This document shows, one piece after another, positions 1-64,000 of a stretch of 64,000 nt of DNA. The first letter of the stretch is position 1, and every line of letters starts with the position of its first letter. The position numbers and the translations under genes were made by a program. The stretch is from assembly GCA_963709325.1 (NCBI GenBank), contig CAVPVV010000003.1, positions 4,358,638 to 4,422,637 on the forward strand, written 5' to 3'. The DNA comes from an uncultured Acidobacteriota bacterium. GTDB lineage: Bacteria; Acidobacteriota; Vicinamibacteria; Vicinamibacterales; UBA2999. Under the pieces are notes generated by a model. It did not search any database. It was not told the origin of the DNA and was given only the letters and a program-made list of their open reading frames with translations.

Positions 1-1580
1 TCGTCAACCGCCGCCTGGAGTTGACGTCGATGCATCGCGACGGGCGCGAGATCCCGATCGAGATCACGATTACGTCGCCGATGCCGCTCGGCAAGGGGTA
101 CTTCTTCGGGGCATTCCTGCGCGACATCTCGGATCGCATCGAGCAGGAGGCGCAGCTGCGGACCGCCAAGGATTCGGCCGAAGCCGCAACCCGCGCGAAG
201 AGCGAGTTCCTGGCGAATATGAGCCACGAGTTGCGGACGCCGCTCAATGGCGTCCTTGGCTACACCCAACTGCTGCAGCGTGACCGCGGCCTGCGGCCCG
301 GCCAGCGCGAGGCGCTCGAAGCCATCGCCAAGTGCGGTTCTCACCTGCTCGAGCTGATCAACGACGTCCTGGATCTTTCGCGGATCGAGGCGGGCCGCGT
401 CGATATCGAGGCGACGACCACGGATCTCGTGCAGCTGCTGATCGATCTCAAATACGTGGTTGCCGAGGCGGCGCGGCAGAAGGGCCTGCTGCTGTCGATG
501 ACCATCGCCCCCGGAGTGCCGCGGCGGGTCGTCCTCGACGGCCGCCACCTGCGGCAGGTACTGCTCAACCTGCTCGGCAACGCAGTCAAGTTCACCGTCC
601 AGGGTGAGGTGCGGCTCACGATCGAAGCGATCGACGACGCCCGGCTGTACTTCGAGGTCAGCGACACCGGCATCGGCATCGAAGCCGAGGCACTCACGAG
701 GATTTTCGAGGCGTTCAACCAGACCCGCGAAGGTGCCGCCGCCGGCGGCACCGGTCTGGGACTGGCGATCAGCCGTCGCCTGATCCAGACGATGGGCGAC
801 GAGCTGAAGGTGGTGAGCACGCCCGGGCAGGGGAGCCGATTCTATTTTGCGCTGCCACTGGTCAAGCCGACCGACGACTGGATTTCGGCCGACGAGCCGG
901 AGACCGCGATGGAGCCGTCGCTCGACGCGCGGCTCGCCCCCGGCGAGGACCTCACCGCTGTCGTCGCCGACGACAGCACCGTCAACCGGCGCATTCTCGC
1001 CCGGCTGCTCGAGAGCGCGGGTGTACGGGTCATCACCGCCGCGGGCGGCAACGAGGCGCTCCGCCTCGCCCGCGAGCACCGCCCCGACGTGGTCTTCATG
1101 GACCTCCGCATGGGTGACATGGACGGCCTCGAGACGACGCGGCGCATCAAGGCGGATCCGACGATCTGGACCATTCCGGTCATCGCCGTTACCGCCAGCG
1201 CCTTCGGCGACACCCGCGAGGCCGCGAGGACGGCGGGATGCATCGCCTACCTCTCGAAGCCGGTGCGTGCCGAATCGCTCTTCGCAGCGCTGCACGAACA
1301 CCTCGGCGTGCAGTTCGAGTCCAGCGCCAAGCCGGCGCCGGTGGAGGAACCCGAAGTCTCCGATCACTCCCGGCGCATGGCGCTCGCGCTCCGGCTTCAC
1401 GATGCCGCGGCCATCGGCAGCGTCACCGATCTCGAAGCGCTGGCCCAGGAGCTGGCAGTCGGCGATCCGGCAGAAGCCGGGCTGGGGCGGCAGATCGCGC
1501 GGCTCGCGGCGCAGTTCGACTTCGACGAGCTCCGCGCGCTGGCCCGGCGCCTGGCCGGCGAGGCCAGCGAAACGCGATGA
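1..1580 (+). CDS. hybrid sensor histidine kinase/response regulator, 5' end cut by window edge (PAS tail, HisKA, HATPase_c, REC, Hpt-like tail)
   Basis: Frame of ORF 21..1580 stays open to the window start. Motifs seen: H-box FLANMSHELRTPLNG, N-box NLLGNAVKFT, G-boxes DTGIGI and GTGLGLAIS, receiver VVFMDLRMGDMDG...LSKP. The C-terminal LRLHDAAAIG helix looks Hpt-like. Confidence 0.9.
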   Translation, partial: VNRRLELTSMHRDGREIPIEITITSPMPLGKGYFFGAFLRDISDRIEQEAQLRTAKDSAEAATRAKSEFLANMSHELRTPLNGVLGYTQLLQRDRGLRPGQREALEAIAKCGSHLLELINDVLDLSRIEAGRVDIEATTTDLVQLLIDLKYVVAEAARQKGLLLSMTIAPGVPRRVVLDGRHLRQVLLNLLGNAVKFTVQGEVRLTIEAIDDARLYFEVSDTGIGIEAEALTRIFEAFNQTREGAAAGGTGLGLAISRRLIQTMGDELKVVSTPGQGSRFYFALPLVKPTDDWISADEPETAMEPSLDARLAPGEDLTAVVADDSTVNRRILARLLESAGVRVITAAGGNEALRLAREHRPDVVFMDLRMGDMDGLETTRRIKADPTIWTIPVIAVTASAFGDTREAARTAGCIAYLSKPVRAESLFAALHEHLGVQFESSAKPAPVEEPEVSDHSRRMALALRLHDAAAIGSVTDLEALAQELAVGDPAEAGLGRQIARLAAQFDFDELRALARRLAGEASETR

Positions 1581-2720
1581 TCGTGCCGGAGACCGCCACG
1601 ATCCTCGTGGTGGACGACAGCCCCGTCAACCTCCAGGTCCTCGTCCGGACGCTTCAGGCGAGCGGGCACCGCATTCTCGCGGCCCGCAACGGCAAGGCCG
1701 CGCTCGAGATCGCCGAGCGGGCGAGGCCCGACCTGATTCTGCTCGACCTGATGATGCCGGAGATGGACGGCTTCGAGGTGTGCCGGGCCTTGAAGTCACG
1801 GCCGGACACGCGCGAGTCGGTCGTCATCTTCCTGTCGGCGCTCGGTGAGGTGTCGGAAAAGGTGTCGGGACTCAGCCTCGGCGCCGCCGACTACATCACC
1901 AAGCCGATCCAGGCCGAAGAAGTGCTGGCCCGCGTGCAAAGCCATCTCACGCGGCAGTACTCTGGAGCGCGAGCTGCGCCGCAGCCGCGATCGGCTGGAC
2001 CGAGAGCTGGCCACTGCCGCCGACATGCAGCGCCGCCTGCTGCCGCCGCGGATGCCGGTCCATCCAGGCGTGGAGTTTGCCGCCTTCTATCAGACGAGCC
2101 GGCATGCCGGCGGCGACTACTACGACGTCATTCCCCTGGACGGCCATCGGTTTGCGGTCGTCGTCGCCGACGTGTCGGGTCATGGCGCGCCGGCGGCGAT
2201 TGTGATGGCGATGATCCGCGCCGTGCTCCACACCTGCGGCCCGATGCTCGCCGACCCGCCGGCGGTGCTCCAGCACGTCAACCGCCACTTCGAGTTCCTC
2301 TGGGACTCGGCGATGTTCGCTACCGCCGTGTACGGCGTGCTCGACGTCGAGCGCCGGAGCTGGCGTTCGATCCGCGCCGGTCACCCGCCGCCGCTGCTGA
2401 TCCGGCCGGGAGGCCCGGTGTCGCGCGCGAAGGCGGGAGAGGCGCAGATGCTCCTGTTCGGTGAGTTGGAAGATCTCCACGCCGAAGAACAGGAGTTACG
2501 CCCCGGAGACCGGCTCGTCCTTTACACCGACGGCCTGACCGATCGCCAAGGCCCCGACGGGCAGTTCTACGAGGCCGATCGCCTCTCGGCGACGCTCGAG
2601 CGGGCGGCGGCGCTCACGCCGGCGTCGCTGCTCGAACGGCTGGTCGTTGACGTCGAGGCGTTCACCGGCGGCCGCGAGGCCGACGACGATCAGACAGTGT
2701 TGGCGGTGGGTCTCCGCTAG
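1577..2720 (+). CDS. response regulator with REC plus PP2C/SpoIIE phosphatase domain (RsbU-like), split by an apparent +1 frameshift near 1958-1962
   Basis: The ATG at 1577 overlaps the kinase stop (ATGA). REC motifs ILVVDDSPVNL and LILLDLMMPEMDG lie in frame 2. The SpoIIE domain (GGDYYDV, VVVADVSGHGAPAA, LVLYTDGL) lies in frame 3 (ORF 1845..2720). The span is 3n+1 nt. Confidence 0.85.
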
Positions 2721-2905
2721 CCACGCTTCAGACTCCAGGCTTCGGGCTTCAGACCTGTCACGCATGCGAATCATGCATCTGGCGCATGGGACCGTTGCGT
2801 CGCGCAACTTGAATCAGCTGCCGATCCGCCTGGCCTGAGGAGAAGCCTGAGCCGAACGCCAATCCGCGAGCCTGAAGCCTGAAGGCTAAAGCCTGAAGCC
2901 TGCTG
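2721..2905. repeat. inverted word-repeat element (GCTTCAG / GCCTGAAGC words) filling the spacer after the REC-PP2C gene
   Basis: Left arm 2725-2755 matches the reverse complement of right arm about 2870-2902 at 22 of 28 positions by hand alignment. The interior carries the GTTGCGtcgCGCAAC hairpin. Confidence 0.6.
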
Positions 2906-2916
2906 TTCGCCCGGCC

Positions 2917-2922
2917 TATAAT
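2917..2922 (+). promoter_or_regulatory. TATAAT -10-like box 9 nt upstream of the ATG at 2932 (possible leaderless transcript)
   Basis: Exact TATAAT in a high-GC context. The same TATAATTCyCC plus 9-nt spacing is seen at 37700. Confidence 0.3.
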
Positions 2923-2931
2923 TCTCCTTAT

Positions 2932-4729
2932 ATGCAGCGGACCGACGTCGGGAAGCCGGACTACTACCACAAGGTCGTCGACTGCCAGTGGGCCTGCCCT
3001 GCGCACACGAACGTGCCTGAATACATCCGGTTGATCGCGCAGGGGCGCTTCAGCGATGCCTACATCGTCAATCGGGAGTCGAACGTCTTTCCGGGGATTC
3101 TCGGCCGGACCTGCGACCGGCCCTGCGAGCCGGCGTGCCGCCGCACGCGCGTCGACGGAAAGCCCGTTGCCATCTGCCGTCTGAAGCGGGTCGCCGCGGA
3201 TCACAAGGACGACATCCGGGATCGGCTGCCGACCGCCCCGGCCGAGAAGAACGGGAAGAAGGTTGCGCTGATCGGCGCCGGACCCGCCTCGCTGACCGTG
3301 GCCAACGACCTGATGCCGCTCGGCTACCAGTGCACCGTCTTCGAGAAGGGGCCACGCCCCGGCGGCCTGATGCGCATCAACATCCCGGCGTTCCGCCTGC
3401 CCGAGGAAGTGCTCGACGAAGAGATCGGCTACATCACCGGCATGGGCGTGGAGGTGAAGTACGACACGCCGGTCACGAGCCTGCGCGGGCTGGTCGACTC
3501 GAGGGAATACGACGCGGTATTCGTCGGCAGCGGCGCCCCGAAGGGGAAGGAGCTGGAGCTGCCCGGCCGCCGCGACACGGATCAGATCTTCATCGGCATC
3601 GAGTGGCTGGAGTCGATTCATTTCGGTCACGTGGACACGGTCGGCAAGCGGGTGCTGATCATCGGGGTCGGCAACACCGCGATGGACTGCTGCCGCTCGG
3701 CCAAGCGGCTCGGCGCCACCGACGTCAAGGTCATCGCCCGCAAGACCCGGAAGTACTTCAAGGCCTCGCCCTGGGAGCTGGAGGACGCCGAGGAAGAGCG
3801 CGTCCAGATTCTCGAGAACCACTCCCCGGTCCGCTTCATCGTCGAGAACGGCCGGTTGACCGGGATGGAGTTCGATACGTTCACCGCGCATGAAGAGCAG
3901 GGCAAGCTGGTTCAGCAGCCGGCGGGCCGCACGATCGTCCCGTGCGACACGGTCATCCTCGCGATCGGCCAGGAGAACGCGTTCCCGTGGATTGAACGGG
4001 ACATGGGGCTGCAGTTCGACAAGTGGGACATGCCGGTCGTGGACAAGGTGACCCACATGTCCACGCGGCCGGGGGTGTTCTTCGGCGGCGACGCGGCGTT
4101 CGGCCCGGCCAACATCATCTGGGCGGTCGCGCACGGCCACCAGGCGGCGATTTCGATCCACAACCACTGCCAGGGCATCGCCGTCACGGAGCGTCCGCCC
4201 GACGGGCAGACGCTGACCAGCACCAAGATGGGGCTGCACGAGTGGGCCTACAGCAACAACTACGACCCGGTCGCGCGCCAGAAGATGCACCACGTCGAGA
4301 TGCCGCTGCGCTTCTCGAAGATGACGATCGAGGTCGAGCAGGGCTTTACCGCCGAGCAGACGAAACACGAGGTGGAGCGGTGCCTCAACTGCGACGTCGA
4401 GACGCACTTCACCGACTCGCTGTGCATCGAGTGCGACGCCTGCATCGACATCTGCCCGGTGGACTGCCTGACCATCATTCCCAACGCGCGACGAGCCCGA
4501 CCTGCGCGAGCGCCTGATGGCGCCGGCGGACAACCTCGAGCAGGCGCTGTTCGCCTCCGGACCGTTGAAGCAGACCGGCCGCGTGATGGTGAAGGACGAA
4601 AACGTCTGCCTGCACTGCGGACTGTGCGCCGAGCGCTGCCCGACCTACGCGTGGGACATGCGGAAATTCGTGCTGCAGCAGCCGTACGCCGGGGTGACCT
4701 TTATTCCGCTTGAAGCCGTCGGGCGTTAG
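2932..4729 (+). CDS. GltD-like NAD(P)H-dependent flavoprotein oxidoreductase with C-terminal 2x[4Fe-4S] ferredoxin domain, split by an apparent +1 frameshift near 4486-4490
   Basis: N-terminal Cys cluster region (CPAHTNVPEY, CDRPCEPAC) and dinucleotide fold VALIGAGPASL. First cluster CIECDACIDICP is in frame 1. Second cluster CLHCGLCAERCP is in ORF 4517..4729 (frame 2). The span is 3n+1. Confidence 0.85.
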
Positions 4730-4768
4730 CCGCTCCGGCTCCCGACTCCCGACAGCGACCGAGTTCTT

Positions 4769-6568
4769 ATGAGTCAGACCAACGATTTCGCGTTCAAGAT
4801 CGCCACGGCCAACGGCACCGGCTCGGCCAGCGCCAACGGCCTCATCATGCAGGCGATCTTCCGGATGGGCGTTCCGGTGACCGGGAAGAACGTCTTCCCG
4901 TCGAACATTCAAGGGCTGCCCACGTGGTACGAAATTCGGGTCAGCAAGGACGGCTACACCGCCCGCACCCCGGTCTTCGACCTGATGGTCGCGCTCAACC
5001 CGGCCACCTACGCGAAGGACATCGCCGAGGTGCGCGCCGGCGGCTGGCTGCTCTACGACTCGACGTGGCCGCTCGACGACGAGCTGAGGCGGCCGGACGT
5101 CACCTACCTGGGCGTGCCGCTCGCCGAGATGTGCAACGCCGCCTTCAAGGGCGTGCGCGAGCGCATCCTGATGAAGAACATCGCCTACGCCGGCGCCCTG
5201 GCGGCGCTCGTCGACATCGATCCCGAGGTCATCCGGGCGCTGACCAGGGAGAAGTTCTCGAAGAAGCAGTCTCTTCTCGATTCGAACGACAAGGCCATCG
5301 CGCTGGGCTACGACTTTGCGCGGAAGGCCTTTCAGTGCCCGCTGCCGATCCGGCTCGAGACGATGGACGCGACGAAGGACAGCATCCTGATCGACGGCAA
5401 CACCGCAGCCGGCCTCGGCGCCGTGTTCGCCGGCGCAACCGTCGGCGCGTGGTACCCGATCACGCCGTCGACATCGCTGATGGAAGCCTTCAAGGGGTTC
5501 TGCCAGAAGTACCGGCGCGACGAGGCGACGAAGAAGAACAAGTTCGCCATCATCCAGGCCGAGGACGAGCTCGCCGCGGTCGGCATCGTCATCGGCGCCT
5601 CGTGGGCGGGGGCGCGGGCGTTCACGCCGACCTCCGGCCCCGGCATTTCGCTGATGAATGAGTTCATCGGGCTGGCCTACTACGCCGAGGTGCCGGCGGT
5701 GCTGTTCGACGTGCAGCGGGCCGGCCCGTCCACCGGCATGCCGACGCGAACGCAGCAATGCGATCTGCTGCTGGCGGCCTACGCCTCGCACGGCGACACG
5801 CGGCATATCTGTCTGTACCCCTCGGATCCGCGAGAAGCATTCGAGATGGCTTGGAAGGCGTTCGACCTCGCCGAGCGCTTCCAGACCCCGGTGTTCGTGC
5901 TGAGCGATCTCGATATCGGCATGAACGACTGGATGGTGCCGCGGTTGCAGTGGGACGACAGCTACCGGCCGGATCGTGGCAAGGTGCTCTCGGCCGCGGA
6001 GCTCGAGCAGGCGAAGAGCTTCTCGCGTTATCTCGACGTGGACGGCGACGGCATCCCGTACCGCACCGTGCCCGGCGAGCACCCGAAGGGGGCGTACTTC
6101 ACCCGCGGTTCGGGCCACAACAAGTTCGGCGCCTACACCGAGGATGCCGACGAGTATCAGGAAGTGGTCGATCGCCTGGCCCGGAAGATCCAAAGCGCGG
6201 CCCGAGCCGTGCCGGCGCCGTTTGTCCGCAAGGCGGCCTCGTCCACGAAGCTGGGGCTGCTCAGCATCGGCGGCTGCCACGCCGCGTGCATGGAAGCACT
6301 CGACCAGATGGCAAAGGACGGAATCGCGCTGGACTACCTGCGGGTCCGCGGCTTCCCCTTCAGCGAAGAGGTGCGGAACTTCGTCCACCAGCACGACGTG
6401 ACGTTCGTGGTCGAGCAGAACCGCGACGCGCAGCTGCGTTCGCTGCTGCAGCTCGAGACCGGCGTCTCGATTGAGAAGCTCGAATCGGTCCGCTACTACG
6501 CGGGCTTCCCGATGAGCGCGCACCACGTCGTCTCCGGCGTGAAGGCGAAGCTCGAGGTGGCGGCATGA
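4769..6568 (+). CDS. korA: 2-oxoacid:ferredoxin (acceptor) oxidoreductase subunit alpha (fused gamma-alpha type)
   Basis: 599-aa intact ORF. It has an N-terminal gamma-like domain (KIATANGTGSASANG) followed by the alpha/pyrimidine-binding region. The stop overlaps the beta subunit start. Confidence 0.9.
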   Translation: MSQTNDFAFKIATANGTGSASANGLIMQAIFRMGVPVTGKNVFPSNIQGLPTWYEIRVSKDGYTARTPVFDLMVALNPATYAKDIAEVRAGGWLLYDSTWPLDDELRRPDVTYLGVPLAEMCNAAFKGVRERILMKNIAYAGALAALVDIDPEVIRALTREKFSKKQSLLDSNDKAIALGYDFARKAFQCPLPIRLETMDATKDSILIDGNTAAGLGAVFAGATVGAWYPITPSTSLMEAFKGFCQKYRRDEATKKNKFAIIQAEDELAAVGIVIGASWAGARAFTPTSGPGISLMNEFIGLAYYAEVPAVLFDVQRAGPSTGMPTRTQQCDLLLAAYASHGDTRHICLYPSDPREAFEMAWKAFDLAERFQTPVFVLSDLDIGMNDWMVPRLQWDDSYRPDRGKVLSAAELEQAKSFSRYLDVDGDGIPYRTVPGEHPKGAYFTRGSGHNKFGAYTEDADEYQEVVDRLARKIQSAARAVPAPFVRKAASSTKLGLLSIGGCHAACMEALDQMAKDGIALDYLRVRGFPFSEEVRNFVHQHDVTFVVEQNRDAQLRSLLQLETGVSIEKLESVRYYAGFPMSAHHVVSGVKAKLEVAA

Positions 6569-7620
6569 CGTATATCGCGAAACCCAGGGTTCACCATCCG
6601 TCGCTGCAGAAGAACGCGATCGGGCTGACGCGCCGCGACTACGAGGGCGCGATCACCACGCTCTGCGCCGGGTGCGGCCACGACTCGATCACCGCGGCGA
6701 TCATCCAGGCGTTCTGGGACCTGTCGATTCCGCCGCACACGGTGGCCAAGCTCTCGGGCATCGGCTGCTCGTCGAAAACCCCGGCCTATTTCCTGCGAGA
6801 AGCCCACGGCTTCAATAGCGTGCACGGGCGCATGCCGGCGATTGCGACCGGCGCCGGCGCGGCCAACGGTGGGCTGATGATGATCGGCGTGTCGGGCGAC
6901 GGCGACTCGCTGTCGATCGGCATCGGCCAGCTCTCGCACGCCATCCGCCGTAACGTGAACATGCTCTACGTGCTCGAGAACAACGGCGTCTACGGGCTGA
7001 CCAAGGGCCAGTTCTCGGCATCGGCCGATCCCGGCTCGACCAGCAAGAAGGGCGAAGTGAACGCGATGGAGGCGATCGACGGCGTGCTCCTCGCGCTCAC
7101 GCTCGGGGCCACGTTCGTGGCGCGGAGCTTCTCGGGCGACAAGGCGCAGCTGGTGCCGCTGATCAAGGCCGGGCTGACCCACAAGGGCTTCGCGTTCGTC
7201 GACGTCATCTCGCCGTGCGTGACCTTCAACGACCACGAGGGCTCGACCAAGAGCTACGCCTACACGCGCGAGCACCAGGTGGAAGTGGTCCAGGCCGACT
7301 TCGTCCCGCCCCGCGACGAGATCACCTCGGAGCAGGCGGCGGGCAGCATCAAGAGCGTGATGCTGCACGACGGTAGCTGGGTGAAGCTGCACAAGGTGGC
7401 CGAGGACTACGACGCGACCGACCGGGACCGCGCCTACGCCTACATCCGCGACCGGCAGAAGGCGGGCGAAGTGTTGACCGGGCTGCTCTACATCTCGCCG
7501 GACTCGAAGGACATGGTGGCGCAGAACGAGCTGGTCGACGCGCCGCTCTACAACCTGCCGTTCGACCAGCTCTGCCCGGGCAACGGGGAGCTGCAGAAGC
7601 TGCAACAGCGCTTCCGCTAG
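6565..7620 (+). CDS. korB: 2-oxoacid:ferredoxin oxidoreductase subunit beta (TPP-binding)
   Basis: ATGA overlap with korA. Motifs CAGCGHDSI and GVSGDGDSLSIG (TPP GDG motif). Confidence 0.9.
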   Translation: MTYIAKPRVHHPSLQKNAIGLTRRDYEGAITTLCAGCGHDSITAAIIQAFWDLSIPPHTVAKLSGIGCSSKTPAYFLREAHGFNSVHGRMPAIATGAGAANGGLMMIGVSGDGDSLSIGIGQLSHAIRRNVNMLYVLENNGVYGLTKGQFSASADPGSTSKKGEVNAMEAIDGVLLALTLGATFVARSFSGDKAQLVPLIKAGLTHKGFAFVDVISPCVTFNDHEGSTKSYAYTREHQVEVVQADFVPPRDEITSEQAAGSIKSVMLHDGSWVKLHKVAEDYDATDRDRAYAYIRDRQKAGEVLTGLLYISPDSKDMVAQNELVDAPLYNLPFDQLCPGNGELQKLQQRFR

Positions 7621-7733
7621 CCCGCCTGAGATTGATCATTCGCCGAGCGTAGTGAGAGATCCTGCGGTGCAAAGCACCGCCCACGCCGGCTCTCCGGCGC
7701 CTGCGGGGCGGAGCCGTGCCCAACGAGCGTGGC

Positions 7734-8387
7734 CTACTGCACCGTCGCGGTCTTGATGTAGTCCAGCTTCGGAAAGCTCTTGATCAGATACGCGTTCCCT
7801 TCGGACTGGATGCGTCCCTGATCAGGGCCCTTGCCGCGCGGCGCGCCTTCGCCGTAGACGGTGCTGATCTTGTCGACGATATCCATGCCCTCGGACACCT
7901 GGCCGATTGGCGCGAAGCCCATCGAATCGAGATTGCTGTTGTCGCGGAAGTTGATGAACACCTGCGTCGTGCGGGTCGAGGGCGAGGCGCCCATCGCGTA
8001 CGTGACATAGCCGCGCTTGTTCGACTGCTTCACCGGATCGGGGGGAATCTGGGCATTGCGCCAGACGGCCGACACGGCCGGGTCGGCGTGAATGCCGAAC
8101 TGCACCATGAAGTTCGGGATGGCGCGGAAGAATCGCGCATCGTTGTAGAACCCGTTCTTCACCAGGTTGAAGAATCGATCGGCGCCGTTGGGCGCCCACG
8201 CCCGCGTCACCTCGACGACGAAGGCGCCGACGCTGGTGTCGAACTTCACTTTGAAGGTGGCGGGGGCCTGAGCCTTGAGCCCGGCCGGGTTCATCAGAGC
8301 CTTGTTGGCGGCCGTCTGTTCGGCGCCCACGGTGACCGCGGCTACGGCGGCGCCGGCCACAAGCAGTGCAGCAAAGTGTCGAATCAC
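7734..8387 (-). CDS. cyclophilin-type peptidyl-prolyl cis-trans isomerase, exported
   Basis: Cyclophilin core FFRAIPNFMVQFG. GTG start at 8387 is preceded by GGAGGA with 5-nt spacing. A signal-like N-terminus follows (IRHFAALLVAGAAVAAV). Confidence 0.85.
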   Translation of the reverse strand: MIRHFAALLVAGAAVAAVTVGAEQTAANKALMNPAGLKAQAPATFKVKFDTSVGAFVVEVTRAWAPNGADRFFNLVKNGFYNDARFFRAIPNFMVQFGIHADPAVSAVWRNAQIPPDPVKQSNKRGYVTYAMGASPSTRTTQVFINFRDNSNLDSMGFAPIGQVSEGMDIVDKISTVYGEGAPRGKGPDQGRIQSEGNAYLIKSFPKLDYIKTATVQ

Positions 8388-8517
8388 GTCTGTCCTCCGG
8401 CCGGCAAGCGTACTATAGGAGCCCATCCACTCGCATCCGTGACGCGCGCGCGGGCCCTTGTGCGCGGCAATTGGATCGACTGGACTGGCCAGCTGTGTTG
8501 AAATCGTCGGACTGAAC

Positions 8518-9711
8518 ATGTGGCGCCTGCTCACCAACCGCCGGGTTCTTCAGGCCGCCGCGGTCATGGGCGTGATGCTCATGATCGCGCTGTGGCCGGA
8601 GGCCATCGACGTCGAGGTCGCCAGCGTCAGTCGCGGCGCACTGGTCGTGACGCTCGATGCTGAGGGAACGACCCGCGTCCATCACCGGCTGGTCGTCACC
8701 GCCCCGGTGTCGGGCACCCTCGAGCCGATCACGCTCGAAGCCGGCAATGGCGTCGAGACCGGGACGACCGTGCTGGCGCGCCTGCGGCCGGATCCGCCGG
8801 CGCCGCTCGATGCCCGCGGCCGGGCCCGCGTCAACGCCGAGGTTTCCGACGCGCGTGATGCCCTCACCGACGCGAAAGAAGCGGAAGATCGCGCCCGGGC
8901 CGCGCTCGAGCAGGCCAACGACGAGCTGCAACGCGAACAGGAAGAGTTCGACGCCGGGCAGACCACCCAGCAATCGCTCGAAGCGCGACGCAATCTTGTG
9001 ACGAGCGCCGAGGAGACGCTGAACGCCGCGCTATACGCCGGCGCGGCAGTGGCGGCGAACCTGGACCGGATACGGTTCCAGTTGCCCGCAAACCGGCCGG
9101 CCCCGCCGGCAAAAGACATCGAGATCGTCGCGCCCGTGGACGGCGTGATCCTTCGCCGGCTTCACGAAGGCGGTGTGCCCGTCCAGGCCGGCGACCCGCT
9201 GCTCGAGATCGGCGACCCGAGCCACGTCGAGATCGTCGCGAACCTGCCGGACAGCGATGCCGCGAAGGTGAAGCCGGGCATGCGCGTCGAAGTCGAGCAC
9301 TGGGGCGGCGATACTCCGCTCCCTGCATGGGTGGAGCGGGTTGAGCTCTCGGGCGCGGTCCGGGGCACCAACGGCACCAACGGCGTGCGCGGCAACGTCA
9401 TCATCGATTTCGAAGACGATCGCGAAGCGTGGCGCGCCATGGGCGACGGCTTTCACGTCGGCGTGCGCATTGCGATCTGGGAGGACGAAGACGTCCGGCG
9501 CGTGCCGATGGCGGCGCTGTTCCACGTCGGCGATCAATGGGCCGTCTTCGTCGTCCAGAACGGCCGCGCCCACCGAACGATTGTCGATATCGGCGTGCAC
9601 ACGGCAACCGACGCCGAGGTGCGCAACGGCCTCCGCGCCGGCCAGCAGGTCGTGTTGAGCCCGCCTGACACGCTCACCGACAATGCGCGCGTCGCGGTCC
9701 GCGACGAGTAG
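8518..9711 (+). CDS. HlyD-family membrane fusion (periplasmic adaptor) protein, no adjacent pump genes
   Basis: N-terminal membrane anchor, a coiled-coil stretch (EAEDRARAALEQANDELQREQEEF) and beta-barrel tail typical of efflux adaptor proteins. Start chosen at the MWRLL Met. Confidence 0.75.
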   Translation: MWRLLTNRRVLQAAAVMGVMLMIALWPEAIDVEVASVSRGALVVTLDAEGTTRVHHRLVVTAPVSGTLEPITLEAGNGVETGTTVLARLRPDPPAPLDARGRARVNAEVSDARDALTDAKEAEDRARAALEQANDELQREQEEFDAGQTTQQSLEARRNLVTSAEETLNAALYAGAAVAANLDRIRFQLPANRPAPPAKDIEIVAPVDGVILRRLHEGGVPVQAGDPLLEIGDPSHVEIVANLPDSDAAKVKPGMRVEVEHWGGDTPLPAWVERVELSGAVRGTNGTNGVRGNVIIDFEDDREAWRAMGDGFHVGVRIAIWEDEDVRRVPMAALFHVGDQWAVFVVQNGRAHRTIVDIGVHTATDAEVRNGLRAGQQVVLSPPDTLTDNARVAVRDE

Positions 9712-9725
9712 CGCGCGTGGGCACC

Positions 9726-9745
9726 AGGCTTCAGGCTTGAAGCCT
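9726..9745. terminator. 8-bp hairpin AGGCTTCA-ggct-TGAAGCCT between convergent genes, same word as element at 2721-2905
   Basis: Perfect 8-bp stem with 4-nt loop. It overlaps the stop of the minus-strand gene. No U-tract. Confidence 0.4.
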
Positions 9746-10889
9746 AGAGCCTTACGCTAACATCGCGCGTCGCGGCGTCGGGCTCGGCAAAGGCCAACAA
9801 GCGCGCCGCCTCCTCCTTCAGAGCACCCAGGTCTTTCTTCGACAGCCTGACGAAGGGCTCGAGCGTCAGCGTGGCGGTCTTGCCTTTCCGCACCAGCGAC
9901 CACGAGCCGGCGACGCTGCCATCCACGAGAAAGCATGCGGTGATCTGCAGGTTGCGGGTGCTGATGCGCGCCCGGTGCTCGTCGGCGATCACCCGGCTTC
10001 GGTCGTGGTGGCCGAGCAGCAGGTTGTCCCAGTCGGGCACGAGGCGAATCGGCGCTGGGGTGTCTTCTTCGGGTCGCGGCGCCTTCGGCAGATCGAACAG
10101 CTCGCGCTGACGCGCGTCGCGGAACGTGACCAGTTCCGGCCGCAGTCGCTCGAACACCGGCGCCAGCTTCGGCAGTCCCGACCAGGTCTGCGCATCGGCG
10201 ACGCTCGCCGGGCCGAACGCGGCGAGGTAGCGGCGCACGAGCGTGTCCGGCGCGGCGGCCGTCACGGGCACCGGCGCCTTCAGCCAGGTATCGGCGAGCG
10301 CGAAGTCGGCGGCGCCGGGATATCCCCATGTGATATCCGCTTCAGGCACCTGGACCAGCGGCAACGTCAGGCGGATGGCGTAGGCGAGCGACCGGATGTT
10401 GAGATCGGGGAACCGGGGTGCGAGGTGGTCGCGAATGGCATCGAAGGTGGCCGGCGCGGCCTTCAGGAACGCGCGCGTCGCCTTCTCGGCTGCCGGCAGA
10501 TCCATATCTCTGAGTGCCGGGCCGACGATCGAGGCCAGGCCGCGATCGAGCCCTGACTGGAGCGGTCCTCTCCACGCGCGATAATCGCGGGCCGACAGCA
10601 GGTGAAGGGTCCCGCGCATCGCCGTGACGCGGACGATGGTGCGGGCGTGGACCGCCTCGAGGAGCGCGGCACGCTCGAAGTCGCGGAGCCGGCTCCACAA
10701 GCCGATGAACGGCGGCCGCGGCAGTTGCGCCTGCAGGCCGGCGAGCTGCTCGATGGCGTCGAGCGGCGTGCGCGACTCGCGCGACAGGAGCATCTGCCGT
10801 GCGAGCAGTGCCCGGTTGAGCGCACGTTGGCTGAGCACGTTTGCCGACGCGCGACTGGTCTTTCCTGGTTTCGCCACCGACGCCGGCAA
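9744..10889 (-). CDS. winged-helix DNA-binding domain protein, YcaQ/AlkZ-like (putative DNA glycosylase family)
   Basis: 381-aa ORF. The N-terminal QRALNRALLARQMLL...LDAIEQLAGLQAQ pattern is recalled from the YcaQ family. Confidence 0.65.
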   Translation of the reverse strand: MPASVAKPGKTSRASANVLSQRALNRALLARQMLLSRESRTPLDAIEQLAGLQAQLPRPPFIGLWSRLRDFERAALLEAVHARTIVRVTAMRGTLHLLSARDYRAWRGPLQSGLDRGLASIVGPALRDMDLPAAEKATRAFLKAAPATFDAIRDHLAPRFPDLNIRSLAYAIRLTLPLVQVPEADITWGYPGAADFALADTWLKAPVPVTAAAPDTLVRRYLAAFGPASVADAQTWSGLPKLAPVFERLRPELVTFRDARQRELFDLPKAPRPEEDTPAPIRLVPDWDNLLLGHHDRSRVIADEHRARISTRNLQITACFLVDGSVAGSWSLVRKGKTATLTLEPFVRLSKKDLGALKEEAARLLAFAEPDAATRDVSVRL

Positions 10890-10923
10890 CTGCCCGACCC
10901 CCGTCTCCCGAACCCGAGGGGTT

Positions 10924-11307
10924 CTACTGCTTCTTTCCGGTGAAGGTTCCCGTCAGCTGTCCGCCCGCTATGTTTAGAGACCCCTTCATGCTGGCGCCGC
11001 CGGCGTCCACGGTTCCCGTATAGGCGACGTCGACTTTGGTGCCCTGGAGATCGGCGTCGAAGGTGAACTGAATCGCGGTCCCTTTGACGGTGCCGGTGAA
11101 GTCGGCTTCGCCCAATAACTGGCTGCTGTAGTGGCCCGTGAGCTTCTCGCCGTCCTGCTTGAACGTGACCGTCGGCTGGCCACCGCCCTGGCCGGTCTGC
11201 ACGTCGAACGTCCACTTACCAGTGACGTTTACGGCCTGGGCCACGGCCGGGATGGCCATCGCCACGACGACCGCGAGGATTACGCCGACTGCGCTGACCT
11301 TTCGCAT
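10924..11307 (-). CDS. small exported hypothetical protein (beta-rich)
   Basis: Signal peptide MRKVSAVGVILAVVVAMAIPAVAQA, followed by repeated GxxTGTxxG beta-strand-like segments. Confidence 0.7.
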   Translation of the reverse strand: MRKVSAVGVILAVVVAMAIPAVAQAVNVTGKWTFDVQTGQGGGQPTVTFKQDGEKLTGHYSSQLLGEADFTGTVKGTAIQFTFDADLQGTKVDVAYTGTVDAGGASMKGSLNIAGGQLTGTFTGKKQ

Positions 11308-11346
11308 ACCCCCTGCCTCCGCCGCGCATGATACATCTCATGACAT

Positions 11347-12885
11347 ATGCCCATGCATCGCTCTTCCTTGATCCGTCGCGCGATGGCTGGGCTCCTTCTC
11401 GGGCTGCTCCCGGCACTCGCCGGAGCGCAGGCCTTGCCCAACCTGTCGTTGTTGCGCGTCCGCTACAACACTGCGAAAACGAGCGCGAAGCCGGCGGGGG
11501 AGCTCAAGGCGCAGCTCGACGATGTCGACCGCGCGATCGCAGAGGCGTCACGGCTGGGGCGCAACGGCGAGGTGCGGCGGCTGATCGCCAAAGGGCTCGC
11601 GCTACTCGACGGGCGATCCTGGACACCCGAGGAGGAGTATCGCGGGTCGCTGGTGCTCCGCGCCGAGAGGGTATTCGCCGACGTTGCGCAGCCGTTCACG
11701 GTGCGCCTCGAGCAGATCTACGCGCCGGCGATCGAGCTCACCACGCCTCCTTCGGCCACCGTGACGCTCCGGCCGCTCCTCGCGCAGCCGGCGGGGACGT
11801 CCGAGTCGAGCGTTCTCACCTCGGTCGCCGACATCCCGCGCGATCTTCGCGAGTCGCCGCTCGTGCTCGATCTCGACGTGAGCAAGGCGCCTGATGGCCC
11901 CCACGAGCTCGTCGTCGAGGTCTCCCACGGCGGGCAGGCGGTCGGCCGGGTGACGATGCGGATGGCCGTGCAGCGCGGGCTCGACGCACGAGCCGCCGCC
12001 CTCGAGGCCGCGGCCGGGCGCGGGCCAGCAGCGGTCGCTGCCGACATCCGATATCCGCTCGACTACATGCGCAAGGTCAACCGCGGCCTGGTCGAGATCG
12101 GCAATTTCGATGTCGGTCGTGAGCTCGCCGCGGCTGAAGATGTGGCGCGAGCCGCTGCCGGCGGCCGCGATCCGTTCGCGGACCGCACCGGCGATTTCGA
12201 ACGCCACTATCTGCTGGCCGCCGCCGGCGAGATCATGCCCTACCGCGTCTACGTGCCCACCGAGTACGAGCGCGGCACGCCAACGCCGCTGGTCGTCGCG
12301 CTGCACGGGCTCGGCCTGAACGAAGACTCGTTCTTCGACAACTACCAGAGTGTCGCGCCGCGGCTTGCGGAGCAGTACGGGTTCCTGCTGGTAGCGCCGC
12401 TGGGATTCCGCGTCGACGGCTTTTACGGAGCGCGGCTGATGGCGGGCGGCGATCCGGCCGCCGCGCGCCGCGCGGAGCTGAGCGAGCAGGACGTGCTGCA
12501 GGTCGTGAAGCTGATGCAGGCGGACTACAGCGTTGATCCGGACCGGATGTACTTGATCGGGCACTCGATGGGAGCCATCGGTACCTGGGCGCTCGCGGCG
12601 AAGTACCCGGAAATGTGGGCGGCGGTGGCGCCATTCTCGGGCGTCGGAGCGCCGGCAACGGTGGCGGGGATGAAACACATCCCCGAGTTCGTCGTTCACG
12701 GCGACAACGATGCCACCGTCAATGTCAACGGCTCGCGGGCGATGGTCGAGGAGATGAAGAAGGTCGGCGTGGATGTGACCTACATCGAAGTTCCGGGCGG
12801 ATCCCACACCGACGTCGTCGTGCCCAACCTGCCGAAGGCGTTCGAGTTCCTGGCGGCGAAGAAACGAACGCCGGCTTCGCAGTAA
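11347..12885 (+). CDS. exported alpha/beta hydrolase (esterase/peptidase S9-like C-terminal domain)
   Basis: Signal peptide, nucleophile elbow LIGHSMGAIG, and later VVHGDNDATV and GGSHTD consistent with a Ser-Asp-His triad. Confidence 0.8.
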   Translation: MPMHRSSLIRRAMAGLLLGLLPALAGAQALPNLSLLRVRYNTAKTSAKPAGELKAQLDDVDRAIAEASRLGRNGEVRRLIAKGLALLDGRSWTPEEEYRGSLVLRAERVFADVAQPFTVRLEQIYAPAIELTTPPSATVTLRPLLAQPAGTSESSVLTSVADIPRDLRESPLVLDLDVSKAPDGPHELVVEVSHGGQAVGRVTMRMAVQRGLDARAAALEAAAGRGPAAVAADIRYPLDYMRKVNRGLVEIGNFDVGRELAAAEDVARAAAGGRDPFADRTGDFERHYLLAAAGEIMPYRVYVPTEYERGTPTPLVVALHGLGLNEDSFFDNYQSVAPRLAEQYGFLLVAPLGFRVDGFYGARLMAGGDPAAARRAELSEQDVLQVVKLMQADYSVDPDRMYLIGHSMGAIGTWALAAKYPEMWAAVAPFSGVGAPATVAGMKHIPEFVVHGDNDATVNVNGSRAMVEEMKKVGVDVTYIEVPGGSHTDVVVPNLPKAFEFLAAKKRTPASQ

Positions 12886-12925
12886 AAGAAACCACGAAGG
12901 GACGTCCCTTCGTGGTTTCTTTTTG
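12884..12925 (+). terminator. perfect palindromic hairpin AAGAAACCACGAAGGGAC/GTCCCTTCGTGGTTTCTT followed by T-run; member of the CACGAAGG word family
   Basis: 18-bp perfect inverted repeat centred at 12903/12904. It starts at the stop codon of the hydrolase gene. The trailing TTTTTGAC is identical to the end of the element at 17367-17499. Confidence 0.75.
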
Positions 12926-12943
12926 ACTGTGTACACTGCTCGG

Positions 12944-13756
12944 ATGAAGTGGGTAGCCGCGCTGGTCGTCGCGCTAGCGGTTGCCGGGGGCCTCGTTTCG
13001 GCGCAAGGGAGGCGCGGCGGGCGCTTCGGTGACACGGTGCCGATGGCGACGCCAGAGAGCTTCGACGGCGCCTTCCATTTCTGCCGGTTGGCGTTTCGCG
13101 GCGATCGCAACGGCGACGGCGGTGGCTGGGCGGTGGACTTCCCGCGCGCCGACGTGAACTTCTCGATACGCCTCAGCGAGCTCACCAAGACGGACGTGAG
13201 CTTCGACGCCGAGCGCGAGCCGAAGCACCTGGTGGTCCGCGCGACCGATCCCGAACTCTTCATGTGCCCGTTCGTCATGGCGACGGAGGTCGGGGCGGCC
13301 TATTTCGACGACGAGGAGTCGACGAAATTACGGGAGTATCTCGAGAAGGGCGGCTTTCTCTGGGCCGATGATTTCTGGGGCAGCTACGCCTGGGACTTCT
13401 GGCAGGCCCGGCTCGACCGGATCCTGCCACCGAGCCAGTATCACGTCGTCGATCTCCCGCCCGGTCACCCGCTGTTTCACACGCAATTCGAGGTCGCCGC
13501 CGTGCCGCAGATCCCGTCGATCAACTTCTGGATGGGCAGCGGCGGCGGCACTTCCGAGCGCGGCCGCGACAGCGCCGTGCCCCACGCGCGCGCGGTGTTC
13601 GATGCGGCCGGCCGGATCATGGTGCTGATGACCCATAACACCGACCTCGGCGATTCCTGGGAGCGCGAAGGCGACGACCCGCGCTACTTCTACACGTTTT
13701 CGGTGAACGGCTACGCGTTCGGGATCAACGCGGTGCTGTACGCAATGACCCACTGA
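12944..13756 (+). CDS. DUF4159-like exported protein
   Basis: Signal peptide MKWVAALVVALAVAGGLVSAQ. Conserved FHFCRLAF...GGGWAVDFPRAD and LWADDFWG motifs are recalled from DUF4159. Confidence 0.65.
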   Translation: MKWVAALVVALAVAGGLVSAQGRRGGRFGDTVPMATPESFDGAFHFCRLAFRGDRNGDGGGWAVDFPRADVNFSIRLSELTKTDVSFDAEREPKHLVVRATDPELFMCPFVMATEVGAAYFDDEESTKLREYLEKGGFLWADDFWGSYAWDFWQARLDRILPPSQYHVVDLPPGHPLFHTQFEVAAVPQIPSINFWMGSGGGTSERGRDSAVPHARAVFDAAGRIMVLMTHNTDLGDSWEREGDDPRYFYTFSVNGYAFGINAVLYAMTH

Positions 13757-13785
13757 CGATCGCTTCCTTCGGATTTCGGCTGTCG

Positions 13786-15723
13786 TCACTTCACGATCAC
13801 CCGTCCTTGCGCCTGCCATTTGCCGCTCGCGCCCCTCACCTCCAGCCAGAGCGTCGCGTTACCGGGCTGGGCTTCGTATTCGAAATCGTAGGTTTCGCCC
13901 ACTCCAATCGTGACTGCTGCGGGAACAGGGACCGCCTCGGCTTCGGGGACCGCCGCGCCATCCTTCGTGAGCGGGCGCCAGGTGACCGGCGCGGTCCGCG
14001 CCATCAATGACACGGTCAGCAGGTCGTCCGGTGTGATGTTGATCAGGCGCACGCGATGGCGCTGACCCGCGCGCCAGACCCAGCGGGGTTCACGCTCGCC
14101 GTTCACGACGAGCGAGCTGGCATCCTCGAGAATCCCAGACGCCTCCGAGGCGTCGCGGCGGCCGAGCACGACGATGTGATCGACGGCGGGATCGAATGCC
14201 TCCTCGGGCTCGGTGACGACGATCGCGCCGTACAGCCCCGACGAGAGCTGTTGGTAGTCATGGAAATGAGTGTGATAGATGAACGTGCCCGCTCGCGTCG
14301 GCGCGATCCGGACCACGAACGTGGCTCCCGGCTCGATCATCGGGGCCAGGTGCTGTTCGCTGCCGCTCCAACCGTGGACGCCGTCGTAGTAGCTGTCGAT
14401 CTCCAGTCCATGCCAGTGAATCGACGTGGCGACGGTCATCTGGTTGATGACGGCGATCTCGACTGGCTCGCCGCGGCGAAGGACGAGTAGCGGTCCCGGA
14501 GAGGCCGGCTGAGCCTCGGGCCGGGCGGCCTCGTCGTCAACGATGTGCACGCTGGCCGCATTCCGTCCGCCGCTCGCGCCCGGCACGCCGCGAATGGCCA
14601 TTGTCAACCGCCGGCGTGTCGCCGGCATTGGGCTCGGGGTTGGACTCGCAGGACTGGCGGGGAGCACGGTAATCCCCATCACCATGCCCGCCATGCCGAG
14701 CGACGGCTCTTTGTGGTCGTGCGAGTGCGACGTGTCGCTCGAGTCCCCTCTGCCGGCGGACATCCCGGCGTCGAGACGACGCTCCGGCGACACATGGTGC
14801 ATGACGTGACAGTGAAAGAGCCAGTTGCCCGCGCGTTCGGGTGTCCACTCCAGCAGCATCGTGCCTGCTGACGGCAGCAGCTGGGTCACGACGCGGCGCC
14901 CCTTTCCTCCGGCGACGGGCTCGTCTCGCCGTCCATCGCCGGTTCGCAGGACCGTGAAGTAGAAGCCATGGAGGTGCATGGGATGGACCTGCGAACTGAG
15001 GTTGATCACGCGCCACCGCACGGTGTCGCCGCGGCGATAAGTCAACCGTTCGGTGGCCGGCCACGAGCGTCCGTTGATGACGAAGGTGAGCTTGGGGTGC
15101 TCCGCCAGGAACGCTTCGGCGGCAATGTCTGCGCCAATGATTCTTCGCAGTTGGTCGATGTTGAGACTGGTCCACTCGGTGATGACGAAGATCCGGTCGG
15201 ACGGCGGCGGCTCGTTTGCTGGATCGATCACCAGCGCGCCAGCCAGCTCGCGGAACGGGACCGGCGCCTGCATCGTAGTTGCCCAGTAGTGGTATGTTCC
15301 GGCCCGTCCGGCGGCGAACTGGAGCTCGCGGCGCTCCCCGGATGGAACCTCCAGCGGCGAGCAGGGGTTGCCGTCTCGTGTACACAGCCCCTGCACTCGG
15401 AGCGAAACCGCCAGGTCGTTATGAATGGAGACCGCCAGCGTCGCGCCTTCGCGCACGCGGATCAGCGGTGCGGGAATGCTGAGGGCCGCGCCTTCTTCGC
15501 CGAACGCCTCGACGCTCAGCGCCGGCCCGTGCGGGCCTTCAGGACGCCACGCGCCCCGGCCCGCGCGGAGCGTAATCGTGACGATGTCGCCATCGACCGT
15601 TCCGGCCGCGCGAGTGTTGTCATTCGATTCCACGGTCTGGTCGCCGGCCGCCGCGCGAAGTGGATGGGCGACGAGCAGGCCGAATGCCAAAGCCGCCGCG
15701 GCGATGGGCTGAACGTATTGCAT
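13786..15723 (-). CDS. multicopper oxidase
   Basis: Copper-ligand motifs HWHGLEIDSYYDG, MHLHGFYF and HCHVMHH. Signal peptide present. Confidence 0.9.
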   Translation of the reverse strand: MQYVQPIAAAALAFGLLVAHPLRAAAGDQTVESNDNTRAAGTVDGDIVTITLRAGRGAWRPEGPHGPALSVEAFGEEGAALSIPAPLIRVREGATLAVSIHNDLAVSLRVQGLCTRDGNPCSPLEVPSGERRELQFAAGRAGTYHYWATTMQAPVPFRELAGALVIDPANEPPPSDRIFVITEWTSLNIDQLRRIIGADIAAEAFLAEHPKLTFVINGRSWPATERLTYRRGDTVRWRVINLSSQVHPMHLHGFYFTVLRTGDGRRDEPVAGGKGRRVVTQLLPSAGTMLLEWTPERAGNWLFHCHVMHHVSPERRLDAGMSAGRGDSSDTSHSHDHKEPSLGMAGMVMGITVLPASPASPTPSPMPATRRRLTMAIRGVPGASGGRNAASVHIVDDEAARPEAQPASPGPLLVLRRGEPVEIAVINQMTVATSIHWHGLEIDSYYDGVHGWSGSEQHLAPMIEPGATFVVRIAPTRAGTFIYHTHFHDYQQLSSGLYGAIVVTEPEEAFDPAVDHIVVLGRRDASEASGILEDASSLVVNGEREPRWVWRAGQRHRVRLINITPDDLLTVSLMARTAPVTWRPLTKDGAAVPEAEAVPVPAAVTIGVGETYDFEYEAQPGNATLWLEVRGASGKWQAQGRVIVK

Positions 15724-15892
15724 CCGACGACCCTACTGGGTTGCGAGGCGCGTCTCATGAAATTGCCGTCAGCGATTCGTGAAGTTTCGGTAATGGCGCG
15801 TTACCTTCGTTGACAACTCCTGGACGGTCCAGTACCTTGACCAGTGGTCCATTTGTCAGTCCCGGACCGCTCGCCGGTCCCAAGGAGCTTCC

Positions 15893-17365
15893 ATGACGTC
15901 TCGTCCGCCCCGCTCTAATTGGGGACTTTCGCTGGGTCTCGCTGCGCTTGCGTGCGGCGTGCTGGGGCTGGTGGCCCCGCTCGGCCTGCGTGCCCAGCAG
16001 CCGGCGCCGGCGCCAGCTGCCGCGGCTCCGGCGGTGACCTTTACGAAAGACATTGCGCCGATTCTGCAGCGCAGCTGCCAGAACTGCCATCGCCCGGGCC
16101 AGGTGGCGCCGATGTCGCTCATTTCCTACGAGGACGTGCGTCCGTGGGCGCGCGCGATCCGGCAGCGGACCTCGATTCGCGACAAGGCCGGCGCGATGCC
16201 GCCCTGGTACATCGAGAAGAACATCGGCATCCAGCAGTACAAGCACGATCCGTCGCTGTCCGACGCGGAAGTCGCGAAGATCGCGAGCTGGGTCGAGGCC
16301 GGTGCGCCGCGCGGCAACCCGGCCGACATGCCCACGCCGCTCAAGTGGGCGGACGATACGGCCTGGCAGATCGGCGAACCCGACATGATCGTGGACAGCC
16401 CCGAGATCGTCGTGAAGGCCAACGCCGCCGACTGGTGGGGCGAGCTGGAGCCGGTGAAGATCCCGCTGATGGAAGATCGGTACATCGCGGCGATCGAAAT
16501 CAAGGAAGTGAACGACGTCCCGAATGACGAGAAGGGCCGCGAGACGGTGGGCGGCCGCTATGTCTTTCATCACCTGATCTGGTCGGCGGCGGTGATCGAC
16601 GACAACGGCGAGATGCCCGAGAGCCAGGGACTCGGCCTGTGGCCGGTGCACGAAGTCGGGCGCAACGCCGACATCCTGGATCCCGACGCGGGGCGGGAGA
16701 TCAAGGCGGGCTCGAGCATCATCTTCGAGTCGACGCACCTGCACTCGAACGGGCGGGACACGAAGGCGAAGCTGCGCTTCGGCTTCAAGCTTCACCCAAA
16801 GGGCTACGAGCCGAAATACCGCAGCACGCTGCGCGCGCTCGGCAACGGGCTGGACATAGACATCAAGCCGAATGAGGCCAACCAGCAGCTGCACGCCTAT
16901 CTGGTACTCGACCGGCCGATGAAGGTCGTCACCTTCGAGCCGCACCTCCACGCGCCGGGCGCCCGGATGTGCCTCGAATACATCTGGGGCATCAACATCC
17001 AGACGGTCTCCTGCGCCGGCTACGATCACAACTGGGTCCGCCAGTACGAGTTCCAGGACGATTACGCGCCGCTGCTCCCGAAGGGCACGATCCTGCACAT
17101 CATCGGCTACATGGACAACACCGAGAAGAACAAGAACATCCCTGACCCGCGCAACTGGCAGGGCTCCGGCAATCGGTCCATCGCCAACATGTTCATCGAC
17201 CTCGGCCAGAGCGTGTCGCTCACCGAGGAGCAGTTCCAGCAGGAGATGGCGAAGCGCCGGGAGAACCGGAAGATGAAGAAGAACGACTTCTTCATCGACT
17301 GCCCGCTCTGCGGCGTGCCAGCGCCGCCCAAAACGACGAACACGGAAGTGCGCCAGCCGCAGTAA
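15893..17365 (+). CDS. exported cytochrome c domain protein fused to a PHM/DBH-like copper monooxygenase-type domain (function uncertain)
   Basis: AAGGAG RBS and a signal peptide. Heme motif CQNCH lies in TKDIAPILQRSCQNCHRPG. The downstream HH...H...HxH...M series (FHHLIW, STHLHS, EPHLHAPG, GYMDN) has PHM-like spacing. Confidence 0.75.
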   Translation: MTSRPPRSNWGLSLGLAALACGVLGLVAPLGLRAQQPAPAPAAAAPAVTFTKDIAPILQRSCQNCHRPGQVAPMSLISYEDVRPWARAIRQRTSIRDKAGAMPPWYIEKNIGIQQYKHDPSLSDAEVAKIASWVEAGAPRGNPADMPTPLKWADDTAWQIGEPDMIVDSPEIVVKANAADWWGELEPVKIPLMEDRYIAAIEIKEVNDVPNDEKGRETVGGRYVFHHLIWSAAVIDDNGEMPESQGLGLWPVHEVGRNADILDPDAGREIKAGSSIIFESTHLHSNGRDTKAKLRFGFKLHPKGYEPKYRSTLRALGNGLDIDIKPNEANQQLHAYLVLDRPMKVVTFEPHLHAPGARMCLEYIWGINIQTVSCAGYDHNWVRQYEFQDDYAPLLPKGTILHIIGYMDNTEKNKNIPDPRNWQGSGNRSIANMFIDLGQSVSLTEEQFQQEMAKRRENRKMKKNDFFIDCPLCGVPAPPKTTNTEVRQPQ

Positions 17366-17366
17366 C

Positions 17367-17499
17367 AGAAACCACGAAGGCACGAAAAGCACGAAGGACG
17401 ACACGAAGACTTTTTTGGGGTGTCACGCGTGCTTCCCCAAAGAGATTTTGGCCTTCGTGGTTCCCTTCGTGTCCTTCGAGCCTTCGTGGTTTCTTTTTG
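17367..17499. repeat. long imperfect hairpin of the CACGAAGG word family with inner TTGGGG...CCCCAA hairpin
   Basis: Outer 14-bp perfect pairing is AGAAACCACGAAGG (17367-17380) with CCTTCGTGGTTTCT (17481-17494). Inner arms match at 21 of 30 positions. It ends with TTTTTGAC as at 12921. Confidence 0.75.
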
Positions 17500-17524
17500 A
17501 CAGCGTTCAGATGGGGTCAAGTCG

Positions 17525-18473
17525 ATGACGGGACGGAGTTTTGGGGGAATGGTCGCGATCCTGGGGCTGGCGCTCGCGATGACGCGGGCCGGCGCCGGGG
17601 CGCAGTCGCTCTCGTACGGGAAGGGGCAGAACATCTCGCCCGCCTTCGAGGGCTGGGAGCAGAGCGACGACGGGTCGTTCAACATGCTGTTCGGCTACAT
17701 GAACCGCAACTGGGAAGAGGAGATTGACGTTCCGGTCGGGCCGAACAACAACATCTCGCCGGGTGACGCCGACCAGGGCCAGCCGACCCACTTCTATCCG
17801 CGCCGCAACCGTTTCGTGTTCAAGGTCAAGGTGCCGAAGGACTGGGGCAACAAGGAAGTGGTCTGGACGCTGACCACGAACGGCAAGACCGAGAAAGCGT
17901 TCGGCACGCTGCGCACCGACTCGTTCGTCGACAACCTCGTGCAGGCCTCCGAGCAGGGCGCGCTTGGCGCCGGGATGAGCTACACCGGCAATGCGCAAGA
18001 ACCAGGCGCCCACCCTCAAGGTCGACAGCGGCCCGAAACGCACCGTGAAAGTCGGCGAGCCGGTCCAGTTGATGGCCTACGCGTTCGACGACGGGATTCC
18101 GCGGCCGCGGTACGGTCCCGGATCGCGCAGCGAAAAGTACTTCGATCGTCCTGTGCAGGGCGTCCACCCGTCGCAGCGCCCCCCGGTCGCGTTGACCGTC
18201 GGCAGCCAGACCGGCCTGCGCGTCTCCTGGTTCGTCTATCGCGGTCCGAACAACGTGGCTTTCACACCGGAGCAGACCAAGGTGTGGGAGGACACGCGCG
18301 CCGGCGCCAATTCGCCGTGGGCGCCGCGGTGGGTGGCACCGACGATCCCGGAAGACGGCCGGATCGACACCACCGCCGTCTTCAGCGAGCCCGGCACCTA
18401 CGTGCTGCGCTGCCTGGCTTCGGACGGCGCCATCCAGAACACCTACGACGTCACCTTCGTCGTCACGCGATAG
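17525..18473 (+). CDS. exported hypothetical protein with C-terminal Ig-like beta-sandwich region, split by an apparent +1 frameshift near 17993-17997
   Basis: Signal peptide and plausible sequence in frame 2 up to ...GMSYTGNA. Plausible continuation KNQAPTLKVDSGPKRTVKVGEPV... in ORF 17991..18473 (frame 3). The span is 3n+1. Confidence 0.75.
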
Positions 18474-18603
18474 GAGACAGGAGGTAGGAGAGGAAATAGG
18501 AACGAGAAGCCAGGATTTGAATGCGGATTCCCCGGGTCCTGGTTCCTGGCTCCCAGTTTCTAGTTCCTGGTTCCTAGTTCCTGTCTCCTGCCTCCTCTCT
18601 CCT
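18472..18603. repeat. long imperfect hairpin built from AGGAG/GGAAC words (left) and CTCCT/GTTCC words (right)
   Basis: AGGAGACAGGAGGTAGGAGAGGA (left) against the reverse complement of TCCTGTCTCCTGCCTCCTCTCTCCT is about 85 percent identical by hand. It starts on the stop codon and ends 22 nt before the next ATG. Confidence 0.65.
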
Positions 18604-18624
18604 GTTAGTGGCATACTTTCCCTG

Positions 18625-19806
18625 ATGAATCGGGGAGTGGTTCGCGCCGCGGTCTGGGCGCCGGTCGTGCTGTTTGCCGGCGTGCTGACCGCCGCCCTGA
18701 GCGTCACCGAGCGTGCCGTCGAGACGCATCCGCGGATCACGACGACGCTGCTGTGGGTGAAGGACATCGCGCCGATCCTCCAGCGCCGCTGTTTCAGCTG
18801 CCATTCGCCGAACAACGTGGCGATGTCGCTCATCACCTACAACGAGGCCCGTCCGTGGGCGGCGGCGATTCGCGAAGAGGTGCTGATCCGCCACATGCCG
18901 CCGTGGGCGGCGGTCGCCGGGTATGGCCGCTTCCAGAACGATCCGTCGTTGACTCAGGGCGAGTGGGATCTGCTCGTCGCATGGGTGGACGGCGGCGCGC
19001 CCAGCGGCCAGACGCTGCAGGAAGGCGAGGTGCCGCCCCTCTTCGTGCCCTCGGATGCCACCTGGCTTCAGGGCGAGCCCGATCTCACGGCAAAGGCGCC
19101 GAAGCCCCAGGAGATCGCCGCCAACACTCCGGATCGCGTCGAGCGCATGGAATTCGATCCCGGCTTGAGCGGCGATCAGCGGATTCACGGCATCGCCTTC
19201 AAGCCCGGCGCCCGGCGCGTCGTGCGCTACGCGTCGATCTTCGAGGCCGGCACGAACCGGTGGCTGTTCACCTGGACGCCGTGGGGGACCGCGATGCACC
19301 TGCCGGAGAATGTGGCGTTCACGCTCAGGGCGGGCACGAAACTGAACGTCGAAATCGGTTACCACGGCACAGAAGAAGCGGTGTCGGACACGAGCGAGAT
19401 CGGGCTCTATCTCGAGAAGAGCGGCGCGGCAGGTCCCGCCTCGGTGCTGGCGATGCAGAGCGGCGCCGCCGAGGTGCCGCCCGGCGGCAAGCCGGTGAAG
19501 TTCCGCGCCGAGCTTCAGTGGGACGAGACCGCGGCGCTGCAGGCGGTCTATCCCGAAACTCCGGCTGGCACCACCTCGCTCGAGCTCACAGCGATGCTGC
19601 CCGATGGCGGAGTCCGCCCGCTGCTGTGGCTGCGCGACTACCGCGCCGACTGGCCGACGCCTTATCTCTACGTCGACCCGGTGCCGCTTCCGCGAGGCGC
19701 GAAGCTGGTGATGACCACCTACGTGGCCAATGCCGGCGAGCAGCCGCTCAAGGCGCAGCCACGGCTGCACCTCACCCGCGTGCCGGCGTCGGCGACGACG
19801 TTCTGA
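18625..19806 (+). CDS. paralogue of 15893..17365: cytochrome c motif protein lacking the His copper-ligand series
   Basis: The N-terminal region is shared with 15893..17365: KDIAPILQRRCFSCHSP against KDIAPILQRSCQNCHRP, ARPWAAAIREE against VRPWARAIRQR, WVDGGAPSG against WVEAGAPRG. Start chosen at MNRGVV after the repeat element. Confidence 0.75.
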   Translation: MNRGVVRAAVWAPVVLFAGVLTAALSVTERAVETHPRITTTLLWVKDIAPILQRRCFSCHSPNNVAMSLITYNEARPWAAAIREEVLIRHMPPWAAVAGYGRFQNDPSLTQGEWDLLVAWVDGGAPSGQTLQEGEVPPLFVPSDATWLQGEPDLTAKAPKPQEIAANTPDRVERMEFDPGLSGDQRIHGIAFKPGARRVVRYASIFEAGTNRWLFTWTPWGTAMHLPENVAFTLRAGTKLNVEIGYHGTEEAVSDTSEIGLYLEKSGAAGPASVLAMQSGAAEVPPGGKPVKFRAELQWDETAALQAVYPETPAGTTSLELTAMLPDGGVRPLLWLRDYRADWPTPYLYVDPVPLPRGAKLVMTTYVANAGEQPLKAQPRLHLTRVPASATTF

Positions 19807-19813
19807 GCCGCCG

Positions 19814-20782
19814 ATGCCGTCCCGCCGGACCTTCCTCGCGAGCCTCGCCGCCGGCGGCATGGGGACGGCGCTCTTCGGCCCGCGCCGCCTTCAGGCGTCT
19901 ACGACGCGCGATCAGCTGCGCTCGTCAGAGTTGTTCCACGCCGGGGCCGAGCTCGTCCCGACCGCGGCGACCGTGCGGGACGGCGAGGGCCGGCTCGTCA
20001 CCTCGTTGCAGCGCGAGGATTTCACCGTTTCCGAATCCGGCACCGATCAGCCCATCACGCAGTTCACGCGCGAGCGGGTGCCACTCAACCTGGCGCTGAT
20101 CCTCGACGTCAGCGACAGCATGCGCGGTCCGCGGATGGACGATGCCCGCCTGGCCGTCAAGACGTTCCTCGAGGAGTTGCTGAAGCCCGAGGACGAGGCG
20201 GCGCTGCTGGTGTTCAATCACGCGACCCACGTGCTGTCGAACTGGACGACCGACCGCGAGCCGCTACTCGCGGCCCTGGCCGACACGCGGCCGACCGGCG
20301 GCACCGCCATCTACGATGCGGTGAACACCGCCATCCCGCTCTTCACGGATCGGCGCCATCCCCGCGCGGCAATGGTGCTGGTCTCTGATGGTGCCGATAC
20401 TGCCAGCGACACGACCGTGATCGACCTCAAGCAGCGCCTGAGTCGTGGGGATGTGTTCCTGTACGGCGTGGCCATCGACACGCCGAACGCCCGATCGTCG
20501 CAGCGCATCAACCCGCAGGTGTTCCGCGAGCTGTCGGCCCAGAGCGGTGGCTACGCGGAAGTGATTGGGTCGACGGCGGAGATCGGTCCGGCCATGGCCC
20601 GCATCGCCGAGGAATTAAACGCCCAGTACATGCTCGGATATACCCCGGTCACCCCGGGAGATGGCCGATTTCGATCGATTCGCGTCTCGGTCGGCAAGGG
20701 GCTGGAGTATATCGTGCGGCCCGACGAGGCGTGTGCGGTGAGCGTCAAGTGCGGCGTTCCAGTTGATGCATTGATGAGTTGA
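19814..20782 (+). CDS. VWA domain protein (acidobacterial VWFA-related type) with Tat-like signal
   Basis: Twin-arginine SRRTFLASLAAGG. MIDAS DVSDSM. LVSDGADT. The tail RFRSIRVSV is typical of the TIGR03436-like family. Confidence 0.8.
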   Translation: MPSRRTFLASLAAGGMGTALFGPRRLQASTTRDQLRSSELFHAGAELVPTAATVRDGEGRLVTSLQREDFTVSESGTDQPITQFTRERVPLNLALILDVSDSMRGPRMDDARLAVKTFLEELLKPEDEAALLVFNHATHVLSNWTTDREPLLAALADTRPTGGTAIYDAVNTAIPLFTDRRHPRAAMVLVSDGADTASDTTVIDLKQRLSRGDVFLYGVAIDTPNARSSQRINPQVFRELSAQSGGYAEVIGSTAEIGPAMARIAEELNAQYMLGYTPVTPGDGRFRSIRVSVGKGLEYIVRPDEACAVSVKCGVPVDALMS

Positions 20783-20842
20783 CGATCCGGCGACTCGTTG
20801 CGCAGTCGGCCATCTGCACGCTGCTGGACGGACAGGCTGCTG

Positions 20843-21922
20843 TCAATGACTCCAATTAAGTGGCCGGCCGCGTCGTCGGTCGTCCATTGTCGATCGCAAT
20901 CGCCAATCCTCAATCGTCATTGGACGCCAGCTCAGCGTTTCGCCCGGACGAAGGACGCGAAACGTGAACGACACCGTAGACAGCTTGCCGGCGCGCTGGA
21001 ACTGTATCCAGGCCTTGTAGCGGCCAGCCTTCGGAAACAGCGTGTGGAACACCACGTCGGGCCCGCCGCCGCTCTTGATGGCGGTGCCCTCGAGCGTTTC
21101 TTCCGGGTGCGCGTGAATGTACGACGTCAGTTCCTCGTTGACGATGAGCGCGTGAGCGAAGGCGCCAAGGTAGCGCTCGAGGTCCTTGACGGGTTCGCCG
21201 GTGGCGGTGTTCGTGAAATGAATCGGTAGATCGAGGTCCGCCGACGCCACCAGCGCGCTCGGCGCGATCCGGAAGTCGATCGTCGTTCCCGCCTCACGCT
21301 TGCTCCACGCATCGTCGAGGCTCAGCGTCGGCACCGCAGAGAAGACGTCGCCGTCGAACCCGGCGGTCACAATCGGCGTCATCAGCACCTGGCCGGAGCC
21401 GCCGATCGGAAAGAAGTCCGAGATCACGACGTAGTGCCCCGGTTTGGGGAACGTCACGTCGAGCGCGAAGACGCCATCGGGCCCCTGCACGGGATGCTCG
21501 TGCATGAAGACTTCGGTGTCGCGGCTCAACACGAACAGGTGGTAGGGCATGTCGTGGACGACCGCGAAGTCGGTCACCGGCTTGCGGGTTACCGGATCCT
21601 CGATGTGGAAGCGGAGCTTGGTTTTCTGCCCCGGCTTGACCACTGCCGGAATTGTTTCCACGCGGAGCCGGTAGTTGGCGGTTCCGAGCGGGTTGCCGGG
21701 CACCAGCTCCATCCCGCAGCGCGGGCACTTGCCGGGCTCGCCGAGGATCACATCCGGATGCATCGGGCAGATGTAGCCGGTAATCGCCGGGGCCTGCGGC
21801 GGGGCCGCCGCACCCGGGCCGGCCGGGGTCTGCGCGGACACCACGACGATGGCTGAGCCGAGGGCCAGGACGTAGAGTCCGACGCTCAGGGTGAAGACGA
21901 GCCGGCGCATATCTACAAGCAT
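20843..21922 (-). CDS. exported heavy-metal-binding domain protein (CPMHPDV...CPRCGM) with two Ig/FixH-like domains
   Basis: Signal anchor, the motif YICPMHPDVILGEPGKCPRCGMEL, then two beta-sandwich-like repeats. The last ~25 codons run through low-complexity sequence, so the C-terminus is uncertain. Confidence 0.75.
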   Translation of the reverse strand: MLVDMRRLVFTLSVGLYVLALGSAIVVVSAQTPAGPGAAAPPQAPAITGYICPMHPDVILGEPGKCPRCGMELVPGNPLGTANYRLRVETIPAVVKPGQKTKLRFHIEDPVTRKPVTDFAVVHDMPYHLFVLSRDTEVFMHEHPVQGPDGVFALDVTFPKPGHYVVISDFFPIGGSGQVLMTPIVTAGFDGDVFSAVPTLSLDDAWSKREAGTTIDFRIAPSALVASADLDLPIHFTNTATGEPVKDLERYLGAFAHALIVNEELTSYIHAHPEETLEGTAIKSGGGPDVVFHTLFPKAGRYKAWIQFQRAGKLSTVSFTFRVLRPGETLSWRPMTIEDWRLRSTMDDRRRGRPLNWSH

Positions 21923-22071
21923 AAATCGGCGGGGTGCAGAGGTGCAGCGTGCCTCCGTAGTCCCCCGCTTCGTCCCACGGTCTCAGGGCTGATATTGCAC
22001 CAGCGTCATCGGCCTGTGGCAGACTCGTTCGGTTCCGCGCGGCCTGCGCGGAGCTCAGCAGGAGGTTAGAG

Positions 22072-22861
22072 ATGGCGACGACGAATTCCGTCCTGGGACG
22101 CCCCTTGTGGTACGAGCTCATGACGACCGACAAGCCTGCGGCCGAGGCGTTCTACAACCCGGTGGTCGGCTGGACCACACAGGCGTTTGACGGCGCGGGT
22201 ATGCCCTATGGCATGTGGACGCGGACGGACGGGACCCCGACCGGCGGCGTGATGTCGATGCCCGACGACCTGCGGTCGATGAAAGTGCCGCCCTTCTGGG
22301 CGATGTACATCGGCGTGGACAAACTGGAAGCAGCCGCCGCGCGCGTGAAGGAGCTGGGCGGTTCGACGGTCACCGAGATCATCACGGTGCCGAACGTCGG
22401 CCGGATGCAGATGGTCAAGGATCCGCAGGGCGCGAGCTTCTATCTTTACGAGCCGGCCAATCCCCCGCAGAGCGCCGAGGAGTGGGGCCGGCTCGGCGAC
22501 GCATCGTGGCTCGAGCTCTACACCACGCGACAACGAGGCCGCGATGCGCTTCTATGGCGAGCTCTTCGGATGGAAGCCGACCGAGTCGATGGACATGGGG
22601 GCAATGGGCGTCTACCGGATGTTCGGCCGCTCGTCACAGTCGATCGGCGGGATGATGACCAAGACGCCCGACATGGCGCATGTGCCGACGACCTGGATCA
22701 TCTACTTCCGCGTGCCCGACGTCCAGGCCGCGGCCGAGAAGATCAAATCGCTCGGCGGGCAGATGGTTATGGGCCCGATGGAGGTGCCTGGCGGCAGCTG
22801 GGTGCTGCAAGGCAAGGACCCGCAAGGCGGCCACTTCGCCCTGCACCACATGAAGGCCTAG
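22072..22861 (+). CDS. two-domain VOC (glyoxalase/bleomycin-resistance fold) protein, split by an apparent +1 frameshift near 22525-22529
   Basis: AGGAGG RBS. Domain 1 (WYELMTTD...FYLYEP) is in frame 1. Domain 2 (AMRFYGELFGWKP...GGHFALHHMKA) is in ORF 22544..22861 (frame 2). The span is 3n+1. Confidence 0.8.
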
Positions 22862-22870
22862 CGCCACCCG

Positions 22871-23146
22871 TCACTGAACCCGACCGAAGCGGATTGTGCT
22901 GCGTTCGCGCGCGCGCGCCGCTTCGGTCTCACGATTCTTCGGCGGCGCGTTGGTCTCGAGCGAATCGATGAGCCTGCGGGCGACGGCGGACACTTCCTCA
23001 ATGGCTTGCTCGAACGCGGCCTCATTGGCTTTCGACGGCTGTGTGAACCCGCTCAACTTGCGGACGAACTGCAGCGAGGCGGCGCGGATCTCCTCGTCGG
23101 TGGCCGGTGGGTCGAAGTTGAAGAGCGTCTTGATGTTGCGGCACAT
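22871..23146 (-). CDS. DUF2277-like small protein
   Basis: MCRNIKTLFNFDPPATDEEIRAASLQFVRKLSGFTQPSKANE matches my recollection of the DUF2277 N-terminus. Confidence 0.65.
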   Translation of the reverse strand: MCRNIKTLFNFDPPATDEEIRAASLQFVRKLSGFTQPSKANEAAFEQAIEEVSAVARRLIDSLETNAPPKNRETEAARARERSTIRFGRVQ

Positions 23147-23206
23147 ATCGCCATAGTAATTCGCCGGAACTCAACTTTTCCGGCCCGCGCTTCGTCCAAT
23201 GCGGTC

Positions 23207-25711
23207 ATGCGCAACCTGCGACTCGCGTTCCGGACACTCGTCAGGACGCCGTTCGTCAGCCTCGTGGCCGTCCTCTCGCTGGCCCTCGGCCTCGGTGCGA
23301 ACTCGGCGATCTTCTCGCTGTTCAACCAGATGCTGCTGCGCCCGCTCCCCGTGCCGGCGCCTGGCGAGCTGGTCAACCTCGGCGCACCCGGTCCCAAGCC
23401 CGGCTCGACCTCCTGCAACCAGTCCGGTGATTGCGAACAGATCTTCAGCTACCCGATGTTCCGGGACCTGGAGCGCGTGCAGACCAGCTTCGTCGGCGTG
23501 GCCGCGCACCGGACCTTCAGCGCCAACGTGGCGTTCGGCGGTCAGACGGAGTCTGCCCGCGGGACGCTGGTGTCCGGCAGCTACTTTCCGGTCCTTGGCC
23601 TGCAGCCGGCGATCGGACGGCTCTTCACAGCCGACGACGACAAGACGCCGGGCGGTCACAGCCTCGTCGTCTTGAGCCACGACTACTGGCGCCGGCGCTT
23701 CCAGGAAGATCCTTCAGTGCTCGGCCAGACGATGATGGTCAACGGTCATGGCCTCACCATCATCGGCGTCGCGCCGCGCCGCTTCGAGGGGACGACGCTG
23801 GGCGTGTGGCCCGCCGTTTACGTGCCGATCACCATGCGCGGCGAAATGCAGCCAAACCCGAACGGGCCGAACTTCGAGAACAGGCGCAGCTATTGGGTGT
23901 ACCTCTTCGCGCGGCTCAAGCCGGGAGTGCGCATCGACGGCGCGGCGGCGGCGTTGAACGCCGCCTACAGGGGAATCATCAACGACGTCGAGGCGCCGCT
24001 TCAGAAAGGCATGAGCGATCAGACGCTCGCGAGGTTCCGGCAGAAGACGATCGCGCTGACGCCCGGCGAGCGCGGGCAGAGCAGCGTGCATGGCGAGGCG
24101 CGCGCGCCGCTGCTGATCCTGTTCGCGGTCACCGGCACGGTGCTGCTCATCGCCTGCGCGAACATCGCCAACCTCCTGCTGGCCCGCGGCGCAGGCCGGT
24201 CCGCCGAGATGGCGGTGCGGCTGTCGATCGGCGCCAGCCGCGGGCAGCTGGTTCGACAGCTGCTCACCGAGTCGGTGCTCCTCGCGGCGCTAGGCGCCCT
24301 CTTCGGCGTGCTGGTTGCGAAGTGGACGCTGGACACCATCGCATCCATCGTACCGCCCGAGGGAGCGGCCCTGGTTGCGTTCAAGCTCGAGCCCGCGATG
24401 CTCGGCTTTGCCGCCGTGGCAGCGCTCGTCACCGGGATTGCCTTCGGTCTGTTTCCGGCGCTCCACAGCACCAACCCCGAGCTGGCGTCGACGCTCAAGA
24501 ACCAGGCCGGACAGCCCTCAGGAGCGAAGGCGGCGAAGCGCTTCCGCGCCTCGCTGGCGACGGTGCAGATCGCGATGTCGATGGCGCTGCTCGTGCCGGC
24601 GGGGCTCTTTGCCAAGAGCCTGATGAACGTCAGCCGCGTCGACCTCGGCCTGAATCCGGATCACCTGGTCACCTTCTCCCTCAATCCGATCCTGAACGGC
24701 TACACGGCAGAGCGCAGCGCGGCGCTGTTCGAACAGCTTGAAGAACGGCTCGCGGCGCTGCCGGGCGTGACCAGCGCCGTGTTCTCGGCCGTACCGGTCC
24801 TGGCCGGGGACAACTGGAACAACGGCGTGGCCGTGGCTGGTTTCGAGGCCGGGCCCGACACCGACACCAGCGCCGCGTTCAACAGCATCGGTCCCGGGTT
24901 CTTCAAGACGATGGGCATGCCGCTCGTCCAGGGCCGTGACTTCACCCGCGCTGACGGCAAGGGCGCGGCCAAGGTGGCGATTGTCAACCAGGCTTTCGTC
25001 CGGAAGTTCGGCCTCGGCGACCGCGCCATCGGCTCGCGAATGAAGGAGTCGCGCGGCGAAGGCCCGCTCGACGTCGAGATCGTCGCCGTCGTTCAGGACG
25101 CGAAGTACAGCGACGTCAAGCGGCCGATCATCGCGCAGTACTTCACGCCGTACCGACAGTTCGAACAGATCGGCTTCGGCAACTTCTACCTCCGCACCGC
25201 GCTGGACCCGGAGGCGCTGATGACCGCGGTACCGGCGGCGATCAAGTCGCTCGATCCCAACCTGCCGATCGACGAGCTCAAGACGATGGAGATGCAAGTG
25301 CGGGAGAACGTGTTCCTCGATCGGATGATCAGCGTGCTGTCCACGGCGTTCGCCGGGCTGGCGACGCTGCTCGCCGCGGTCGGGCTGTACGGCGTGCTGG
25401 CCTACACCGTGGCGCAACGGACGCGCGAGTTCGGTCTGCGGATGGCGCTCGGTGCCGACGGAGGCCGCGTCCGCGGTCTGGTGCTGCGCCAGGTCGGCGT
25501 GATGGGACTCATCGGCGGCGCGATCGGCCTCGCCGCGGCTGTCGCGATCGGCCAGACGGCCGGGTCGCTGCTCTTCGAAATCACCGGCTACGACCCGACT
25601 GTGCTCGTTCTCTCGACGGCCATCCTTGCGCTCGTCACGCTGATAGCAGGGTACCTCCCGGCCCTCCGCGCCTCGCGCATTGACCCGATGAAGGCGCTCC
25701 GCTACGAGTAG
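23207..25711 (+). CDS. ADOP-family ABC transporter permease (MacB-like, duplicated FtsX domains), no adjacent ATPase
   Basis: 835 aa. N-terminus MRNLRLAFRTLVRTPFVSLVAVLSLALGLGANSAIFS. Two four-helix FtsX-like blocks are separated by large periplasmic domains. The tail is IDPMKALRYE. Confidence 0.9.
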   Translation: MRNLRLAFRTLVRTPFVSLVAVLSLALGLGANSAIFSLFNQMLLRPLPVPAPGELVNLGAPGPKPGSTSCNQSGDCEQIFSYPMFRDLERVQTSFVGVAAHRTFSANVAFGGQTESARGTLVSGSYFPVLGLQPAIGRLFTADDDKTPGGHSLVVLSHDYWRRRFQEDPSVLGQTMMVNGHGLTIIGVAPRRFEGTTLGVWPAVYVPITMRGEMQPNPNGPNFENRRSYWVYLFARLKPGVRIDGAAAALNAAYRGIINDVEAPLQKGMSDQTLARFRQKTIALTPGERGQSSVHGEARAPLLILFAVTGTVLLIACANIANLLLARGAGRSAEMAVRLSIGASRGQLVRQLLTESVLLAALGALFGVLVAKWTLDTIASIVPPEGAALVAFKLEPAMLGFAAVAALVTGIAFGLFPALHSTNPELASTLKNQAGQPSGAKAAKRFRASLATVQIAMSMALLVPAGLFAKSLMNVSRVDLGLNPDHLVTFSLNPILNGYTAERSAALFEQLEERLAALPGVTSAVFSAVPVLAGDNWNNGVAVAGFEAGPDTDTSAAFNSIGPGFFKTMGMPLVQGRDFTRADGKGAAKVAIVNQAFVRKFGLGDRAIGSRMKESRGEGPLDVEIVAVVQDAKYSDVKRPIIAQYFTPYRQFEQIGFGNFYLRTALDPEALMTAVPAAIKSLDPNLPIDELKTMEMQVRENVFLDRMISVLSTAFAGLATLLAAVGLYGVLAYTVAQRTREFGLRMALGADGGRVRGLVLRQVGVMGLIGGAIGLAAAVAIGQTAGSLLFEITGYDPTVLVLSTAILALVTLIAGYLPALRASRIDPMKALRYE

Positions 25712-25778
25712 CGGCTACCCCGCGCCATCGGTGTCCTCACGGCTTCATCGCCGATTCGCGGCGCGCGACGACGCTGTG

Positions 25779-26045
25779 TCAGAGGCGTGGGACGGTCCGC
25801 GAGTTCATCGCCCCGGCGGCGACCCGCTCCACTTCCTGCGCGCCGCGCGCCACAGTGGCGGCAATCTCGTCACGGATGTCGAGCCCTTTGTTGGTGAGCC
25901 GATCCACCGATTCTGTGGCGCGCTCCGCCAGCTCGCTCCTCGTTCGCGGCGCCAGCCACAGCGCGAGGCCCGCGCCGATGCATGTGCCGGTCAGCAGGCC
26001 GATGGCGAACCGGTGATCCGAGCGTCCCCGTCGCGGCTCAATCAT
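25779..26045 (-). CDS. YtxH-like small membrane-anchored protein
   Basis: Start chosen at MIEPRRG. One TM helix (FAIGLLTGTCIGAGLALWLAP) followed by an amphipathic helix region. Confidence 0.55.
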   Translation of the reverse strand: MIEPRRGRSDHRFAIGLLTGTCIGAGLALWLAPRTRSELAERATESVDRLTNKGLDIRDEIAATVARGAQEVERVAAGAMNSRTVPRL

Positions 26046-26158
26046 GTGCGTTGTGCTCCTGTCATCCACACTACGTCTTCGCGTCGCCGGTCGATGTTCG
26101 ATCGAGCACAGACGGACCGGGCTGGTTGCGGCACGCTGTGGCAACCAAGTACCCACTC

Positions 26159-26665
26159 ATGACACTGGACGCCAAGCGCACCACCCAGCTGGCCCGCCTG
26201 CTTCGCGAGATTGAGCGTGACGTGAGGTCCGACCTCCAGCTCCGTATCCGCCGCGGCCGGACTGAACGCACCACCGATGGCCTGGACGATCTCGAACACA
26301 CGGACGCCGATAGTGTCGAAGACTTGGCATTCTCCATCCTGCAGATGCGAGCCGAGCTGGTGGCGCGGATCGGTCAGGCGCTGGAGCGCCTCGGAGCCGG
26401 CCGCTATGGCCGCTGTGTCGAGTGCGACGAAGATATACCGGTAAAGCGCCTGCGGGCGCTGCCGGTCGCCATCCGCTGCCTGTCGTGCGAATCCCGGCGC
26501 GAGTTCGGCGCGGGCCATCCGACGGCCCATGGGCTTGCGCCGCGGCGACTTGTCGGTCCGCGAGTCCGCTGGCGTGACTCAGTCGTGCAGGAAGACGCTC
26601 AGCAGCGAGCTGTTGATCTTAAGCGGACGCTCGCCGTTGTACTCGATGGAAGCGGAGCTTCGTGA
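26159..26665 (+). CDS. TraR/DksA-family C4 zinc-finger protein
   Basis: CVECDEDIPVKRLRALPVAIRCLSCE zinc finger preceded by a coiled-coil region. The last ~30 codons overlap the Crp-like remnant on the other strand, so the C-terminus may be extended. Confidence 0.75.
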   Translation: MTLDAKRTTQLARLLREIERDVRSDLQLRIRRGRTERTTDGLDDLEHTDADSVEDLAFSILQMRAELVARIGQALERLGAGRYGRCVECDEDIPVKRLRALPVAIRCLSCESRREFGAGHPTAHGLAPRRLVGPRVRWRDSVVQEDAQQRAVDLKRTLAVVLDGSGAS

Positions 26666-27040
26666 ACTTGTTGAAGAAGAAGTTCACGCGCGATCGCGGG
26701 GTCCCGATATCTCGGCCAGCGTCTCCTGCAGGGACCTGCGGCACGACTGCGCACGGGCCGGCCCTGGCCGTACCGGTCAGCAGCAGAGCACGCGCCAGAC
26801 CCGGCACGAGCGTCGACTGGCCCGCTGACCGCATTGGCAGGGGGCTCGAGGACGGCCTGGCCCTCTGCCATGCGAGTCAGCGGGAGGTGGCCGGCTCGCC
26901 CGGGTCGCGTGATCGTCAGCTGCTGACTCTGTACGGCACGGGCCGCCAGTCGCGTCGCGTCAAGGTCTCGCAATCATGGTCAAGACGCAGCTCTAGCGTC
27001 TGCATGATTCGGCACCCAAAAGCGGGGCCCGCAAGCTTCA
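26579..27040 (-). pseudogene. decayed, 5'-truncated inverted copy of a Crp/Fnr-family regulator gene (C-terminal half only)
   Basis: Pieces in three minus-strand frames align to the intact gene at 27090..27749. They include LTRMAEGQAVLE, STLVPGLARALLL, LQETLAE, GTPRSRVNFFFNKFTKLRF and IEYNGERPLKINSSLLSVFLHD-stop. In a nucleotide alignment, TTCCATCGAG matches TTCATCGAA in the intact copy with one extra C. Confidence 0.7.
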
Positions 27041-27089
27041 GCTACGGCGGACGGTCTGCTGCGAGTGCTACGCTTGAGATGGTTCACTT

Positions 27090-27749
27090 ATGCCGAAGCG
27101 TACGGCACCCCTGAAGCCTGGGGTCCTCCTCGATTGGAGCAAGATGCAGACGAGTCGGCTGGTGTACGAGCCGACCGCACAGATCTTCGCGCAGGGCGAT
27201 CCGGCCACCAGCGTGATGTATGTCGAGGACGGCGTGGTGCGGCTGTCGGTCCTGTCGCACGCGGGCAAGGAAGTGGTGGTGGCCCTGGTCGAGGCCGGGC
27301 ATTTCTTCGGGGAAGGATGCCTGGCGGGCCAGTCGCACCGGATGGCCACCGCGACTGCGATGACGGCCTGCACCCTGCTGGCCGTCGAGCAGGACGAGAT
27401 GATCCGGCAGATCCACGCGGACTCGGCGTTCGCGGATCGCTTCCTCACCCACATGCTGACCCGCAACATCCGCATCGAAGAGGACCTGGTCGATCAGCTG
27501 CTGAACTCGACAGAGAAGCGCCTGGCCCGGACGCTCCTCCTGCTCGCCCACTACGGGCAGCCTACGACGCACCGCGAGCTCCCCAACGTGTCTCAGGAGA
27601 TCCTGGCCGAGATGGTGGGCACCACGCGGTCGCGCGTCAACTTCTTCATGAACAAGTTCCGGAAGCTGGGATTCATCGAATACAAGGGCGGGGCGGCCAG
27701 CGGGGTCAAGGTCCGCAATTCGCTGCTGGGCGTGGTGCTGCGCGACTGA
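27090..27749 (+). CDS. Crp/Fnr family transcriptional regulator
   Basis: cNMP-binding beta-roll (GDPATSVMYVEDGVVRLS...GHFFGEGCL) and C-terminal HTH (SQEILAEMVGTTRSRVNFFMNKFRKLGFIEY). Confidence 0.9.
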   Translation: MPKRTAPLKPGVLLDWSKMQTSRLVYEPTAQIFAQGDPATSVMYVEDGVVRLSVLSHAGKEVVVALVEAGHFFGEGCLAGQSHRMATATAMTACTLLAVEQDEMIRQIHADSAFADRFLTHMLTRNIRIEEDLVDQLLNSTEKRLARTLLLLAHYGQPTTHRELPNVSQEILAEMVGTTRSRVNFFMNKFRKLGFIEYKGGAASGVKVRNSLLGVVLRD

Positions 27750-27868
27750 CTGTCGCTCAGCAGCTGGTCGACTACGAAGGGCGTCACCAGGTGATGTGCG
27801 CTTCGCGTCTGTCCGTGTGGCCGTTGACATGACAATAAGGGGAATTGCGGCGGCGATGGCGGGACGGC

Positions 27869-27958
27869 ATGATGAAGATGCAGATGGGCCACATGATGGA
27901 CCACACGCGGGCCGGCCCCGGCGCGGTGATGTGGCCGATGATGAAAGAGCGCGACTAG
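27869..27958 (+). CDS. candidate 29-codon Met/His-rich small ORF (MMKMQMGHMMDHTRAGPGAVMWPMMKERD)
   Basis: Read by hand; it is below the ORF-track size cutoff. 9 Met and 2 His in 29 residues, in a high-GC genome. The RBS is weak. It overlaps ORF 27796..27981 in another frame. Confidence 0.3.
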   Translation: MMKMQMGHMMDHTRAGPGAVMWPMMKERD

Positions 27959-27977
27959 CGCGACGGAGCGAGGTCGT

Positions 27978-28368
27978 ATGAGTCACGACGTTGGGATTCT
28001 GGATCGACCACAAGCGGGCCGTCATCGTGCATGCCTCGGCGGAGGGCACCACCGCCACCGAGACCATGGAGTCCGAAGTCGGCGCGCATCCTCATTTCGG
28101 CGGCCAGCAGGATGGCGGAGGCGAGAAGAAGTACGAGGAACGACACGGCCAGAATCTGGACCGGTACTTCGATGCCGTCATCGATCAGCTGGCGGGCCCC
28201 GACAGACTGCTGATTCTCGGCCCAGGTGAGGCGAAGGGTGAACTCGAGCGCCGTTTCCGCCACTCCAAGGCGCATGCGGGGTGCGTGGTCGATGTCGAGA
28301 CCGCCGACAAGCTCACGGATTCGCAGGTTGTGGCCCGGGTGAAGGAATATTTCGGGATTGAGCGCTGA
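27978..28368 (+). CDS. small baeRF/eRF1-like ('translational machinery protein'-type) hypothetical protein, N-terminus apparently shifted by one base near 27990-27995
   Basis: Motifs WIDHKRAVIV, LLILGPGEAKGELERRF and VDVETADKLTDSQVVARVKEYF. The ATG at 27978 has a GGAGCGAGG RBS but is +1 out of frame with the body, which otherwise would start at TTG 27991 with no RBS. Confidence 0.6.
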
Positions 28369-28370
28369 GC

Positions 28371-28904
28371 ATGGGGCCGCGATCGGTTGCCGGTCAGGCG
28401 GAGGCCTCCCCCTTTCGGGTGGCTTGTGTCGCGGTTCTGGTCCTGCTCGCCGTGGCCTGTGCGCACAGCAAGCCCGCGACGACGGTCGCGCCGCCCGCAC
28501 CAGCAGTCGCTGCGCCCGCACCCGGTGCCAGAACGCCGGCGCCCCCAGCCGTGACCAAGGGAGCCCCGCCGTCGGCGCCCGCAACCGTCCCCTCTCCTCC
28601 CCCCGGGCTCGATCTGAACGCACTGAAGGAACGGCTCAAAGACACCAGGGCCATTGGTTTCTTCACCAAGCTCACGCTCAAGAACCAGGTCGACGATCTG
28701 ATGGACCGGTTCCGCGCCTACCACCAGGGGAAGGCGACGGTCACCATCGCCGACCTCCGCCGGTCCTACGAGCTGATGCTGATGAAGGTGCTCTCGCTGC
28801 TGCAGGACGAGGACCCGGGGCTAGCGTCGGCCATCGTATCTTCGCGCGAGGCGATCTGGAGGATGCTGGTGGACCCGAAGAAGTTCGCGACCCTCCAGGG
28901 CTGA
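28371..28904 (+). CDS. lipoprotein, hypothetical (Pro/Ala-rich linker plus helical domain)
   Basis: Lipobox-like VLLAVAC, a long APPAPAV-type linker and a C-terminal helical region. No recognised family. Confidence 0.7.
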   Translation: MGPRSVAGQAEASPFRVACVAVLVLLAVACAHSKPATTVAPPAPAVAAPAPGARTPAPPAVTKGAPPSAPATVPSPPPGLDLNALKERLKDTRAIGFFTKLTLKNQVDDLMDRFRAYHQGKATVTIADLRRSYELMLMKVLSLLQDEDPGLASAIVSSREAIWRMLVDPKKFATLQG

Positions 28905-28919
28905 GTGCGGGAGACAACC

Positions 28920-29177
28920 ATGAATGCACGTGCTGTTGCTCTCGCCCAATCGCTCGTCGTGGCCGCGTTGCTCACTGTCCCGCCAGGTTCCCAGGACGAC
29001 GAGGCGCTCAAGAAGGACCTGACCGCGGTCATCGCGCTCCACGGGTTGCCATGCGGTCAGGTCGTCGACGTCAAGGTGCTGGCCGACAGCGACTACGCCG
29101 CCACATGCAAGGACGGCAACAGATATCGCGTGTACTTGAACGCCGAAGGACGGGTGGTCGTCGAGCCGCAGAAGTAG
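28920..29177 (+). CDS. small exported hypothetical protein
   Basis: Signal-like MNARAVALAQSLVVAALLTV, two Cys and a compact beta-rich tail. Confidence 0.6.
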   Translation: MNARAVALAQSLVVAALLTVPPGSQDDEALKKDLTAVIALHGLPCGQVVDVKVLADSDYAATCKDGNRYRVYLNAEGRVVVEPQK

Positions 29178-29179
29178 CC

Positions 29180-30175
29180 TCAGCGTGTGCTCACCGGCGC
29201 CTGCCGAACCGAGACGACGATGGACCCGCTGCGGCTGGTCAGCTTCATGTGTGGACCGCCTCCGGCAATGGCACCAACCACGTGCCGTTTGGACACCGAA
29301 CCCTGCACGGACGCGCCGATGACCGTGACCGATCCAGACTTGCTGTTTGCATCCAGCGTGAACGGTACGGAGGCGTCGGTGGCGATGTCGACGCTTCCCG
29401 ACCCTGCGGAGACGGCCCAATCGTGTCTGGGCACGCCTTGCAGCGAGACGCGACCGCTCTCGGTGGCGGCGATGACCCCGCCGCGAATGCCGCTCACCCG
29501 AATCGCGCTGGAACCGGTTTCGATATCCACGTCGCCTTCGCCGGACAGCGCGGCATCGACGGCGCCGCTCGAGGTGCGAACCCGGAGATCGCCTGCCACC
29601 GAACGAGCCGTGATACTGCTGCTGTTCGTCGTGACTGTGAGGGAACTGGCGACGCCGTCCACGGTCACCGATCCAGACCCGGTGGTGACCGCGGCGGTGC
29701 CCCCGAGCTGCATCACGTCGACCGCGCCCGACTGCGTGCGAATCACGACGGCTCGGGCCACGGCACGCACGGTCGTTGCGCCCGACTCGCTCGTCGTCGT
29801 GACCTCGGTCTCGGCAGGAACACGGACCTGGTAGCTGACCGTCACCGCGCGCTGCTCCGCTGGGTCGGCGGGAGAACGTAACCTCAAGGCCTGCCCTTCG
29901 CGCTCGATTGGCGGGTTGTCGGCAACCTTCCGCGCAAGATCCACCGCGTTGGCTGGTACGTTCCAATCGACGCGGACGGTCGCCGTGCCCACGACGACAA
30001 TCCGCCCCGGCTCGCCAGGGGTGACCTCAATCTTGCCGCGAATCGTCGAGACATCGAGCACGGACGGACCGGTCACATCGAACGATCGCTCGAATCGGAA
30101 CCGCTGCGCCAGTGCCGGCGAAACGCTGCCGGCCACGGACGCGATGATCGCGAGGGATATGATGCCTGTACGCAT
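29180..30175 (-). CDS. DUF4097-like exported protein (repetitive beta-helix, putative adhesin)
   Basis: Signal peptide, then many SGSV/SGAVD-type repeats (TGSGSVTVDG, TSSGAVDAAL, ETGSSAIRVSG, SGSVDIA, KSGSVTV, RSGSIVV). Confidence 0.75.
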   Translation of the reverse strand: MRTGIISLAIIASVAGSVSPALAQRFRFERSFDVTGPSVLDVSTIRGKIEVTPGEPGRIVVVGTATVRVDWNVPANAVDLARKVADNPPIEREGQALRLRSPADPAEQRAVTVSYQVRVPAETEVTTTSESGATTVRAVARAVVIRTQSGAVDVMQLGGTAAVTTGSGSVTVDGVASSLTVTTNSSSITARSVAGDLRVRTSSGAVDAALSGEGDVDIETGSSAIRVSGIRGGVIAATESGRVSLQGVPRHDWAVSAGSGSVDIATDASVPFTLDANSKSGSVTVIGASVQGSVSKRHVVGAIAGGGPHMKLTSRSGSIVVSVRQAPVSTR

Positions 30176-30251
30176 GAATCCACTGTAAGGCCTTGCGTTC
30201 AGCAGGGATGTGCCGGATTGAACGCGGAAGGCCAGTCACGGTGACCCTGGG

Positions 30252-31910
30252 ATGATCAACGTCAGCCCCCTTGCCGGCAAGCCGGCTCCAGCCTCGATGC
30301 TGGTCAACGTCCCGAGACTGGTGACGGCGTACTACGCGGAGCATCCAGACCCCTCTGTCGCGGCGGAGCGGGTCGCGTTCGGGACGTCAGGGCACCGCGG
30401 CTCGTCGTTCGACCGCCGCTTCAACGAGGCGCACGTCCTGGCCATCACCCAGGCTATTTGTTCTTATCGGCGGGCCCACGAGATTGACGGGCCGCTTTTC
30501 ATGGGGATGGACACGCACGCGCTGTCCGAGCCGGCCTTTGCGAGTGCCCTCGAGGTGTTGGCCGCCAATGGCGTCGAGGTGATGATCGACCGCGCTCGCG
30601 GCCCCACGCCGACCCCCGTCATTTCGCACGCCATCCTTTGCTACAACCGCGGCCGTCGATCCGGGTTGGCTGACGGGATCGTCGTCACGCCCTCGCACAA
30701 CCCGCCCGAAGACGGCGGCTTCAAATACAATCCGCCCACGGGCGGCCCCGCTGACACCGACGTGACTGGCTGGATCGAGCGGACCGCGAATGAACTGCTC
30801 GCCGAAGATCTGCGCTCGGTCCGTCGCATGCCTTTCGATCGCGCGCACCGCGCGTCGAGCACGCATCTCCACGACTACCTTACGCCGTACGTCGACGACC
30901 TCTCGAGCGTCGTGGACATGGAGGCCATCCGCGGCGCCGGCGTGAGGATTGGGGTGGATCCGCTCGGTGGCGCCGGCCTGCGCTACTGGGAGCCGATCGT
31001 CTCTCGCTACGGGATCGCGGCGACCGTGGTGAACGACGCGATCGACCCGACGTTCCGCTTCATGACCGTGGATTGGGACGGCAAGATCCGGACCGATTGC
31101 TCGTCACCGTACGCCATGGTGCCGCTCGTGGCCCTGCGCGATCGCTTCGACGTGGCGTTCGCCAACGACGCCGACCAGGATCGCCACGGGATCGTCACGC
31201 CGACGGCGGGATTGATGGATCCCAATCACTACCTGGCCGTCGCGATTTCCTACCTGTTCACGCATCGCCCCCAGTGGTCGACCGAGGCCGCGGTCGGCAA
31301 GACCGTGGTCAGCAGCGCCATCATCGACCGCGTGGCAAAGGGAGCAGGACGCCGTCTTCTTGAAGTCCCGGTCGGGTTCAAATGGTTCGTCGACGGTCTG
31401 CTGCACGGCACGCTCGGCTTCGGCGGCGAGGAAAGCGCCGGGGCGTCGTGCCTGCGCATCGACGGCACGACGTGGACCACCGACAAGGACGGCATCGTGC
31501 TCGGCCTGCTCGCGGCCGAGATTACGGCCACGCTTGGCGTCGATCCTGGAGCACGCTACGTCGAGCTGACCCGCGAGCTAGGAACGCCGGCCTACGAGCG
31601 AATCGATGCACCCGCGACGCCGGAACAGAAGCGGCTCCTCGTGCAGCTCTCTCGTGACCAGGTCGACGCCAGTGATCTGGCGGGCGAAGCCATTCGCGCG
31701 GTCCTGACAACGGCGCCCGGCAACGGCGAGTCCATCGGCGGGCTGAAAGTGATCGCCGACGACGGATGGTTTGCCGTGCGCCCGTCGGGCACGGAGGAGG
31801 TGTACAAGCTGTACGCGGAGAGTTTCCGCGACCGCCCGCATCTCGAACGGATTCAGGCGGAGGCGCAAGCGCTCGTGACCCGGCTCTTCGCGCAGCAGGA
31901 GCGACCGTGA
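30252..31910 (+). CDS. pgm: phosphoglucomutase, alpha-D-glucose phosphate-specific
   Basis: Active-site loop [15 protein letters not shown], metal loop and sugar-binding GEESAG, in a 552-aa intact ORF. Confidence 0.9.
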
Positions 31911-31966
31911 GCAAATGGAATTCATGCTGGGCGTTGCGCTGTCCCCAGTCCTGACCACCGCCCGCA

Positions 31967-32551
31967 TCAGTGGCGCGCCGCCGAGCGGCGCCCGGCAATC
32001 CATCGCCTGAACCGGAACGCATTCTCCGGCAGGTGCAGGTCCATGCCGTAGTGATTCGGGCCGACGGGGGCGACTTTCGCGACGATCACGCTGAGATCGT
32101 TGCGGGCGAACGCGTCGATGGCCGCCTCGCCAAAACCCATGACGGTATCGACGCTGGTCACGTGCTCGATACCCGCGCCGCGGGCGAGCGCGGCGAGGTC
32201 GGTGATACCGGAGGTCGTGTGCGAATCGAAGCCGCCGGTCGAGAGCAGGCTACCGTTGTCGAAGATGATGTGCACCAGGTTCTTCGGCCGGTATCGCGCC
32301 AGGGTGGCCAGCGTCCCGAGGTTCATCAGGACCGAGCCGTCCCCATCGAGCACGACGACGCGCTCGTGCGGGACGTGGATGGCCAGGCCGAGGCCGATTG
32401 AGGAGGCCAGCCCCATCGCGTGCTGCAAATAGAAGAAGTTCTCCTTGTGTCCGAGGTCGTACAACTCCTGCGCGCACGCACCCATGATCGTGACGACCAG
32501 CTTGTCGTCGAGCTCCGGGTGCAGCATCCCGATGCACTCCGCGCGCTTCAT
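31967..32551 (-). CDS. TPP-dependent decarboxylase beta subunit (sulfopyruvate/phosphonopyruvate decarboxylase-like)
   Basis: TPP motif VLDGDGSVLMNLGTLATL...IIFDNGSL. Its start overlaps the stop of the alpha subunit gene. Confidence 0.75.
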   Translation of the reverse strand: MKRAECIGMLHPELDDKLVVTIMGACAQELYDLGHKENFFYLQHAMGLASSIGLGLAIHVPHERVVVLDGDGSVLMNLGTLATLARYRPKNLVHIIFDNGSLLSTGGFDSHTTSGITDLAALARGAGIEHVTSVDTVMGFGEAAIDAFARNDLSVIVAKVAPVGPNHYGMDLHLPENAFRFRRWIAGRRSAARH

Positions 32552-33063
32552 GGCGCCTCCTCCATCAGGTCGCGGGTGAGGAGCAGCGCGACGGGGGCGA
32601 GCGCGCTCTGGGAAAAGGTGTAGGCTTCGCGGATCTGCCGGCCGACCTCCGTCGGGTCGCGCGCGTACTCAAAGGGGATGCCGAGCGCCCGCAGCACACC
32701 TTCGGTGACGATGCCGCCGCGGGTGTGCCACGGATAGGGCTCGCCCCAGTGCCCGCGGAGCGCGATCAGCATGCAGAGCGGAATCGAGTAGAGCTGCGCG
32801 AGCGACACGATGCCATTGATCGCGGCCAGGAACCCGTGGTTCTGCATCAGCAGCACGTGCCGCTCGCCGGCGAAGTAGGCGCCCGCGGCAATGCCGATGG
32901 CTTCCTCTTCCTTGGCCACCTGAATCAGCGTGACGTCGGCGTCCCGCTCGGCCTGCTGCAGGAGGAGCCCGAGCCATGTCTCCGGCAGCGCCGAGAGCGA
33001 GGTGATGCCCGCGGCCTTGATGCCCTGGAACACGGCTTTCGAGTTCTCGTAGGAAACCGACAT
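32548..33063 (-). CDS. TPP-dependent decarboxylase alpha subunit (sulfopyruvate decarboxylase-like, pyrimidine-binding half)
   Basis: TPP_enzyme_N-like sequence (ALPETWLGLLL...KEEEAIGIAAGAYFAG...LMQNHG). Confidence 0.75.
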   Translation of the reverse strand: MSVSYENSKAVFQGIKAAGITSLSALPETWLGLLLQQAERDADVTLIQVAKEEEAIGIAAGAYFAGERHVLLMQNHGFLAAINGIVSLAQLYSIPLCMLIALRGHWGEPYPWHTRGGIVTEGVLRALGIPFEYARDPTEVGRQIREAYTFSQSALAPVALLLTRDLMEEAP

Positions 33064-33274
33064 CGTGCCTCCCGTCCGGACGTGGCAGTGTACGTCATCG
33101 ACCAGGCGTCGTCACTCGTCCGGAGGAGAGACACGGTACACATTTCAATGTCGTTCGCCGGCCCAGCCTAACCTTGAGCCCTTGTCTTCCTCGTCCTGCC
33201 GGTCGGACTCGGCCGGACAGGGATGTCACTTCCTGTATGCTGCTCCGGCACTCATCAATCGACTGGAGGTCGCG

Positions 33275-34030
33275 ATGCCGGCCGCAGCCTGGTTCCTCGC
33301 CATTCAAATGGTCGTGGGCGTCGATCCGACGGCGCGCCCGAAGGTCACCGCACAGGAGGTCGACCGCGGGCGCGCCCTCTTCCAGGCCCAGTGCGCCTAC
33401 TGTCACGGCGAGGATGGTGCGGGCGGCCGTGGCGCCAACCTCGCGCGCCCGGTGCTGCGTCGCGCGTCCACCGACGAGATGCTGTTTCGCGTCGTCAACC
33501 GAGGCATCCCGGGGACGGGCATGCCTGGCAACGCGATGAGCGCGCGTGAAGTCTGGCAGGTGGTCGCCTACGTGCGCAGCCTGGGACGCCTCCGCCGCGA
33601 ACCGCTGCGGGGCGACGCGGCCCGAGGCGCGGAGGTCTACAAGGCCCAGGGGTGTGCCGCGTGTCACACGGTCGGCGGCCGCGGCGGCCCCACGGGGCCG
33701 GATCTGACCGACGTCGGGACCCGCTCGAGTCCCGCGTTTCTCCGAAGGTCGCTCATCGACCCGGCGGCGGACCTTCCCACCGGATTCATGCAGGTGCATG
33801 CCGTTACGAAGACCGGCCAGCGTCTCTCGGGCGTGCGCGTGAACGAGGATCCCTTCTCCGTTCAGTTCAGGGACGCCACCGGCATGCTGCACTCCTACTT
33901 CAAGGATCAACTACTGGAATTCACGCGCGAGTCCACTGAAACGCCGATGCCCAGCTATCGTGAGCGTCTGGAGCCCGGAGATCTCGACGATCTGGTGGCC
34001 TACCTCGTGTCCCTGGAGGGCATGCGATGA
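33275..34030 (+). CDS. exported di-heme c-type cytochrome
   Basis: GGAGG RBS. Two CxxCH motifs (CAYCHG, CAACHT). The stop overlaps the PQQ dehydrogenase start (ATGA). Confidence 0.85.
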   Translation: MPAAAWFLAIQMVVGVDPTARPKVTAQEVDRGRALFQAQCAYCHGEDGAGGRGANLARPVLRRASTDEMLFRVVNRGIPGTGMPGNAMSAREVWQVVAYVRSLGRLRREPLRGDAARGAEVYKAQGCAACHTVGGRGGPTGPDLTDVGTRSSPAFLRRSLIDPAADLPTGFMQVHAVTKTGQRLSGVRVNEDPFSVQFRDATGMLHSYFKDQLLEFTRESTETPMPSYRERLEPGDLDDLVAYLVSLEGMR

Positions 34031-35619
34031 AGTCCGTAATAGCCATCTCCATCGGGTTGCTGCTGACCGCTCACGTGTCGGCGCAACTGAGCTACGACCG
34101 CATCCGCCAGGCCGACCGTGAGCCGGGCCACTGGTTGACCTACCACGGCACCTACGATGGCAAGCGCTACTCCACGCTCGACGAGATCGACCGGACCAAT
34201 GTCCAGCGCCTCCGCCCGGTGTGGATGTACCAGGTGCAGGGACGCCATCACTTCGAGGCCACGCCCCTCGTGTTCGACGGCGTGATGTACCTCACCGATC
34301 CACCGAGCGACGTGGTCGCGCTCGACGTCAAGACAGGGCGGCCGATCTGGACCTACCGGCGGACGCTTCCGGACGATGTACGGGCGTGCTGCGGTCAGGT
34401 GAATCGGGGCGTGGCCGCCCTCGGCGATCTGATCTTCATCGCGACCATCGATGCCCACCTGGTCGCGCTCGACATGCGCACCGGCCGGGTCCGGTGGGAC
34501 ATCGAAGTCGCCGACTACAAGACGGGGCACTCGATGACGGGCGCGCCACTGGCGGTGAAGGACAAGATCATCATCGGCATCGCGGGCGCGGAGTACGGGA
34601 TCCGCGGCTTTCTCGACGCCTACGACGCCAGCACGGGAAAGCGGGCGTGGCGCCTCTGGACCGTTCCGGGACCGGGCGAGCCCGGCCACGAGACCTGGTC
34701 GGGTGACAGCTGGAAATACGGCGGCGCGACGACATGGGTGACTGGCGCGTACGACCCCGACACGAACCTCACCTACTGGGGTACGGGCAACCCGGGTCCC
34801 GACTTCATCGGCGACGTCCGGAACGGCGACAACCTGTACTCCGATTCTCTGATTGCCGTCGACGTCGACACTGGTCGGCTCGCGTGGCATTTCCAGTTCA
34901 TTCCGCACGACGTCAACGACATCGACTCGACGGAAATTCCCGTCCTGATCGACGCCGAGTTCCGCGGACGGCTGCGCAAGCTCCTGCTCTTTGCGAACCG
35001 CAACGGGTTCTACTACATCTTCGACCGCGTCACGGGCGAGTACCTGCACGCCCAGACATTCGCGCGCCAGACCTGGGCGAAGGGGCTCGACGGGAAGGGG
35101 CGCCCGACTCCCAATCCGGACGCCGCGCCGAGCCCGCAAGGCGGGCTCGTCTACCCCGACGATGACGGGTACACGAACTGGTTCAGCCCGTCCTACAGTC
35201 CGCAAACGAAGACGTTCTACCAGAACGTGCGCGAGAAGGGCGGCATCTACTACCGCAACGAAGCGGTGTACCAGCCTGGACGGATGTACCTCGGCGCGAG
35301 CAAGCGCGCCGTTCCCGGTGAGGAGCCGTGGGGCGCGCTGCGCGCTCTCGATCCGCTGTCAGGCGAGGTGAAATGGGAATTCAGAGTCACCACACCGCCC
35401 TGGTGCGGTCTGCTCTCGACGGCCGGCCGACTCGTCTTCTCAGGCACGATGGAAGGGATGTTCTTCGCGCTCGACGCCGAGTCGGGCACGCCCGTGTGGC
35501 GATTCCAGACCGGGGGCGAGATCTGGTCGAACCCGATCAGCTACCAGGTCGACGGCCACCAGTACATCGCCATTGCCGCGGGAAATGCGCTGGTCGTGTT
35601 CGGACTCGATGGGGCGTGA
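34027..35619 (+). CDS. PQQ-dependent dehydrogenase, methanol/ethanol family
   Basis: Signal peptide, vicinal Cys RACCGQVNRG, and W-motif propeller repeats. The active-site region PHDVNDIDS aligns with the PHDEWDYDG type. Confidence 0.88.
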   Translation: MKSVIAISIGLLLTAHVSAQLSYDRIRQADREPGHWLTYHGTYDGKRYSTLDEIDRTNVQRLRPVWMYQVQGRHHFEATPLVFDGVMYLTDPPSDVVALDVKTGRPIWTYRRTLPDDVRACCGQVNRGVAALGDLIFIATIDAHLVALDMRTGRVRWDIEVADYKTGHSMTGAPLAVKDKIIIGIAGAEYGIRGFLDAYDASTGKRAWRLWTVPGPGEPGHETWSGDSWKYGGATTWVTGAYDPDTNLTYWGTGNPGPDFIGDVRNGDNLYSDSLIAVDVDTGRLAWHFQFIPHDVNDIDSTEIPVLIDAEFRGRLRKLLLFANRNGFYYIFDRVTGEYLHAQTFARQTWAKGLDGKGRPTPNPDAAPSPQGGLVYPDDDGYTNWFSPSYSPQTKTFYQNVREKGGIYYRNEAVYQPGRMYLGASKRAVPGEEPWGALRALDPLSGEVKWEFRVTTPPWCGLLSTAGRLVFSGTMEGMFFALDAESGTPVWRFQTGGEIWSNPISYQVDGHQYIAIAAGNALVVFGLDGA

Positions 35620-35981
35620 TGGAGAGCCTCCCGGCGGCGCCGCGCACCGACAGCTATCGGATCGCCGGCGGCGAGTGCGGTCCGGGCCGACATCGGGGTG
35701 ATTGTCCTCGAGCGCGCTGGGTTTCTTCACGCGCATGGGCCCCGGCGCCTGGGTGAGATCCGGAGGGAGCGCGATGCGGAGGCGCGTCGAGTCAATGGAT
35801 CGAAGGCGGAGTGGCGCAGACGCGGTGTGTCGCGCGCCGAGATTCTGTCCGGCGATCCTCGTGTGGCGGTGTCGCTCCCGCGCACATGGGAGTCGCCCAA
35901 CCGATATCGGCGACTGGTCGTCGATGCTGGGCGTGCCCGCCGCTGCTCGGCGCCGGCCCCGAGCGACGACCCGTAGCGGGG

Positions 35982-36215
35982 CTACGCCGTACGAAGTGCG
36001 GTGCCGCGCGCGACCACGCTGGCGGCGTATTCGGCGACGGTTGCGAGACGGGCGGCATCCCACCGCTGACCGCATCGGCCGCACTGCCACTCGGCGCCTC
36101 CCTGGGGCAAGGCAAATGACTGCGTCGTGTGACACAGCGGGCAGATGGCTGGCTGCAGGACGTCCGGGTCGAGCTCGATTGTGGTCGTTCGCGAGGGTGA
36201 GAGTGGTCGTTGCAT
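35982..36215 (-). CDS. small zinc-ribbon hypothetical protein
   Basis: CPLC...CGRC pairs in a 77-aa ORF directly downstream of 36231..36914. Confidence 0.5.
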   Translation of the reverse strand: MQRPLSPSRTTTIELDPDVLQPAICPLCHTTQSFALPQGGAEWQCGRCGQRWDAARLATVAEYAASVVARGTALRTA

Positions 36216-36230
36216 GGGTGTCTCCTTCAG

Positions 36231-36914
36231 CTAGGGACGAAAAGCGGCCCGGTTGGCGGTGCGTGCCTTTTCGCTGGCCACAGCCGCGTCTTCGGCGTCC
36301 TTCTTCTGCTGTTCCAGCTCGCGCCGCGGCCCCTCGATGATGTCGAGTCGAGCAGCCTCCCGGATCGCGGTCCTGGCACGGGTGCTCAAGGCCTTCGACT
36401 CCACGATGAGCTGCAGTTCAGGCGAGTAGGCTCCGCGCACCAGCGTCACCGACGCCGCGGCGCTGTCCCAATGTGCGATCACCTTGGTATCGACGAGTGT
36501 CTCGGCCAGAGTGGTCCTGGTGCGCGCCGACACCGGCACCGGGGTGCCGTAGGTGGTCGACAGCGACGCCACGACGTCACCGTTCGTGAGCCCTTCAGTG
36601 CGGCCGCGATCGTACGTGACCACGATCTGATACAACGCGCCGTCGAGGAAGGTGAACGTGATCCCGCGGACCGGATCAGCCATCTCGCTTGAGGGGCTCA
36701 GGTACGGCGCGCGCCACTCGAGCTCCTGAATCTTCGCCGGTCGCTCGCGAAGAGTCCTCGCATCGGCGAGGCGTGCCCCGGATGCTGCCAGCACCGTGTC
36801 GAAGCTGTTTTCGAGGGTGTAGCCCCGATACCGGGACAGATCCTGGACCGTAGCGGGTTGTGCGCCGAGGGTAATTCCAAATGCCACGACGAAGAACGCG
36901 CAGGCACGTGTCAT
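36231..36914 (-). CDS. exported hypothetical protein
   Basis: GGAG RBS 8 nt before the ATG at 36914. Signal-like MTRACAFFVVAFGITLGAQ. An in-frame alternative start at 37100 (MMLIIAALVLV, AGAGG RBS) cannot be excluded. Confidence 0.65.
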   Translation of the reverse strand: MTRACAFFVVAFGITLGAQPATVQDLSRYRGYTLENSFDTVLAASGARLADARTLRERPAKIQELEWRAPYLSPSSEMADPVRGITFTFLDGALYQIVVTYDRGRTEGLTNGDVVASLSTTYGTPVPVSARTRTTLAETLVDTKVIAHWDSAAASVTLVRGAYSPELQLIVESKALSTRARTAIREAARLDIIEGPRRELEQQKKDAEDAAVASEKARTANRAAFRP

Positions 36915-37253
36915 AGAAGGCTCCAGGATGTCGGGTTCAGTCGGATTTGAGGGTGGCGCTACGACGGTGGCGTCGATCGATGCTCGGCGAGCCATTTCTC
37001 GCTCATCCATCCACGGTCGACGGCAGCCCCACGGCGCCGACACCCGCAGCACGCTCACGATACCGGTGACGAGAACGAGGGCGGCGATGATCAGCATCAT
37101 GTGGACGCCTCTATTGTCGCCATTCTGCCGGCGCGGGTCTGTGCGCTTGTGCACATGCGATTGGGTCATCGCTGCTCGTGGACTACGCGTGTCGGACGCG
37201 GACGGCTGTCCCCGACAGCGCACGCCGGTATACTGACTTCTGGTCATACCGGC

Positions 37254-37691
37254 ATGGAAAAGATCATTGTCCACGCGAAGTTTCACACCGGCCACCGCCA
37301 GCTCGGATATCCCGGCGAATGCCGCTTCGTGCACGGGCATACCTGGCGGGGGACGGTGGCGATCTCGTGCGAGGAGTTCCCGCGCGACGAGCTCGACATG
37401 GCGCTCGACTTCGGCCACATCAAGAAGATCATGCGCGACCTCGATCACAAGATCCTGGTGACCGAGTCGGACCGGACCTTCATGAACCCGGAGCTGTTCG
37501 AGCCGGAGGGCATCGTGGTCCTCAAGGGAAAGGGCCCGAGCGTCGAGAACGTCGCGGTCTACGTCTGGGAGCACGTGATCGAGGAGATCCAGCGCAAGTT
37601 CCCGGACCGCGGCATCGACTACCGGGTCGAGGTGACCATCCAGGAAACCGAGAACAACTTCTTCATCGTCGAGAAGACCGCGCGGGTCTGA
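37254..37691 (+). CDS. queD: 6-carboxytetrahydropterin synthase / 6-pyruvoyl-tetrahydropterin synthase family protein
   Basis: C-x3-HGH zinc/catalytic motif (GECRFVHGHTW) and DFGHIKK in a 145-aa ORF. Confidence 0.7.
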   Translation: MEKIIVHAKFHTGHRQLGYPGECRFVHGHTWRGTVAISCEEFPRDELDMALDFGHIKKIMRDLDHKILVTESDRTFMNPELFEPEGIVVLKGKGPSVENVAVYVWEHVIEEIQRKFPDRGIDYRVEVTIQETENNFFIVEKTARV

Positions 37692-37714
37692 CCAGCGCGT
37701 ATAATTCCCCAGTC

Positions 37715-38128
37715 GTGAAGGATCCGCTCCGCCCGCCCGCCGGTCTGGCCGCCACGCTCGGCCCGCTCGAGCTGCGGGTGCTCGACGAGCTCTGGGCCCG
37801 CGGCGCGGCGTGCACGGTCCGCGACCTGATCGACGCGTTCGACGGGATTGCCTACACCACGCTGATGACCACTGCCGACCGGCTGTTCCGGAAGGGCCTG
37901 CTCGTGCGCGAGCTGGACGGCCGCGCGTTCCGCTACTGCCCGCGGTGGACCCGCGAGGAGCTGGATCGGCATCTCGCGAGTTCGGCGATGGCCAACTGGC
38001 TGAGCGACGACCCGCGCGCGTTGAAGCCGCTGATTTCGCTGTTCGTCGAAGAGGTCTCCCGGCGCGACGAGTCGATGCTGGACGAGCTCGAACGCCTCAT
38101 CCGGCGGAAGAAGGAGAGCGGACGATGA
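37715..38128 (+). CDS. BlaI/MecI/CopY-family transcriptional repressor
   Basis: Winged helix LELRVLDELWARGAACTVRDLIDAF...AYTTLMTTADRLFRKGLL. GTG start assumed. The stop overlaps the next gene (ATGA). Confidence 0.75.
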   Translation: MKDPLRPPAGLAATLGPLELRVLDELWARGAACTVRDLIDAFDGIAYTTLMTTADRLFRKGLLVRELDGRAFRYCPRWTREELDRHLASSAMANWLSDDPRALKPLISLFVEEVSRRDESMLDELERLIRRKKESGR

Positions 38129-39069
38129 CGCTCGGTTACCTCGAGCGGCTGGTCGTCCAGGCGTTGTCGGCGCATGCGCTGGCGAGTGCTGTTGCTGCGG
38201 TCGCCGTCGGCGTCACCTGGCGGCAGGTCGCCGCGTCGGCGTCGCCCGCTGTCACGGCGCGACGCATCTTCCTCATGCGGCTGATACCTTCGCTGCTGGG
38301 CGGCGCGGCAGCGCTGCTGGTGGCCGTGGCTTACACGCTCTGGGAGACCAAGGTAGAGGTCGAGCACGCCGGCGTGCTGGGGCTCAGCCTGTCGGGTGCG
38401 GGACTCGTTCTCGTCGGGACTGCACTCTGGCGGGCGCTCGTCGCGATATGGCGGACGTGGAGCGTACGGCGGACGCTGGTCCGGGCTTCCGCAGCGCGAC
38501 TGCCGGCCGTGCCGCTGCGGGCCTACGTCGTCGAATCGCGCTTCCCGGTGGTGGCGCTCGTCGGGCTCGTGATGGCCCGCCTCTTCGTCGCCCGCCGCGT
38601 GATCGACGCGTGCACGACCGACGAATTCGACGCCGTCATCGCGCACGAGCAGGCGCACGCGCGTCACCGTGACAATCTGCGCCGCATGGCGATGACCGCG
38701 GCTCCGGATCCGCTGGGGCTGCTGGCAGCCGGCCGGCAGATGCAGCAGGCGTGGCTGCACGCCTCGGAGCTCGCGGCCGACGAGTGGGCCGCCGGGCGCA
38801 CCAACGGGGTTCTGCTGGCCTCGGCGCTCGTCAAGGTGGCGCGGTTGGCCACCACACCGCCGGAACCGTTGCCGGCGAGCGCCCTCTACAGCGGCGAGCC
38901 GATCACCGAACGCGTTCACCGCCTGCTCGAACCCGTTCCCGTAAACGCGCCGCCGCCCTGGCCGCAATGGCTCCGCGCCACCGCCTGTGTCGCTATCGTG
39001 GCCGCGGCCCTCGTGGCCCTGCCTGCCATACACGTCGTTGCCGAGCGGATCCTGCACTGGGGGCCCTGA
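38125..39069 (+). CDS. M56-family (BlaR1-like) membrane metallopeptidase, no sensor domain
   Basis: TM helices, then HExxH in VIAHEQAHARHRDNL. Confidence 0.8.
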   Translation: MTLGYLERLVVQALSAHALASAVAAVAVGVTWRQVAASASPAVTARRIFLMRLIPSLLGGAAALLVAVAYTLWETKVEVEHAGVLGLSLSGAGLVLVGTALWRALVAIWRTWSVRRTLVRASAARLPAVPLRAYVVESRFPVVALVGLVMARLFVARRVIDACTTDEFDAVIAHEQAHARHRDNLRRMAMTAAPDPLGLLAAGRQMQQAWLHASELAADEWAAGRTNGVLLASALVKVARLATTPPEPLPASALYSGEPITERVHRLLEPVPVNAPPPWPQWLRATACVAIVAAALVALPAIHVVAERILHWGP

Positions 39070-39073
39070 AAAC

Positions 39074-39101
39074 AAGGCAGAAGGCAGAAGGCACAAGGCA
39101 G
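39074..39101. repeat. four tandem heptamers AAGGCAG AAGGCAG AAGGCAC AAGGCAG
   Basis: Read directly. It starts 5 nt after the stop at 39069 and ends 17 nt before the ATG at 39118. The related string GGCAGAAGGCACAA recurs at 49928-49956. Confidence 0.7.
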
Positions 39102-39117
39102 CTCACCAGCTCTCGCG

Positions 39118-39819
39118 ATGTCGATCGATACGCTATTCCTCGACGCGGGCGGCGTTCTCGTCCACCCGTCGTGGACGCGCGTCAGTGCGGCGCTTGCTGA
39201 TGCCGGTATCGAGGTGTCGGCGGCCAGGCTGGCTGCCGCCGAACCGCACGCCATGCGCGTGCTCGATGAGGCCACCGTCGTCGGTGCCACCGACGACCGC
39301 AAGCGTGGCTGGATGTATTTCAACCTGATCCTCGAGCAGGTCGGGGTCGCGCTGTCCGAGCAGACGGATGTTGCGCTCGGGGTGCTGCGGGACTACCACC
39401 GCGAACAGAATCTCTGGGAGCACGTGGAGGCGGATGTCGTTCCGGCCCTCGAGGGGTTACGGGCGCGCGGGCTGCGGATGGTTGTCGTCTCGAACGCTAA
39501 CGGGCGGCTGCGCCATCTGTTCGAACGGCTGGACCTCGCCCGGTGGTTCGACGCGCTGCTCGATTCCCACGAGTGGGGCGTGGAGAAGCCAGACCCGCGG
39601 CTGTTCCAGCACGCCTTGAAGGCGTCCGGGGCCGAGGCAGCGCGAACCGTCCACGTCGGCGACCTCTATCACGTGGACGTTGCCGGCGCTCGCAGCGCCG
39701 GACTCGCGCACGCCGTTCTCTACGACGCCGCGAATCTCTATCCCGATGCCGACTGCCCGCGCATCCACCGGCTCGCGGATCTCACGCCGTGGCTGAACGG
39801 GATTGGCGGCCGGGCATGA
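39118..39819 (+). CDS. HAD-superfamily hydrolase
   Basis: Motif I-like FLDAGGVL, VVSNANG and VGDLYHVDVAGARSAG. Confidence 0.8.
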   Translation: MSIDTLFLDAGGVLVHPSWTRVSAALADAGIEVSAARLAAAEPHAMRVLDEATVVGATDDRKRGWMYFNLILEQVGVALSEQTDVALGVLRDYHREQNLWEHVEADVVPALEGLRARGLRMVVVSNANGRLRHLFERLDLARWFDALLDSHEWGVEKPDPRLFQHALKASGAEAARTVHVGDLYHVDVAGARSAGLAHAVLYDAANLYPDADCPRIHRLADLTPWLNGIGGRA

Positions 39820-41626
39820 GAGAAATCCACACCCTGAAGCGCGAGCCCTGACCCGGCGCGGACGTCACCCGCAGCGCCGCCTGGTGGCTGCGCACGATGC
39901 CGCGGATCGCGGCCAGCCCCAGACCCCGGCCCGTCTCCTTCGTGGAGAAGAACGGGTCGAACATTCGTGCCATCGTCTCCTCGCTCATGCCCTGGCCGTT
40001 GTCCACGACGTCGATGAACACGTACGGGCCGGGCTCGGCGTCGGCGCCAAACGTCATTCGGGACAGCATCTGGCGGTGCACCGATTCCTGGCCGGTAGCG
40101 ACCGTGACCAGCCCGTTCTCGTCCACCGCTTCAGTGGCGTTGATGATCAGGTTGAGCACGACCTGGCGGATCTGCGTCGGATCCGCGTCCACGAGCGGCA
40201 GCGGGCCGGGACTGTTGTAGACCAGCGTGCAGTGCTTCGAGACGGAGGCGGACAGCACGTCCACCATCTCCCGGACCAGCGCGTCGAGGTCGACCCGCTC
40301 GGAGACCACGCGCCCTTCGCCCGCGTAGGCGAGCATCTTCGAGACGAGATCGGCGGCGCGCTGCGATCCGATCACGATCGCCTCGGCGGTGCGGCGCTGC
40401 GTCGAATCCGGCGGCGCCTGCATCGCCAGCAGATCGGCGTTGCCGAGGATGCCGGTCAGCAGATTGTTGAAGTCGTGGGCAACACCGGCGGCAAATACGG
40501 TGAGGCTCTCGGACTTCTGCTGTTCCTGGATGCGGCGCTCGAGCGCATACCGTTCCGCGTCGGCCTGGCGACGGGCGGTGATGTCGCGGAGGATGACCAG
40601 CCAGCCTGTGAAGCGCCGCACGCGGTCGCGGACCGGCGACACGCGGACCTCGTGGTAGCGCGGCCCGGGCTCGGTCTTGATCACTGCCGGCAGTGACGGT
40701 GAGCTCGGCAGCTCGGCCGTCGCGTCGTGCCACCACGGGACGACGCGCCCGATTTCACGTCCTGCGCAAGCCGGGTTGGCCCCGGTATAGCGCTCGGCCG
40801 CGGCGTTCAGATCGACGATGCGCCGGTCGGCGTCGAGAATCAGGACGCCGTCCTCCATGCTGTCGACGACCAGGTCCCGCGCGATCGGCACCAGGCCGAA
40901 CAACTTGTGGTGGTAAAGGCCCCAGGTGAAACAGAGGCCGGTGGCAGCGAACGCGAGCGGTGTGACGTCGAACCCGCCGACGGTACGCAACCGCGTCAGG
41001 TAGAGGACGTTGCCGCCGAGCGGCAGCAGCGTGCCGAGGACCAGGGCCCAGTACTGCGGACGATACGGCGGCGGGAACGTGCGGATGCCGACGATGAGCA
41101 ACCACGTGCCGACCGCGACCACGGCGTAGGTGTACGTGAGCTGCACCCAATAGAGCGGGCCGGGCTCGTAGACCAGGCCGACCCCCCACCACGTCTCGAC
41201 CGGCGTAATCGACCGCCAGATCAAGCCGTGCAGCTCGTTACTGAGCGCGGCGGCGAGCGATACTGCGGGCAGAATCCAGAGCACGGCCCGGACGTCGCGC
41301 CGCGACGCCCACGCGACCCGCGCGTAGCCGCCCGCGAACAGCAGCCAGAGCACACCGAGGCTGGCAACGGCCAGAAAGCGGACCTTGGCGATCAGGACGC
41401 GCGCCTCGGTGTCGGGCACCAGCGCATGGAGCCCAGTGGTCAGGCAGTAGTGCGCGACGATCAGCATCAGCCAAGCGAACGCGGGGCTGCCGGGCGCGGA
41501 ACGCCGGCTCCGCGCGACCACCGCCGCCCATATCGACAGGCCGGTCGCGACGAACAGCGCGACCACGTAGGAGGGAAACGCCCAGGGCACTCTCTGAAAT
41601 TCTACGGCCTTCGCGCCACCGTCCAC
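39782..41626 (-). CDS. sensor histidine kinase with N-terminal 7TM domain, PAS, HisKA and HATPase_c
   Basis: Seven hydrophobic helices, a PAS region, H-box AGVAHDFNNLLTGILG and G-box ETGRGLGLAAIRG. Confidence 0.88.
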   Translation of the reverse strand: MDGGAKAVEFQRVPWAFPSYVVALFVATGLSIWAAVVARSRRSAPGSPAFAWLMLIVAHYCLTTGLHALVPDTEARVLIAKVRFLAVASLGVLWLLFAGGYARVAWASRRDVRAVLWILPAVSLAAALSNELHGLIWRSITPVETWWGVGLVYEPGPLYWVQLTYTYAVVAVGTWLLIVGIRTFPPPYRPQYWALVLGTLLPLGGNVLYLTRLRTVGGFDVTPLAFAATGLCFTWGLYHHKLFGLVPIARDLVVDSMEDGVLILDADRRIVDLNAAAERYTGANPACAGREIGRVVPWWHDATAELPSSPSLPAVIKTEPGPRYHEVRVSPVRDRVRRFTGWLVILRDITARRQADAERYALERRIQEQQKSESLTVFAAGVAHDFNNLLTGILGNADLLAMQAPPDSTQRRTAEAIVIGSQRAADLVSKMLAYAGEGRVVSERVDLDALVREMVDVLSASVSKHCTLVYNSPGPLPLVDADPTQIRQVVLNLIINATEAVDENGLVTVATGQESVHRQMLSRMTFGADAEPGPYVFIDVVDNGQGMSEETMARMFDPFFSTKETGRGLGLAAIRGIVRSHQAALRVTSAPGQGSRFRVWISLMPGRQSRSATA

Positions 41627-43944
41627 TCAACGAACCCGTCCGGCGCGGCGCCTGGCTCGGATCGGTCCATGTCGGCCCACCGGAGGCGACCGTGAACGCC
41701 GTACGGCCGGACGATCATTTGATCGGGTTCGACGCTGACTTCGACGAAGCTCTGGAAGAACGGCGCGGTGTTGTAGTCGAACACCGCCGACAGCCATTCG
41801 GCCGAGAACGGCCACGCATTGACGCTGCGGGTCCACCACCAGGCGGGGCGCTTCCACCACGGCGTGTATCGCTGGATCTTGTCCACGACCATGCGGGACG
41901 ACGGGTAATAGCCCCACGTTGCGAGCGCCGGCGTCGCCGGCCATGCGAGCGCCGAACCGAAGCTCAGATACGCGCCGCCGCCGCCGTTGACGAAGTGCTG
42001 GAGGGCGTATCCGGTCGGGTCGGGCGGCTCGACGTACCGCTCGAGATCGTGGGTGTCGCCGGCCATGAAGACGTTCACGCCGGCCGCTCGGAGCTGGTCG
42101 TACAAGGGTTGAAACCCCTCGTAACCGGGGCGCTGATCGTAACCGCCGGCGTAGAAAGGATGGCCGACAATCGCGATTGTGAGCTTGCCGCGCGCCCGCG
42201 CGAGCGCATCGCCCAGCCAACGCTGTTCTTCGGTGTCGATGCGCTTGACGATGCCGGTGTCGATCGCCAGCAGGGCGAACCGCTCCGTCTGGATGTCGAA
42301 GAACGGCCCGCGCTGGAACCCGGTCGGCACCGCGTATTCCTGTCGCAGCCGGCCGGCTTCCGCGATCAGCTCGTCGATGCGTTCGGCGGTGGTCGTGCTG
42401 ATGTTGAGATCCGCGTTCACCCGCGCGCTGATCGCGGCGCGAGCCGCGGACGCGGTGAGAAAGGTCGCGTTGAACCCCTCGAGCGCGTCGTACCAATCGT
42501 GATTGCCGGGTATGGCGTAGATCGGCTTGGTAACGCCCTTGAAGGGCAGCCAGAACTTGGGCTCGTAGTCCCGCATCGCCCCGGTGGGGTAGACCACGTC
42601 CGATGACACGACGACGAACTTCACCTCGTCGCGTGCTGCCACGGCGATGAGCTGATCGCGCAGTACGTGCTGCGAGGCGTCGCCTTCACCTGTATCGCCA
42701 ATGACGATGAAGGAGAACGGCGCGGCGTCGGAGACGCCGGGCGGCGACACCGAGAAGTCGTTCCCATTGCGGCCGCCAGCGATTTCCTCGGCGCGGACGG
42801 CGCGAATCATCGCCTCGCGCCATTCGTCGGTGCGGGTCTCGGCCCAGGAGTTGTAGATGCCGGCGGCCCAGTTCTCGGTGTCGAAGTACCAGCTCATGCC
42901 CCAGATCGGGACCGTGGCCGCGACGATCGCCGCGAACGGGAGTCCGAGACGCACGCCCCGGCCGAGCGCACCGGGTATCGAGAGCCGGGCGACCTGCCAC
43001 TGCATCTCGGACCGCAGCCGGGACAGGAGGACCGTGCGCACGCCGGAGCGAACAGCCCGTCCGGCCAGTCGTTGAGGCTCGGCTGCCGCCCACCAGCGCC
43101 ACAACCGACGCTCGAGGGGGTGGCTGAAGCGCTGCAGGACGAGGTGGACCGGCAGCATCGCGCCCATCGTGAACAGCACCGCGATCACGACGTCACCGAG
43201 CACCGCGGCGGCCGGACCGGTGAGCCCGGAAAACGACCAGTCGCCCCCCATCCGGCCGGCGTGAATCGCGAAGAGGGTGACCAGGAAGGCCGCCACCCAG
43301 CCGCGGTCGATCGGGGCGCGGACGGCGGCCTCTACCTCGAGCTGATCGCCGACCGCCCGGGCGTCGGCGAGGTCGCCGAGCTGCAGGTCCTCGATCAGCG
43401 AGTCACCGGCGGCGTCGGCGGAAATGACACGGCTGGTGGCGATCCGCCGCGCCGTCTCGAACAGGCGCAGGGCGCCGGCAATGGCCACCGTCCACGTCAC
43501 CGCGGCATTGGCTCGGAGCAAGGCAATCAGCCCGATTGCCGCCATCACGTCCAGCGTCCCGAACATCACCCGCCGCCGCCGCCGGGCTGGGTCGGGCCGG
43601 GCCCACGCGTGCCGAAAGCGGCGAACTCCTTCCCACAGGAACTGTGCCGCGAGAAAGACGATCAACGCGCTGCCGGTCAGGAGGGGAGAGGACAGCAGCA
43701 GCACGGCCATGAACAGCGTGACCGCGCCTTCGCGCCACGCCGACATCCGTTCGGGCACGGTCGGCCGGCGTTGGCCGTGCATCCACTCGAGGACGGCGCC
43801 GACGACGAGCAGGAGCCCGACCGAGGTTTCGGGCGTAATCGCCGGCCGAAGCGGCGCGAGCGCGGCCGCGCCGGCCATCGCGGTGACGAACAGCGCGATC
43901 CCGCGCCGCCGCCGCAGCTCTTCCCACTGCAGCATCGTTCGCAT
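41602..43944 (-). CDS. membrane-anchored metallophosphoesterase
   Basis: A multi-TM N-terminal half, then IVIGDTGEGD, VVVSSDVVYP, GNHDWYD and GHPFYAGG phosphoesterase motifs. Confidence 0.85.
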   Translation of the reverse strand: MRTMLQWEELRRRRGIALFVTAMAGAAALAPLRPAITPETSVGLLLVVGAVLEWMHGQRRPTVPERMSAWREGAVTLFMAVLLLSSPLLTGSALIVFLAAQFLWEGVRRFRHAWARPDPARRRRRVMFGTLDVMAAIGLIALLRANAAVTWTVAIAGALRLFETARRIATSRVISADAAGDSLIEDLQLGDLADARAVGDQLEVEAAVRAPIDRGWVAAFLVTLFAIHAGRMGGDWSFSGLTGPAAAVLGDVVIAVLFTMGAMLPVHLVLQRFSHPLERRLWRWWAAAEPQRLAGRAVRSGVRTVLLSRLRSEMQWQVARLSIPGALGRGVRLGLPFAAIVAATVPIWGMSWYFDTENWAAGIYNSWAETRTDEWREAMIRAVRAEEIAGGRNGNDFSVSPPGVSDAAPFSFIVIGDTGEGDASQHVLRDQLIAVAARDEVKFVVVSSDVVYPTGAMRDYEPKFWLPFKGVTKPIYAIPGNHDWYDALEGFNATFLTASAARAAISARVNADLNISTTTAERIDELIAEAGRLRQEYAVPTGFQRGPFFDIQTERFALLAIDTGIVKRIDTEEQRWLGDALARARGKLTIAIVGHPFYAGGYDQRPGYEGFQPLYDQLRAAGVNVFMAGDTHDLERYVEPPDPTGYALQHFVNGGGGAYLSFGSALAWPATPALATWGYYPSSRMVVDKIQRYTPWWKRPAWWWTRSVNAWPFSAEWLSAVFDYNTAPFFQSFVEVSVEPDQMIVRPYGVHGRLRWADMDRSEPGAAPDGFVEWTVARRP

Positions 43945-44033
43945 CCTACCGCAGAGCTCGCAGGCTCGTCGGGCTGGTTAGGATTTCGGCGCGAAGAGTG
44001 CTAACGTAGAACCGAAGCAAGTCGAGACACCGG

Positions 44034-44079
44034 AAAAGGGGGGCCCTCATTTCTGGGCTCCCTTTTTTCATTGGGAGCC
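44034..44079 (+). promoter_or_regulatory. terminator-like hairpin with A-tract/U-tract flanks and an alternative downstream pairing, in the leader of the RRM gene
   Basis: GGGGGCCC (44039-44046) pairs with GGGCTCCC (44055-44062), extended by AAAA/TTTT. GGCTCCC (44056-44062) can instead pair perfectly with GGGAGCC (44073-44079). Confidence 0.4.
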
Positions 44080-44102
44080 GCCGGTGTGAGTAGGGAGTAG
44101 CG

Positions 44103-44450
44103 ATGGGACGCAAGCTGTTCGTGGGAAATTTGCCGTTTCAAACGACCGAAGATGAATTGCACGATCTGTTCAGCCAGGTCGATTCCGTGGAAACGGTCAC
44201 CGTGATGCGGGACCAGATGACCGGCCGCGCACGCGGCTTCGCGTTCGTCGAGATGTCCTCGGACGAAGGCGCGCAGAAGGCGATCGATCAACTGAACAAC
44301 ACCCAGTTGGGCGGCCGCACGCTCGCCATCAACGAGGCGCGCCCGAAAGCGCCGCGCAGCGGCGGGTTCGGCGATGGCGGCGGTGAGCGCCGTGGCGGCG
44401 GCTACGGTGGCGGAGGCGGCGGCAATCGCCGTCGCGAGCCGCGCTGGTAA
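44103..44450 (+). CDS. RRM-type RNA-binding protein with Gly/Arg-rich tail
   Basis: RNP2 LFVGNL, RNP1 RGFAFVEM and a C-terminal GGGYGGGGGGNRRR tail. Confidence 0.9.
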   Translation: MGRKLFVGNLPFQTTEDELHDLFSQVDSVETVTVMRDQMTGRARGFAFVEMSSDEGAQKAIDQLNNTQLGGRTLAINEARPKAPRSGGFGDGGGERRGGGYGGGGGGNRRREPRW

Positions 44451-44551
44451 AGAGACGTGAGACGTGAGAGGTGAGAAGTAATTAGAAGGTGCGGAAGCTG
44501 CAAGGTTCGAGCTTCTCGCCTCTTACTTCCTCACCTCTTACTTCTTACTTC
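44451..44551. repeat. imperfect hairpin built from GTGAGA/GAAGTAA words with inner GAAGCT...AGCTTC hairpin
   Basis: It starts at the base after the stop codon. AGAGGTGAGAAGTAA matches the reverse complement of the right arm with one indel. It ends 33 nt before the next ATG. Confidence 0.65.
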
Positions 44552-44583
44552 GGGCGTCGCGTGAGCCGCCCGATGGGAGGGAT

Positions 44584-44820
44584 ATGGCCGTACGAGGACC
44601 GATGGGCCGTGGCAAGCGCGAGCGCGAGCGGGCGCGGGCCGAACGGCAGAAGGAGAAGGCGGCTCGTCGCGAGGAAGCCAAGGTCCGCCGAGCGAACGCG
44701 CCCGGACACAGCGGAGGCGAGGACCCGGACATCGCCGGGATCGTGCCGGGCCCGCAGGCCAATCCGTGGGGAGACGAGGAGCCGCCGGACGAACCCGAAG
44801 ACGAGCAGCGCGAAAGTTGA
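44584..44820 (+). CDS. small highly charged hypothetical protein (Lys/Arg-rich N-half, acidic C-half)
   Basis: GGGAGG RBS 4 nt upstream. 78-aa ORF with low-complexity charged composition, so coding status is not certain. Confidence 0.5.
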   Translation: MAVRGPMGRGKRERERARAERQKEKAARREEAKVRRANAPGHSGGEDPDIAGIVPGPQANPWGDEEPPDEPEDEQRES

Positions 44821-44987
44821 CAGTTGGGCAGTTGAGAGTTGCCCGTTGAAGTTGACAGTTACAGGGACAGTTTTCAGTTAGCGCAGAGCCGAGCCAGCCC
44901 GATACCTCGCAAATCGAAACTGAAACTTCAACGGAAACTGAAACTGCGAACTTCAACTGGCAACTCTTAGCTCCCTAACGATCAACT
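44815..44987. repeat. long imperfect hairpin (about 65-nt arms) built from GTTGA/CAGTT words between convergent genes
   Basis: Core GAGAGTTGCCCGTTGAAGTTGACAGTT against the reverse complement AAGAGTTGCCAGTTGAAGTTCGCAGTT is near-identical with one indel. It overlaps the stop at 44818-44820. Confidence 0.7.
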
Positions 44988-45004
44988 TTCCGTCGTCGTC
45001 GCGC

Positions 45005-45784
45005 TCAGAACCGCGCGCGCACGCCTACGACGAACGGCATCGTCCACCTCGCGCTGTTGTCGTTGATCGTCTCGAGCCCGGTCCCTTCGAATCCGTCGAC
45101 CGCGGACATCCCCGATACCCACCGCAGTCCCAGCTGTCCGAACACCTCGACCTGATCGGCCACTTGCCACGTCACTCCGGCGTTGCCACCGAGCGTGAAC
45201 GCCGCGGTCCGATCGTAGAAATCGGTCGCCGTTCCGGTGAAGCCAATCGACGGAGCAACGAGCGTGACGTCGGTTTCGTCGATGAAGGCGATGCCGGCCG
45301 TGGCCTCTGCGTAAGGCCGTACCGATGCGTCCTGGCCCTTCGCGTAAATGCGGAATCCGACGTCGAGGCCGAAGCTCTGATAGTCCTGGTACTGAGCATA
45401 AAGGCGTGAGGTCCCGATGTCGCCCATCGGCGTCAGGTCCGCGTCCAGCGACTGGAAGGTGAAGGTCGCGCGGATTTCCGAGATCTCGTCGATGAAGTAA
45501 CCGCCACCGAACTTCAGGTGCAGGCCGGTGCCATAGACGTCTTCGTAGGTGTTCTTCAGGATCACGACCGGCTGGTTGTTGATCCGCCCGATGCCGCTCG
45601 AGTTGATGTTTCCGCTGATGCTGTTGTCCCACCCGATGCCGAACTCCACGGCCCACGGGTAGCGGACGTCTGTGGGATCCGACGTCGAGCCCGGGGTGGT
45701 CTGGGCCAGCGCCGGCGAAATCGAGAGCGCGGTAGCGGCAACGAGCAGCATAAGCCTACGCAGTGAATTAGTGAGCATAAGCAC
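45005..45784 (-). CDS. outer-membrane beta-barrel protein (OmpW/porin-like)
   Basis: Signal peptide ending ALAQ, alternating beta-strand pattern and a terminal aromatic residue (..GVRARF). Confidence 0.8.
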   Translation of the reverse strand: MLMLTNSLRRLMLLVAATALSISPALAQTTPGSTSDPTDVRYPWAVEFGIGWDNSISGNINSSGIGRINNQPVVILKNTYEDVYGTGLHLKFGGGYFIDEISEIRATFTFQSLDADLTPMGDIGTSRLYAQYQDYQSFGLDVGFRIYAKGQDASVRPYAEATAGIAFIDETDVTLVAPSIGFTGTATDFYDRTAAFTLGGNAGVTWQVADQVEVFGQLGLRWVSGMSAVDGFEGTGLETINDNSARWTMPFVVGVRARF

Positions 45785-45850
45785 GCATTATCGCGTATTC
45801 GTGCGCACCGGTCGCGCCGTTTCGCCTGTTACCCACCGCCGGCCAAGGGC

Positions 45851-48133
45851 TTACCTGAATAGCCGGCCAACGCCGAAATAGGTGCGCCACCGTCCGTCGA
45901 AGCCGGCCGACCCGGCGACGATGACCGGACCGAACAACGTGTCCATTACCACGCCGACGCTCGCATTAGTCCGCCAGGTGGCGTCGGCCCAGTCGTTGAA
46001 CGCGTCGCCGTTCTCGAGCCAGCCCCCGGCGTAGACCGGGCCGCCCATGAAGTCGGGAAGGCGGCCGAACTGCCGGAAGTAGCCGCCGGTCGCGATGAAG
46101 TAGTGGTCACCGCGAATGTCGCCGGGACTGTAGGCGCCGAGCCGGAACGCCGCTCCGAGCGGGAACTGATCGATCGCCAGGGGACTCTTGTCGAACGAGG
46201 TGCCGAAGCCGCCGACGACAAAGACGCGCGACTTGTCGTTGAGGCTCCAGAAGCGGTTGCCGGTCACGTTGATTTGGAACAGTTCGACGCTGGAACGCGT
46301 GGTCGGCAGGGTCGGTTCGATGTCCGGCCCGTCGAAGATGTAATGCATGTAGACCCGGGAGAGCGTGCCCCGCGACGGAATGACCGGGCTGTCCTGCGTG
46401 TCGTAGCGCCAGACCAGCTCCGCGGCCGTTTCCTTCCCTTCCAGCGCCGGCAGTCCCGGATCGCCGACGGTGACGTCCGCGTCGAGGCGACCAAGGTAGG
46501 CGCCGATCCGGAGGTCGCTTTCGCGTCCGAGGTTCACGCCGACGTTCAACCCGGCGCGCGACGTCGTCTGTCCGTATTTTGCGACCACCGCGTCGTCCTG
46601 GACGAAATCGAGCGACGACTTGGCGATGCCCGCGTACGGCGCGACGAAGAAGGCCGTGCCGAAGAGCGGTTTGTACAACTCGAAGGCCGCGCCGGGATCC
46701 GATCCGAGCGTGCCGTCGAGCCGCAGTTCGGACCCGGAGCCCGCGACGTCGAAGGCCAGATAGCGCCCGGTCAAGGTGATCCGGAAGTCGCTCGACGTCG
46801 TGTTCTCGAGATTGAAGCCGAGCATCAGGAACGGTGGGGCGTAGGGCTTCGGCCGGCCGCGAATCAGCAGCCCGCGGTCACCGGCCTGGTTGGGGACGAT
46901 CCGCCAGGTGATGGTCTCGTAGCGATCGAGACCGGACAGCTCGGCGAGGTCACTCTGCAGCGTCTCGACGTTCAGGGGCACGCCGACGTGCCGGGCGAGC
47001 ACCGTGTCGAGGCGGCGCGCGTCGTCTTTTGCGAACCCTTCAGTGGTCACGAAGCTCGGAGTCGGCAGTTCGGTGCGGCGGCGGGTCTGGCGCGCCTCCT
47101 TCCAGGCGGCGTAGTCGGCCTCGCTCACGGCCAGCGGCAGCAGCTGATCGCGCATCGCCTCGGCGGCCTTGTAGCCTTCCTCGATCAGCTCGCGGCTCCT
47201 CCGCCAGTCGAGCGATCCATAGGCCTTGAGCGGTACGTTGATGATGAGGTCGGCGGCGTTGATCGAGCTCTTGGTCGAGGCCCGCATCATTGCGTCGAGC
47301 GTCGCGCCGGCCAGCCCCAGCAGCGTGTAACTGACGCCTTCCGAGTCGCCGAGCTCGCCGACGTTGACCGCGACCACCTTGTCGGCGCCCATCGCCTTCA
47401 CGACGTTGGCCGGGACGTTGTTCATGGCCCCGCCGTCCACCAGCACCCGCCCGTCCATCTCCACTGGAGGAAAGATCAGCGGCAGCGACATCGTGGCGCG
47501 CATCGCCTGCGGAAGCGAGCCGTGGTTGATCACCACCTGTGTCGCAGTGACCAGGTCCACCGCCACGGCGCGGAACGGCGTCGGCAGATCGTCGAAGTTG
47601 TCGACGTCGTAATAGGGCCCGGCAATCCGTCCGAGCAGCAGCTCGACCTGCTCGCCGTCGTTGAGCGACGTGGGCGGCACGATCCCCTTCTTGATGCCGA
47701 ACTCGAGGCGCGCGGGATAGGCGCGGTTGTCGTTCTTGCGGCGGATGTTCTTGAACTTGAAATCCGACGACCCGAACATCTCGTCCCAGTTGATGTTGCC
47801 GAGCATCGAATCGAGCTCGGCGGCGTCCATGCCGGTCGCGAACGAGCCGCCGATCAGGCCGCCCATGCTCGTGCCGGCAGCGACGTCGATCGGGATCCGG
47901 TGCTCCTCGAACCACCGGATCACGCCGACGTGGGCGATACCGCGCGCACTGCCGCCGCCAAACGCCACGCCGACGGCCGGACGGGTGGAAACGTGCGGCG
48001 CGGGCTTCTGGGCGGTGAGGCCGGCGTCAGGAATGGCCGCCACGGCGGCCGGCCGCTGGAGGGGAGCCGAGCATCCCGAAGTGATGAGTTCGAGCGCGGC
48101 CACCCATGCGGCCGCACGCCATTTCGTGCGCAT
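45851..48133 (-). CDS. patatin-like phospholipase fused to POTRA/Omp85-type beta-barrel (PlpD-like, type Vd architecture)
   Basis: Lipoprotein-like signal (LITSGC). Patatin motifs GGGSARG, GTSMG and VDGG. The C-terminal half is beta-rich and ends GVGRLFR. Confidence 0.85.
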   Translation of the reverse strand: MRTKWRAAAWVAALELITSGCSAPLQRPAAVAAIPDAGLTAQKPAPHVSTRPAVGVAFGGGSARGIAHVGVIRWFEEHRIPIDVAAGTSMGGLIGGSFATGMDAAELDSMLGNINWDEMFGSSDFKFKNIRRKNDNRAYPARLEFGIKKGIVPPTSLNDGEQVELLLGRIAGPYYDVDNFDDLPTPFRAVAVDLVTATQVVINHGSLPQAMRATMSLPLIFPPVEMDGRVLVDGGAMNNVPANVVKAMGADKVVAVNVGELGDSEGVSYTLLGLAGATLDAMMRASTKSSINAADLIINVPLKAYGSLDWRRSRELIEEGYKAAEAMRDQLLPLAVSEADYAAWKEARQTRRRTELPTPSFVTTEGFAKDDARRLDTVLARHVGVPLNVETLQSDLAELSGLDRYETITWRIVPNQAGDRGLLIRGRPKPYAPPFLMLGFNLENTTSSDFRITLTGRYLAFDVAGSGSELRLDGTLGSDPGAAFELYKPLFGTAFFVAPYAGIAKSSLDFVQDDAVVAKYGQTTSRAGLNVGVNLGRESDLRIGAYLGRLDADVTVGDPGLPALEGKETAAELVWRYDTQDSPVIPSRGTLSRVYMHYIFDGPDIEPTLPTTRSSVELFQINVTGNRFWSLNDKSRVFVVGGFGTSFDKSPLAIDQFPLGAAFRLGAYSPGDIRGDHYFIATGGYFRQFGRLPDFMGGPVYAGGWLENGDAFNDWADATWRTNASVGVVMDTLFGPVIVAGSAGFDGRWRTYFGVGRLFR

Positions 48134-48182
48134 GAGGTGATGTTACACGGGCACGCCTGGGCTCCGCACTCGCGCGGACCGC

Positions 48183-49973
48183 CTATGGCGTCGTCGGCGG
48201 AGGTACCCGCTTTTTGGTGAGCTGTTCGAAAGCGTAGGCGAGCTCAATCAGCCGTGGCTCACTGCACGCCGTCCCCGCGAAGCTCACGCCGTAAGGCGCC
48301 GGTTTGGGTTCGAAGCCGGCCGGCCAGGTCGCGTTCGGCGGCGCGTTCGGAATGGTCGCGAACGGGACGATCACCGTCGGGTAGCCCGGCTTGGCCGAGA
48401 TCGCCGCACCGCTCGCGCCGGGGAACAACAGCGCATCGAGCTTGTTCGACGTCAGCATCTCGTCGATGCCGTGAGTGCCGCCCAGGTAGATGTCCTTCTT
48501 CCGGTCCGCCTCCCACTTCGCCCGATCGCGCTCCAGGTCGACGTCGTCCGACACGTCGAGCTGGGCCTGGCCGTACTTGATCGCGCCCATGTTGGCGTGT
48601 GCCTGGTTCCACTCGCGCAGCTCGGTGAGCGACTTCACCGGCGCACGATCGCCGAGCGACTTCAGGTAGGCGTTGAAGTCGCGCTTCATCCCGTACTTGA
48701 GGGCCGACGAGCAGTTCGCGTCCTTGCCGTGGACGTCGTTCGGACCGGCGCAGGTACCCCACAGCAGGAAGTTGTTCTTCGGATCCTTGTCCACGATGCT
48801 CGGAATGTCGGCTTCGACGACCTCGGCCCCGGCCTGCTTCAACACCGCGATCGCTTCGTCCATCGCCTTCCGCTGCGCCGGGTTCAGTCCGCCGCGAGGC
48901 TCCTTCTCACCCGGCAGCGTGAGCGGATCGTAGAAGAACGCCTTGGGGATGCCGATCCGTGCGCCGTTCAGCGCGTCGGCCTTGAGGTGGGCGGTGTAGT
49001 CACGGTTCGGCGGCGCCTGGCAGGTGGTCGTGGCCGGATCGTTCGAGTCGGGCGACGGGCTCTCGAGCGCGCCGAGCATCGTTGCGGCATCGGCGACGGT
49101 CCGCGCCATCGGCCCTGCCGTGTCCTGATCGGCGGTGATCGGGATGACGCCGTATCGCGAGATGCGTCCGACGGTCGGCTTGATGCCGGCGAGCATGTTC
49201 TGGTTCGACGGGCTGAGAATCGAGCCCGACGTCTCGGTGCCCACGTTGCCGGCCCAGAAGCTCGCTGCCGTGCCGGTCCCCGAGCTCGAGCCGCCGGTGC
49301 CGAGCACCGGCCGACCGTCGTCGAAGCGGGTCGGGCCGCCGCCCGGTCCGCCCGCTGCGCCACCAGGGCCGCCCCGCCGTGCTCCCTGGGCCGCCGGCTG
49401 CGGGCCGCGGGGATCGCGGCGCGGATCGTACGGGTTGAAGCCGTAGCCCTTGAGGCCGTTGTAGTTGCCCGGCATGCCGTTGGCCACCCAGTTGGCGAGC
49501 TCGGTCATCATCGTCTTGGCGATGATCACCGCGCCAGCGTCGATCAGGTTCTTGGTCAGCGTCGCGTCATAGGGCGGGACCAGTCCGTCGAAGGCGAGCG
49601 CGCCGCCGGTGGTCGGCATGAAGCTCGTGTTGACGTTGTCCTTGAGCGCGATCGGAATGCCATGGAGGGGCCCGCGAATCTTGCCCTGCGCGCGCTCGCG
49701 GTCGCGGACCTCGGCTTCCTCGAGCGCCTTGGGGTTGACCTGGATCACGGCGTTGATGCCGTCCTCGTACGTGGCGATCCGCAGCAGGTACTGCGTGACG
49801 ATTTCGCGGGAGGTGGTGCGGCCGTCCTTCATCGCGGCCTGCATGTCGGCAATGGTCGCTTCGACGACGGAGAAGGGCGCTTTTTGTGCGGGTGCGGGAG
49901 CCTGCGGTTGACTGCACCCGGCGGCGAGGCAGAAGGCACAAAGCAGAAGGCAGAAACGGGCGGCAGCTCGCAT
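48183..49973 (-). CDS. exported amidase (amidase signature family), lipoprotein-type signal
   Basis: Start at MRAAARFCLLLCAFCLAAGCS. AS-family GGSSSGTG. A Gly-rich insert (GARRGGPGGAAGGPGGGP) lies upstream of it. Confidence 0.85.
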   Translation of the reverse strand: MRAAARFCLLLCAFCLAAGCSQPQAPAPAQKAPFSVVEATIADMQAAMKDGRTTSREIVTQYLLRIATYEDGINAVIQVNPKALEEAEVRDRERAQGKIRGPLHGIPIALKDNVNTSFMPTTGGALAFDGLVPPYDATLTKNLIDAGAVIIAKTMMTELANWVANGMPGNYNGLKGYGFNPYDPRRDPRGPQPAAQGARRGGPGGAAGGPGGGPTRFDDGRPVLGTGGSSSGTGTAASFWAGNVGTETSGSILSPSNQNMLAGIKPTVGRISRYGVIPITADQDTAGPMARTVADAATMLGALESPSPDSNDPATTTCQAPPNRDYTAHLKADALNGARIGIPKAFFYDPLTLPGEKEPRGGLNPAQRKAMDEAIAVLKQAGAEVVEADIPSIVDKDPKNNFLLWGTCAGPNDVHGKDANCSSALKYGMKRDFNAYLKSLGDRAPVKSLTELREWNQAHANMGAIKYGQAQLDVSDDVDLERDRAKWEADRKKDIYLGGTHGIDEMLTSNKLDALLFPGASGAAISAKPGYPTVIVPFATIPNAPPNATWPAGFEPKPAPYGVSFAGTACSEPRLIELAYAFEQLTKKRVPPPTTP

Positions 49974-50025
49974 GGTGGGCAATCCTAACATCGGCACCCG
50001 TCGCACCTGCGGTACAGTCCTCCGG

Positions 50026-50736
50026 ATGGCTCGCACCAATCGCTTCGGACAACCGATCGGAGAGGCTGTACCGGACTGGACGCCACCGCCGTTCCCGCCG
50101 CACACGCCGATGGAGGGGCGCTACTGCAGGCTCGAGCCGTTGATGCCGGCACATGCGGCGATGCTGTGGGACGCGTTTGCCGCTGGCGACGGACGAAATT
50201 GGACCTACCTCGCGCCGGAACCGTTCGAACGGATCGAAGACTTCCAGGCGTACGTGACGCAATCGGCGGCCAGCACCGATCCGCAGTTCTACGCGATCGC
50301 CGCCGACGGCGTTGCGGTTGGCCTCGCGTCGTACCTACGCATCACCCCGGCCGCCGGGACGATCGAAGTGGGGCACATCCACTTCTCGCCGCGCCTCCAG
50401 CGCACGCCGGCCGCAACCGAAGCGATGTACCTGATGATGCGGCGCGCCTTCGAGCTGGGCTACCGGCGCTACGAATGGAAATGCGACGCCCTCAACGCGC
50501 CGTCGCGGCGCGCCGCGCAGCGTTTGGGGTTTTCGTATGAGGGAATATTCCGGCAGGCGCTCGTGACCAAGGGCCGCAACCGCGACACGGCATGGTACGC
50601 CTGCATCGATACGGAATGGCCGGCGCTCGGCCGCGCCTTCGGCACGTGGCTCGCGCCGGACAACTTCGACGCGTCCGGGCAGCAGCGCCAGTCGCTCTCC
50701 GAGCTGACCGGGCCCGTCCTGGTGACCCGCGGATGA
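50026..50736 (+). CDS. GNAT-family N-acetyltransferase
   Basis: RimJ/RimL-like pattern: IEVGHIHFSPRLQRTPAATEAMYLMMRRAFELGYRRYEWKCDALNAPSRRAAQRLGFSYEG. Confidence 0.8.
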   Translation: MARTNRFGQPIGEAVPDWTPPPFPPHTPMEGRYCRLEPLMPAHAAMLWDAFAAGDGRNWTYLAPEPFERIEDFQAYVTQSAASTDPQFYAIAADGVAVGLASYLRITPAAGTIEVGHIHFSPRLQRTPAATEAMYLMMRRAFELGYRRYEWKCDALNAPSRRAAQRLGFSYEGIFRQALVTKGRNRDTAWYACIDTEWPALGRAFGTWLAPDNFDASGQQRQSLSELTGPVLVTRG

Positions 50737-50805
50737 GGTGAATCGACGCCAAACGGCGGGACGATGGCTCCAACGCTCGGCGGCTGATTTCCGTCCAATG
50801 GGACG

Positions 50806-53241
50806 ATGGGAGCCCTGCATCACGCCCTTCGCCGATTCAGCACCCGGCCGACCTTCACGCTCGTGGCGGTGGCCACGCTCGCGCTGGCGATTGGCGCGAA
50901 CGCAGCGATTTTCAGCCTGGTCCAGGCGGTGCTGCTCCGACCCCTTGCCTTCGCGGACCCTGGCGCGCTCGTGCAGGTGCGCGGTTTCGATGGCGACGAC
51001 CAGCAGGTCGGGAACCTGTCGCCGGCTGATTTCTTCGATTTCGCGCGCGAGTCGCGCGTCTTCGCATCGATGGGGGCGCACGGGTTCATCAACTCGTTCA
51101 CGATTGCCGGCCCGACCGGCGACGCCGAACGCGTTGGCGGAGTGAACGTCACCGACGGGTTCTTTCCGACGCTCGGCGTTCAAGCGGCCTTGGGACGGCT
51201 GTTCACGCTTTCCGACGACCAGCCCGATGCCGCGTCGACGGTGGTGCTCGCCGACGGCTTCTGGCGGCGCCGCTTCGCGGCCGACCCCTCAGCGATCGGG
51301 CGGACCATCCTAATCAACGCTCGTCCGGCGACCATCATCGGCGTGCTGCCTGCCTCGTTTCGCCACCTGGAAGAGGACCCCGATCGCGCAGTGGACGTGT
51401 TCATTCCCTACGGTTTCAATCGAGCCAACGCGAATCGTGGCGGTCATTTCATCCGAGGGGTAGGGCGGCTCGGGCCGGGCGCGTCGCTGGCGCAGGCACG
51501 AGCCGAGCTCGACACGATTGCTGCGCGCCTCGAACGCGAATATCCAACCAGCAACCACGGGGAAGGTGTTCGGTTGATACCGCTTCACGAGTCGGTCGTC
51601 GGCGTAGCACGGCGCAGCCTCGTGCTGGTCTCGGCGGGCGTCGGTCTCGTGCTGCTGATCGCCTGCGCCAATCTCGCCAACCTGCTCCTTGCCTCCGGCG
51701 CCAGCCGGCAGCGCGAGCTCGCGGTGAGGATGGCGTTGGGGGCGACGCGCGCACGGCTGGTTCGCCAGCTGCTCGGCGAGAGCCTCGTCCTCGGCGTTCT
51801 CGGAGCGCTCGCCGGCGTCGCGCTGGCCGTCACCTCGACCCGCGCATTCGGGCTCGCCGGTTCGAGCCTGCCGCGACTGGCGGACGTGAGTGTGGACCTC
51901 AACGTGGTTCTGTTCGCAGTCGTGTGCGGCATCGCCTCGGCGCTTGCCTTCGGGGCGCTGCCGGCGTGGCAGCTATCGCGCGACGTGCTGTTCGAGGCAC
52001 TCAAACAGTCCGGACGCCAGCCGCACGGCGTCGTCCGACGCGGTGCGCGCCAGGCGTTCGTGGCGACGCAGGTGGCGCTCGCGGTCGTGCTGCTGGTCGG
52101 CGCGGCGCTCCTCGCTCGCAGTCTATGGGCGCTCGAAGGCGTACCAACCGGTTTCGCGCCGGCACAGGTGCTGGCGATGGATGTGTCGTTGCCGGTCGCG
52201 ATCTATGCCGAAGGGGAGCAGATTCCGTTCTACGAGCGGCTGCACGAGCGGGTTGCGACGCTCCCGGGCGTCGTCGCCGTCGGCGCGACCAACATCCTGC
52301 CGCTCAGCGGCAACTACGACAGCCGTGGCATCCAGATCGAAGATCATCCGAAGCCCGACGGCCAGGGCGAGGCGCCGCAGGCGCGATCGGTGACTCCGGG
52401 ATATTTCGCGGCGATGGGTATTCCGCTCCTGCGCGGCCGGCTGTTCGACGGCAGGGACATCGAGGGAAAACCGCGGGTTGTCGTGATCAGCGATGCGATG
52501 GCGCGGCGCTTCTGGCCGGATCAGGATCCGATCGGCCGCCGAATCACGTTCAACGGCGGCATCCCTCCCGAGCAGCAGCAGGTGGTCGGCGGCGCTGGCT
52601 CGCGCGAGGTGGTCGGGGTGGTCGGCGACGTGCGGCACCTCGAGCTGGATGAAAGCGAAGTGCCCACGTTCTACACGCCGCACGCGCAGCAGCCCTCCTA
52701 TCACACCATGACGCTCGTGGTCCGCGCCGCACAGCCGGCAGCAACGCTGTCCGGAGCGGTGCGTGCGTCGCTGCGCGAGATGGATGCCACCGTCCCGCTC
52801 TACCAGGTGCGGACGCTCGAACAGGTGCTCTCCCGCGCCGTCGCCACGCCGCGGCTTCGAGCGGCGCTCATCGGGCTGTTCGGGCTGCTGTCGGCATTAC
52901 TCGCGGGCCTCGGCGTGTTCGGCGTGATCAGCTATCTCGTGAGCGAGAGGACCCACGAGTTCGGAATCCGCATGTCGCTCGGCGCGACTGGCGCCGACGT
53001 TGGCCGGCTGGTCATTGCCGAAGCCCTGCGTCCGGTGGTCGCCGGACTGCTGCTCGGCGTATTGAGTGCCGCTGCGTTCGGGCGTCTGCTGCGCGCGTTC
53101 CTGTACGGCGTGTCAGCCTCGGATCCACTGTCCTACCTTGTTGCTGCAGCGATCCTGCTCGCCGCCGCCTGTGCCGCCGCGGTGATTCCGGCCAGGCGGG
53201 CGGTCCGCGTAGATCCGATGGCGGCGCTGACCACCGAGTAG
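50806..53241 (+). CDS. ADOP-family ABC transporter permease (second copy), no adjacent ATPase
   Basis: 811 aa with the same architecture as 23207..25711 (RPTFTLVAVATLALAIGANAAIFS...VDPMAALTTE). Confidence 0.9.
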   Translation: MGALHHALRRFSTRPTFTLVAVATLALAIGANAAIFSLVQAVLLRPLAFADPGALVQVRGFDGDDQQVGNLSPADFFDFARESRVFASMGAHGFINSFTIAGPTGDAERVGGVNVTDGFFPTLGVQAALGRLFTLSDDQPDAASTVVLADGFWRRRFAADPSAIGRTILINARPATIIGVLPASFRHLEEDPDRAVDVFIPYGFNRANANRGGHFIRGVGRLGPGASLAQARAELDTIAARLEREYPTSNHGEGVRLIPLHESVVGVARRSLVLVSAGVGLVLLIACANLANLLLASGASRQRELAVRMALGATRARLVRQLLGESLVLGVLGALAGVALAVTSTRAFGLAGSSLPRLADVSVDLNVVLFAVVCGIASALAFGALPAWQLSRDVLFEALKQSGRQPHGVVRRGARQAFVATQVALAVVLLVGAALLARSLWALEGVPTGFAPAQVLAMDVSLPVAIYAEGEQIPFYERLHERVATLPGVVAVGATNILPLSGNYDSRGIQIEDHPKPDGQGEAPQARSVTPGYFAAMGIPLLRGRLFDGRDIEGKPRVVVISDAMARRFWPDQDPIGRRITFNGGIPPEQQQVVGGAGSREVVGVVGDVRHLELDESEVPTFYTPHAQQPSYHTMTLVVRAAQPAATLSGAVRASLREMDATVPLYQVRTLEQVLSRAVATPRLRAALIGLFGLLSALLAGLGVFGVISYLVSERTHEFGIRMSLGATGADVGRLVIAEALRPVVAGLLLGVLSAAAFGRLLRAFLYGVSASDPLSYLVAAAILLAAACAAAVIPARRAVRVDPMAALTTE

Positions 53242-53320
53242 ATACGACGGGGAACGGTCGATTCCCCAATCTCGAGAATGAGCCTCCCAGGCTTTCGACC
53301 CCCCGGCTCGCTCCCCGGGT

Positions 53321-53345
53321 GAACCAGCGGTGCGCCTGCGGCGTC
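53321..53345 (+). promoter_or_regulatory. ECF-type promoter candidate GAAC-N17-CGTC upstream of the sigma factor gene
   Basis: GAAC at 53321-53324 and CGTC at 53342-53345 with a 17-nt spacer, 10 nt upstream of the annotated GTG. Confidence 0.35.
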
Positions 53346-53354
53346 TAGCAGGTT

Positions 53355-53888
53355 GTGCACGAACGCGTGGAGCGCCTGCCGGGAGCGTCGATAGCGGTGG
53401 ACGAGGCGCTGCTCCGCGAGTTCGAGGCCTGCCTGACGGACACCGCGACCCTCGCGTTCCGTGTGGCCTACAGTGTCCTCCGGCAGCGTGAGGACGCTGA
53501 GGACGTGGCCCAGGACGCGTTCGTCCGGGCCTACGCGCGGTTTGCCCAGCTTCGCGACCGCGGCAGATTCCGGGCCTGGCTCGTCCGCATGACCTTTCGC
53601 CTGGCGCTCGACCGCCAACGCGCCGTCCGGCGCCGAGGCATTCGCGAGCGCGCGGCCGTTGAGCCGCCGGCCCCTGGTTCGTCCGCGTGCAACGTGGACC
53701 CCGTCCAACTTAGTCGGTTGTGGGACGCGATTGACGCGCTGCCGCACAAGCTGCGGTGGCCGACCGTCCTCTCGGCCATTCACGGCCACGACGTCAAAGA
53801 GGTGGCAGCGCTGCTCGGCGTACCGGAGGGCACCGTGAAGTCGCGGCTGTTCCTTGCAAGACGCCGCCTCAAGGAGCAGCTCCGATGA
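53355..53888 (+). CDS. RNA polymerase sigma-70 factor, ECF subfamily
   Basis: Region 2 EDAEDVAQDAFVRAY and region 4 VKEVAALLGVPEGTVKSRLFLARRRL. The start is uncertain (GTG 53355 or GTG 53397). Confidence 0.85.
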   Translation: MHERVERLPGASIAVDEALLREFEACLTDTATLAFRVAYSVLRQREDAEDVAQDAFVRAYARFAQLRDRGRFRAWLVRMTFRLALDRQRAVRRRGIRERAAVEPPAPGSSACNVDPVQLSRLWDAIDALPHKLRWPTVLSAIHGHDVKEVAALLGVPEGTVKSRLFLARRRLKEQLR

Positions 53889-54439
53889 CCTCCACCGCAC
53901 CCCGCCCAATGCGCGACGATGAGCTCGATCGGCTGCTCGAGGCGGCACTGTCGGTGTCGCCCTCACCGACGTTCCGGGCCAGGGTCGCCGCGCGCGTGGC
54001 CGACGAGCCCATGCCGGGCAGGGGGCGCAACCCGCTGATCTGGCCTGCGATGGCCGCTGCGACGGCGTTCGCGATCGTCCTCATCGTCATTACGGGCCCG
54101 CCCGGCGATGAGGCGCCTCGAGCACCGCAGCCGCCAATCGCCGGCACGGCGTCGTGGATCGTGTCAGCGCCTGCGGCATCGGTCGAGCGTCGAGGGCCGG
54201 CCCAGCGACGATCGACGGATTCGCTCGCGCCGCGCCGTGCCGCAGCCCGGTTCGATCACCGTGAGCAGGAGGCGTTCGCCTGGCTGGTCACGCGTGCGAA
54301 AGCCGGTGACCTGGCGCCGTGGGAGATTGAAATCGAAGCCGTCGAGCTCGAGCCTGTCGTGTCCCCGCTCGCCATTCCTTCCCTCGAGGTAACGCCGATC
54401 GGGCTCACCGACGATTCCGAAGGAGACCCGCAGCCATGA
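53885..54439 (+). CDS. putative anti-sigma factor (single-pass membrane protein)
   Basis: ATGA overlap with the sigma gene. Short cytoplasmic N-terminus, one TM helix (IWPAMAAATAFAIVLIVI) and an extracytoplasmic tail. Confidence 0.6.
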   Translation: MTSTAPRPMRDDELDRLLEAALSVSPSPTFRARVAARVADEPMPGRGRNPLIWPAMAAATAFAIVLIVITGPPGDEAPRAPQPPIAGTASWIVSAPAASVERRGPAQRRSTDSLAPRRAAARFDHREQEAFAWLVTRAKAGDLAPWEIEIEAVELEPVVSPLAIPSLEVTPIGLTDDSEGDPQP

Positions 54440-55173
54440 TGCTCACCGCCCGCGCCGCGAGCTTGCCGTTGGCCGTCGTGCTTGCCCTGACGCTGCCTGT
54501 CCACGCGCAGGTTCCAGCGGCCCCGCAGGTGCCGGCACCTCCAGCCACGCTCCAACCGCCGGCGCCGGTACCTCCCGCGACGCTCCAACCGCCGGCGCCG
54601 CCGCGGACGCCGCAGGAACGCGGCCCGCGGACCTCGCTCGACGTGCAGGTCGTCATCGTTCGCACGCAAGGCGACAAGGCGATCTCACGCCTGCCGTACT
54701 CGCTCGAAGTCACAACCGGGATGCCCGAATCGCAGTTGAACATCGGTACCGAGGTGCCGGTTCCGACGTTCACCCCTGCTCGTTCTGCAGCCGCAAAACC
54801 CCAGGCTGGCGGGCAGCCAGGTGCCGGAGCCGGCCAACTGCAACCAGCCGCGCCAGCCGATCCGCCAATCGGACTTCCGCAGCCGATCCAGCCGGTTTCA
54901 TACAGATCCGTCGGCACGGTGATCAGCTGCCGCGCCTCGAACGGGGAGGGCGGCCAATACGAGATCGTGCTGTCGGTAGATGACAACGCGGTGCTGCCTC
55001 GTGATGCGGCCCCTTCGAACAGCGGGCCGGACCTGCCGGTGTTCCGAGCCTTCCGCGCCCGCAACACGCTCGTGCTGCGGGACGGTCAGACCCGCACGTT
55101 CACGGCGGCCGCCGACAGGGTCAGCGGCGAAATGGTTCGTGTCGAGGTCACGCTGCGCGTCCTGAAGAATTGA
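54436..55173 (+). CDS. exported hypothetical protein with Pro-rich tandem repeat and secretin-N-like beta domains
   Basis: ATGA overlap with the upstream gene, and a signal peptide. PPATLQPPAPV is repeated twice. The C-terminal pattern TLVLRDGQTRTF...VEVTLRVL is reminiscent of secretin short domains. Confidence 0.7.
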   Translation: MMLTARAASLPLAVVLALTLPVHAQVPAAPQVPAPPATLQPPAPVPPATLQPPAPPRTPQERGPRTSLDVQVVIVRTQGDKAISRLPYSLEVTTGMPESQLNIGTEVPVPTFTPARSAAAKPQAGGQPGAGAGQLQPAAPADPPIGLPQPIQPVSYRSVGTVISCRASNGEGGQYEIVLSVDDNAVLPRDAAPSNSGPDLPVFRAFRARNTLVLRDGQTRTFTAAADRVSGEMVRVEVTLRVLKN

Positions 55174-55183
55174 AGTCGCTCAA

Positions 55184-55903
55184 TCACGCTTTTGACGAGC
55201 GAAGGCGCTCCAGCCGTGCGACGAAGTCGCGAGGGAGCGGTGCCTCCGCCTGAATGGGACTGTTGGTCAGCGGGTGAGGAAAGCCCAGTTTCCACGCGTG
55301 GAGAAACGGGCGATCGGTGCGCTTCGCGCTGGCGGGGGTGCGCGCGTAGACGCGATCGTCGAGCACGGGATGTCCGATCGACGAGAGATGAACCCGAATC
55401 TGGTGCTGCCGGCCGGTCTCGAGCCGGAGTTCCACGAGCGCGGCCTCCCGGCCGAATCGCTCCACGACTCGATAATGCGTGCGTGCGGGCAGCGCGCCGG
55501 GCTTCCCATCGGCCACATCGCGGCGGCCGTCGAGGTACTCGCCCGAAATCGGGCGATCGATGGTGCCCTCAGGCGAATCAGGCACACCTTCCACAAGCGC
55601 CAGATAGATCCGCTCGAAATGGTGAGCCTTGAAGAGAAGACGTCCCGCGGCGTGAACCTCGCGGCTGAGCGCAATCGCCAGCGCCCCTGACGTCCCGCGA
55701 TCGAGCCGGTGCAGGAGTCCGACGTAGGCTCGCTGGCCCTGCTTGTGCTGCGCGTAGGCGCGCGCGCGTCGAAGCACCGAGTCCTCGTGCTCCGCGCGTC
55801 CCGGCGCCGACGGCATCGTCAGCAGGCCGGCTGGCTTGTCGACCACAATCAGGTCGCGTTCGGTGTGAAGCAGGACGAGCCGTTCGCGCGTCCTGCCGCT
55901 CAC
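55184..55903 (-). CDS. RluA-family pseudouridine synthase
   Basis: VVDKPAGLLT and the catalytic HRLDRGTSGAL motif. Confidence 0.88.
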   Translation of the reverse strand: MSGRTRERLVLLHTERDLIVVDKPAGLLTMPSAPGRAEHEDSVLRRARAYAQHKQGQRAYVGLLHRLDRGTSGALAIALSREVHAAGRLLFKAHHFERIYLALVEGVPDSPEGTIDRPISGEYLDGRRDVADGKPGALPARTHYRVVERFGREAALVELRLETGRQHQIRVHLSSIGHPVLDDRVYARTPASAKRTDRPFLHAWKLGFPHPLTNSPIQAEAPLPRDFVARLERLRSSKA

Positions 55904-56709
55904 GATTGGAGGTGCTGGCGCACCGCCTTCAGGGTTTCGATCACCCGCGCCGCGTTACGCGGCCCCATCCGCACCAGGTGCTTCTGTGCCGGCGTCAGCG
56001 CTTCGAGCGCCGGGTCGGCGAATGCCCACGTGGCGCCCTTGCCGTCGACGACGGTAATCGGACCGCTCGGAACAGGTGTGCTGATCAGCACGTCGAGCGC
56101 CTGTTGGACGGCCACGTCCACGCTCGTCTCCGCTTTGCCAAGATTGCCGTAGGCCTCGTTCAGCCGCGGCTGAATGGTCCGGTATGCGGTCGCGACGGCC
56201 GCAGGATCCACCGAGGAGAGAGCGGTGGCAAGGCCGTCGTAGCGCGCGTAACTCGACTCGTCGATCCGCCGCGTGCGTCCGGCCCGCATGGTCGCGAGCG
56301 TGCCTTCCGGTGCCAGGACCCGCAGCTCGCCGGCCGGCGAGGCGCCGCGTGAGACGCGGTCGATCGTCACCGCCATCTGCTGGATGAGGTTATCGGTCGC
56401 GAGCCACGCCGCCAGTTCAGGCCGCGTCGAGAGCCCGCGGAGCAGGGTCCGCAGATACGGATCCATCTGGTCGAGCGGCGGAAGGGCCGGCGCCGACGCC
56501 AGCGGGACGTCAGTGCCGGCCACGGCGCGGGATGCATCGGGCGATGGCGTTGGGCGCTGCAGCGTCCACCAGCGGACGAACGCGCCGCCGCCGATGGCGA
56601 GCGCGATGGCCGCCGCGATGAGCCACGGATTCCAGGCGCGGAGGGCGCGCTCGGGCCCCGGAGGAGGTGTCACGCCGTCACGATCGAGGTCCAGGTCGTC
56701 GACGGGCAT
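55900..56709 (-). CDS. DUF3014-like membrane-anchored protein
   Basis: One TM helix (WLIAAAIALAIGGGAF), then a conserved LDQMDPYLRTLL...PRLNEAYGNLG region recalled from DUF3014. Confidence 0.6.
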   Translation of the reverse strand: MPVDDLDLDRDGVTPPPGPERALRAWNPWLIAAAIALAIGGGAFVRWWTLQRPTPSPDASRAVAGTDVPLASAPALPPLDQMDPYLRTLLRGLSTRPELAAWLATDNLIQQMAVTIDRVSRGASPAGELRVLAPEGTLATMRAGRTRRIDESSYARYDGLATALSSVDPAAVATAYRTIQPRLNEAYGNLGKAETSVDVAVQQALDVLISTPVPSGPITVVDGKGATWAFADPALEALTPAQKHLVRMGPRNAARVIETLKAVRQHLQS

Positions 56710-56794
56710 GGCTCCAGCCTACACCTCGACGGCTGCCGCGCGCATGCGGCTGAGGTGCTTTCTGTCTCTAGCTGTTGCATAACGGAGACATGCG

Positions 56795-56823
56795 TTGACA
56801 CACCTGTGACGCCGCATTACATT
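56795..56823 (+). promoter_or_regulatory. sigma-70-like promoter candidate TTGACA-N17-TACATT upstream of the receptor gene
   Basis: Exact TTGACA at 56795-56800, a 17-nt spacer, and TACATT at 56818-56823. About 70 nt upstream of the ATG. Confidence 0.4.
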
Positions 56824-56894
56824 CGCCTGCAAATCCTAATCGGCATCACCGCCTTGTTGCTTGTGCAGCGTTGGCAGACCAACAGGAGGCGCGA

Positions 56895-59800
56895 ATGTCA
56901 GCAGCAATTAGGCACGTACCGAGATCAGCTTGGCTTGCGGGGGCGTTGCTGTTGCTGGCCGCTCATACGGCGCTGGCGCAGAGTGTGTTCACCGGCTCCG
57001 TGCGCGATACCAGTGGGGCGGTGCTCCCGGGGGTGACGGTCGAGGCAAGCAGTCCGGTGCTCATCGAAGGGACTAAGAGCGCCGTCACCGACGCGAATGG
57101 GTCTTATCGCATTGTCGACTTGCGACCAGGCACTTACACGCTGGTCTTCAGTCTTACCGGCTTCAAGTCGGCACGCTTCGAGGGCGTGGAACTGCGCACG
57201 GACTTCACCGCCACCTTCAACGCCAACATGGAGGTCGGGGCCCTCGAGGAATCGATCACCGTCACCGGGGCGTCGCCGGTCGTGGACGTATCGAGCAACT
57301 CGAAGATCGAGGTGCTCACCCGCGAGGTGCTCGACCAGGTGCCCACCGGGCGCAACATCCAGGCCTACGCGCAGCTGGTGAGCGGTGTCTCGCTCAACGT
57401 GCCCGACGTCGGCGGCTCGCGCGGCATGCAGCAGACCTACATGTCCACCCGCGGCCTCACCTCGGCCAACAACATCGTCACGGTGGACGGCTTGATGGTG
57501 AACGGCCTGGACGGCGACGGCGCCGTCCAGCAGTACTTCAACCAGGCGATGGTCCAGGAGATGTCGTACCAGACCAGCGGCGCCGGTGCCGACGTCTCGC
57601 CGGGCGGCGTGCGGATGGCGATTGTCGCCAAGGACGGCGGCAACCAGTTCAACGGCTCGTTCTTCGCTGGCTGGACGCAGAAGTCGTGGGTCGCCAACAA
57701 CCTGGACGACGACCTGCGGTCGCGGGGACTTGGTAACGCCGGCGGCGTCGATCGCGTCTACGACTTCAACGTCGGCGTCGGCGGCCCGATCAAGCGTGAC
57801 AAGATCTGGTTCTTCGCTTCGGCCCGCGCCTGGTCGGTCGACGCGCCCATTGGCAACACATTCATCACCCCGGACAACCTGTCCTACAACGCCGGCTACC
57901 AGGCCTGCCGCACCGGTGCGATCGGCTGCGAGCCGGGCATCGACGACCAGAGCATCGAGAGCGCGCTGGCCCGATTCACCTGGCAGGTCAGCCCGAAGCA
58001 CAAGTTCTCGGTCTACTACGACGAGATCAACAAATACCGCGGCCACGGCATGAACGCCGGCGACGACCCGAACACGGCGTCGCAGATCTGGACCTCGCCG
58101 CGCTACAACTCGGCCGCGGCCAAGTACACCGGCACGCTGAGCAGCAGCCTGCTGGTCGAGGGCGGATACTCGTTCAACTTCGAGGAGTACGTCATCACCA
58201 ACCAGCCGGGCGTGAACAAGACGCCGTTCTCCCCGGAGTGGTACGCGGGCGCGAGCCGCCGCGACGCGAACCTCACAACGCTCTACAGCGGCCTCGCCAA
58301 CTGGGGCGGCCGCTACCCGGATCGGTTCGCTGCGGCGATGTCGCTGTCGTACATCACCGGGTCGCACAACCTGAAGCTGGGGTTCCAGGACAATTGGGGA
58401 CCCTACATCAACACTCGCGAGACCAACGCCGACCTGCAGCAGGTCTACCTCTCGGGCGTACCCAGCCAAGTGGCGATCTACAACACGCCGATTCGCCAGA
58501 AGGACAGCCTGCTTGCCGACATCGGCCTCTACGCGCAGGACACCTGGACGATGAATCGGCTGACCGTGAACGCCGGGCTGCGCTGGGAGTACCTGAAGCA
58601 GGAAGTCTCGGCGACGACGTCCGGTCAGGGCCGGTTCGTGCCGGAGCGCAGCTTCGACGCAGTGCAGATGCCGGTGTGGAAGGACATCGCGCCCAGGGTT
58701 GGCGTTGTCTACGATCTGTTTGGAAATGCCAAGACAGCGGTCAAGTTCAGCGTCAACCGCTACAACGAATCGCGGACGACGATGTTCGCGAACCGTTACA
58801 ACCCGCTCGCGCTGACCAGCGCCACCTTGAGCTGGACCGATCTCAACACCAACGACATTGCCGAGGGGCCGGTCGGCTGCACCTACCTGACCACCGGCTG
58901 CGAGATCAATTACGCCCAGATGCCGCGCAACTTCGGCGTACGCTCGCTGAACACCGTCGATCCGGACTTCCAGCGCACCTACAACTGGGAGACCACTGCC
59001 GGGGTGCAGCACGAGCTGTTCCCGCGCGTGTCGGTGTCGGCCACCTGGTATCGCCGCGAGTTCCACGACCTCCGCGTCACCGACAACCTGGCGCGCACGA
59101 TGGACGACTACTTCCCGATCAGCGTGGTCAGCCCGCTCGACGGGTCGGTGTTCAACATCTACAGCATCAATCCTGCGCTCCGAACCCTGGTCGACAACTT
59201 CGACACCAACGCCACCGAGGGCTTCGAGCAGGTCTACAACGGCTTCGACGTCACCTTCAACGCCCGTCTGCCCCGCGGCGGGGCGGCGTTTGGCGGGTTC
59301 ACCACCGAGCGGACCACCCGCGTGGTCTGCGGCGAGCCTGACGATCCGAACATGCTCCGCTTCTGCGACGATGCCGACAACGACATCCCGTGGCGTCCGC
59401 AGATGAAGATTTCCGGGACCTACCCGCTCGTGTGGGGCATCCAGATCAGTGGTGCCTTCCAAAGCCTGGCGGGCCGCGCGCTCGGGGGGTATCCGACGGC
59501 GGCGCCGGTTTTCGTCAACAAGATCCAGGGCCCCGGCTACGGCGATGTCGGCAGCCCGGCAGGCACTTCGTGGCTGATCACTCCGACGACGCGGTATGCA
59601 GCCAGCTGCACGGGTCCGTGCCGGCCTGGTGAGCTCGTCGCGCCGAACCTCTCCGAGGCGCAGCTGATCGTGCCGCTGGTCGCGCCCGGCACCGAGTTCC
59701 TGCCGCGGCTCAACCAGTTCGACCTGTCCTTTGCCAAATGGTTCGGTATCGGCGGGTCGCGGCGCGTCCAGGGGCAGCTCGACATCTTCAACGTCTTCAA

Positions 59801-59915
59801 TGCCAACCCCGTGCTCGGTGTGCAGTCGGTGAACTTCGCCACCGCGTCGTACAACCAGCCGAACGCAATCCTGAACGGCAGGACGTTCCGCGTCGGCGCT
59901 CAGCTCCGCTGGTAA
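56895..59915 (+). CDS. TonB-dependent receptor-like outer-membrane protein with N-terminal carboxypeptidase-regulatory-like domain
   Basis: AGGAGG RBS and a signal peptide. CarboxypepD_reg pattern GSVRDTSGAVLPGVTVEA...TDANGSYRIVDLRPGTYTLVFSLTGF. Long beta-barrel ending FRVGAQLRW. Confidence 0.9.
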   Translation: MSAAIRHVPRSAWLAGALLLLAAHTALAQSVFTGSVRDTSGAVLPGVTVEASSPVLIEGTKSAVTDANGSYRIVDLRPGTYTLVFSLTGFKSARFEGVELRTDFTATFNANMEVGALEESITVTGASPVVDVSSNSKIEVLTREVLDQVPTGRNIQAYAQLVSGVSLNVPDVGGSRGMQQTYMSTRGLTSANNIVTVDGLMVNGLDGDGAVQQYFNQAMVQEMSYQTSGAGADVSPGGVRMAIVAKDGGNQFNGSFFAGWTQKSWVANNLDDDLRSRGLGNAGGVDRVYDFNVGVGGPIKRDKIWFFASARAWSVDAPIGNTFITPDNLSYNAGYQACRTGAIGCEPGIDDQSIESALARFTWQVSPKHKFSVYYDEINKYRGHGMNAGDDPNTASQIWTSPRYNSAAAKYTGTLSSSLLVEGGYSFNFEEYVITNQPGVNKTPFSPEWYAGASRRDANLTTLYSGLANWGGRYPDRFAAAMSLSYITGSHNLKLGFQDNWGPYINTRETNADLQQVYLSGVPSQVAIYNTPIRQKDSLLADIGLYAQDTWTMNRLTVNAGLRWEYLKQEVSATTSGQGRFVPERSFDAVQMPVWKDIAPRVGVVYDLFGNAKTAVKFSVNRYNESRTTMFANRYNPLALTSATLSWTDLNTNDIAEGPVGCTYLTTGCEINYAQMPRNFGVRSLNTVDPDFQRTYNWETTAGVQHELFPRVSVSATWYRREFHDLRVTDNLARTMDDYFPISVVSPLDGSVFNIYSINPALRTLVDNFDTNATEGFEQVYNGFDVTFNARLPRGGAAFGGFTTERTTRVVCGEPDDPNMLRFCDDADNDIPWRPQMKISGTYPLVWGIQISGAFQSLAGRALGGYPTAAPVFVNKIQGPGYGDVGSPAGTSWLITPTTRYAASCTGPCRPGELVAPNLSEAQLIVPLVAPGTEFLPRLNQFDLSFAKWFGIGGSRRVQGQLDIFNVFNANPVLGVQSVNFATASYNQPNAILNGRTFRVGAQLRW

Positions 59916-59972
59916 CGCCCGCGGCCAACTTCAGTCCCGGTTCGTGAGGCCTGCCCTGCACGAGCCGGATTC

Positions 59973-60011
59973 GACCCGGAGGATCGCGCGCCTCGATCCT
60001 CCGGGTCTTTT
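59973..60011. terminator. rho-independent terminator between convergent genes
   Basis: Perfect 14-bp stem GACCCGGAGGATCG / CGATCCTCCGGGTC, a 7-nt loop, then TTTT. Confidence 0.8.
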
Positions 60012-60030
60012 GTTAGATGAATGAAGATCG

Positions 60031-62217
60031 TCACCGCAGAGCCTTCTTTGCGGTGACTAAGTTTTGCTTTGCGTCGCCGAAGTCTGGGTCGATGGCGAGT
60101 GCCTGTTCGAACAGCGGAATAGCCTCCCGAATCTGGCCTTGCGACGCGAGCGCGATGCCGAGGTTGTTGAGGGTGCGCGGATCGCGGGGGCGGGAGGCGA
60201 GCGAGGCGCGAAACCGGGCGGCGGCCTCGGCGTGGGCGCCGATCTCCAGCAGCAGGCTGCCCAAGTCGTAGTTGGCGTCGGCGTCGGCCGGGGCAAGGGC
60301 GACGGCCTGTTCGAGCGCCTGCCGCGCTTCGGCGGATCGCCCGGTGGCCGCCAGGGCATTACCGAGATTGCGGTAGGCGAGCACGGAGGCCGGCTCCAGC
60401 GCGATGGCGTTGCGGAATTCGACGATCGCCGGCTCCATTTGACCTTTTTCGGCCAGCGCGGTGCCGAGATTGTTGTGGTTTGCCGCCGACGCGGGCTCGC
60501 CAGCGACCGACGTCGCCAGGTGCGCGGCGGCTTCGTCGGCGCGGTTCTGCGACAAGAGCGCGTTGGCCAGGTTGTAATGCAGGTCGGGGTAGTCGTCGTC
60601 GAGCCGCAGCCCGCGCTGGTAGGCGGCGATAGCGGCATCGACGTCGCCCTTCGCCCGTAGGGTCACGCCGAGGTTGTTGTAGGCCGGCGCGTAATCGGGC
60701 TGCAGCGCCACTGCCTTCTCGTAGCGGCTGACGGCCTCGTCGAGGCGCCCTGCCTCATAAAGCGCGGTGCCGAGGTTCGTCTCGGTGATTGCGCGCATCC
60801 GCGTCGGCGACAACAGCGGCCAGTTGGTTGCGATCGCCGCCACGATGACGGCGGCACCGATCCATGCGCGCCGCGCAGGCGATGCCGGCCTCAAAAGCCC
60901 CGGCAGCGAGACGACGCCGACGGCGGCAAAGAGCAGTAGAAACGGCACCAGCGGGAATCGGTAGCGCGCGAAGACGAAGAACAGCACGACGCTGGCCGCG
61001 TAGACGCCGAAGAAGGCCAATACTGGCCACAGCCGCCGCCGATCCGGCCACATCGCAATCAGCCCGACGAGCGCCAGCGGCACCAGGATCCCGAAGTGCC
61101 CGACCAAGGCGAGCGCGCGGAGCAGCGGTGAGACGTCCTCGTAGCTCTCCTGGCTCTCCGTGTCCAGCATCTCGCTCGCGTTCCACAGCAGCGCGAATTT
61201 TCTGCCCATCAGCACGGTCCAGCGACCGGGCGAGCTGCTGATGAAACCAAGCGCGCGGCCGCGCCAGTACGCCGAGACTTCGCCAGGCGACACGGGGTGC
61301 CCGAGCGCCCGCTCGGCCAGCTCGGTCGCGTCCTGCCGCTCGAACTCCGGCGCGCCGCGCCCCGGCCGCAGCGACATATAGGTGCCGTCGGCTCCGGGGT
61401 TGTTCCCGATGAAGAAATTGGGGCCGAACTGCGACGTCGTCAGGTAGACGCCGCCGTCGACCGCGTAATTGCGTGCGACGACCGGCAGCAGCACGAGCGA
61501 GATCCCGGCCAGGAGTGCCACTGCGGGAACACGAAGCACACAAAGGACGGTCTTTTCCTCGTGTTCTTCGTGTGATTCGTCTCCTTCGTGTTTCCCGCCC
61601 TTCGACACGGCCCAGATGATGGCGACCACCACTAACGCCAGCGCGTTCTCGCGCGTCAGGCTGAGCGCGCCGAGCGCCGCGCCGAGCGCCACCCACAGCC
61701 CCGGGCGCGGGGAGCCGGCAATCAACCGACTCGAGATCCACAGGGTCAGGCACATGAAGAAGACGTCGAGCACGGTCTTCTGCAGCAGCACGTCGAAGAA
61801 GATTGCCGGCGCGCACAGCGCCAGGCCGAGTCCGGCGATCCAGCCGACGCGCCGGGAGAAGAGACGTTCGCCAGCCTGCGCCAGCAGGACCGCCGACGCT
61901 GCGCCGACGAGAGCCTGGACGATGCGGACGATGAGCAGGTCGCGTCCCGCGATCGCGTAAAGCCCACCCAGGAAATACGGGTAGAGCGGCGCCTGGTAGA
62001 AGACGTCCGTTCCGATCCAGTCGCCGGCCGCGAGTCGTGTCGCCCAGGCGTCGTAGCTGCGGGCGTCACCCATCAGCACGTCGAAGAACGGCGTGCCCCG
62101 AATTGCCCACAAATGGACGAGGCGCGCCGCCACCGCGACCCCGAAGACGACCCCGGCCATCATGTCCAGACATGGTAACCGCGCGGCACTTTCGCCTTTT
62201 GTCGCGCTGGCTTGCAT
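60031..62217 (-). CDS. membrane glycosyltransferase-like (GT39/ArnT-like) protein with C-terminal TPR repeats
   Basis: About 11 hydrophobic helices in the N-terminal 470 aa (DARSYDAWA...YQAPLYPYFLG), then at least 7 TPR units (AxxYxNLGxAL pattern). The start could be Met19 at 62163. Confidence 0.8.
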   Translation of the reverse strand: MQASATKGESAARLPCLDMMAGVVFGVAVAARLVHLWAIRGTPFFDVLMGDARSYDAWATRLAAGDWIGTDVFYQAPLYPYFLGGLYAIAGRDLLIVRIVQALVGAASAVLLAQAGERLFSRRVGWIAGLGLALCAPAIFFDVLLQKTVLDVFFMCLTLWISSRLIAGSPRPGLWVALGAALGALSLTRENALALVVVAIIWAVSKGGKHEGDESHEEHEEKTVLCVLRVPAVALLAGISLVLLPVVARNYAVDGGVYLTTSQFGPNFFIGNNPGADGTYMSLRPGRGAPEFERQDATELAERALGHPVSPGEVSAYWRGRALGFISSSPGRWTVLMGRKFALLWNASEMLDTESQESYEDVSPLLRALALVGHFGILVPLALVGLIAMWPDRRRLWPVLAFFGVYAASVVLFFVFARYRFPLVPFLLLFAAVGVVSLPGLLRPASPARRAWIGAAVIVAAIATNWPLLSPTRMRAITETNLGTALYEAGRLDEAVSRYEKAVALQPDYAPAYNNLGVTLRAKGDVDAAIAAYQRGLRLDDDYPDLHYNLANALLSQNRADEAAAHLATSVAGEPASAANHNNLGTALAEKGQMEPAIVEFRNAIALEPASVLAYRNLGNALAATGRSAEARQALEQAVALAPADADANYDLGSLLLEIGAHAEAAARFRASLASRPRDPRTLNNLGIALASQGQIREAIPLFEQALAIDPDFGDAKQNLVTAKKALR
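61525..61596. repeat. CACGAAG-word hairpin element embedded in frame inside the GT39/TPR gene
   Basis: GGGAACACGAAG...CTTCGTGTTTCCC arms. On the coding strand it reads GKHEGDESHEEHEEKTVLCVLRVP with no stop. Codons were checked by hand. Confidence 0.7.
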
Positions 62218-62384
62218 GCCTTCAGATATTGCTGTGCATGCCCGGGATGCATAAGAAATTTGAAAGTTTGACTCGATCGGTCCTCCTGCGTAGGCTGTTC
62301 GAGTTCAGTCGGCGGCGAAAGCGCGTGGCGGCGCTTGTACCTGTCCCCCGGCTCGTTGTCGTTGGTCCGTATCAGGAGGCGCGA

Positions 62385-64000
62385 ATGACGTTGAAACGCA
62401 GCATGTTTGCTGCGGCGCTGGTGCTGCTGTCGCTGGCCGCACTGCCGTCCGTGGCATGGGCACAGAGTGCCTTTGCTGGAGTCGTGCGAGACACGTCCGG
62501 GGCAGTCATGCCGGGCGTCACCGTGGAAGCCGCGAGCCCCGTCCTCATCGAGAAGCTCCGCTCCGCGGTCACCGATGAGAACGGCGCCTACCGTATCGTC
62601 GATCTGCGGCCGGGCACTTACACCCTCACGTTCACGCTCACCGGTTTCAACACCCAGGTTCGCGAGGGTGTGGAGCTGGGCGCGAACTTCGTCGCGACGA
62701 TCAACATCGAGCTCTCGGTCGGCACCCTGCAGGAGAGCGTGACCGTGTCCGGCGCCTCGCCGGTGGTGGACGTCCAGACCAACACCAAGCAGGTTCAGAT
62801 GACGCGCGACGTGCTCAGCGCGGTGCCGACCGCCGGCACCATCCAGGGCCTCGGCCAGCTCGTCGTCGGCGTCACGCTGAACGTGCCCGACGTCGGCGGC
62901 TCGCGCGCGATGCAGCAGACCTACTTCGCGGTCCGCGGCCAGGGCGGCGCGCAGACGGTGGTCCAAGTCGACGGCATGATGACCAACGGCCTCATGGGCG
63001 ACGGCGCGGTGCAGGCCTACCACAACGAGACGATGACCCAGGAAGCCGTGTACCAGACGGCCGGCGGCAACGCCGAGACCCTCACCGGCGGCCTCAACAT
63101 GAACCTGATCCCGAAGGACGGCGGCAACCAGTTCCGTGGCGCCTTCAAAGCCTACAAATCCCCCGAGTCGTGGCAGGGCGACAACCTCACCGACGACCTG
63201 CGCGCCAAGGGCGTGAACGCGGTCGACAAGATCTCGAACTTCTACGAGTGGAACGTCGAGCAGGGCGGACCGATTATCAAGAACAAGCTGTGGTTCTTCG
63301 GTGCCTTCCGAAAGGCCCGCTACGACCGGCCGATTGCCAACACCTACGGGATCCCGGCCGGCACCGCGAATGTCCCCGCGGCATTCCAGGCGTGCCTGCA
63401 GCCGGGGGCGGGCTGTGAGCAGGGCACGTCGGACGAGAAGATGGATAACCCGGTGCTCCGCCTCACGTGGCAGGCCAGCGAGAAGAACAAGATCGCCCTC
63501 TACGCCGATCGCGCCCTGCGCCTGCGCGGCCACGCGATGGCCTCGAACACCGAAGCCAACACGGCCTCGGTGGTGTGGCACACACCGTGGTTCGGCACCG
63601 GATCGGCCAAGTGGACGTCGACGATGTCGTCGAAGCTGCTCCTCGAGAACGGCTTCTCGTTCAATCGCGAGCGCTACGACAACGTGTATCAGCCGGGCAT
63701 TCTGGCCGAGCGCAACACGCCGGAGTGGTATCAGAACGTGCGGAAGAACGACACGTTCACGGGCCTGCTCTGGAACGCGTCGAGCGCGCAGCTCGGGAAC
63801 TTCCCCGACCGCTACAACCTGCAGGGCGCCGCTTCGTACGTCACGGGCACCCACAATATCAAGTTCGGCTATCAGTACCAGTGGGGCGTCTACCCGCGCT
63901 ACAACACCGCGAACGCCGACTTGTACCAGACTTACAACAACAGCGTTCCGTTCCAGGTCACGGTTCTGAACACGCCGCTCGAGGTGCGTGAGGACCTCAA
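62385..64000 (+). CDS. second TonB-dependent receptor-like protein with CarboxypepD_reg domain, 3' end beyond window
   Basis: Not in the ORF track because there is no stop in the window. I translated both ends by hand: MTLKRSMFAAALVLLSLAALPSVAWAQSAFAGVVRDTSGAVMPGVTVEA... and ...YNTANADLYQTYNNSVPFQVTVLNTPLEVREDL. It is paralogous to 56895..59915, and no ORF is listed in this frame. Confidence 0.85.
   Translation, partial: MTLKRSMFAAALVLLSLAALPSVAWAQSAFAGVVRDTSGAVMPGVTVEAASPVLIEKLRSAVTDENGAYRIVDLRPGTYTLTFTLTGFNTQVREGVELGANFVATINIELSVGTLQESVTVSGASPVVDVQTNTKQVQMTRDVLSAVPTAGTIQGLGQLVVGVTLNVPDVGGSRAMQQTYFAVRGQGGAQTVVQVDGMMTNGLMGDGAVQAYHNETMTQEAVYQTAGGNAETLTGGLNMNLIPKDGGNQFRGAFKAYKSPESWQGDNLTDDLRAKGVNAVDKISNFYEWNVEQGGPIIKNKLWFFGAFRKARYDRPIANTYGIPAGTANVPAAFQACLQPGAGCEQGTSDEKMDNPVLRLTWQASEKNKIALYADRALRLRGHAMASNTEANTASVVWHTPWFGTGSAKWTSTMSSKLLLENGFSFNRERYDNVYQPGILAERNTPEWYQNVRKNDTFTGLLWNASSAQLGNFPDRYNLQGAASYVTGTHNIKFGYQYQWGVYPRYNTANADLYQTYNNSVPFQVTVLNTPLEVREDL

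Follow-up and report, generated by a model that had tools for sequence, protein, structure and literature searches.

Stop-codon-abutting hairpins of reiterated 7-9-nt words in an acidobacterial genome as candidate transcribed 3'-end stem-loops

In the window, by which we mean the whole 64,000-nucleotide stretch of DNA that was analysed, from a Vicinamibacterales-like soil acidobacterium, we found a set of elements with one architecture, in which repeated copies of a 7-9-nt word are followed by a short core and then by repeats of the word's reverse complement (Table 1). The elements lie 3' of stop codons where the spacer is tandem or convergent. As a rule they touch the stop or contain it, often within the first word. 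The 5' base of the stem lies 0-5 nt from the stop, as a sequence-only reading of this DNA had proposed, except for the 9726 element, and the next start codon lies 18-34 nt beyond the 3' base, in line with the 17-33 nt given in that reading. At several loci the elements sit between the stop codon and -10-like hexamers placed directly before the next start. Inverted repeats were located at the coordinates given in the sequence-only reading. That the arms are made of a reiterated word was borne out by period-7/8 tandem arrays, and the lower GC by values of 0.45-0.61 for the elements vs 0.67 for the window. The word CACGAAGG is over-represented, with 12 occurrences where 2.7 would be expected and 0 of 100 shuffles reaching that count; its family carries A- and T-tracts and is the only one with a U-tract. 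The elements have no match in Rfam.

Table 1. Word-repeat elements of the window and their gene context
Element	Position	Strand	Evidence	Context
GCTTCAG / CTGAAGC word element	2721-2905		inverted repeat, tandem words, folding (z=-2.9 on the + strand, -4.1 on the - strand)	outer arms 2722-2752 and 2872-2902 flank a 119-nt core with small hairpins; pairing confined to the outer 31-nt arms; adjoins TAG of SpoIIE-domain gene (1845-2720); ATG 2932 is 26 nt past its end
Minimal GCTTCAG / CTGAAGC-family member (GGCTTCAGG / CTTGAAGCC)	9726-9745		folding (z=-2.6 / -3.6)	8-bp stem, single word per arm, in 32-nt convergent spacer; 14 nt from stop of + strand gene; overlaps stop of - strand AlkZ-like gene (9744-10889)
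Shortest CACGAAGG element	12884-12925		inverted repeat, folding (z=-8.2)	perfect 20+20 palindrome with A-tract and T-tract (AAAAGAAACCACGAAGGGAC / GTCCCTTCGTGGTTTCTTTT); contains TAA of esterase gene; 18 nt from its end to ATG 12944
Long CACGAAGG element, ~4 words per arm	17367-17499		inverted repeat, tandem words, folding (z=-7.6)	termini identical to those of the 12884 element (AGAAACCACGAAGG ... CCTTCGTGGTTTCTTTTTGAC); follows cytochrome-c gene, whose stop is at 17365; next start ATG 17525
AGGAGAC/AGGAAC (5' arm), GTCTCCT/GGTTCCT (3' arm) element	18469-18605		inverted repeat, tandem words, folding (z=-6.1 for 18472-18603)	first word TAGGAGA includes stop TAG (18471-18473); ATG 18625 is 21 nt past element end
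Short (A/G)TTGATG-type array (added here)	20761-20782	+	tandem words	overlaps TGA of VWA gene; L003 orthologue has an earlier stop and a 262-nt hairpin of (A/G)TTGATG-type words
One-armed AAGGCAG x4 array	39074-39101	+	tandem words; no fold structure	4 nt past TGA of M48-peptidase gene; coding strand G-rich; no partner arm
GTGAGAC/GAAGTAA (5' arm), CTTACTTC/CTCACCT (3' arm) element	44451-44551		inverted repeat, tandem words, folding (z=-5.7)	immediately 3' of TAA of RRM-protein gene (44103-44450)
CAGTTGA (5' arm), TCAACTG/GAAACTG (3' arm) element	44812-44990		inverted repeat, tandem words, folding (z=-7.4 for 44815-44987)	convergent spacer; collinear arms, 53 nt, 81% complementary; first word (AGTTGAC) holds TGA stop of small ORF 44586-44820
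One-armed AAGGCAG-type array (added here)	49927-49955		tandem words	translated on - strand within lipoprotein signal peptide (FCLLLCAFCLAAGC) of amidase gene
CACGAAGG hairpin inside gene (added here)	61526-61596		folding (z -3.5)	in frame within PMT_2/TPR glycosyltransferase gene (60031-62217, - strand); translated as GKHEGDESHEEHEEKTVLCVLRVP, part of a loop hypervariable among orthologues

Each locus was folded against 200 dinucleotide shuffles. Seven hairpin loci had been claimed, and for five of them (12884, 17367, 18472, 44451 and 44815) the fold was far better than the shuffles, with z of -5.7 to -8.2; those at 2721 and 9726 are weaker. Among the approximately 43 spacers of the window just six reached z<=-4.2, the same five and one plain GC hairpin, and none of 60 coding controls fell below -4. 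The one-armed copy that had also been reported is present as described, and three members were added to the earlier list (Table 1).

Related loci totalling 1.9 Mb show this architecture again, built from dozens of different words. At least 27 Vicinamibacteria-like loci carry it, and it was not found in the Bryobacteraceae, Gemmatimonadales and Pseudohongiella loci examined. Arrays were present in 61 of 449 tandem and 17 of 123 convergent spacers (~14% of each) vs 4 of 174 divergent ones (2%; Fisher p=3e-6), a 9-fold depletion per kb in the latter, and 32% of the array ends that face a gene's 3' end fall between -6 and +5 nt from the stop. A strong polarity accompanies this placement: the coding strand is richer in G than in C in 48:8 arrays (p=5e-8) and in 27:1 of those touching a stop codon, the G-richer arm is the 5' arm in 49:19, and CACGAAG elements run word then complement without exception. 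The commonest tandem-repeat period is 7. Roughly one array in two is paired into a long hairpin, which can reach ~240 nt and is sometimes nested. A simple terminator scan fails to detect the elements.

Comparison of orthologous spacers and close strains revealed turnover. Slippage alters the elements one word at a time, as between L003 and L084 (99.2% identical), which differ by one 7-nt word, and each arm can be homogenised independently, as in L082, where the arms mismatch (A.C) once per word on the sense strand. Close relatives gain or lose whole arms or whole hairpins: in a 98.4%-identical pair one member has lost an entire arm, and in L081 a 240-nt hairpin is cleanly inserted between TAA and ATGACGCGG, the insert being the hairpin entire. 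L162 and L163 have the unoccupied site intact. In two orthologous spacers of species at 81-85% amino-acid identity an element is kept, with word, copy number, loop and length all differing. Coding regions tolerate stop-free words (CACGAAGG, AAGGCAG). One gene is already followed by a conserved GC-rich hairpin that shows compensatory changes, to which the word element is an optional addition.

We favour, with a probability of about 0.5, the explanation that the elements are transcribed 3'-end stem-loops, that is slippage-built, hairpin-forming paired microsatellites that are lineage-wide in Vicinamibacteria-type Acidobacteria. The upstream gene and the element would be co-transcribed, with the G-rich arm leaving the polymerase first and the C-rich arm pairing with it afterwards, and the long stem-loop may then set or shield the mRNA 3' end, acting like a terminator or blocking 3' exonucleases. 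Pairing of the arms could also conceal C-rich RNA from Rho, which would explain why the polarity is fixed with G first and why spacers that hold promoters alone are avoided. In favour of this explanation are the folding, the spread across the lineage, the association with gene 3' ends, the polarity, the retention of elements in orthologous spacers under turnover, the one-word slippage, the terminator-like position and the parallel in Xanthomonas. Several observations count against such a role, namely the absence of a sense-strand stability advantage (72 G.U pairs in sense vs 81 in antisense, with just 10 of the 24 elements having their more stable fold on the sense strand), the limitation of the U-tract to the CACGAAGG family, the mismatch per word in L082 and the optional status of the word element beside the conserved GC-rich hairpin. 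Copies within coding sequences, together with the clean insertion of an already degenerate 240-nt element, look more like selfish or neutral DNA.

The main rival to the 3'-end stem-loop explanation, which we regard as possible and clearly less probable, is a trans-mobilised element: non-autonomous mobile hairpins (cf. REP/REPIN, MITE and Rickettsia RPE) would be copied by an enzyme encoded elsewhere into sites just 3' of stops and into hairpin loops, any effect at the RNA level being incidental. The L081 insertion, which shows no target-site duplication, is compatible with this, and its insert was degenerate on arrival and therefore probably copied from an older copy. So are the nesting of elements within the loops of others, the in-frame copies, the fact that REPs too supply stop codons and sit in ORFs, and the head GAAAC(C)ACGAAGG ... 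CCTTCGTGGTTTC, common to CACGAAGG elements of different loci and species in one fixed arrangement. However, the L081 case is the only clean gain observed, orthologous spacers keep elements by descent as words drift, and ~54 distinct words in 60 stop-abutting arrays are hard to square with a sequence-specific transposase. GTAG/CGTC tags are absent, BLAST between loci found no similarity outside the words, and none of the 40 window proteins scanned is a transposase. The lack of a transposase and of a target-site duplication claimed in the sequence-only reading held.

Less probable still is that the elements are a neutral by-product of mutation, in which slippage expands 7-8-nt units, template switching makes or repairs the inverted arm, and survival is limited to harmless places such as 3' spacers and disordered protein loops. 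The one-word indel, the whole-arm loss, the separately homogenised arms of L082, the modal period of 7, the lack of a sense-strand folding advantage and the dispensability of elements beside a plain terminator-like hairpin all suit it, and polymerase slippage has been credited with heptamer excess (PMC4692102). Yet replication errors alone predict neither that arrays are G-first with respect to the gene in a ratio of 27:1 nor the depletion in divergent spacers, and purifying selection would be needed for both; elements that persist in one spacer between species at 81-85% amino-acid identity, although bacteria are biased towards deletion, and identical words at unrelated loci also speak against it.

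We consider it improbable that the elements are binding-site arrays read word by word, for example with Shine-Dalgarno-like purine words retaining ribosomes after termination and the hairpin joining stop to next start for re-initiation by shunt-like coupling. The spacing of the stem bases from stop and start would fit, as would the purine-rich 5'-arm words (47:11, many AGGAG/GGAG/AAGG-like) and the role in translation proposed for TAACTGA heptamer repeats (PMC4679880), but many words are unlike SD (CAGTTGA, GCTTCAG, GGTTCTC), convergent spacers with no downstream gene to couple are equally rich in elements, several downstream genes have an apparent -10 box of their own, and word diversity makes one binding protein unlikely. 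Least credible is that the elements act, as has been suggested for their counterparts in Xanthomonas and Nostoc, by forming G-quadruplexes or i-motifs. This reading could draw on the general G-rich polarity and on the recurrent word AGGGATC (L003/L084/L045/L057), which has G-triplets and resembles GGGAATC, but the four GGG tracts needed are present in none of the window words and few catalogue words, and CACGAAGG, AAGGCAG, AGGAGAC, GTGAGAC, CAGTTGA and GCTTCAG lack them and yet share position, polarity and pairing.

Among known systems, the elements resemble intrinsic (Rho-independent) terminators as stem-loops directly after a stop codon, and the CACGAAGG family, with its flanking A- and T-tracts, resembles bidirectional terminators; unlike these, the stems are 20-80 bp, imperfect, below the genome in GC and mostly without a U-tract. 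Like Rickettsia palindromic elements, the CACGAAGG hairpin that encodes part of the glycosyltransferase loop is a translated in-frame palindrome. The Rickettsia elements lie in frame in insertion-tolerant regions of protein-coding genes and are translated, but they form sequence-conserved families of 100-150 nt without tandem-word arms in a different lineage. Direct TAACTGA heptamer repeats of Beggiatoaceae, cyanobacteria and Bacteroidetes are intergenic, with 2-43 copies, lie just upstream of start codons and are almost always direct (1 indirect in 170 sets; MacGregor 2015, PMC4679880). The words TCAGTTA/TCAGTTG (44815 in the window, 18402 in L057) are the reverse complement of such units, but the elements described here are inverted and lie at stop codons.

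For REPs, an association with gene 3' ends, scarcity in divergent spacers, the provision of stop codons and copies in frame within genes have been reported (PMC3733652). The REP/BIME analogy of the sequence-only reading stands for this behaviour, which the elements share, and they also resemble REP/BIME/REPIN as palindromes between cistrons, as singles, pairs and clusters, and in insertion without target duplication. It does not extend to membership, which we rejected: the elements are 40-240 nt vs 20-40 nt, lack the GTAG/CGTC head and have tandem-word arms, with dozens of unrelated words in one architecture. REPs have that conserved head, one or few sequence types per genome and arms that are not tandem words, and the RAYT-associated REPs of proteobacteria have a cognate Y1 transposase, none being seen here within 64 kb.

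The suggestion that no described family is involved did not hold, since inverted heptamer pairs, the closest known kind, had already been described for GGGAATC in Xanthomonas and GGGGAYT in Nostoc (Rehm et al. 2015, PMC4692102). In these genomes the G-rich repeats form inverted, convergent pairs and are scarce between divergent ORFs; in Xanthomonas they are found 0-50 bp past stops or overlapping them, with the G-rich sequence on the coding strand, form 70-75 convergent inverted pairs per genome as potential stem-loops, are transcribed and vary among close species (PMC4692102). Cyanobacterial STRR heptamers and an excess of heptamer SSRs are also cited there (Mrazek 2007). In Xanthomonas and Nostoc, one G4-capable word dominates a genome, whereas here we found dozens of words, mostly quadruplex-incapable, with units of 7-9 nt, long and sometimes nested hairpins for roughly half of the arrays, some copies translated inside genes, and a host from a different phylum (Acidobacteriota, Vicinamibacteria). 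Shared by both are tandem 7-nt units of variable copy number with a strong non-coding bias, a G-rich coding strand at or after the stop, rarity between divergent ORFs, inverted pairs, and the same gene neighbourhoods with lengths that differ in close species and no link to IS. We assign the elements and the G-rich heptamers of these two genera to one kind of repeat.

We found that the word elements of the window, in which an array of a 7-9-nt word is followed by a short core and then by an array of the reverse-complement word, are a real, abundant and clade-wide class, and a variant of a kind of repeat that is known but unexplained. The inverted repeats proposed from the sequence alone were found where that reading had placed them, and TRF returned tandem arrays of period 7-8 at all loci, in agreement with arms built from reiterated words. 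When each locus was folded against 200 dinucleotide shuffles, the expected excess of structure was borne out at five loci (z from -5.7 to -8.2), was weaker at 2721-2905 and did not extend to the one-armed array. Only 6 of the roughly 43 window spacers reached z<=-4.2, namely the five word-element loci and a plain GC-rich hairpin at 59916-60030, and shuffle folding of coding controls gave 0/60 at z -4 or below. The word CACGAAGG occurs 12 times in the window against 2.7 expected, and GGCAGAAGGCA, with one mismatch allowed, 7 times against 1.0. The elements (40-240 nt) start at or within the upstream stop codon, with TAG lying inside TAGGAGA (18471) and TGA inside AGTTGAC (44818), and the distance from element end to the next start codon is 18-34 nt.

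Word elements and related arrays of the window, with z-scores from folding against dinucleotide shuffles
Feature	Position	z	Remarks
Word element	2721-2905	-2.9 / -4.1	Pairing limited to outer 31-nt arms
Mini-hairpin, 8 bp	9726-9745		Word shared with 2721
Word element	12884-12925	-8.2	
Word element	17367-17499	-7.6	
Word element	18472-18603	-6.1	
Additional member	20761-20782		
One-armed array	39074-39101		Unstructured
Word element	44451-44551	-5.7	
Word element	44815-44987	-7.4	
Additional member	49927-49955		AAGGCAG array in gene 48183-49973 (- strand, amidase)
Additional member	61526-61596		CACGAAGG hairpin, in frame within PMT_2/TPR glycosyltransferase gene

The window has a GC content of 67%, its gene map was built from codon usage, and Pfam scans of 40 of its proteins returned ordinary housekeeping genes and no transposase. 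For the cytochrome-c gene (15893-17365) the best relatives, at 81-85% amino-acid identity, come from MAGs that bear the label Acidobacteriota or Vicinamibacterales, and the metagenome scan gave no relative above 85% for this gene. The gene that follows it, at 17525-18473, carries a frameshift near 17979-17990 that splits the reading frame, its N-terminal half being in frame from 17525 and its C-terminal half (17979-18473) in another frame, which marks a pseudogene or else a mistake in the assembly. A small, highly charged putative ORF (MAVRGPMGRGKRERERARAERQKEKAARREE...) at 44586-44820, 3' of an RRM RNA-binding protein gene, has a word hairpin on either side and no Pfam match, and at 54523-54600 we observed a 33-nt tandem repeat (2.4 copies, 88% match) in a region, 54440-54918, with no confident gene call.

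The same architecture recurs, with many words, among the 164 sequences (1.9 Mb) examined, which were fetched around orthologues and are given L-numbers here. Words in these relatives include CACGAAGG, CACAGAGA/CACGGAGA, AAGGCAG, GGTTCTC/GGTTCAG, AGGGATC, GAATGAC, TCAGTTG, GATCTGGT and others, and 7 is the modal period in the TRF output for 1.3 Mb of related loci. Elements are present in Vicinamibacteria-like loci and were not detected in the Bryobacteraceae, Gemmatimonadales or Pseudohongiella loci examined. Five records (L004, L012, L017, L019, L020) carry clear Vicinamibacteria-like orthologues under the labels Bifidobacteriaceae, Acidimicrobiia or Cyanobacteriota, and are probably mis-binned or mis-named. 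BLAST between loci revealed no similarity beyond the words, a comparison limited to 64 kb per genome and hence uninformative. Some elements are nested: in L018 (8960-9130) a CACGAAGG hairpin lies within the loop of a CACAGAGA hairpin, in L026 (3270-3530) a multi-layer GAACC/GGTTC structure allows alternative pairings, and in L083 (7506-7557, in the spacer after the cytochrome gene) a GGGTCTT array lies within a hairpin loop. L008 also holds telomere-like 8-mer arrays (TTTAGGGG / CTTAGGGG, coding strand) 3' of a stop codon at 3334-3536.

Position relative to genes was assessed with arrays of period 7-8, at least 2.8 copies and word GC <=0.67. Such arrays were found in 61/449 tandem and 17/123 convergent spacers, and in only 4/174 divergent ones (Fisher p=3e-6), an occupancy of 2.3% in divergent spacers against about 13.7% in tandem and convergent spacers together, with roughly nine-fold fewer arrays per kb. 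Wholly intragenic arrays (12 of 127, by called genes) were scarce, though coding sequence makes up about 90% of the total, and 36 of the 113 array ends facing a gene's 3' end (32%) fall at -6 to +5 nt of the stop codon. Stop-adjacent arrays are also strongly polarised, being richer in G than in C on the coding strand by 48:8 (p=5e-8) and purine-rich on that strand by 47:11, and at -8 to +5 nt of the stop the G>C ratio is 27:1. Among two-armed elements the G-richer arm is the 5' one in 49/68 (49:19, p=4e-4), and all CACGAAG elements read CACGAAG...CTTCGTG, with none in reverse order. This polarity is a rule that the sequence-only reading did not contain; since the palindrome is identical on both strands, the G-rich arm is made first in either direction of transcription. 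Stop triplets within the words were rejected as the driver of polarity (26 sense against 19 antisense words, p=0.28, with stop-free words still at 10:3). An inverted partner within 350 nt was found for 82/125 arrays by a loose and noisy test (word-like matches, one mismatch), so that the true share of paired arrays is lower, roughly half, and the arm-length correlation (rho=-0.05) comes from a coverage measure too noisy for any claim.

Stop triplets may instead explain which words survive within genes. Read from the sequence, CACGAAGG and AAGGCAG are free of stop triplets in all frames of both strands, consistent with survival in coding sequence. The glycosyltransferase loop that holds the window's CACGAAGG copy varies between 10 and 87 residues among 84 orthologues, and in several of them the stretch HEGHEG...LRVLRV is translated CACGAAGG and CCTTCGTG. 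In the amidase gene the AAGGCAG-type array at 49927-49955 (- strand) encodes the hydrophobic core and lipobox of the lipoprotein signal peptide MRAAARFCLLLCAFCLAAGC, a repeat word co-opted as coding sequence.

Comparison of orthologous spacers, which the sequence-only reading had proposed as a check for presence/absence polymorphism, showed that words, arms and whole elements differ between relatives. After the cytochrome gene a CACGAAGG hairpin is found in the window, L082, L083 and L003/L084, an AAGGCAG hairpin in L001 and L021, and no element in six more distant relatives; the window and L082 have the right end GGTTTCTTTTT(T)GACAG in common but neither word number nor loop. The orthologous spacer of L008 (about 11460-11580) contains three tandem 37-nt units, GGTCCGGCTTTAGCCGGACC-like and each with a small hairpin, a repeat type unlike the word elements. 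In the next spacer, after the 17525-18473 gene, the element starts at the TAG in all relatives with one, and the words are AGGAGAC in the window and L082, CAGGAAT/CAGGAGT in L083, AGGGATC in L003, GGTTCTC in L021 and GGTTCAGC in L013, with a short remnant in L001. The arms in L082 differ by one base in each word (GAGACAG vs GAGGCAG), so that each arm is homogenised separately. Two close pairs show the change at finer grain: L003 and L084 are 99.2% identical over 5.9 kb, and one of only two indels between them is a single 7-nt word of an AAGGCAG array, while L062 and L105 are 98.4% identical and L105 is without the entire G-rich arm and loop, about 200 nt.

A clean gain was seen in L081, a relative with 93% nucleotide identity to the window, in which a hairpin of about 240 nt built from GATCTGGT words (5545-5780) lies between the glycosyltransferase stop and ATGACGCGG. 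The insert is the hairpin in full; it is missing in the window, L162 and L163, and comparison with the uninterrupted empty sites of L162 and L163 upheld the claim that no target-site duplication is made. Its words are already degenerate, suggesting copying from an older element rather than growth in place. Immediately beyond this site, between two convergent genes, there is a plain GC-rich hairpin (GACCCGGAGGATCG...CGATCCTCCGGGTC; window 59975-60010, L081 5805-5840, and also in L162 and L163), which all four sequences retain with compensatory changes. This hairpin is ordinary and terminator-like, in contrast with the word elements, and its conservation implies that the word element is not required there as the sole 3' structure.

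A putative role at the RNA level is the best reading of these data, backed by the association with gene 3' ends, a polarity set relative to the gene, retention at orthologous spacers and a terminator-like position. Each word element would be a transcribed stem-loop at the 3' end that slippage builds and reshapes, and its C-rich arm would pair as soon as it is made; we infer that this arm would thereby stay hidden from Rho, which would account for the G-first polarity. Hexamers resembling a -10 box follow the elements (TATAAT at 2917-2922, TACACT at 12932-12937, CATACT at 18612-18617), 6-9 nt before the starts, and occur in L062 (about 9620) and L105 (about 1010) some 25-30 nt before the start, so that the elements lie between stop codon and -10-like hexamer, the place expected for a terminator. 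The window genes 3' of the elements may have little or no leader and promoters that begin where the element ends. Against this reading, or neutral to it, are the dispensability at the L081 locus, the intragenic copies, and a comparison of G.U pairs and MFE between sense and antisense strands, which gave no bias and no support for RNA-level selection. A further point of this sort is that U-tracts, which in an intrinsic terminator directly follow a short GC-rich stem, are confined to the CACGAAGG family: T-tracts occur at 12884, 17367 and the L082 orthologue and are missing at 2721, 18472, 44451 and 44815. Scans with promoter and terminator consensus picked up no element, with totals at shuffle level.

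The G-rich words run 5' to 3' toward the centre on both strands, the L081 insertion is clean and free of a duplication, and the architecture is common to dozens of words, all of which would also be expected if a word-agnostic process at the DNA level installed entire hairpins directly 3' of stops, with polarity as its footprint rather than the outcome of slippage and selection. We regard this as quite improbable. Candidates would be a structure-recognising single-strand transposition system, or a telomerase-like or reverse-transcriptase activity that reiteratively copies a short template onto the two 3' ends at a break, which, followed by joining, would yield exactly the order word arm, core, inverted word arm. 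Phase variation is unlikely, given that the genes around the elements have ordinary housekeeping roles.

With one element in about every 7-10 kb, several hundred would be expected per genome. These would affect how operons are expressed, give rise to variable loops and C-termini in proteins, and make an abundant but little-studied soil lineage harder to assemble and annotate. Their positional rules, which hold for words unable to form quadruplexes, point to something general in the 3' ends of transcripts (formation of hairpins, avoidance of Rho) or in the way such arrays originate. No paper on such elements in Acidobacteria was found in the literature searched, and Rfam gave no match at gathering score, with only far-sub-threshold and meaningless microRNA-precursor look-alikes at E<=1. 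The motif of intrastrand-triplex repeats (PMC4666352) differs. MITEs have terminal inverted repeats with target-site duplication, whereas the L081 insertion has no duplication. The proposed resemblance to REP/BIME holds for location, since those too lie after genes and at times supply a stop codon or lie within ORFs (PMC3733652), but REPs are imperfect palindromes of 20-40 nt with a conserved GTAG or CGTC head, whereas the elements here measure 40-240 nt with neither tag at the termini read; no Y1 (RAYT) transposase was found among 40 window proteins, from 64 kb of a genome of about 4.6 Mb.

Among described repeats, the G-rich heptamers of Xanthomonas and Nostoc come closest; they have no assigned function, and G-quadruplex formation has been proposed for them (Rehm 2015, PMC4692102). 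That heptamer repeats are in excess in the intergenic DNA of bacteria has been on record since 2007 (as cited in PMC4692102), and the one detailed study offered the quadruplex explanation (PMC4692102). At least four GGG tracts are needed for a quadruplex and none occurs in CACGAAGG, AAGGCAG, AGGAGAC, GTGAGAC, CAGTTGA or GCTTCAG, GGG tracts being limited to the AGGGATC family in some relatives; for the words of the window the quadruplex reading is therefore rejected on the basis of sequence. Both groups of repeats consist of head-to-tail units of about 7 nt in variable copy number, have a G-rich coding strand, lie within 50 bp after the stop or overlap it, are scarce between divergent ORFs and in coding regions, form convergent inverted pairs capable of stem-loops (70-75 such pairs per genome in Xanthomonas; PMC4692102) and vary in length between close species (PMC4692102). 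Unlike those of Xanthomonas and Nostoc, the elements described here use dozens of words, mostly without G-tracts, form long and at times nested hairpins and are in some cases translated, and since dozens of non-quadruplex words follow these positional rules too, the phenomenon is separable from the quadruplex idea.

Follow-up and report, generated by a model that had tools for sequence, protein, structure and literature searches.

Palindromic repeats that lie in frame within genes have been documented in Rickettsia and other bacteria (PMC10969869, PMC3733652). The locus studied here, in a 64,000-nucleotide stretch of Vicinamibacterales (Acidobacteriota) DNA henceforth termed the window, raises the question of whether a hairpin of CACGAAG/CTTCGTG words inside a membrane glycosyltransferase gene is an insertion of this kind, to which repeat family it would belong, and what might account for its persistence. 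An initial annotation had described the hairpin as an in-frame insertion that behaves like the Rickettsia palindromic elements (RPEs) and had grouped it with intergenic hairpins elsewhere in the window.

A hairpin in the reading frame of a glycosyltransferase gene

The host gene (60031..62217, minus strand) encodes a 728-aa membrane glycosyltransferase that, by ORF analysis, domain search and AF2 modeling, comprises a PMT_2 (GT-C) domain (residues 75-207, E 1.9e-14) followed by C-terminal TPR repeats. The initial designation as a GT39/TPR protein was correct as to the membrane glycosyltransferase and its TPR repeats and imprecise as to GT39, because the match is to the GT-C PMT_2 family and not to the PMT family proper. 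Close homologues of the gene all come from Vicinamibacterales/Acidobacteria. The gene is convergent with one for a CarboxypepD_reg/TonB-like outer-membrane protein, and this synteny is retained in orthologues; a simple terminator scan also reports an unrelated terminator at 59973-60007.

Within the gene, positions 61525-61596 read GGGAACACGAAG...CTTCGTGTTTCCC and form a hairpin of CACGAAG/CTTCGTG words. Two inverted-repeat pairings are apparent, one of 20 nt (61525-61544 with 61576-61595, 80%) and one of 13 nt (61529-61541 with 61561-61573, 92%), and exact words lie at 61584-61590 and 61566-61572. On the coding (minus) strand, the segment 61515-61606 folds with -38.1 kcal/mol compared to -24.4 +/- 3.1 kcal/mol in dinucleotide shuffles (z -4.44), and 0 of 200 reached this stability, which bears out the inverted repeat first described at this position. 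The 72-nt insert (61525..61596, minus strand) is in frame and stop-free, again as first described: translation of the 728-aa ORF includes ...AVSKGGKHEGDESHEEHEEKTVLCVLRVPAVALL..., in which the insert contributes residues 208-231 (GKHEGDESHEEHEEKTVLCVLRVP). On the coding strand, the 5′ arm (61576..61595, minus strand; CACGAAGG, GACGAATC) corresponds to the His/Glu-rich half of the peptide, while the 3′ arm (61525..61544, minus strand; CCTTTGTGTGCTTCGTGTTCCC) encodes VLCVLRVP. The arms contain unequal numbers of words (4:2), and the stem is followed by CCCGCAGUGGCAC, where the U-run of an intrinsic (Rho-independent) terminator is absent.

The window contains 22 CACGAAG words, with 10.5 +/- 3.1 expected, and 11 of the 22 fall into just three hairpin-oriented clusters (12893-12914, 17373-17488 and 61530-61590). 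A search of the whole window against Rfam at gathering thresholds gave no match, and relaxed searches around the three copies (E <= 1-5) returned sub-threshold chance matches only.

In the AF2 model of the host protein (pLDDT 89.3), the insert is the sole internal low-confidence stretch of an otherwise high-confidence structure. The pLDDT drops below 50 at residues 211-228, between helices 190-207 and 230-254, in agreement with the His/Glu-rich inter-helix loop of the initial annotation. The insert peptide is thus modeled as a floppy, disordered 24-residue loop without conserved sequence, which probably faces the cytoplasm. A Foldseek search against the PDB returned mostly TPR matches and no solved homologue usable to fix the topology, and phmmer with the membrane domain gave no match in the same database.

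A dispersed repeat family of Vicinamibacterales

The other two clusters lie in intergenic copies. The short copy (12884..12926, no strand assigned; AAAGAAACCACGAAGG-GACGTC-CCTTCGTGGTTTCTTTTT) directly follows the TAA stop of an esterase-like gene (11347..12885). The full-length copy (17365..17500, no strand assigned), which runs from three CACGAAG words through a GGGGTGTCACGCGTGCTTCCCC module at its centre to three CTTCGTG words followed by a T-run, sits between the co-directional genes 15893..17365 and 17525..18487. A terminal profile made from intergenic copies in other genomes matches both termini of the short copy (E 8e-4 and 2e-3) and also the full-length copy (E 8e-8 and 2e-5).

The family ends AAAGAAACCACGAAGG ... 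CCTTCGTGGTTTCTTT form terminal inverted repeats on about 30 copies, and 56 termini give the consensus ggcaaAAAGAAACCACGAAGGCACGAAGG, from which a GTAG or CGTC tag is absent. Members are about 50-260 bp long. Their arms hold 2-4 CACGAAG words, and between the arms lies a GTCACGCGTGAC-type palindrome in some copies and a stretch of 7-nt repeats in others. Multiple copies are present in the Vicinamibacterales MAGs DAIRFN01, DATJFF01, JADZCN01 and MELE01, with single chance matches in other taxa, and the copies are extragenic, usually just 3′ of stop codons. When word clusters were tested for a high-GC3 spanning ORF, 0 of 39 other copies were intragenic, and in-frame copies look rare. A literature search for the CACGAAG word and for palindromic repeats of Vicinamibacteria returned nothing on the family, which appears undescribed. 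When a synthetic HEGx6/LRVx5 peptide was searched against a protein database, only short ORFans of 37-75 aa were retrieved (E >= 0.04), a weak negative since even known orthologues went unmatched.

Their A-run, long stem and T-run, situated right after stop codons, give the intergenic copies the look of bidirectional terminators or of intercistronic hairpins of the REP type, and they may be terminator-like in role. Some separate genes that in relatives adjoin each other directly (TAAATG), and a strong terminator there would therefore split an operon. The intergenic copies were not flagged by a simple terminator scanner, probably as a result of pairing between A-run and T-run. Downstream of the 15893..17365 orthologues, the site is occupied in L124-L126, L153, L160 and L169 and empty in L131, L133, L134, L136 and L138, where TAA leads directly to ATG. 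These two states of one orthologous site show turnover of intergenic copies, and repeat families have also been swapped at an intergenic site. The flanks of copies showed no consistent direct repeat in comparisons of occupied and empty sites that, at 60-69% amino acid identity, are too divergent for their junctions to be defined. We also considered the element as the source of the TAA stop of upstream genes, an idea ruled out by empty orthologous sites that already end in CAGTAA.

The same loop in orthologous genes

Distant orthologues encode an 8-9 residue Arg-rich loop at the insert site, e.g., RGRRRAEA. An alignment of this kind had been suggested in the initial annotation; it shows the inserted segment to be absent from distant orthologues, and their DNA forms no significant hairpin (z -1.6). 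Nearer orthologues use the same DNA words, and the pattern that would have pointed to an ancestral loop, i.e., a segment conserved with unrelated codons, was not found. The empty loop DNA was separately considered as a seed hairpin and rejected (L204, z -1.6).

Eight loci carry CACGAAG/CTTCGTG-word hairpins at the identical site, with lengths of 61-235 nt and folding energies of -42 to -127 kcal/mol, and homologous inserts were counted in 7 orthologue loci. The span between the invariant residues W202 and G238 ranges from 14 to 94 residues across orthologues. Carriers differ about three-fold in the number of arms, in length and in stability, and their arms are often unequal, with 1 and 6 words in L006. 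Carriers occupy one side of the NJ tree, and nested among them is L004, in which only a remnant persists at the site.

The in-gene copies fall into two end classes with boundaries about one codon apart. L005, L007 and L008 have the canonical ends GAAACCACGAAG...CTTCGTGGTTTC (class GAAACCACGAAG...GGTTTC), which also delimit the intergenic copies at 12884 and 17365 and copies in other Vicinamibacterales genomes, while the window copy, L001-L003 and L006 have GGGAAACACGAAGG...GTGTTCCC. The terminal profile matches in-gene copies at both ends in L008 and L005 and at one end in L007 (E 8e-7 to 0.02). No significant match results for the in-gene copy of the window itself (E 21), which is too decayed to be recognized alone; for this reason, we argue family membership via the orthologues. 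Through their ends, which match the shared profile, the in-gene hairpin belongs with the intergenic hairpins at 12884 and 17365, as initially supposed. The failure of the window copy in this comparison would equally be expected if the inverted repeat had arisen by chance or if a 9-nt microsatellite had expanded locally, unconnected to the intergenic hairpins, and the word array does have a periodicity of 9 nt, which could come from slippage. Such an origin is scarcely credible in view of three exact, hairpin-oriented 7-mers within 72 nt against a background of ~10 words per 64 kb, a fold z of -4.4, and both canonical family ends on orthologous copies.

The reading frame of the words depends on the lineage and yields either HEG/LRV or TKD/SSW-PS peptides (TKDTK, SSWxSSC), which implies that the DNA and not the peptide is conserved. 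Selection for a His/Glu-rich, possibly metal-binding cytoplasmic loop could explain why the insert is retained in frame in many orthologues, and HEGHEG-type runs might be likened to metal-binding motifs. An adaptive peptide is nevertheless very improbable and largely refuted by the same words being read in other frames elsewhere. The 14-94 residue length range, the disorder in the AF2 model, the use of element and not host codons, and nonsynonymous:synonymous counts of 7:5 in the insert compared to 38:90 in the flanks all weigh against it.

Composition and divergence further set the insert apart. Its codon usage departs from the rest of the genes (GAA 78% vs 20%, CTT 70% vs 3%, CGT 43% vs 6%), as does its GC3 (0.54 vs 0.89 elsewhere). 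Amino acid identity to the nearest orthologue is 71% in the insert and 91-95% in the flanks, hence the insert diverges faster. The spacing of words is divisible by 3 in 25 of 27 cases in the gene compared to 40 of 98 between genes (p 7e-7). Of the 6 frames, 3.3 are open in intergenic copies and 1.0 in shuffles.

Proposed history of the in-gene copy

We consider it probable that the 72 nt represent a decayed, vertically inherited and tolerated in-frame copy of the dispersed Vicinamibacterales palindromic repeat family. One copy would have entered the DNA for the short Arg-rich loop of the PMT_2/TPR glycosyltransferase in the ancestor of a sub-clade, and would have survived because most frames of the element are stop-poor and loops of any length are tolerated at this position. 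Whole words would later have been gained or lost in 9- or 12-nt steps, accompanied by internally compensated frame shifts and decay, and the encoded peptide would amount to a disordered spacer. The insertion thus seems to be ancient and vertically inherited instead of recent, derived from a single gain, and the in-gene copy seems to evolve neutrally.

The codon usage of the insert complicates this history. Orthologues as distant as about 65-70% identity share the insert, yet its codon usage has not moved towards that of the host. Pure neutrality does not predict this, which hints at a constraint on the nucleotides, at concerted evolution or at re-insertion. In other lineages, the loop is also colonised by other hairpin repeats: the L122 orthologue has a REP-dimer-like insert, L123 has three mini-hairpins, and other orthologues have IPDSGS-type segments. 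This diversity was counted against passive tolerance, as it could mean selection for a hairpin.

It is conceivable, if on the whole unlikely, that the loop is a hot spot that CACGAAG elements entered repeatedly, independently and recently, with the site or an existing hairpin attracting palindromic repeats. The absent codon amelioration, the two end classes and the unrelated hairpin families in the loop would all follow from such repeated entry, for which family swapping at an intergenic site offers a parallel. Vertical descent, however, is the better fit for the derived end features common to the window, L001, L002 and L003 (78-92% identical), and the nested remnant L004 and the confinement of carriers to one side of the tree likewise speak against independent entries. 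The empty state moreover shows neither a target motif nor a hairpin.

The hairpin might instead be selected itself, in mRNA or DNA, as a translational pause, a translation-dependent intragenic attenuator or a site for a CACGAAG-word-binding protein. Hairpins of at least three unrelated families occupy the loop, words and pairing have been kept despite strong GC3 pressure, every carrier folds much more stably than typical sequence, and in L005 and L008 a U-rich tract (GGUUUCUUCU) follows the stem. Yet many orthologues manage with an 8-residue loop and no hairpin, and a selected structure is hard to reconcile with three-fold variation and unequal arms in carriers such as L006 and the window, with the decay in remnants (L004), or with the missing U-run of the window copy. 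Recurrent entry of different REPs into uvrA/uvrB is, furthermore, already known without a demonstrated function (PMC3733652). We therefore give a selected hairpin little credence. That the loop DNA is an actively maintained hairpin site, and not a passive dumping ground, is a rather doubtful proposition. If true, it would imply a sequence-specific maintenance mechanism, in which a word-recognising enzyme drives concerted evolution or palindromic repeats home to hairpins already in place, or alternatively a selected role at the RNA level, e.g., pausing or attenuation coupled to translation at a point between transmembrane helices.

Relation to known palindromic repeats

Tolerated in-frame copies have precedents. 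RPEs are likewise dispersed palindromes that occur in frame within functional genes as well as between genes and add stop-free peptides at fold-compatible positions (PMC10969869, PMC3733652). The resemblance noted in the initial annotation holds for this behaviour only, and the CACGAAG family is not an RPE. It is set apart by its host taxon, Vicinamibacterales within Acidobacteriota, and not by alignment to RPE consensus sequences, and its arms repeat a 7-8 nt word in tandem around a variable centre. In three RPE families nearly half of the copies are intragenic, and RPEs encode a conserved peptide, whereas 0 of 39 other CACGAAG copies are intragenic and the in-gene reading frame varies.

REPs share with the family their high copy number, their location right after genes, whether the neighbouring ORFs are convergent or co-directional, and occasional in-frame insertions encoding 20-80 residues (PMC3733652); different REPs enter the same genes in different species (PMC3733652). 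In contrast to the REP/REPIN-RAYT systems, which are defined by tagged palindromes of 20-40 bp, the family is longer (50-260 bp), built of tandem words and devoid of a GTAG/CGTC tag. Its size, its terminal inverted repeats and its non-coding nature recall MITEs (Correia/NEMIS, ERIC, Nezha, BOX, RUP), as do the occupied and empty states of orthologous sites and the occasional fusion in frame (PMC10969869). At the divergent sites compared, no target-site duplication is evident for CACGAAG copies, and neither a transposase nor another means of mobilisation came to light. Internal word arrays with swappable central modules are unusual for MITEs. SPRITE is a Rho-independent terminator-like repeat, and the A-run, long stem and T-run after stop codons of intergenic CACGAAG copies resemble it and bidirectional terminators in general. 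The in-gene copy differs in having lost the T-run, and the intergenic copies would be putative terminators. The SPRITE of Streptococcus pneumoniae is named in PMC10969869.

Implications

These results extend the decoration of proteins by selfish palindromes, i.e., the phenomenon of RPEs and intragenic REPs, to Acidobacteriota and define an apparently undescribed, abundant repeat family of Vicinamibacterales made of modular word arrays and swappable centres. For annotation, the family explains numerous spurious "HEGHEG...LRVLRV" ORFs of 40-75 aa among publicly listed proteins, as well as unusual loops of low complexity in genuine proteins. The orthologue series provides a natural time course from an 8-residue base state through inserts of 24-94 residues to decayed remnants, and thereby displays the evolution of a palindrome under reading-frame constraint. 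The missing codon amelioration, finally, raises the question of what maintains such repeats.

A stable hairpin read in frame within a glycosyltransferase gene

The 72 nt at 61525-61596 (GGGAACACGAAGCACACAAAGGACGGTCTTTTCCTCGTGTTCTTCGTGTGATTCGTCTCCTTCGTGTTTCCC) comprise two nested inverted repeats, an outer one pairing 61525-61544 with 61576-61595 (80% over 20 nt) and an inner one pairing 61529-61541 with 61561-61573 (92% over 13 nt). Folded as RNA, the coding (-) strand reaches -38.1 kcal/mol versus -24.4 +/- 3.1 for dinucleotide shuffles (z = -4.44), and none of 200 shuffles was equally stable. The window contains 22 CACGAAG heptamers where 10.5 +/- 3.1 would be expected, and half of the 22 lie in three hairpin-oriented clusters (12893-12914, 17373-17488 and 61530-61590); chance or local microsatellite expansion, which might also yield repeated words, is a scarcely credible origin. 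ORF 60031..62217(-) (728 aa) contains ...WAVSKGGKHEGDESHEEHEEKTVLCVLRVPAVALLAG..., and its translation across the site shows that all 72 nt are in frame, contain no stop and specify residues 208-231. The initial annotation had described such a CACGAAG-word inverted repeat, read without a stop inside this CDS, and both observations hold.

The host protein carries a PMT_2 domain (GT-C glycosyltransferase fold) at residues 75-207 and, C-terminal to it and starting near residue 475, numerous TPR repeats (Pfam). Its homologues are abundant, the named ones all from Vicinamibacterales/Acidobacteria, and orthologue contigs preserve the synteny of its gene with a convergent CarboxypepD_reg/TonB-like outer-membrane protein gene. 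Between the ends of the two genes (59915 and 60031) lies a classical-looking terminator-like hairpin (59973-60007; 14 pairs, then TTTTG) that is unrelated to the CACGAAG family, which is thus not the sole source of 3'-end hairpins in the window. With 59 orthologues as input, AlphaFold2 gave a confident model (pLDDT 89.3, pTM 0.85) in which, besides the first four residues, only 211-228 have pLDDT <50. This non-helical stretch is flanked by helices 190-207 and 230-254, in agreement with the loop between helices proposed from the sequence. The loop is probably cytoplasmic, as suggested by the positive-inside rule, with Arg-rich short loops at 118-123, at the insert site in its insert-free state (RGRRR), at 393-395 and at about 447-456, and by a large conserved region (255-377) resembling an outward-facing catalytic loop.

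A probable insertion at one site of the orthologues

We aligned the host protein with its 60 and then its 120 best homologues. The invariant W202 and G238 are separated by 14 to 94 residues. A short, Arg-rich base state (e.g., IVLRGRRRAEAAAFVL) occurs in 18 of the 120, which lack the roughly 24-residue segment; the DNA of one such gene (L204) has no significant hairpin at the insert site (z = -1.6). Another 21 contain HEG/HEE-type followed by LRV/LRG-type repeats, or TKD... followed by SSW/PSW..., all of which are CACGAAGG and CCTTCGTG translated in different frames. Among eight orthologous loci fetched as DNA, seven carry a hairpin in frame at exactly this site, with CACGAAG words in the left arm and CTTCGTG words in the right (61-235 nt; -42 to -127 kcal/mol), and the eighth (L004, 75% identical) retains only a decayed remnant. 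A neighbor-joining tree of the flanking sequence places carriers on the side nearer the window protein and short-loop proteins on the farther side.

The conserved level at the insert is DNA, not peptide, since lineages read the words in different frames. Across the eight orthologues, element codons dominate the insert: GAA makes up 78% of Glu codons (20% elsewhere in these genes), with CTT at 70% for Leu (3%), CGT at 43% for Arg (6%) and GC3 at 0.54 versus 0.89. Identity to the nearest orthologue, L001, is 71% (amino acids) and 81% (nucleotides) for the insert and 91-95% and 92-94% for the flanks; codon differences are 7 nonsynonymous and 5 synonymous in the insert, 38 and 90 in the flanks. 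Frame differences, element codons and this faster divergence rule out an ancestral loop conserved through unrelated codons, the observation that would have spoken against an insertion. A selected His/Glu-rich peptide, to which the charged residues of the window copy might point, is very improbable given that it is the words and not their translation that recur.

A dispersed family of palindromic repeats

The two intergenic window copies, 12884-12926 and 17365-17500, share the ends (A)AGAAACCACGAAGG...CCTTCGTGGTTTCTTTTTGAC. When one genome per species was scanned for exact matches to AAAGAAACCACGAAGG, those listed fell on numerous contigs of a few Vicinamibacterales/Acidobacteria MAGs (DAIRFN01, DATJFF01, JADZCN01, MELE01), with single, non-hairpin matches in other taxa. 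Real copies share one layout, in which an end and 2-4 further words lead into a centre, and the mirrored words lead out of it to the opposite end. Two kinds of centre occur, a GGGGTGTCACGCGTGACACCCC-type palindrome and tandem 7-nt repeats (TCTTGGG/CCAAGAC). Most copies lie directly 3' of a stop codon, preceded by an A-run and followed by a T-run. Many copies have the tandem 7-nt centre instead of the GTCACGCGTGAC palindrome, among them L125 (3474-3609) and the genome-scan loci L018, L023, L038, L042, L058, L061, L067 and L068. The copy at 12884-12926 is minimal, each arm being a single word and the centre GACGTC; an esterase-like gene ends in TAA directly before it, and a DUF4159 gene follows closely. 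One canonical full-length element lies on a contig labelled Gemmatimonadales (L048, DAINBS010000241.1), which points to a family extending beyond Vicinamibacterales or to mis-binning of the contig.

A terminal profile HMM built from 56 family termini, all from other genomes, matched both ends of each intergenic window copy (17500-17464 and 17365-17398, E = 8e-8 and 2e-5; 12926-12903 and 12883-12904, E = 8e-4 and 2e-3), both ends of the in-gene copies of L008 (E = 8e-7 and 3e-6) and L005 (E = 2e-3 and 7e-3), and one end of that of L007 (E = 0.02). The in-gene centre of L006 consists of 7-nt repeats (GIRGQGS...), mirroring one intergenic centre type. The window's own in-gene copy gave no significant match (E = 21). 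Its kinship with the hairpins at 12884 and 17367, asserted in the initial annotation, is therefore not recoverable from this copy alone; the canonical copies that orthologues carry at the matching codon position, homologous to it, identify it as a decayed member of the CACGAAG family.

Intragenic copies appear to be rare

A census of word clusters (three-word threshold) in the window, orthologue loci and genome-scan loci yielded 35, of which only eight are crossed by a high-GC3 ORF, all in the glycosyltransferase gene and its orthologues, including the window's own. With six clusters from metagenome loci totalling 337 kb and the 12884 copy, too short for the threshold, there are about 33 others across these loci, none of them intragenic, and the family looks rarely intragenic, unlike RPEs. 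Queried with a synthetic HEG/LRV peptide, the protein database yielded only 37-75 aa ORFans (e.g., ...NHEEHEGHEGKKEETVLRGFSLLRDLRVLRGR), evidently gene calls over intergenic hairpins, a weak negative as known orthologues were also missed. Public protein sets (P0121-P0179) contain dozens of 37-75 aa 'proteins' reading HEGHEG... then ...LRVLRVLRG, which almost certainly arose from gene calling across such hairpins; some have Lys/Asn/Ile-rich flanks suggestive of genomes with lower GC, and hairpins of the CACGAAG type may therefore extend beyond Vicinamibacterales. At L160 (about 1990-2046), the upstream gene ends within a CACGAAG element, its 3' end taking in the left arm (...KHEKHEDEI*) but not the right, which lies past the stop; this would be a second route into coding sequence, by C-terminal extension.

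Neighbouring words are spaced 9, 12 or 18 nt apart in 25 of 27 cases in the gene, compared with a multiple of three in 40 of 98 between genes, where 8 nt is commonest (Fisher p = 7e-7, orthologous copies not being independent). Intergenic copies are stop-poor, with 3.3 of 6 frames open over about 137 nt versus 1.0 in shuffles, and this intrinsic property accounts for the ability of a copy to survive inside a gene.

Turnover between genes and recurrent hairpins within the loop

Downstream of orthologues of window gene 15893..17365, we found CACGAAG elements (L124-L126, 81-85% identity; L153, L160 and L169, 60-62%), empty sites with TAA directly followed by ATG (L131, L133, L134, L136, L138), GTAG-tagged REP-like stem-loops just after the stop (GTAGGGTCCGGCTTTAGCCGGACC; L127-L130) and inverted arrays of 7-8 nt repeats (L135, L139-L141, L145). 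These four states indicate that the family is gained and lost and that one site can pass from one hairpin family to another. In the arrays, inverted heptamers (CGGGTAAT, GGATTGC) related to those of the tandem centres form separate hairpin elements. The idea that the element supplies the TAA stop was rejected, this stop being native and present at empty sites. By anatomy, the intergenic copies resemble terminators or intercistronic hairpins of the REP kind. The full-length copy at 17365-17500 separates co-directional genes that are contiguous (TAA then ATG) in several relatives; as a strong terminator would split the operon, a REP-like partial attenuator or mRNA stabiliser seems more plausible there than full termination.

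The glycosyltransferase loop is likewise a recurrent sink for hairpin repeats. In the distant orthologue L122 it holds two inverted REP-like units (AGTCCGGCTAAAGCCGGACT ... GTCCGGCTTCAGTCGGAC), read as RLKPDSTY...SGFSRT (-51.3 kcal/mol, z = -4.8), and in L123 three GCGACGGCTWMAGCCGTCGC mini-hairpins, read twice as RRLKPSLS (z = -5.0). REP-type loops occur in about 12 of 120 orthologues and an IPDSGS-type segment in 7 of 120. The REP type of L127-L130 recurs as the in-frame inverted dimer of L122. Repeated decoration of the same genes (uvrA/uvrB and others) by different REPs has been described (PMC3733652). Repeated recent insertion at such a hot spot is a possible but unlikely account of the CACGAAG insert; this variety of hairpins in one loop is what it would lead one to expect, set beside carriers that group in the tree and a copy in decay.

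Interpretation

We consider it likely that the insert is a copy of a dispersed palindromic repeat in a permissive, probably cytoplasmic loop, tolerated in frame, vertically inherited and now decaying, whose peptide would serve as a disordered spacer. Its codon usage has not ameliorated despite its apparent age, a misfit with pure neutrality; a selected RNA or DNA hairpin would fit this and the stable folds, yet is improbable alongside base-state genes and the remnant in L004. The element works as RPEs and intragenic REPs/MITEs do (PMC10969869, PMC3733652). Of the RPE-like behaviour first proposed, in-frame palindromic insertion stands, but the family belongs to none of these classes: host and ends differ, it is rarely intragenic, and it has no GTAG/CGTC tag. 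No target duplication is evident at its copies. Rfam holds no matching family, and we found no literature on it. The phenomenon itself is familiar; the value lies in an apparently undescribed family, in the persistence of its words, and in an orthologue series that shows how such a repeat evolves under frame constraint.
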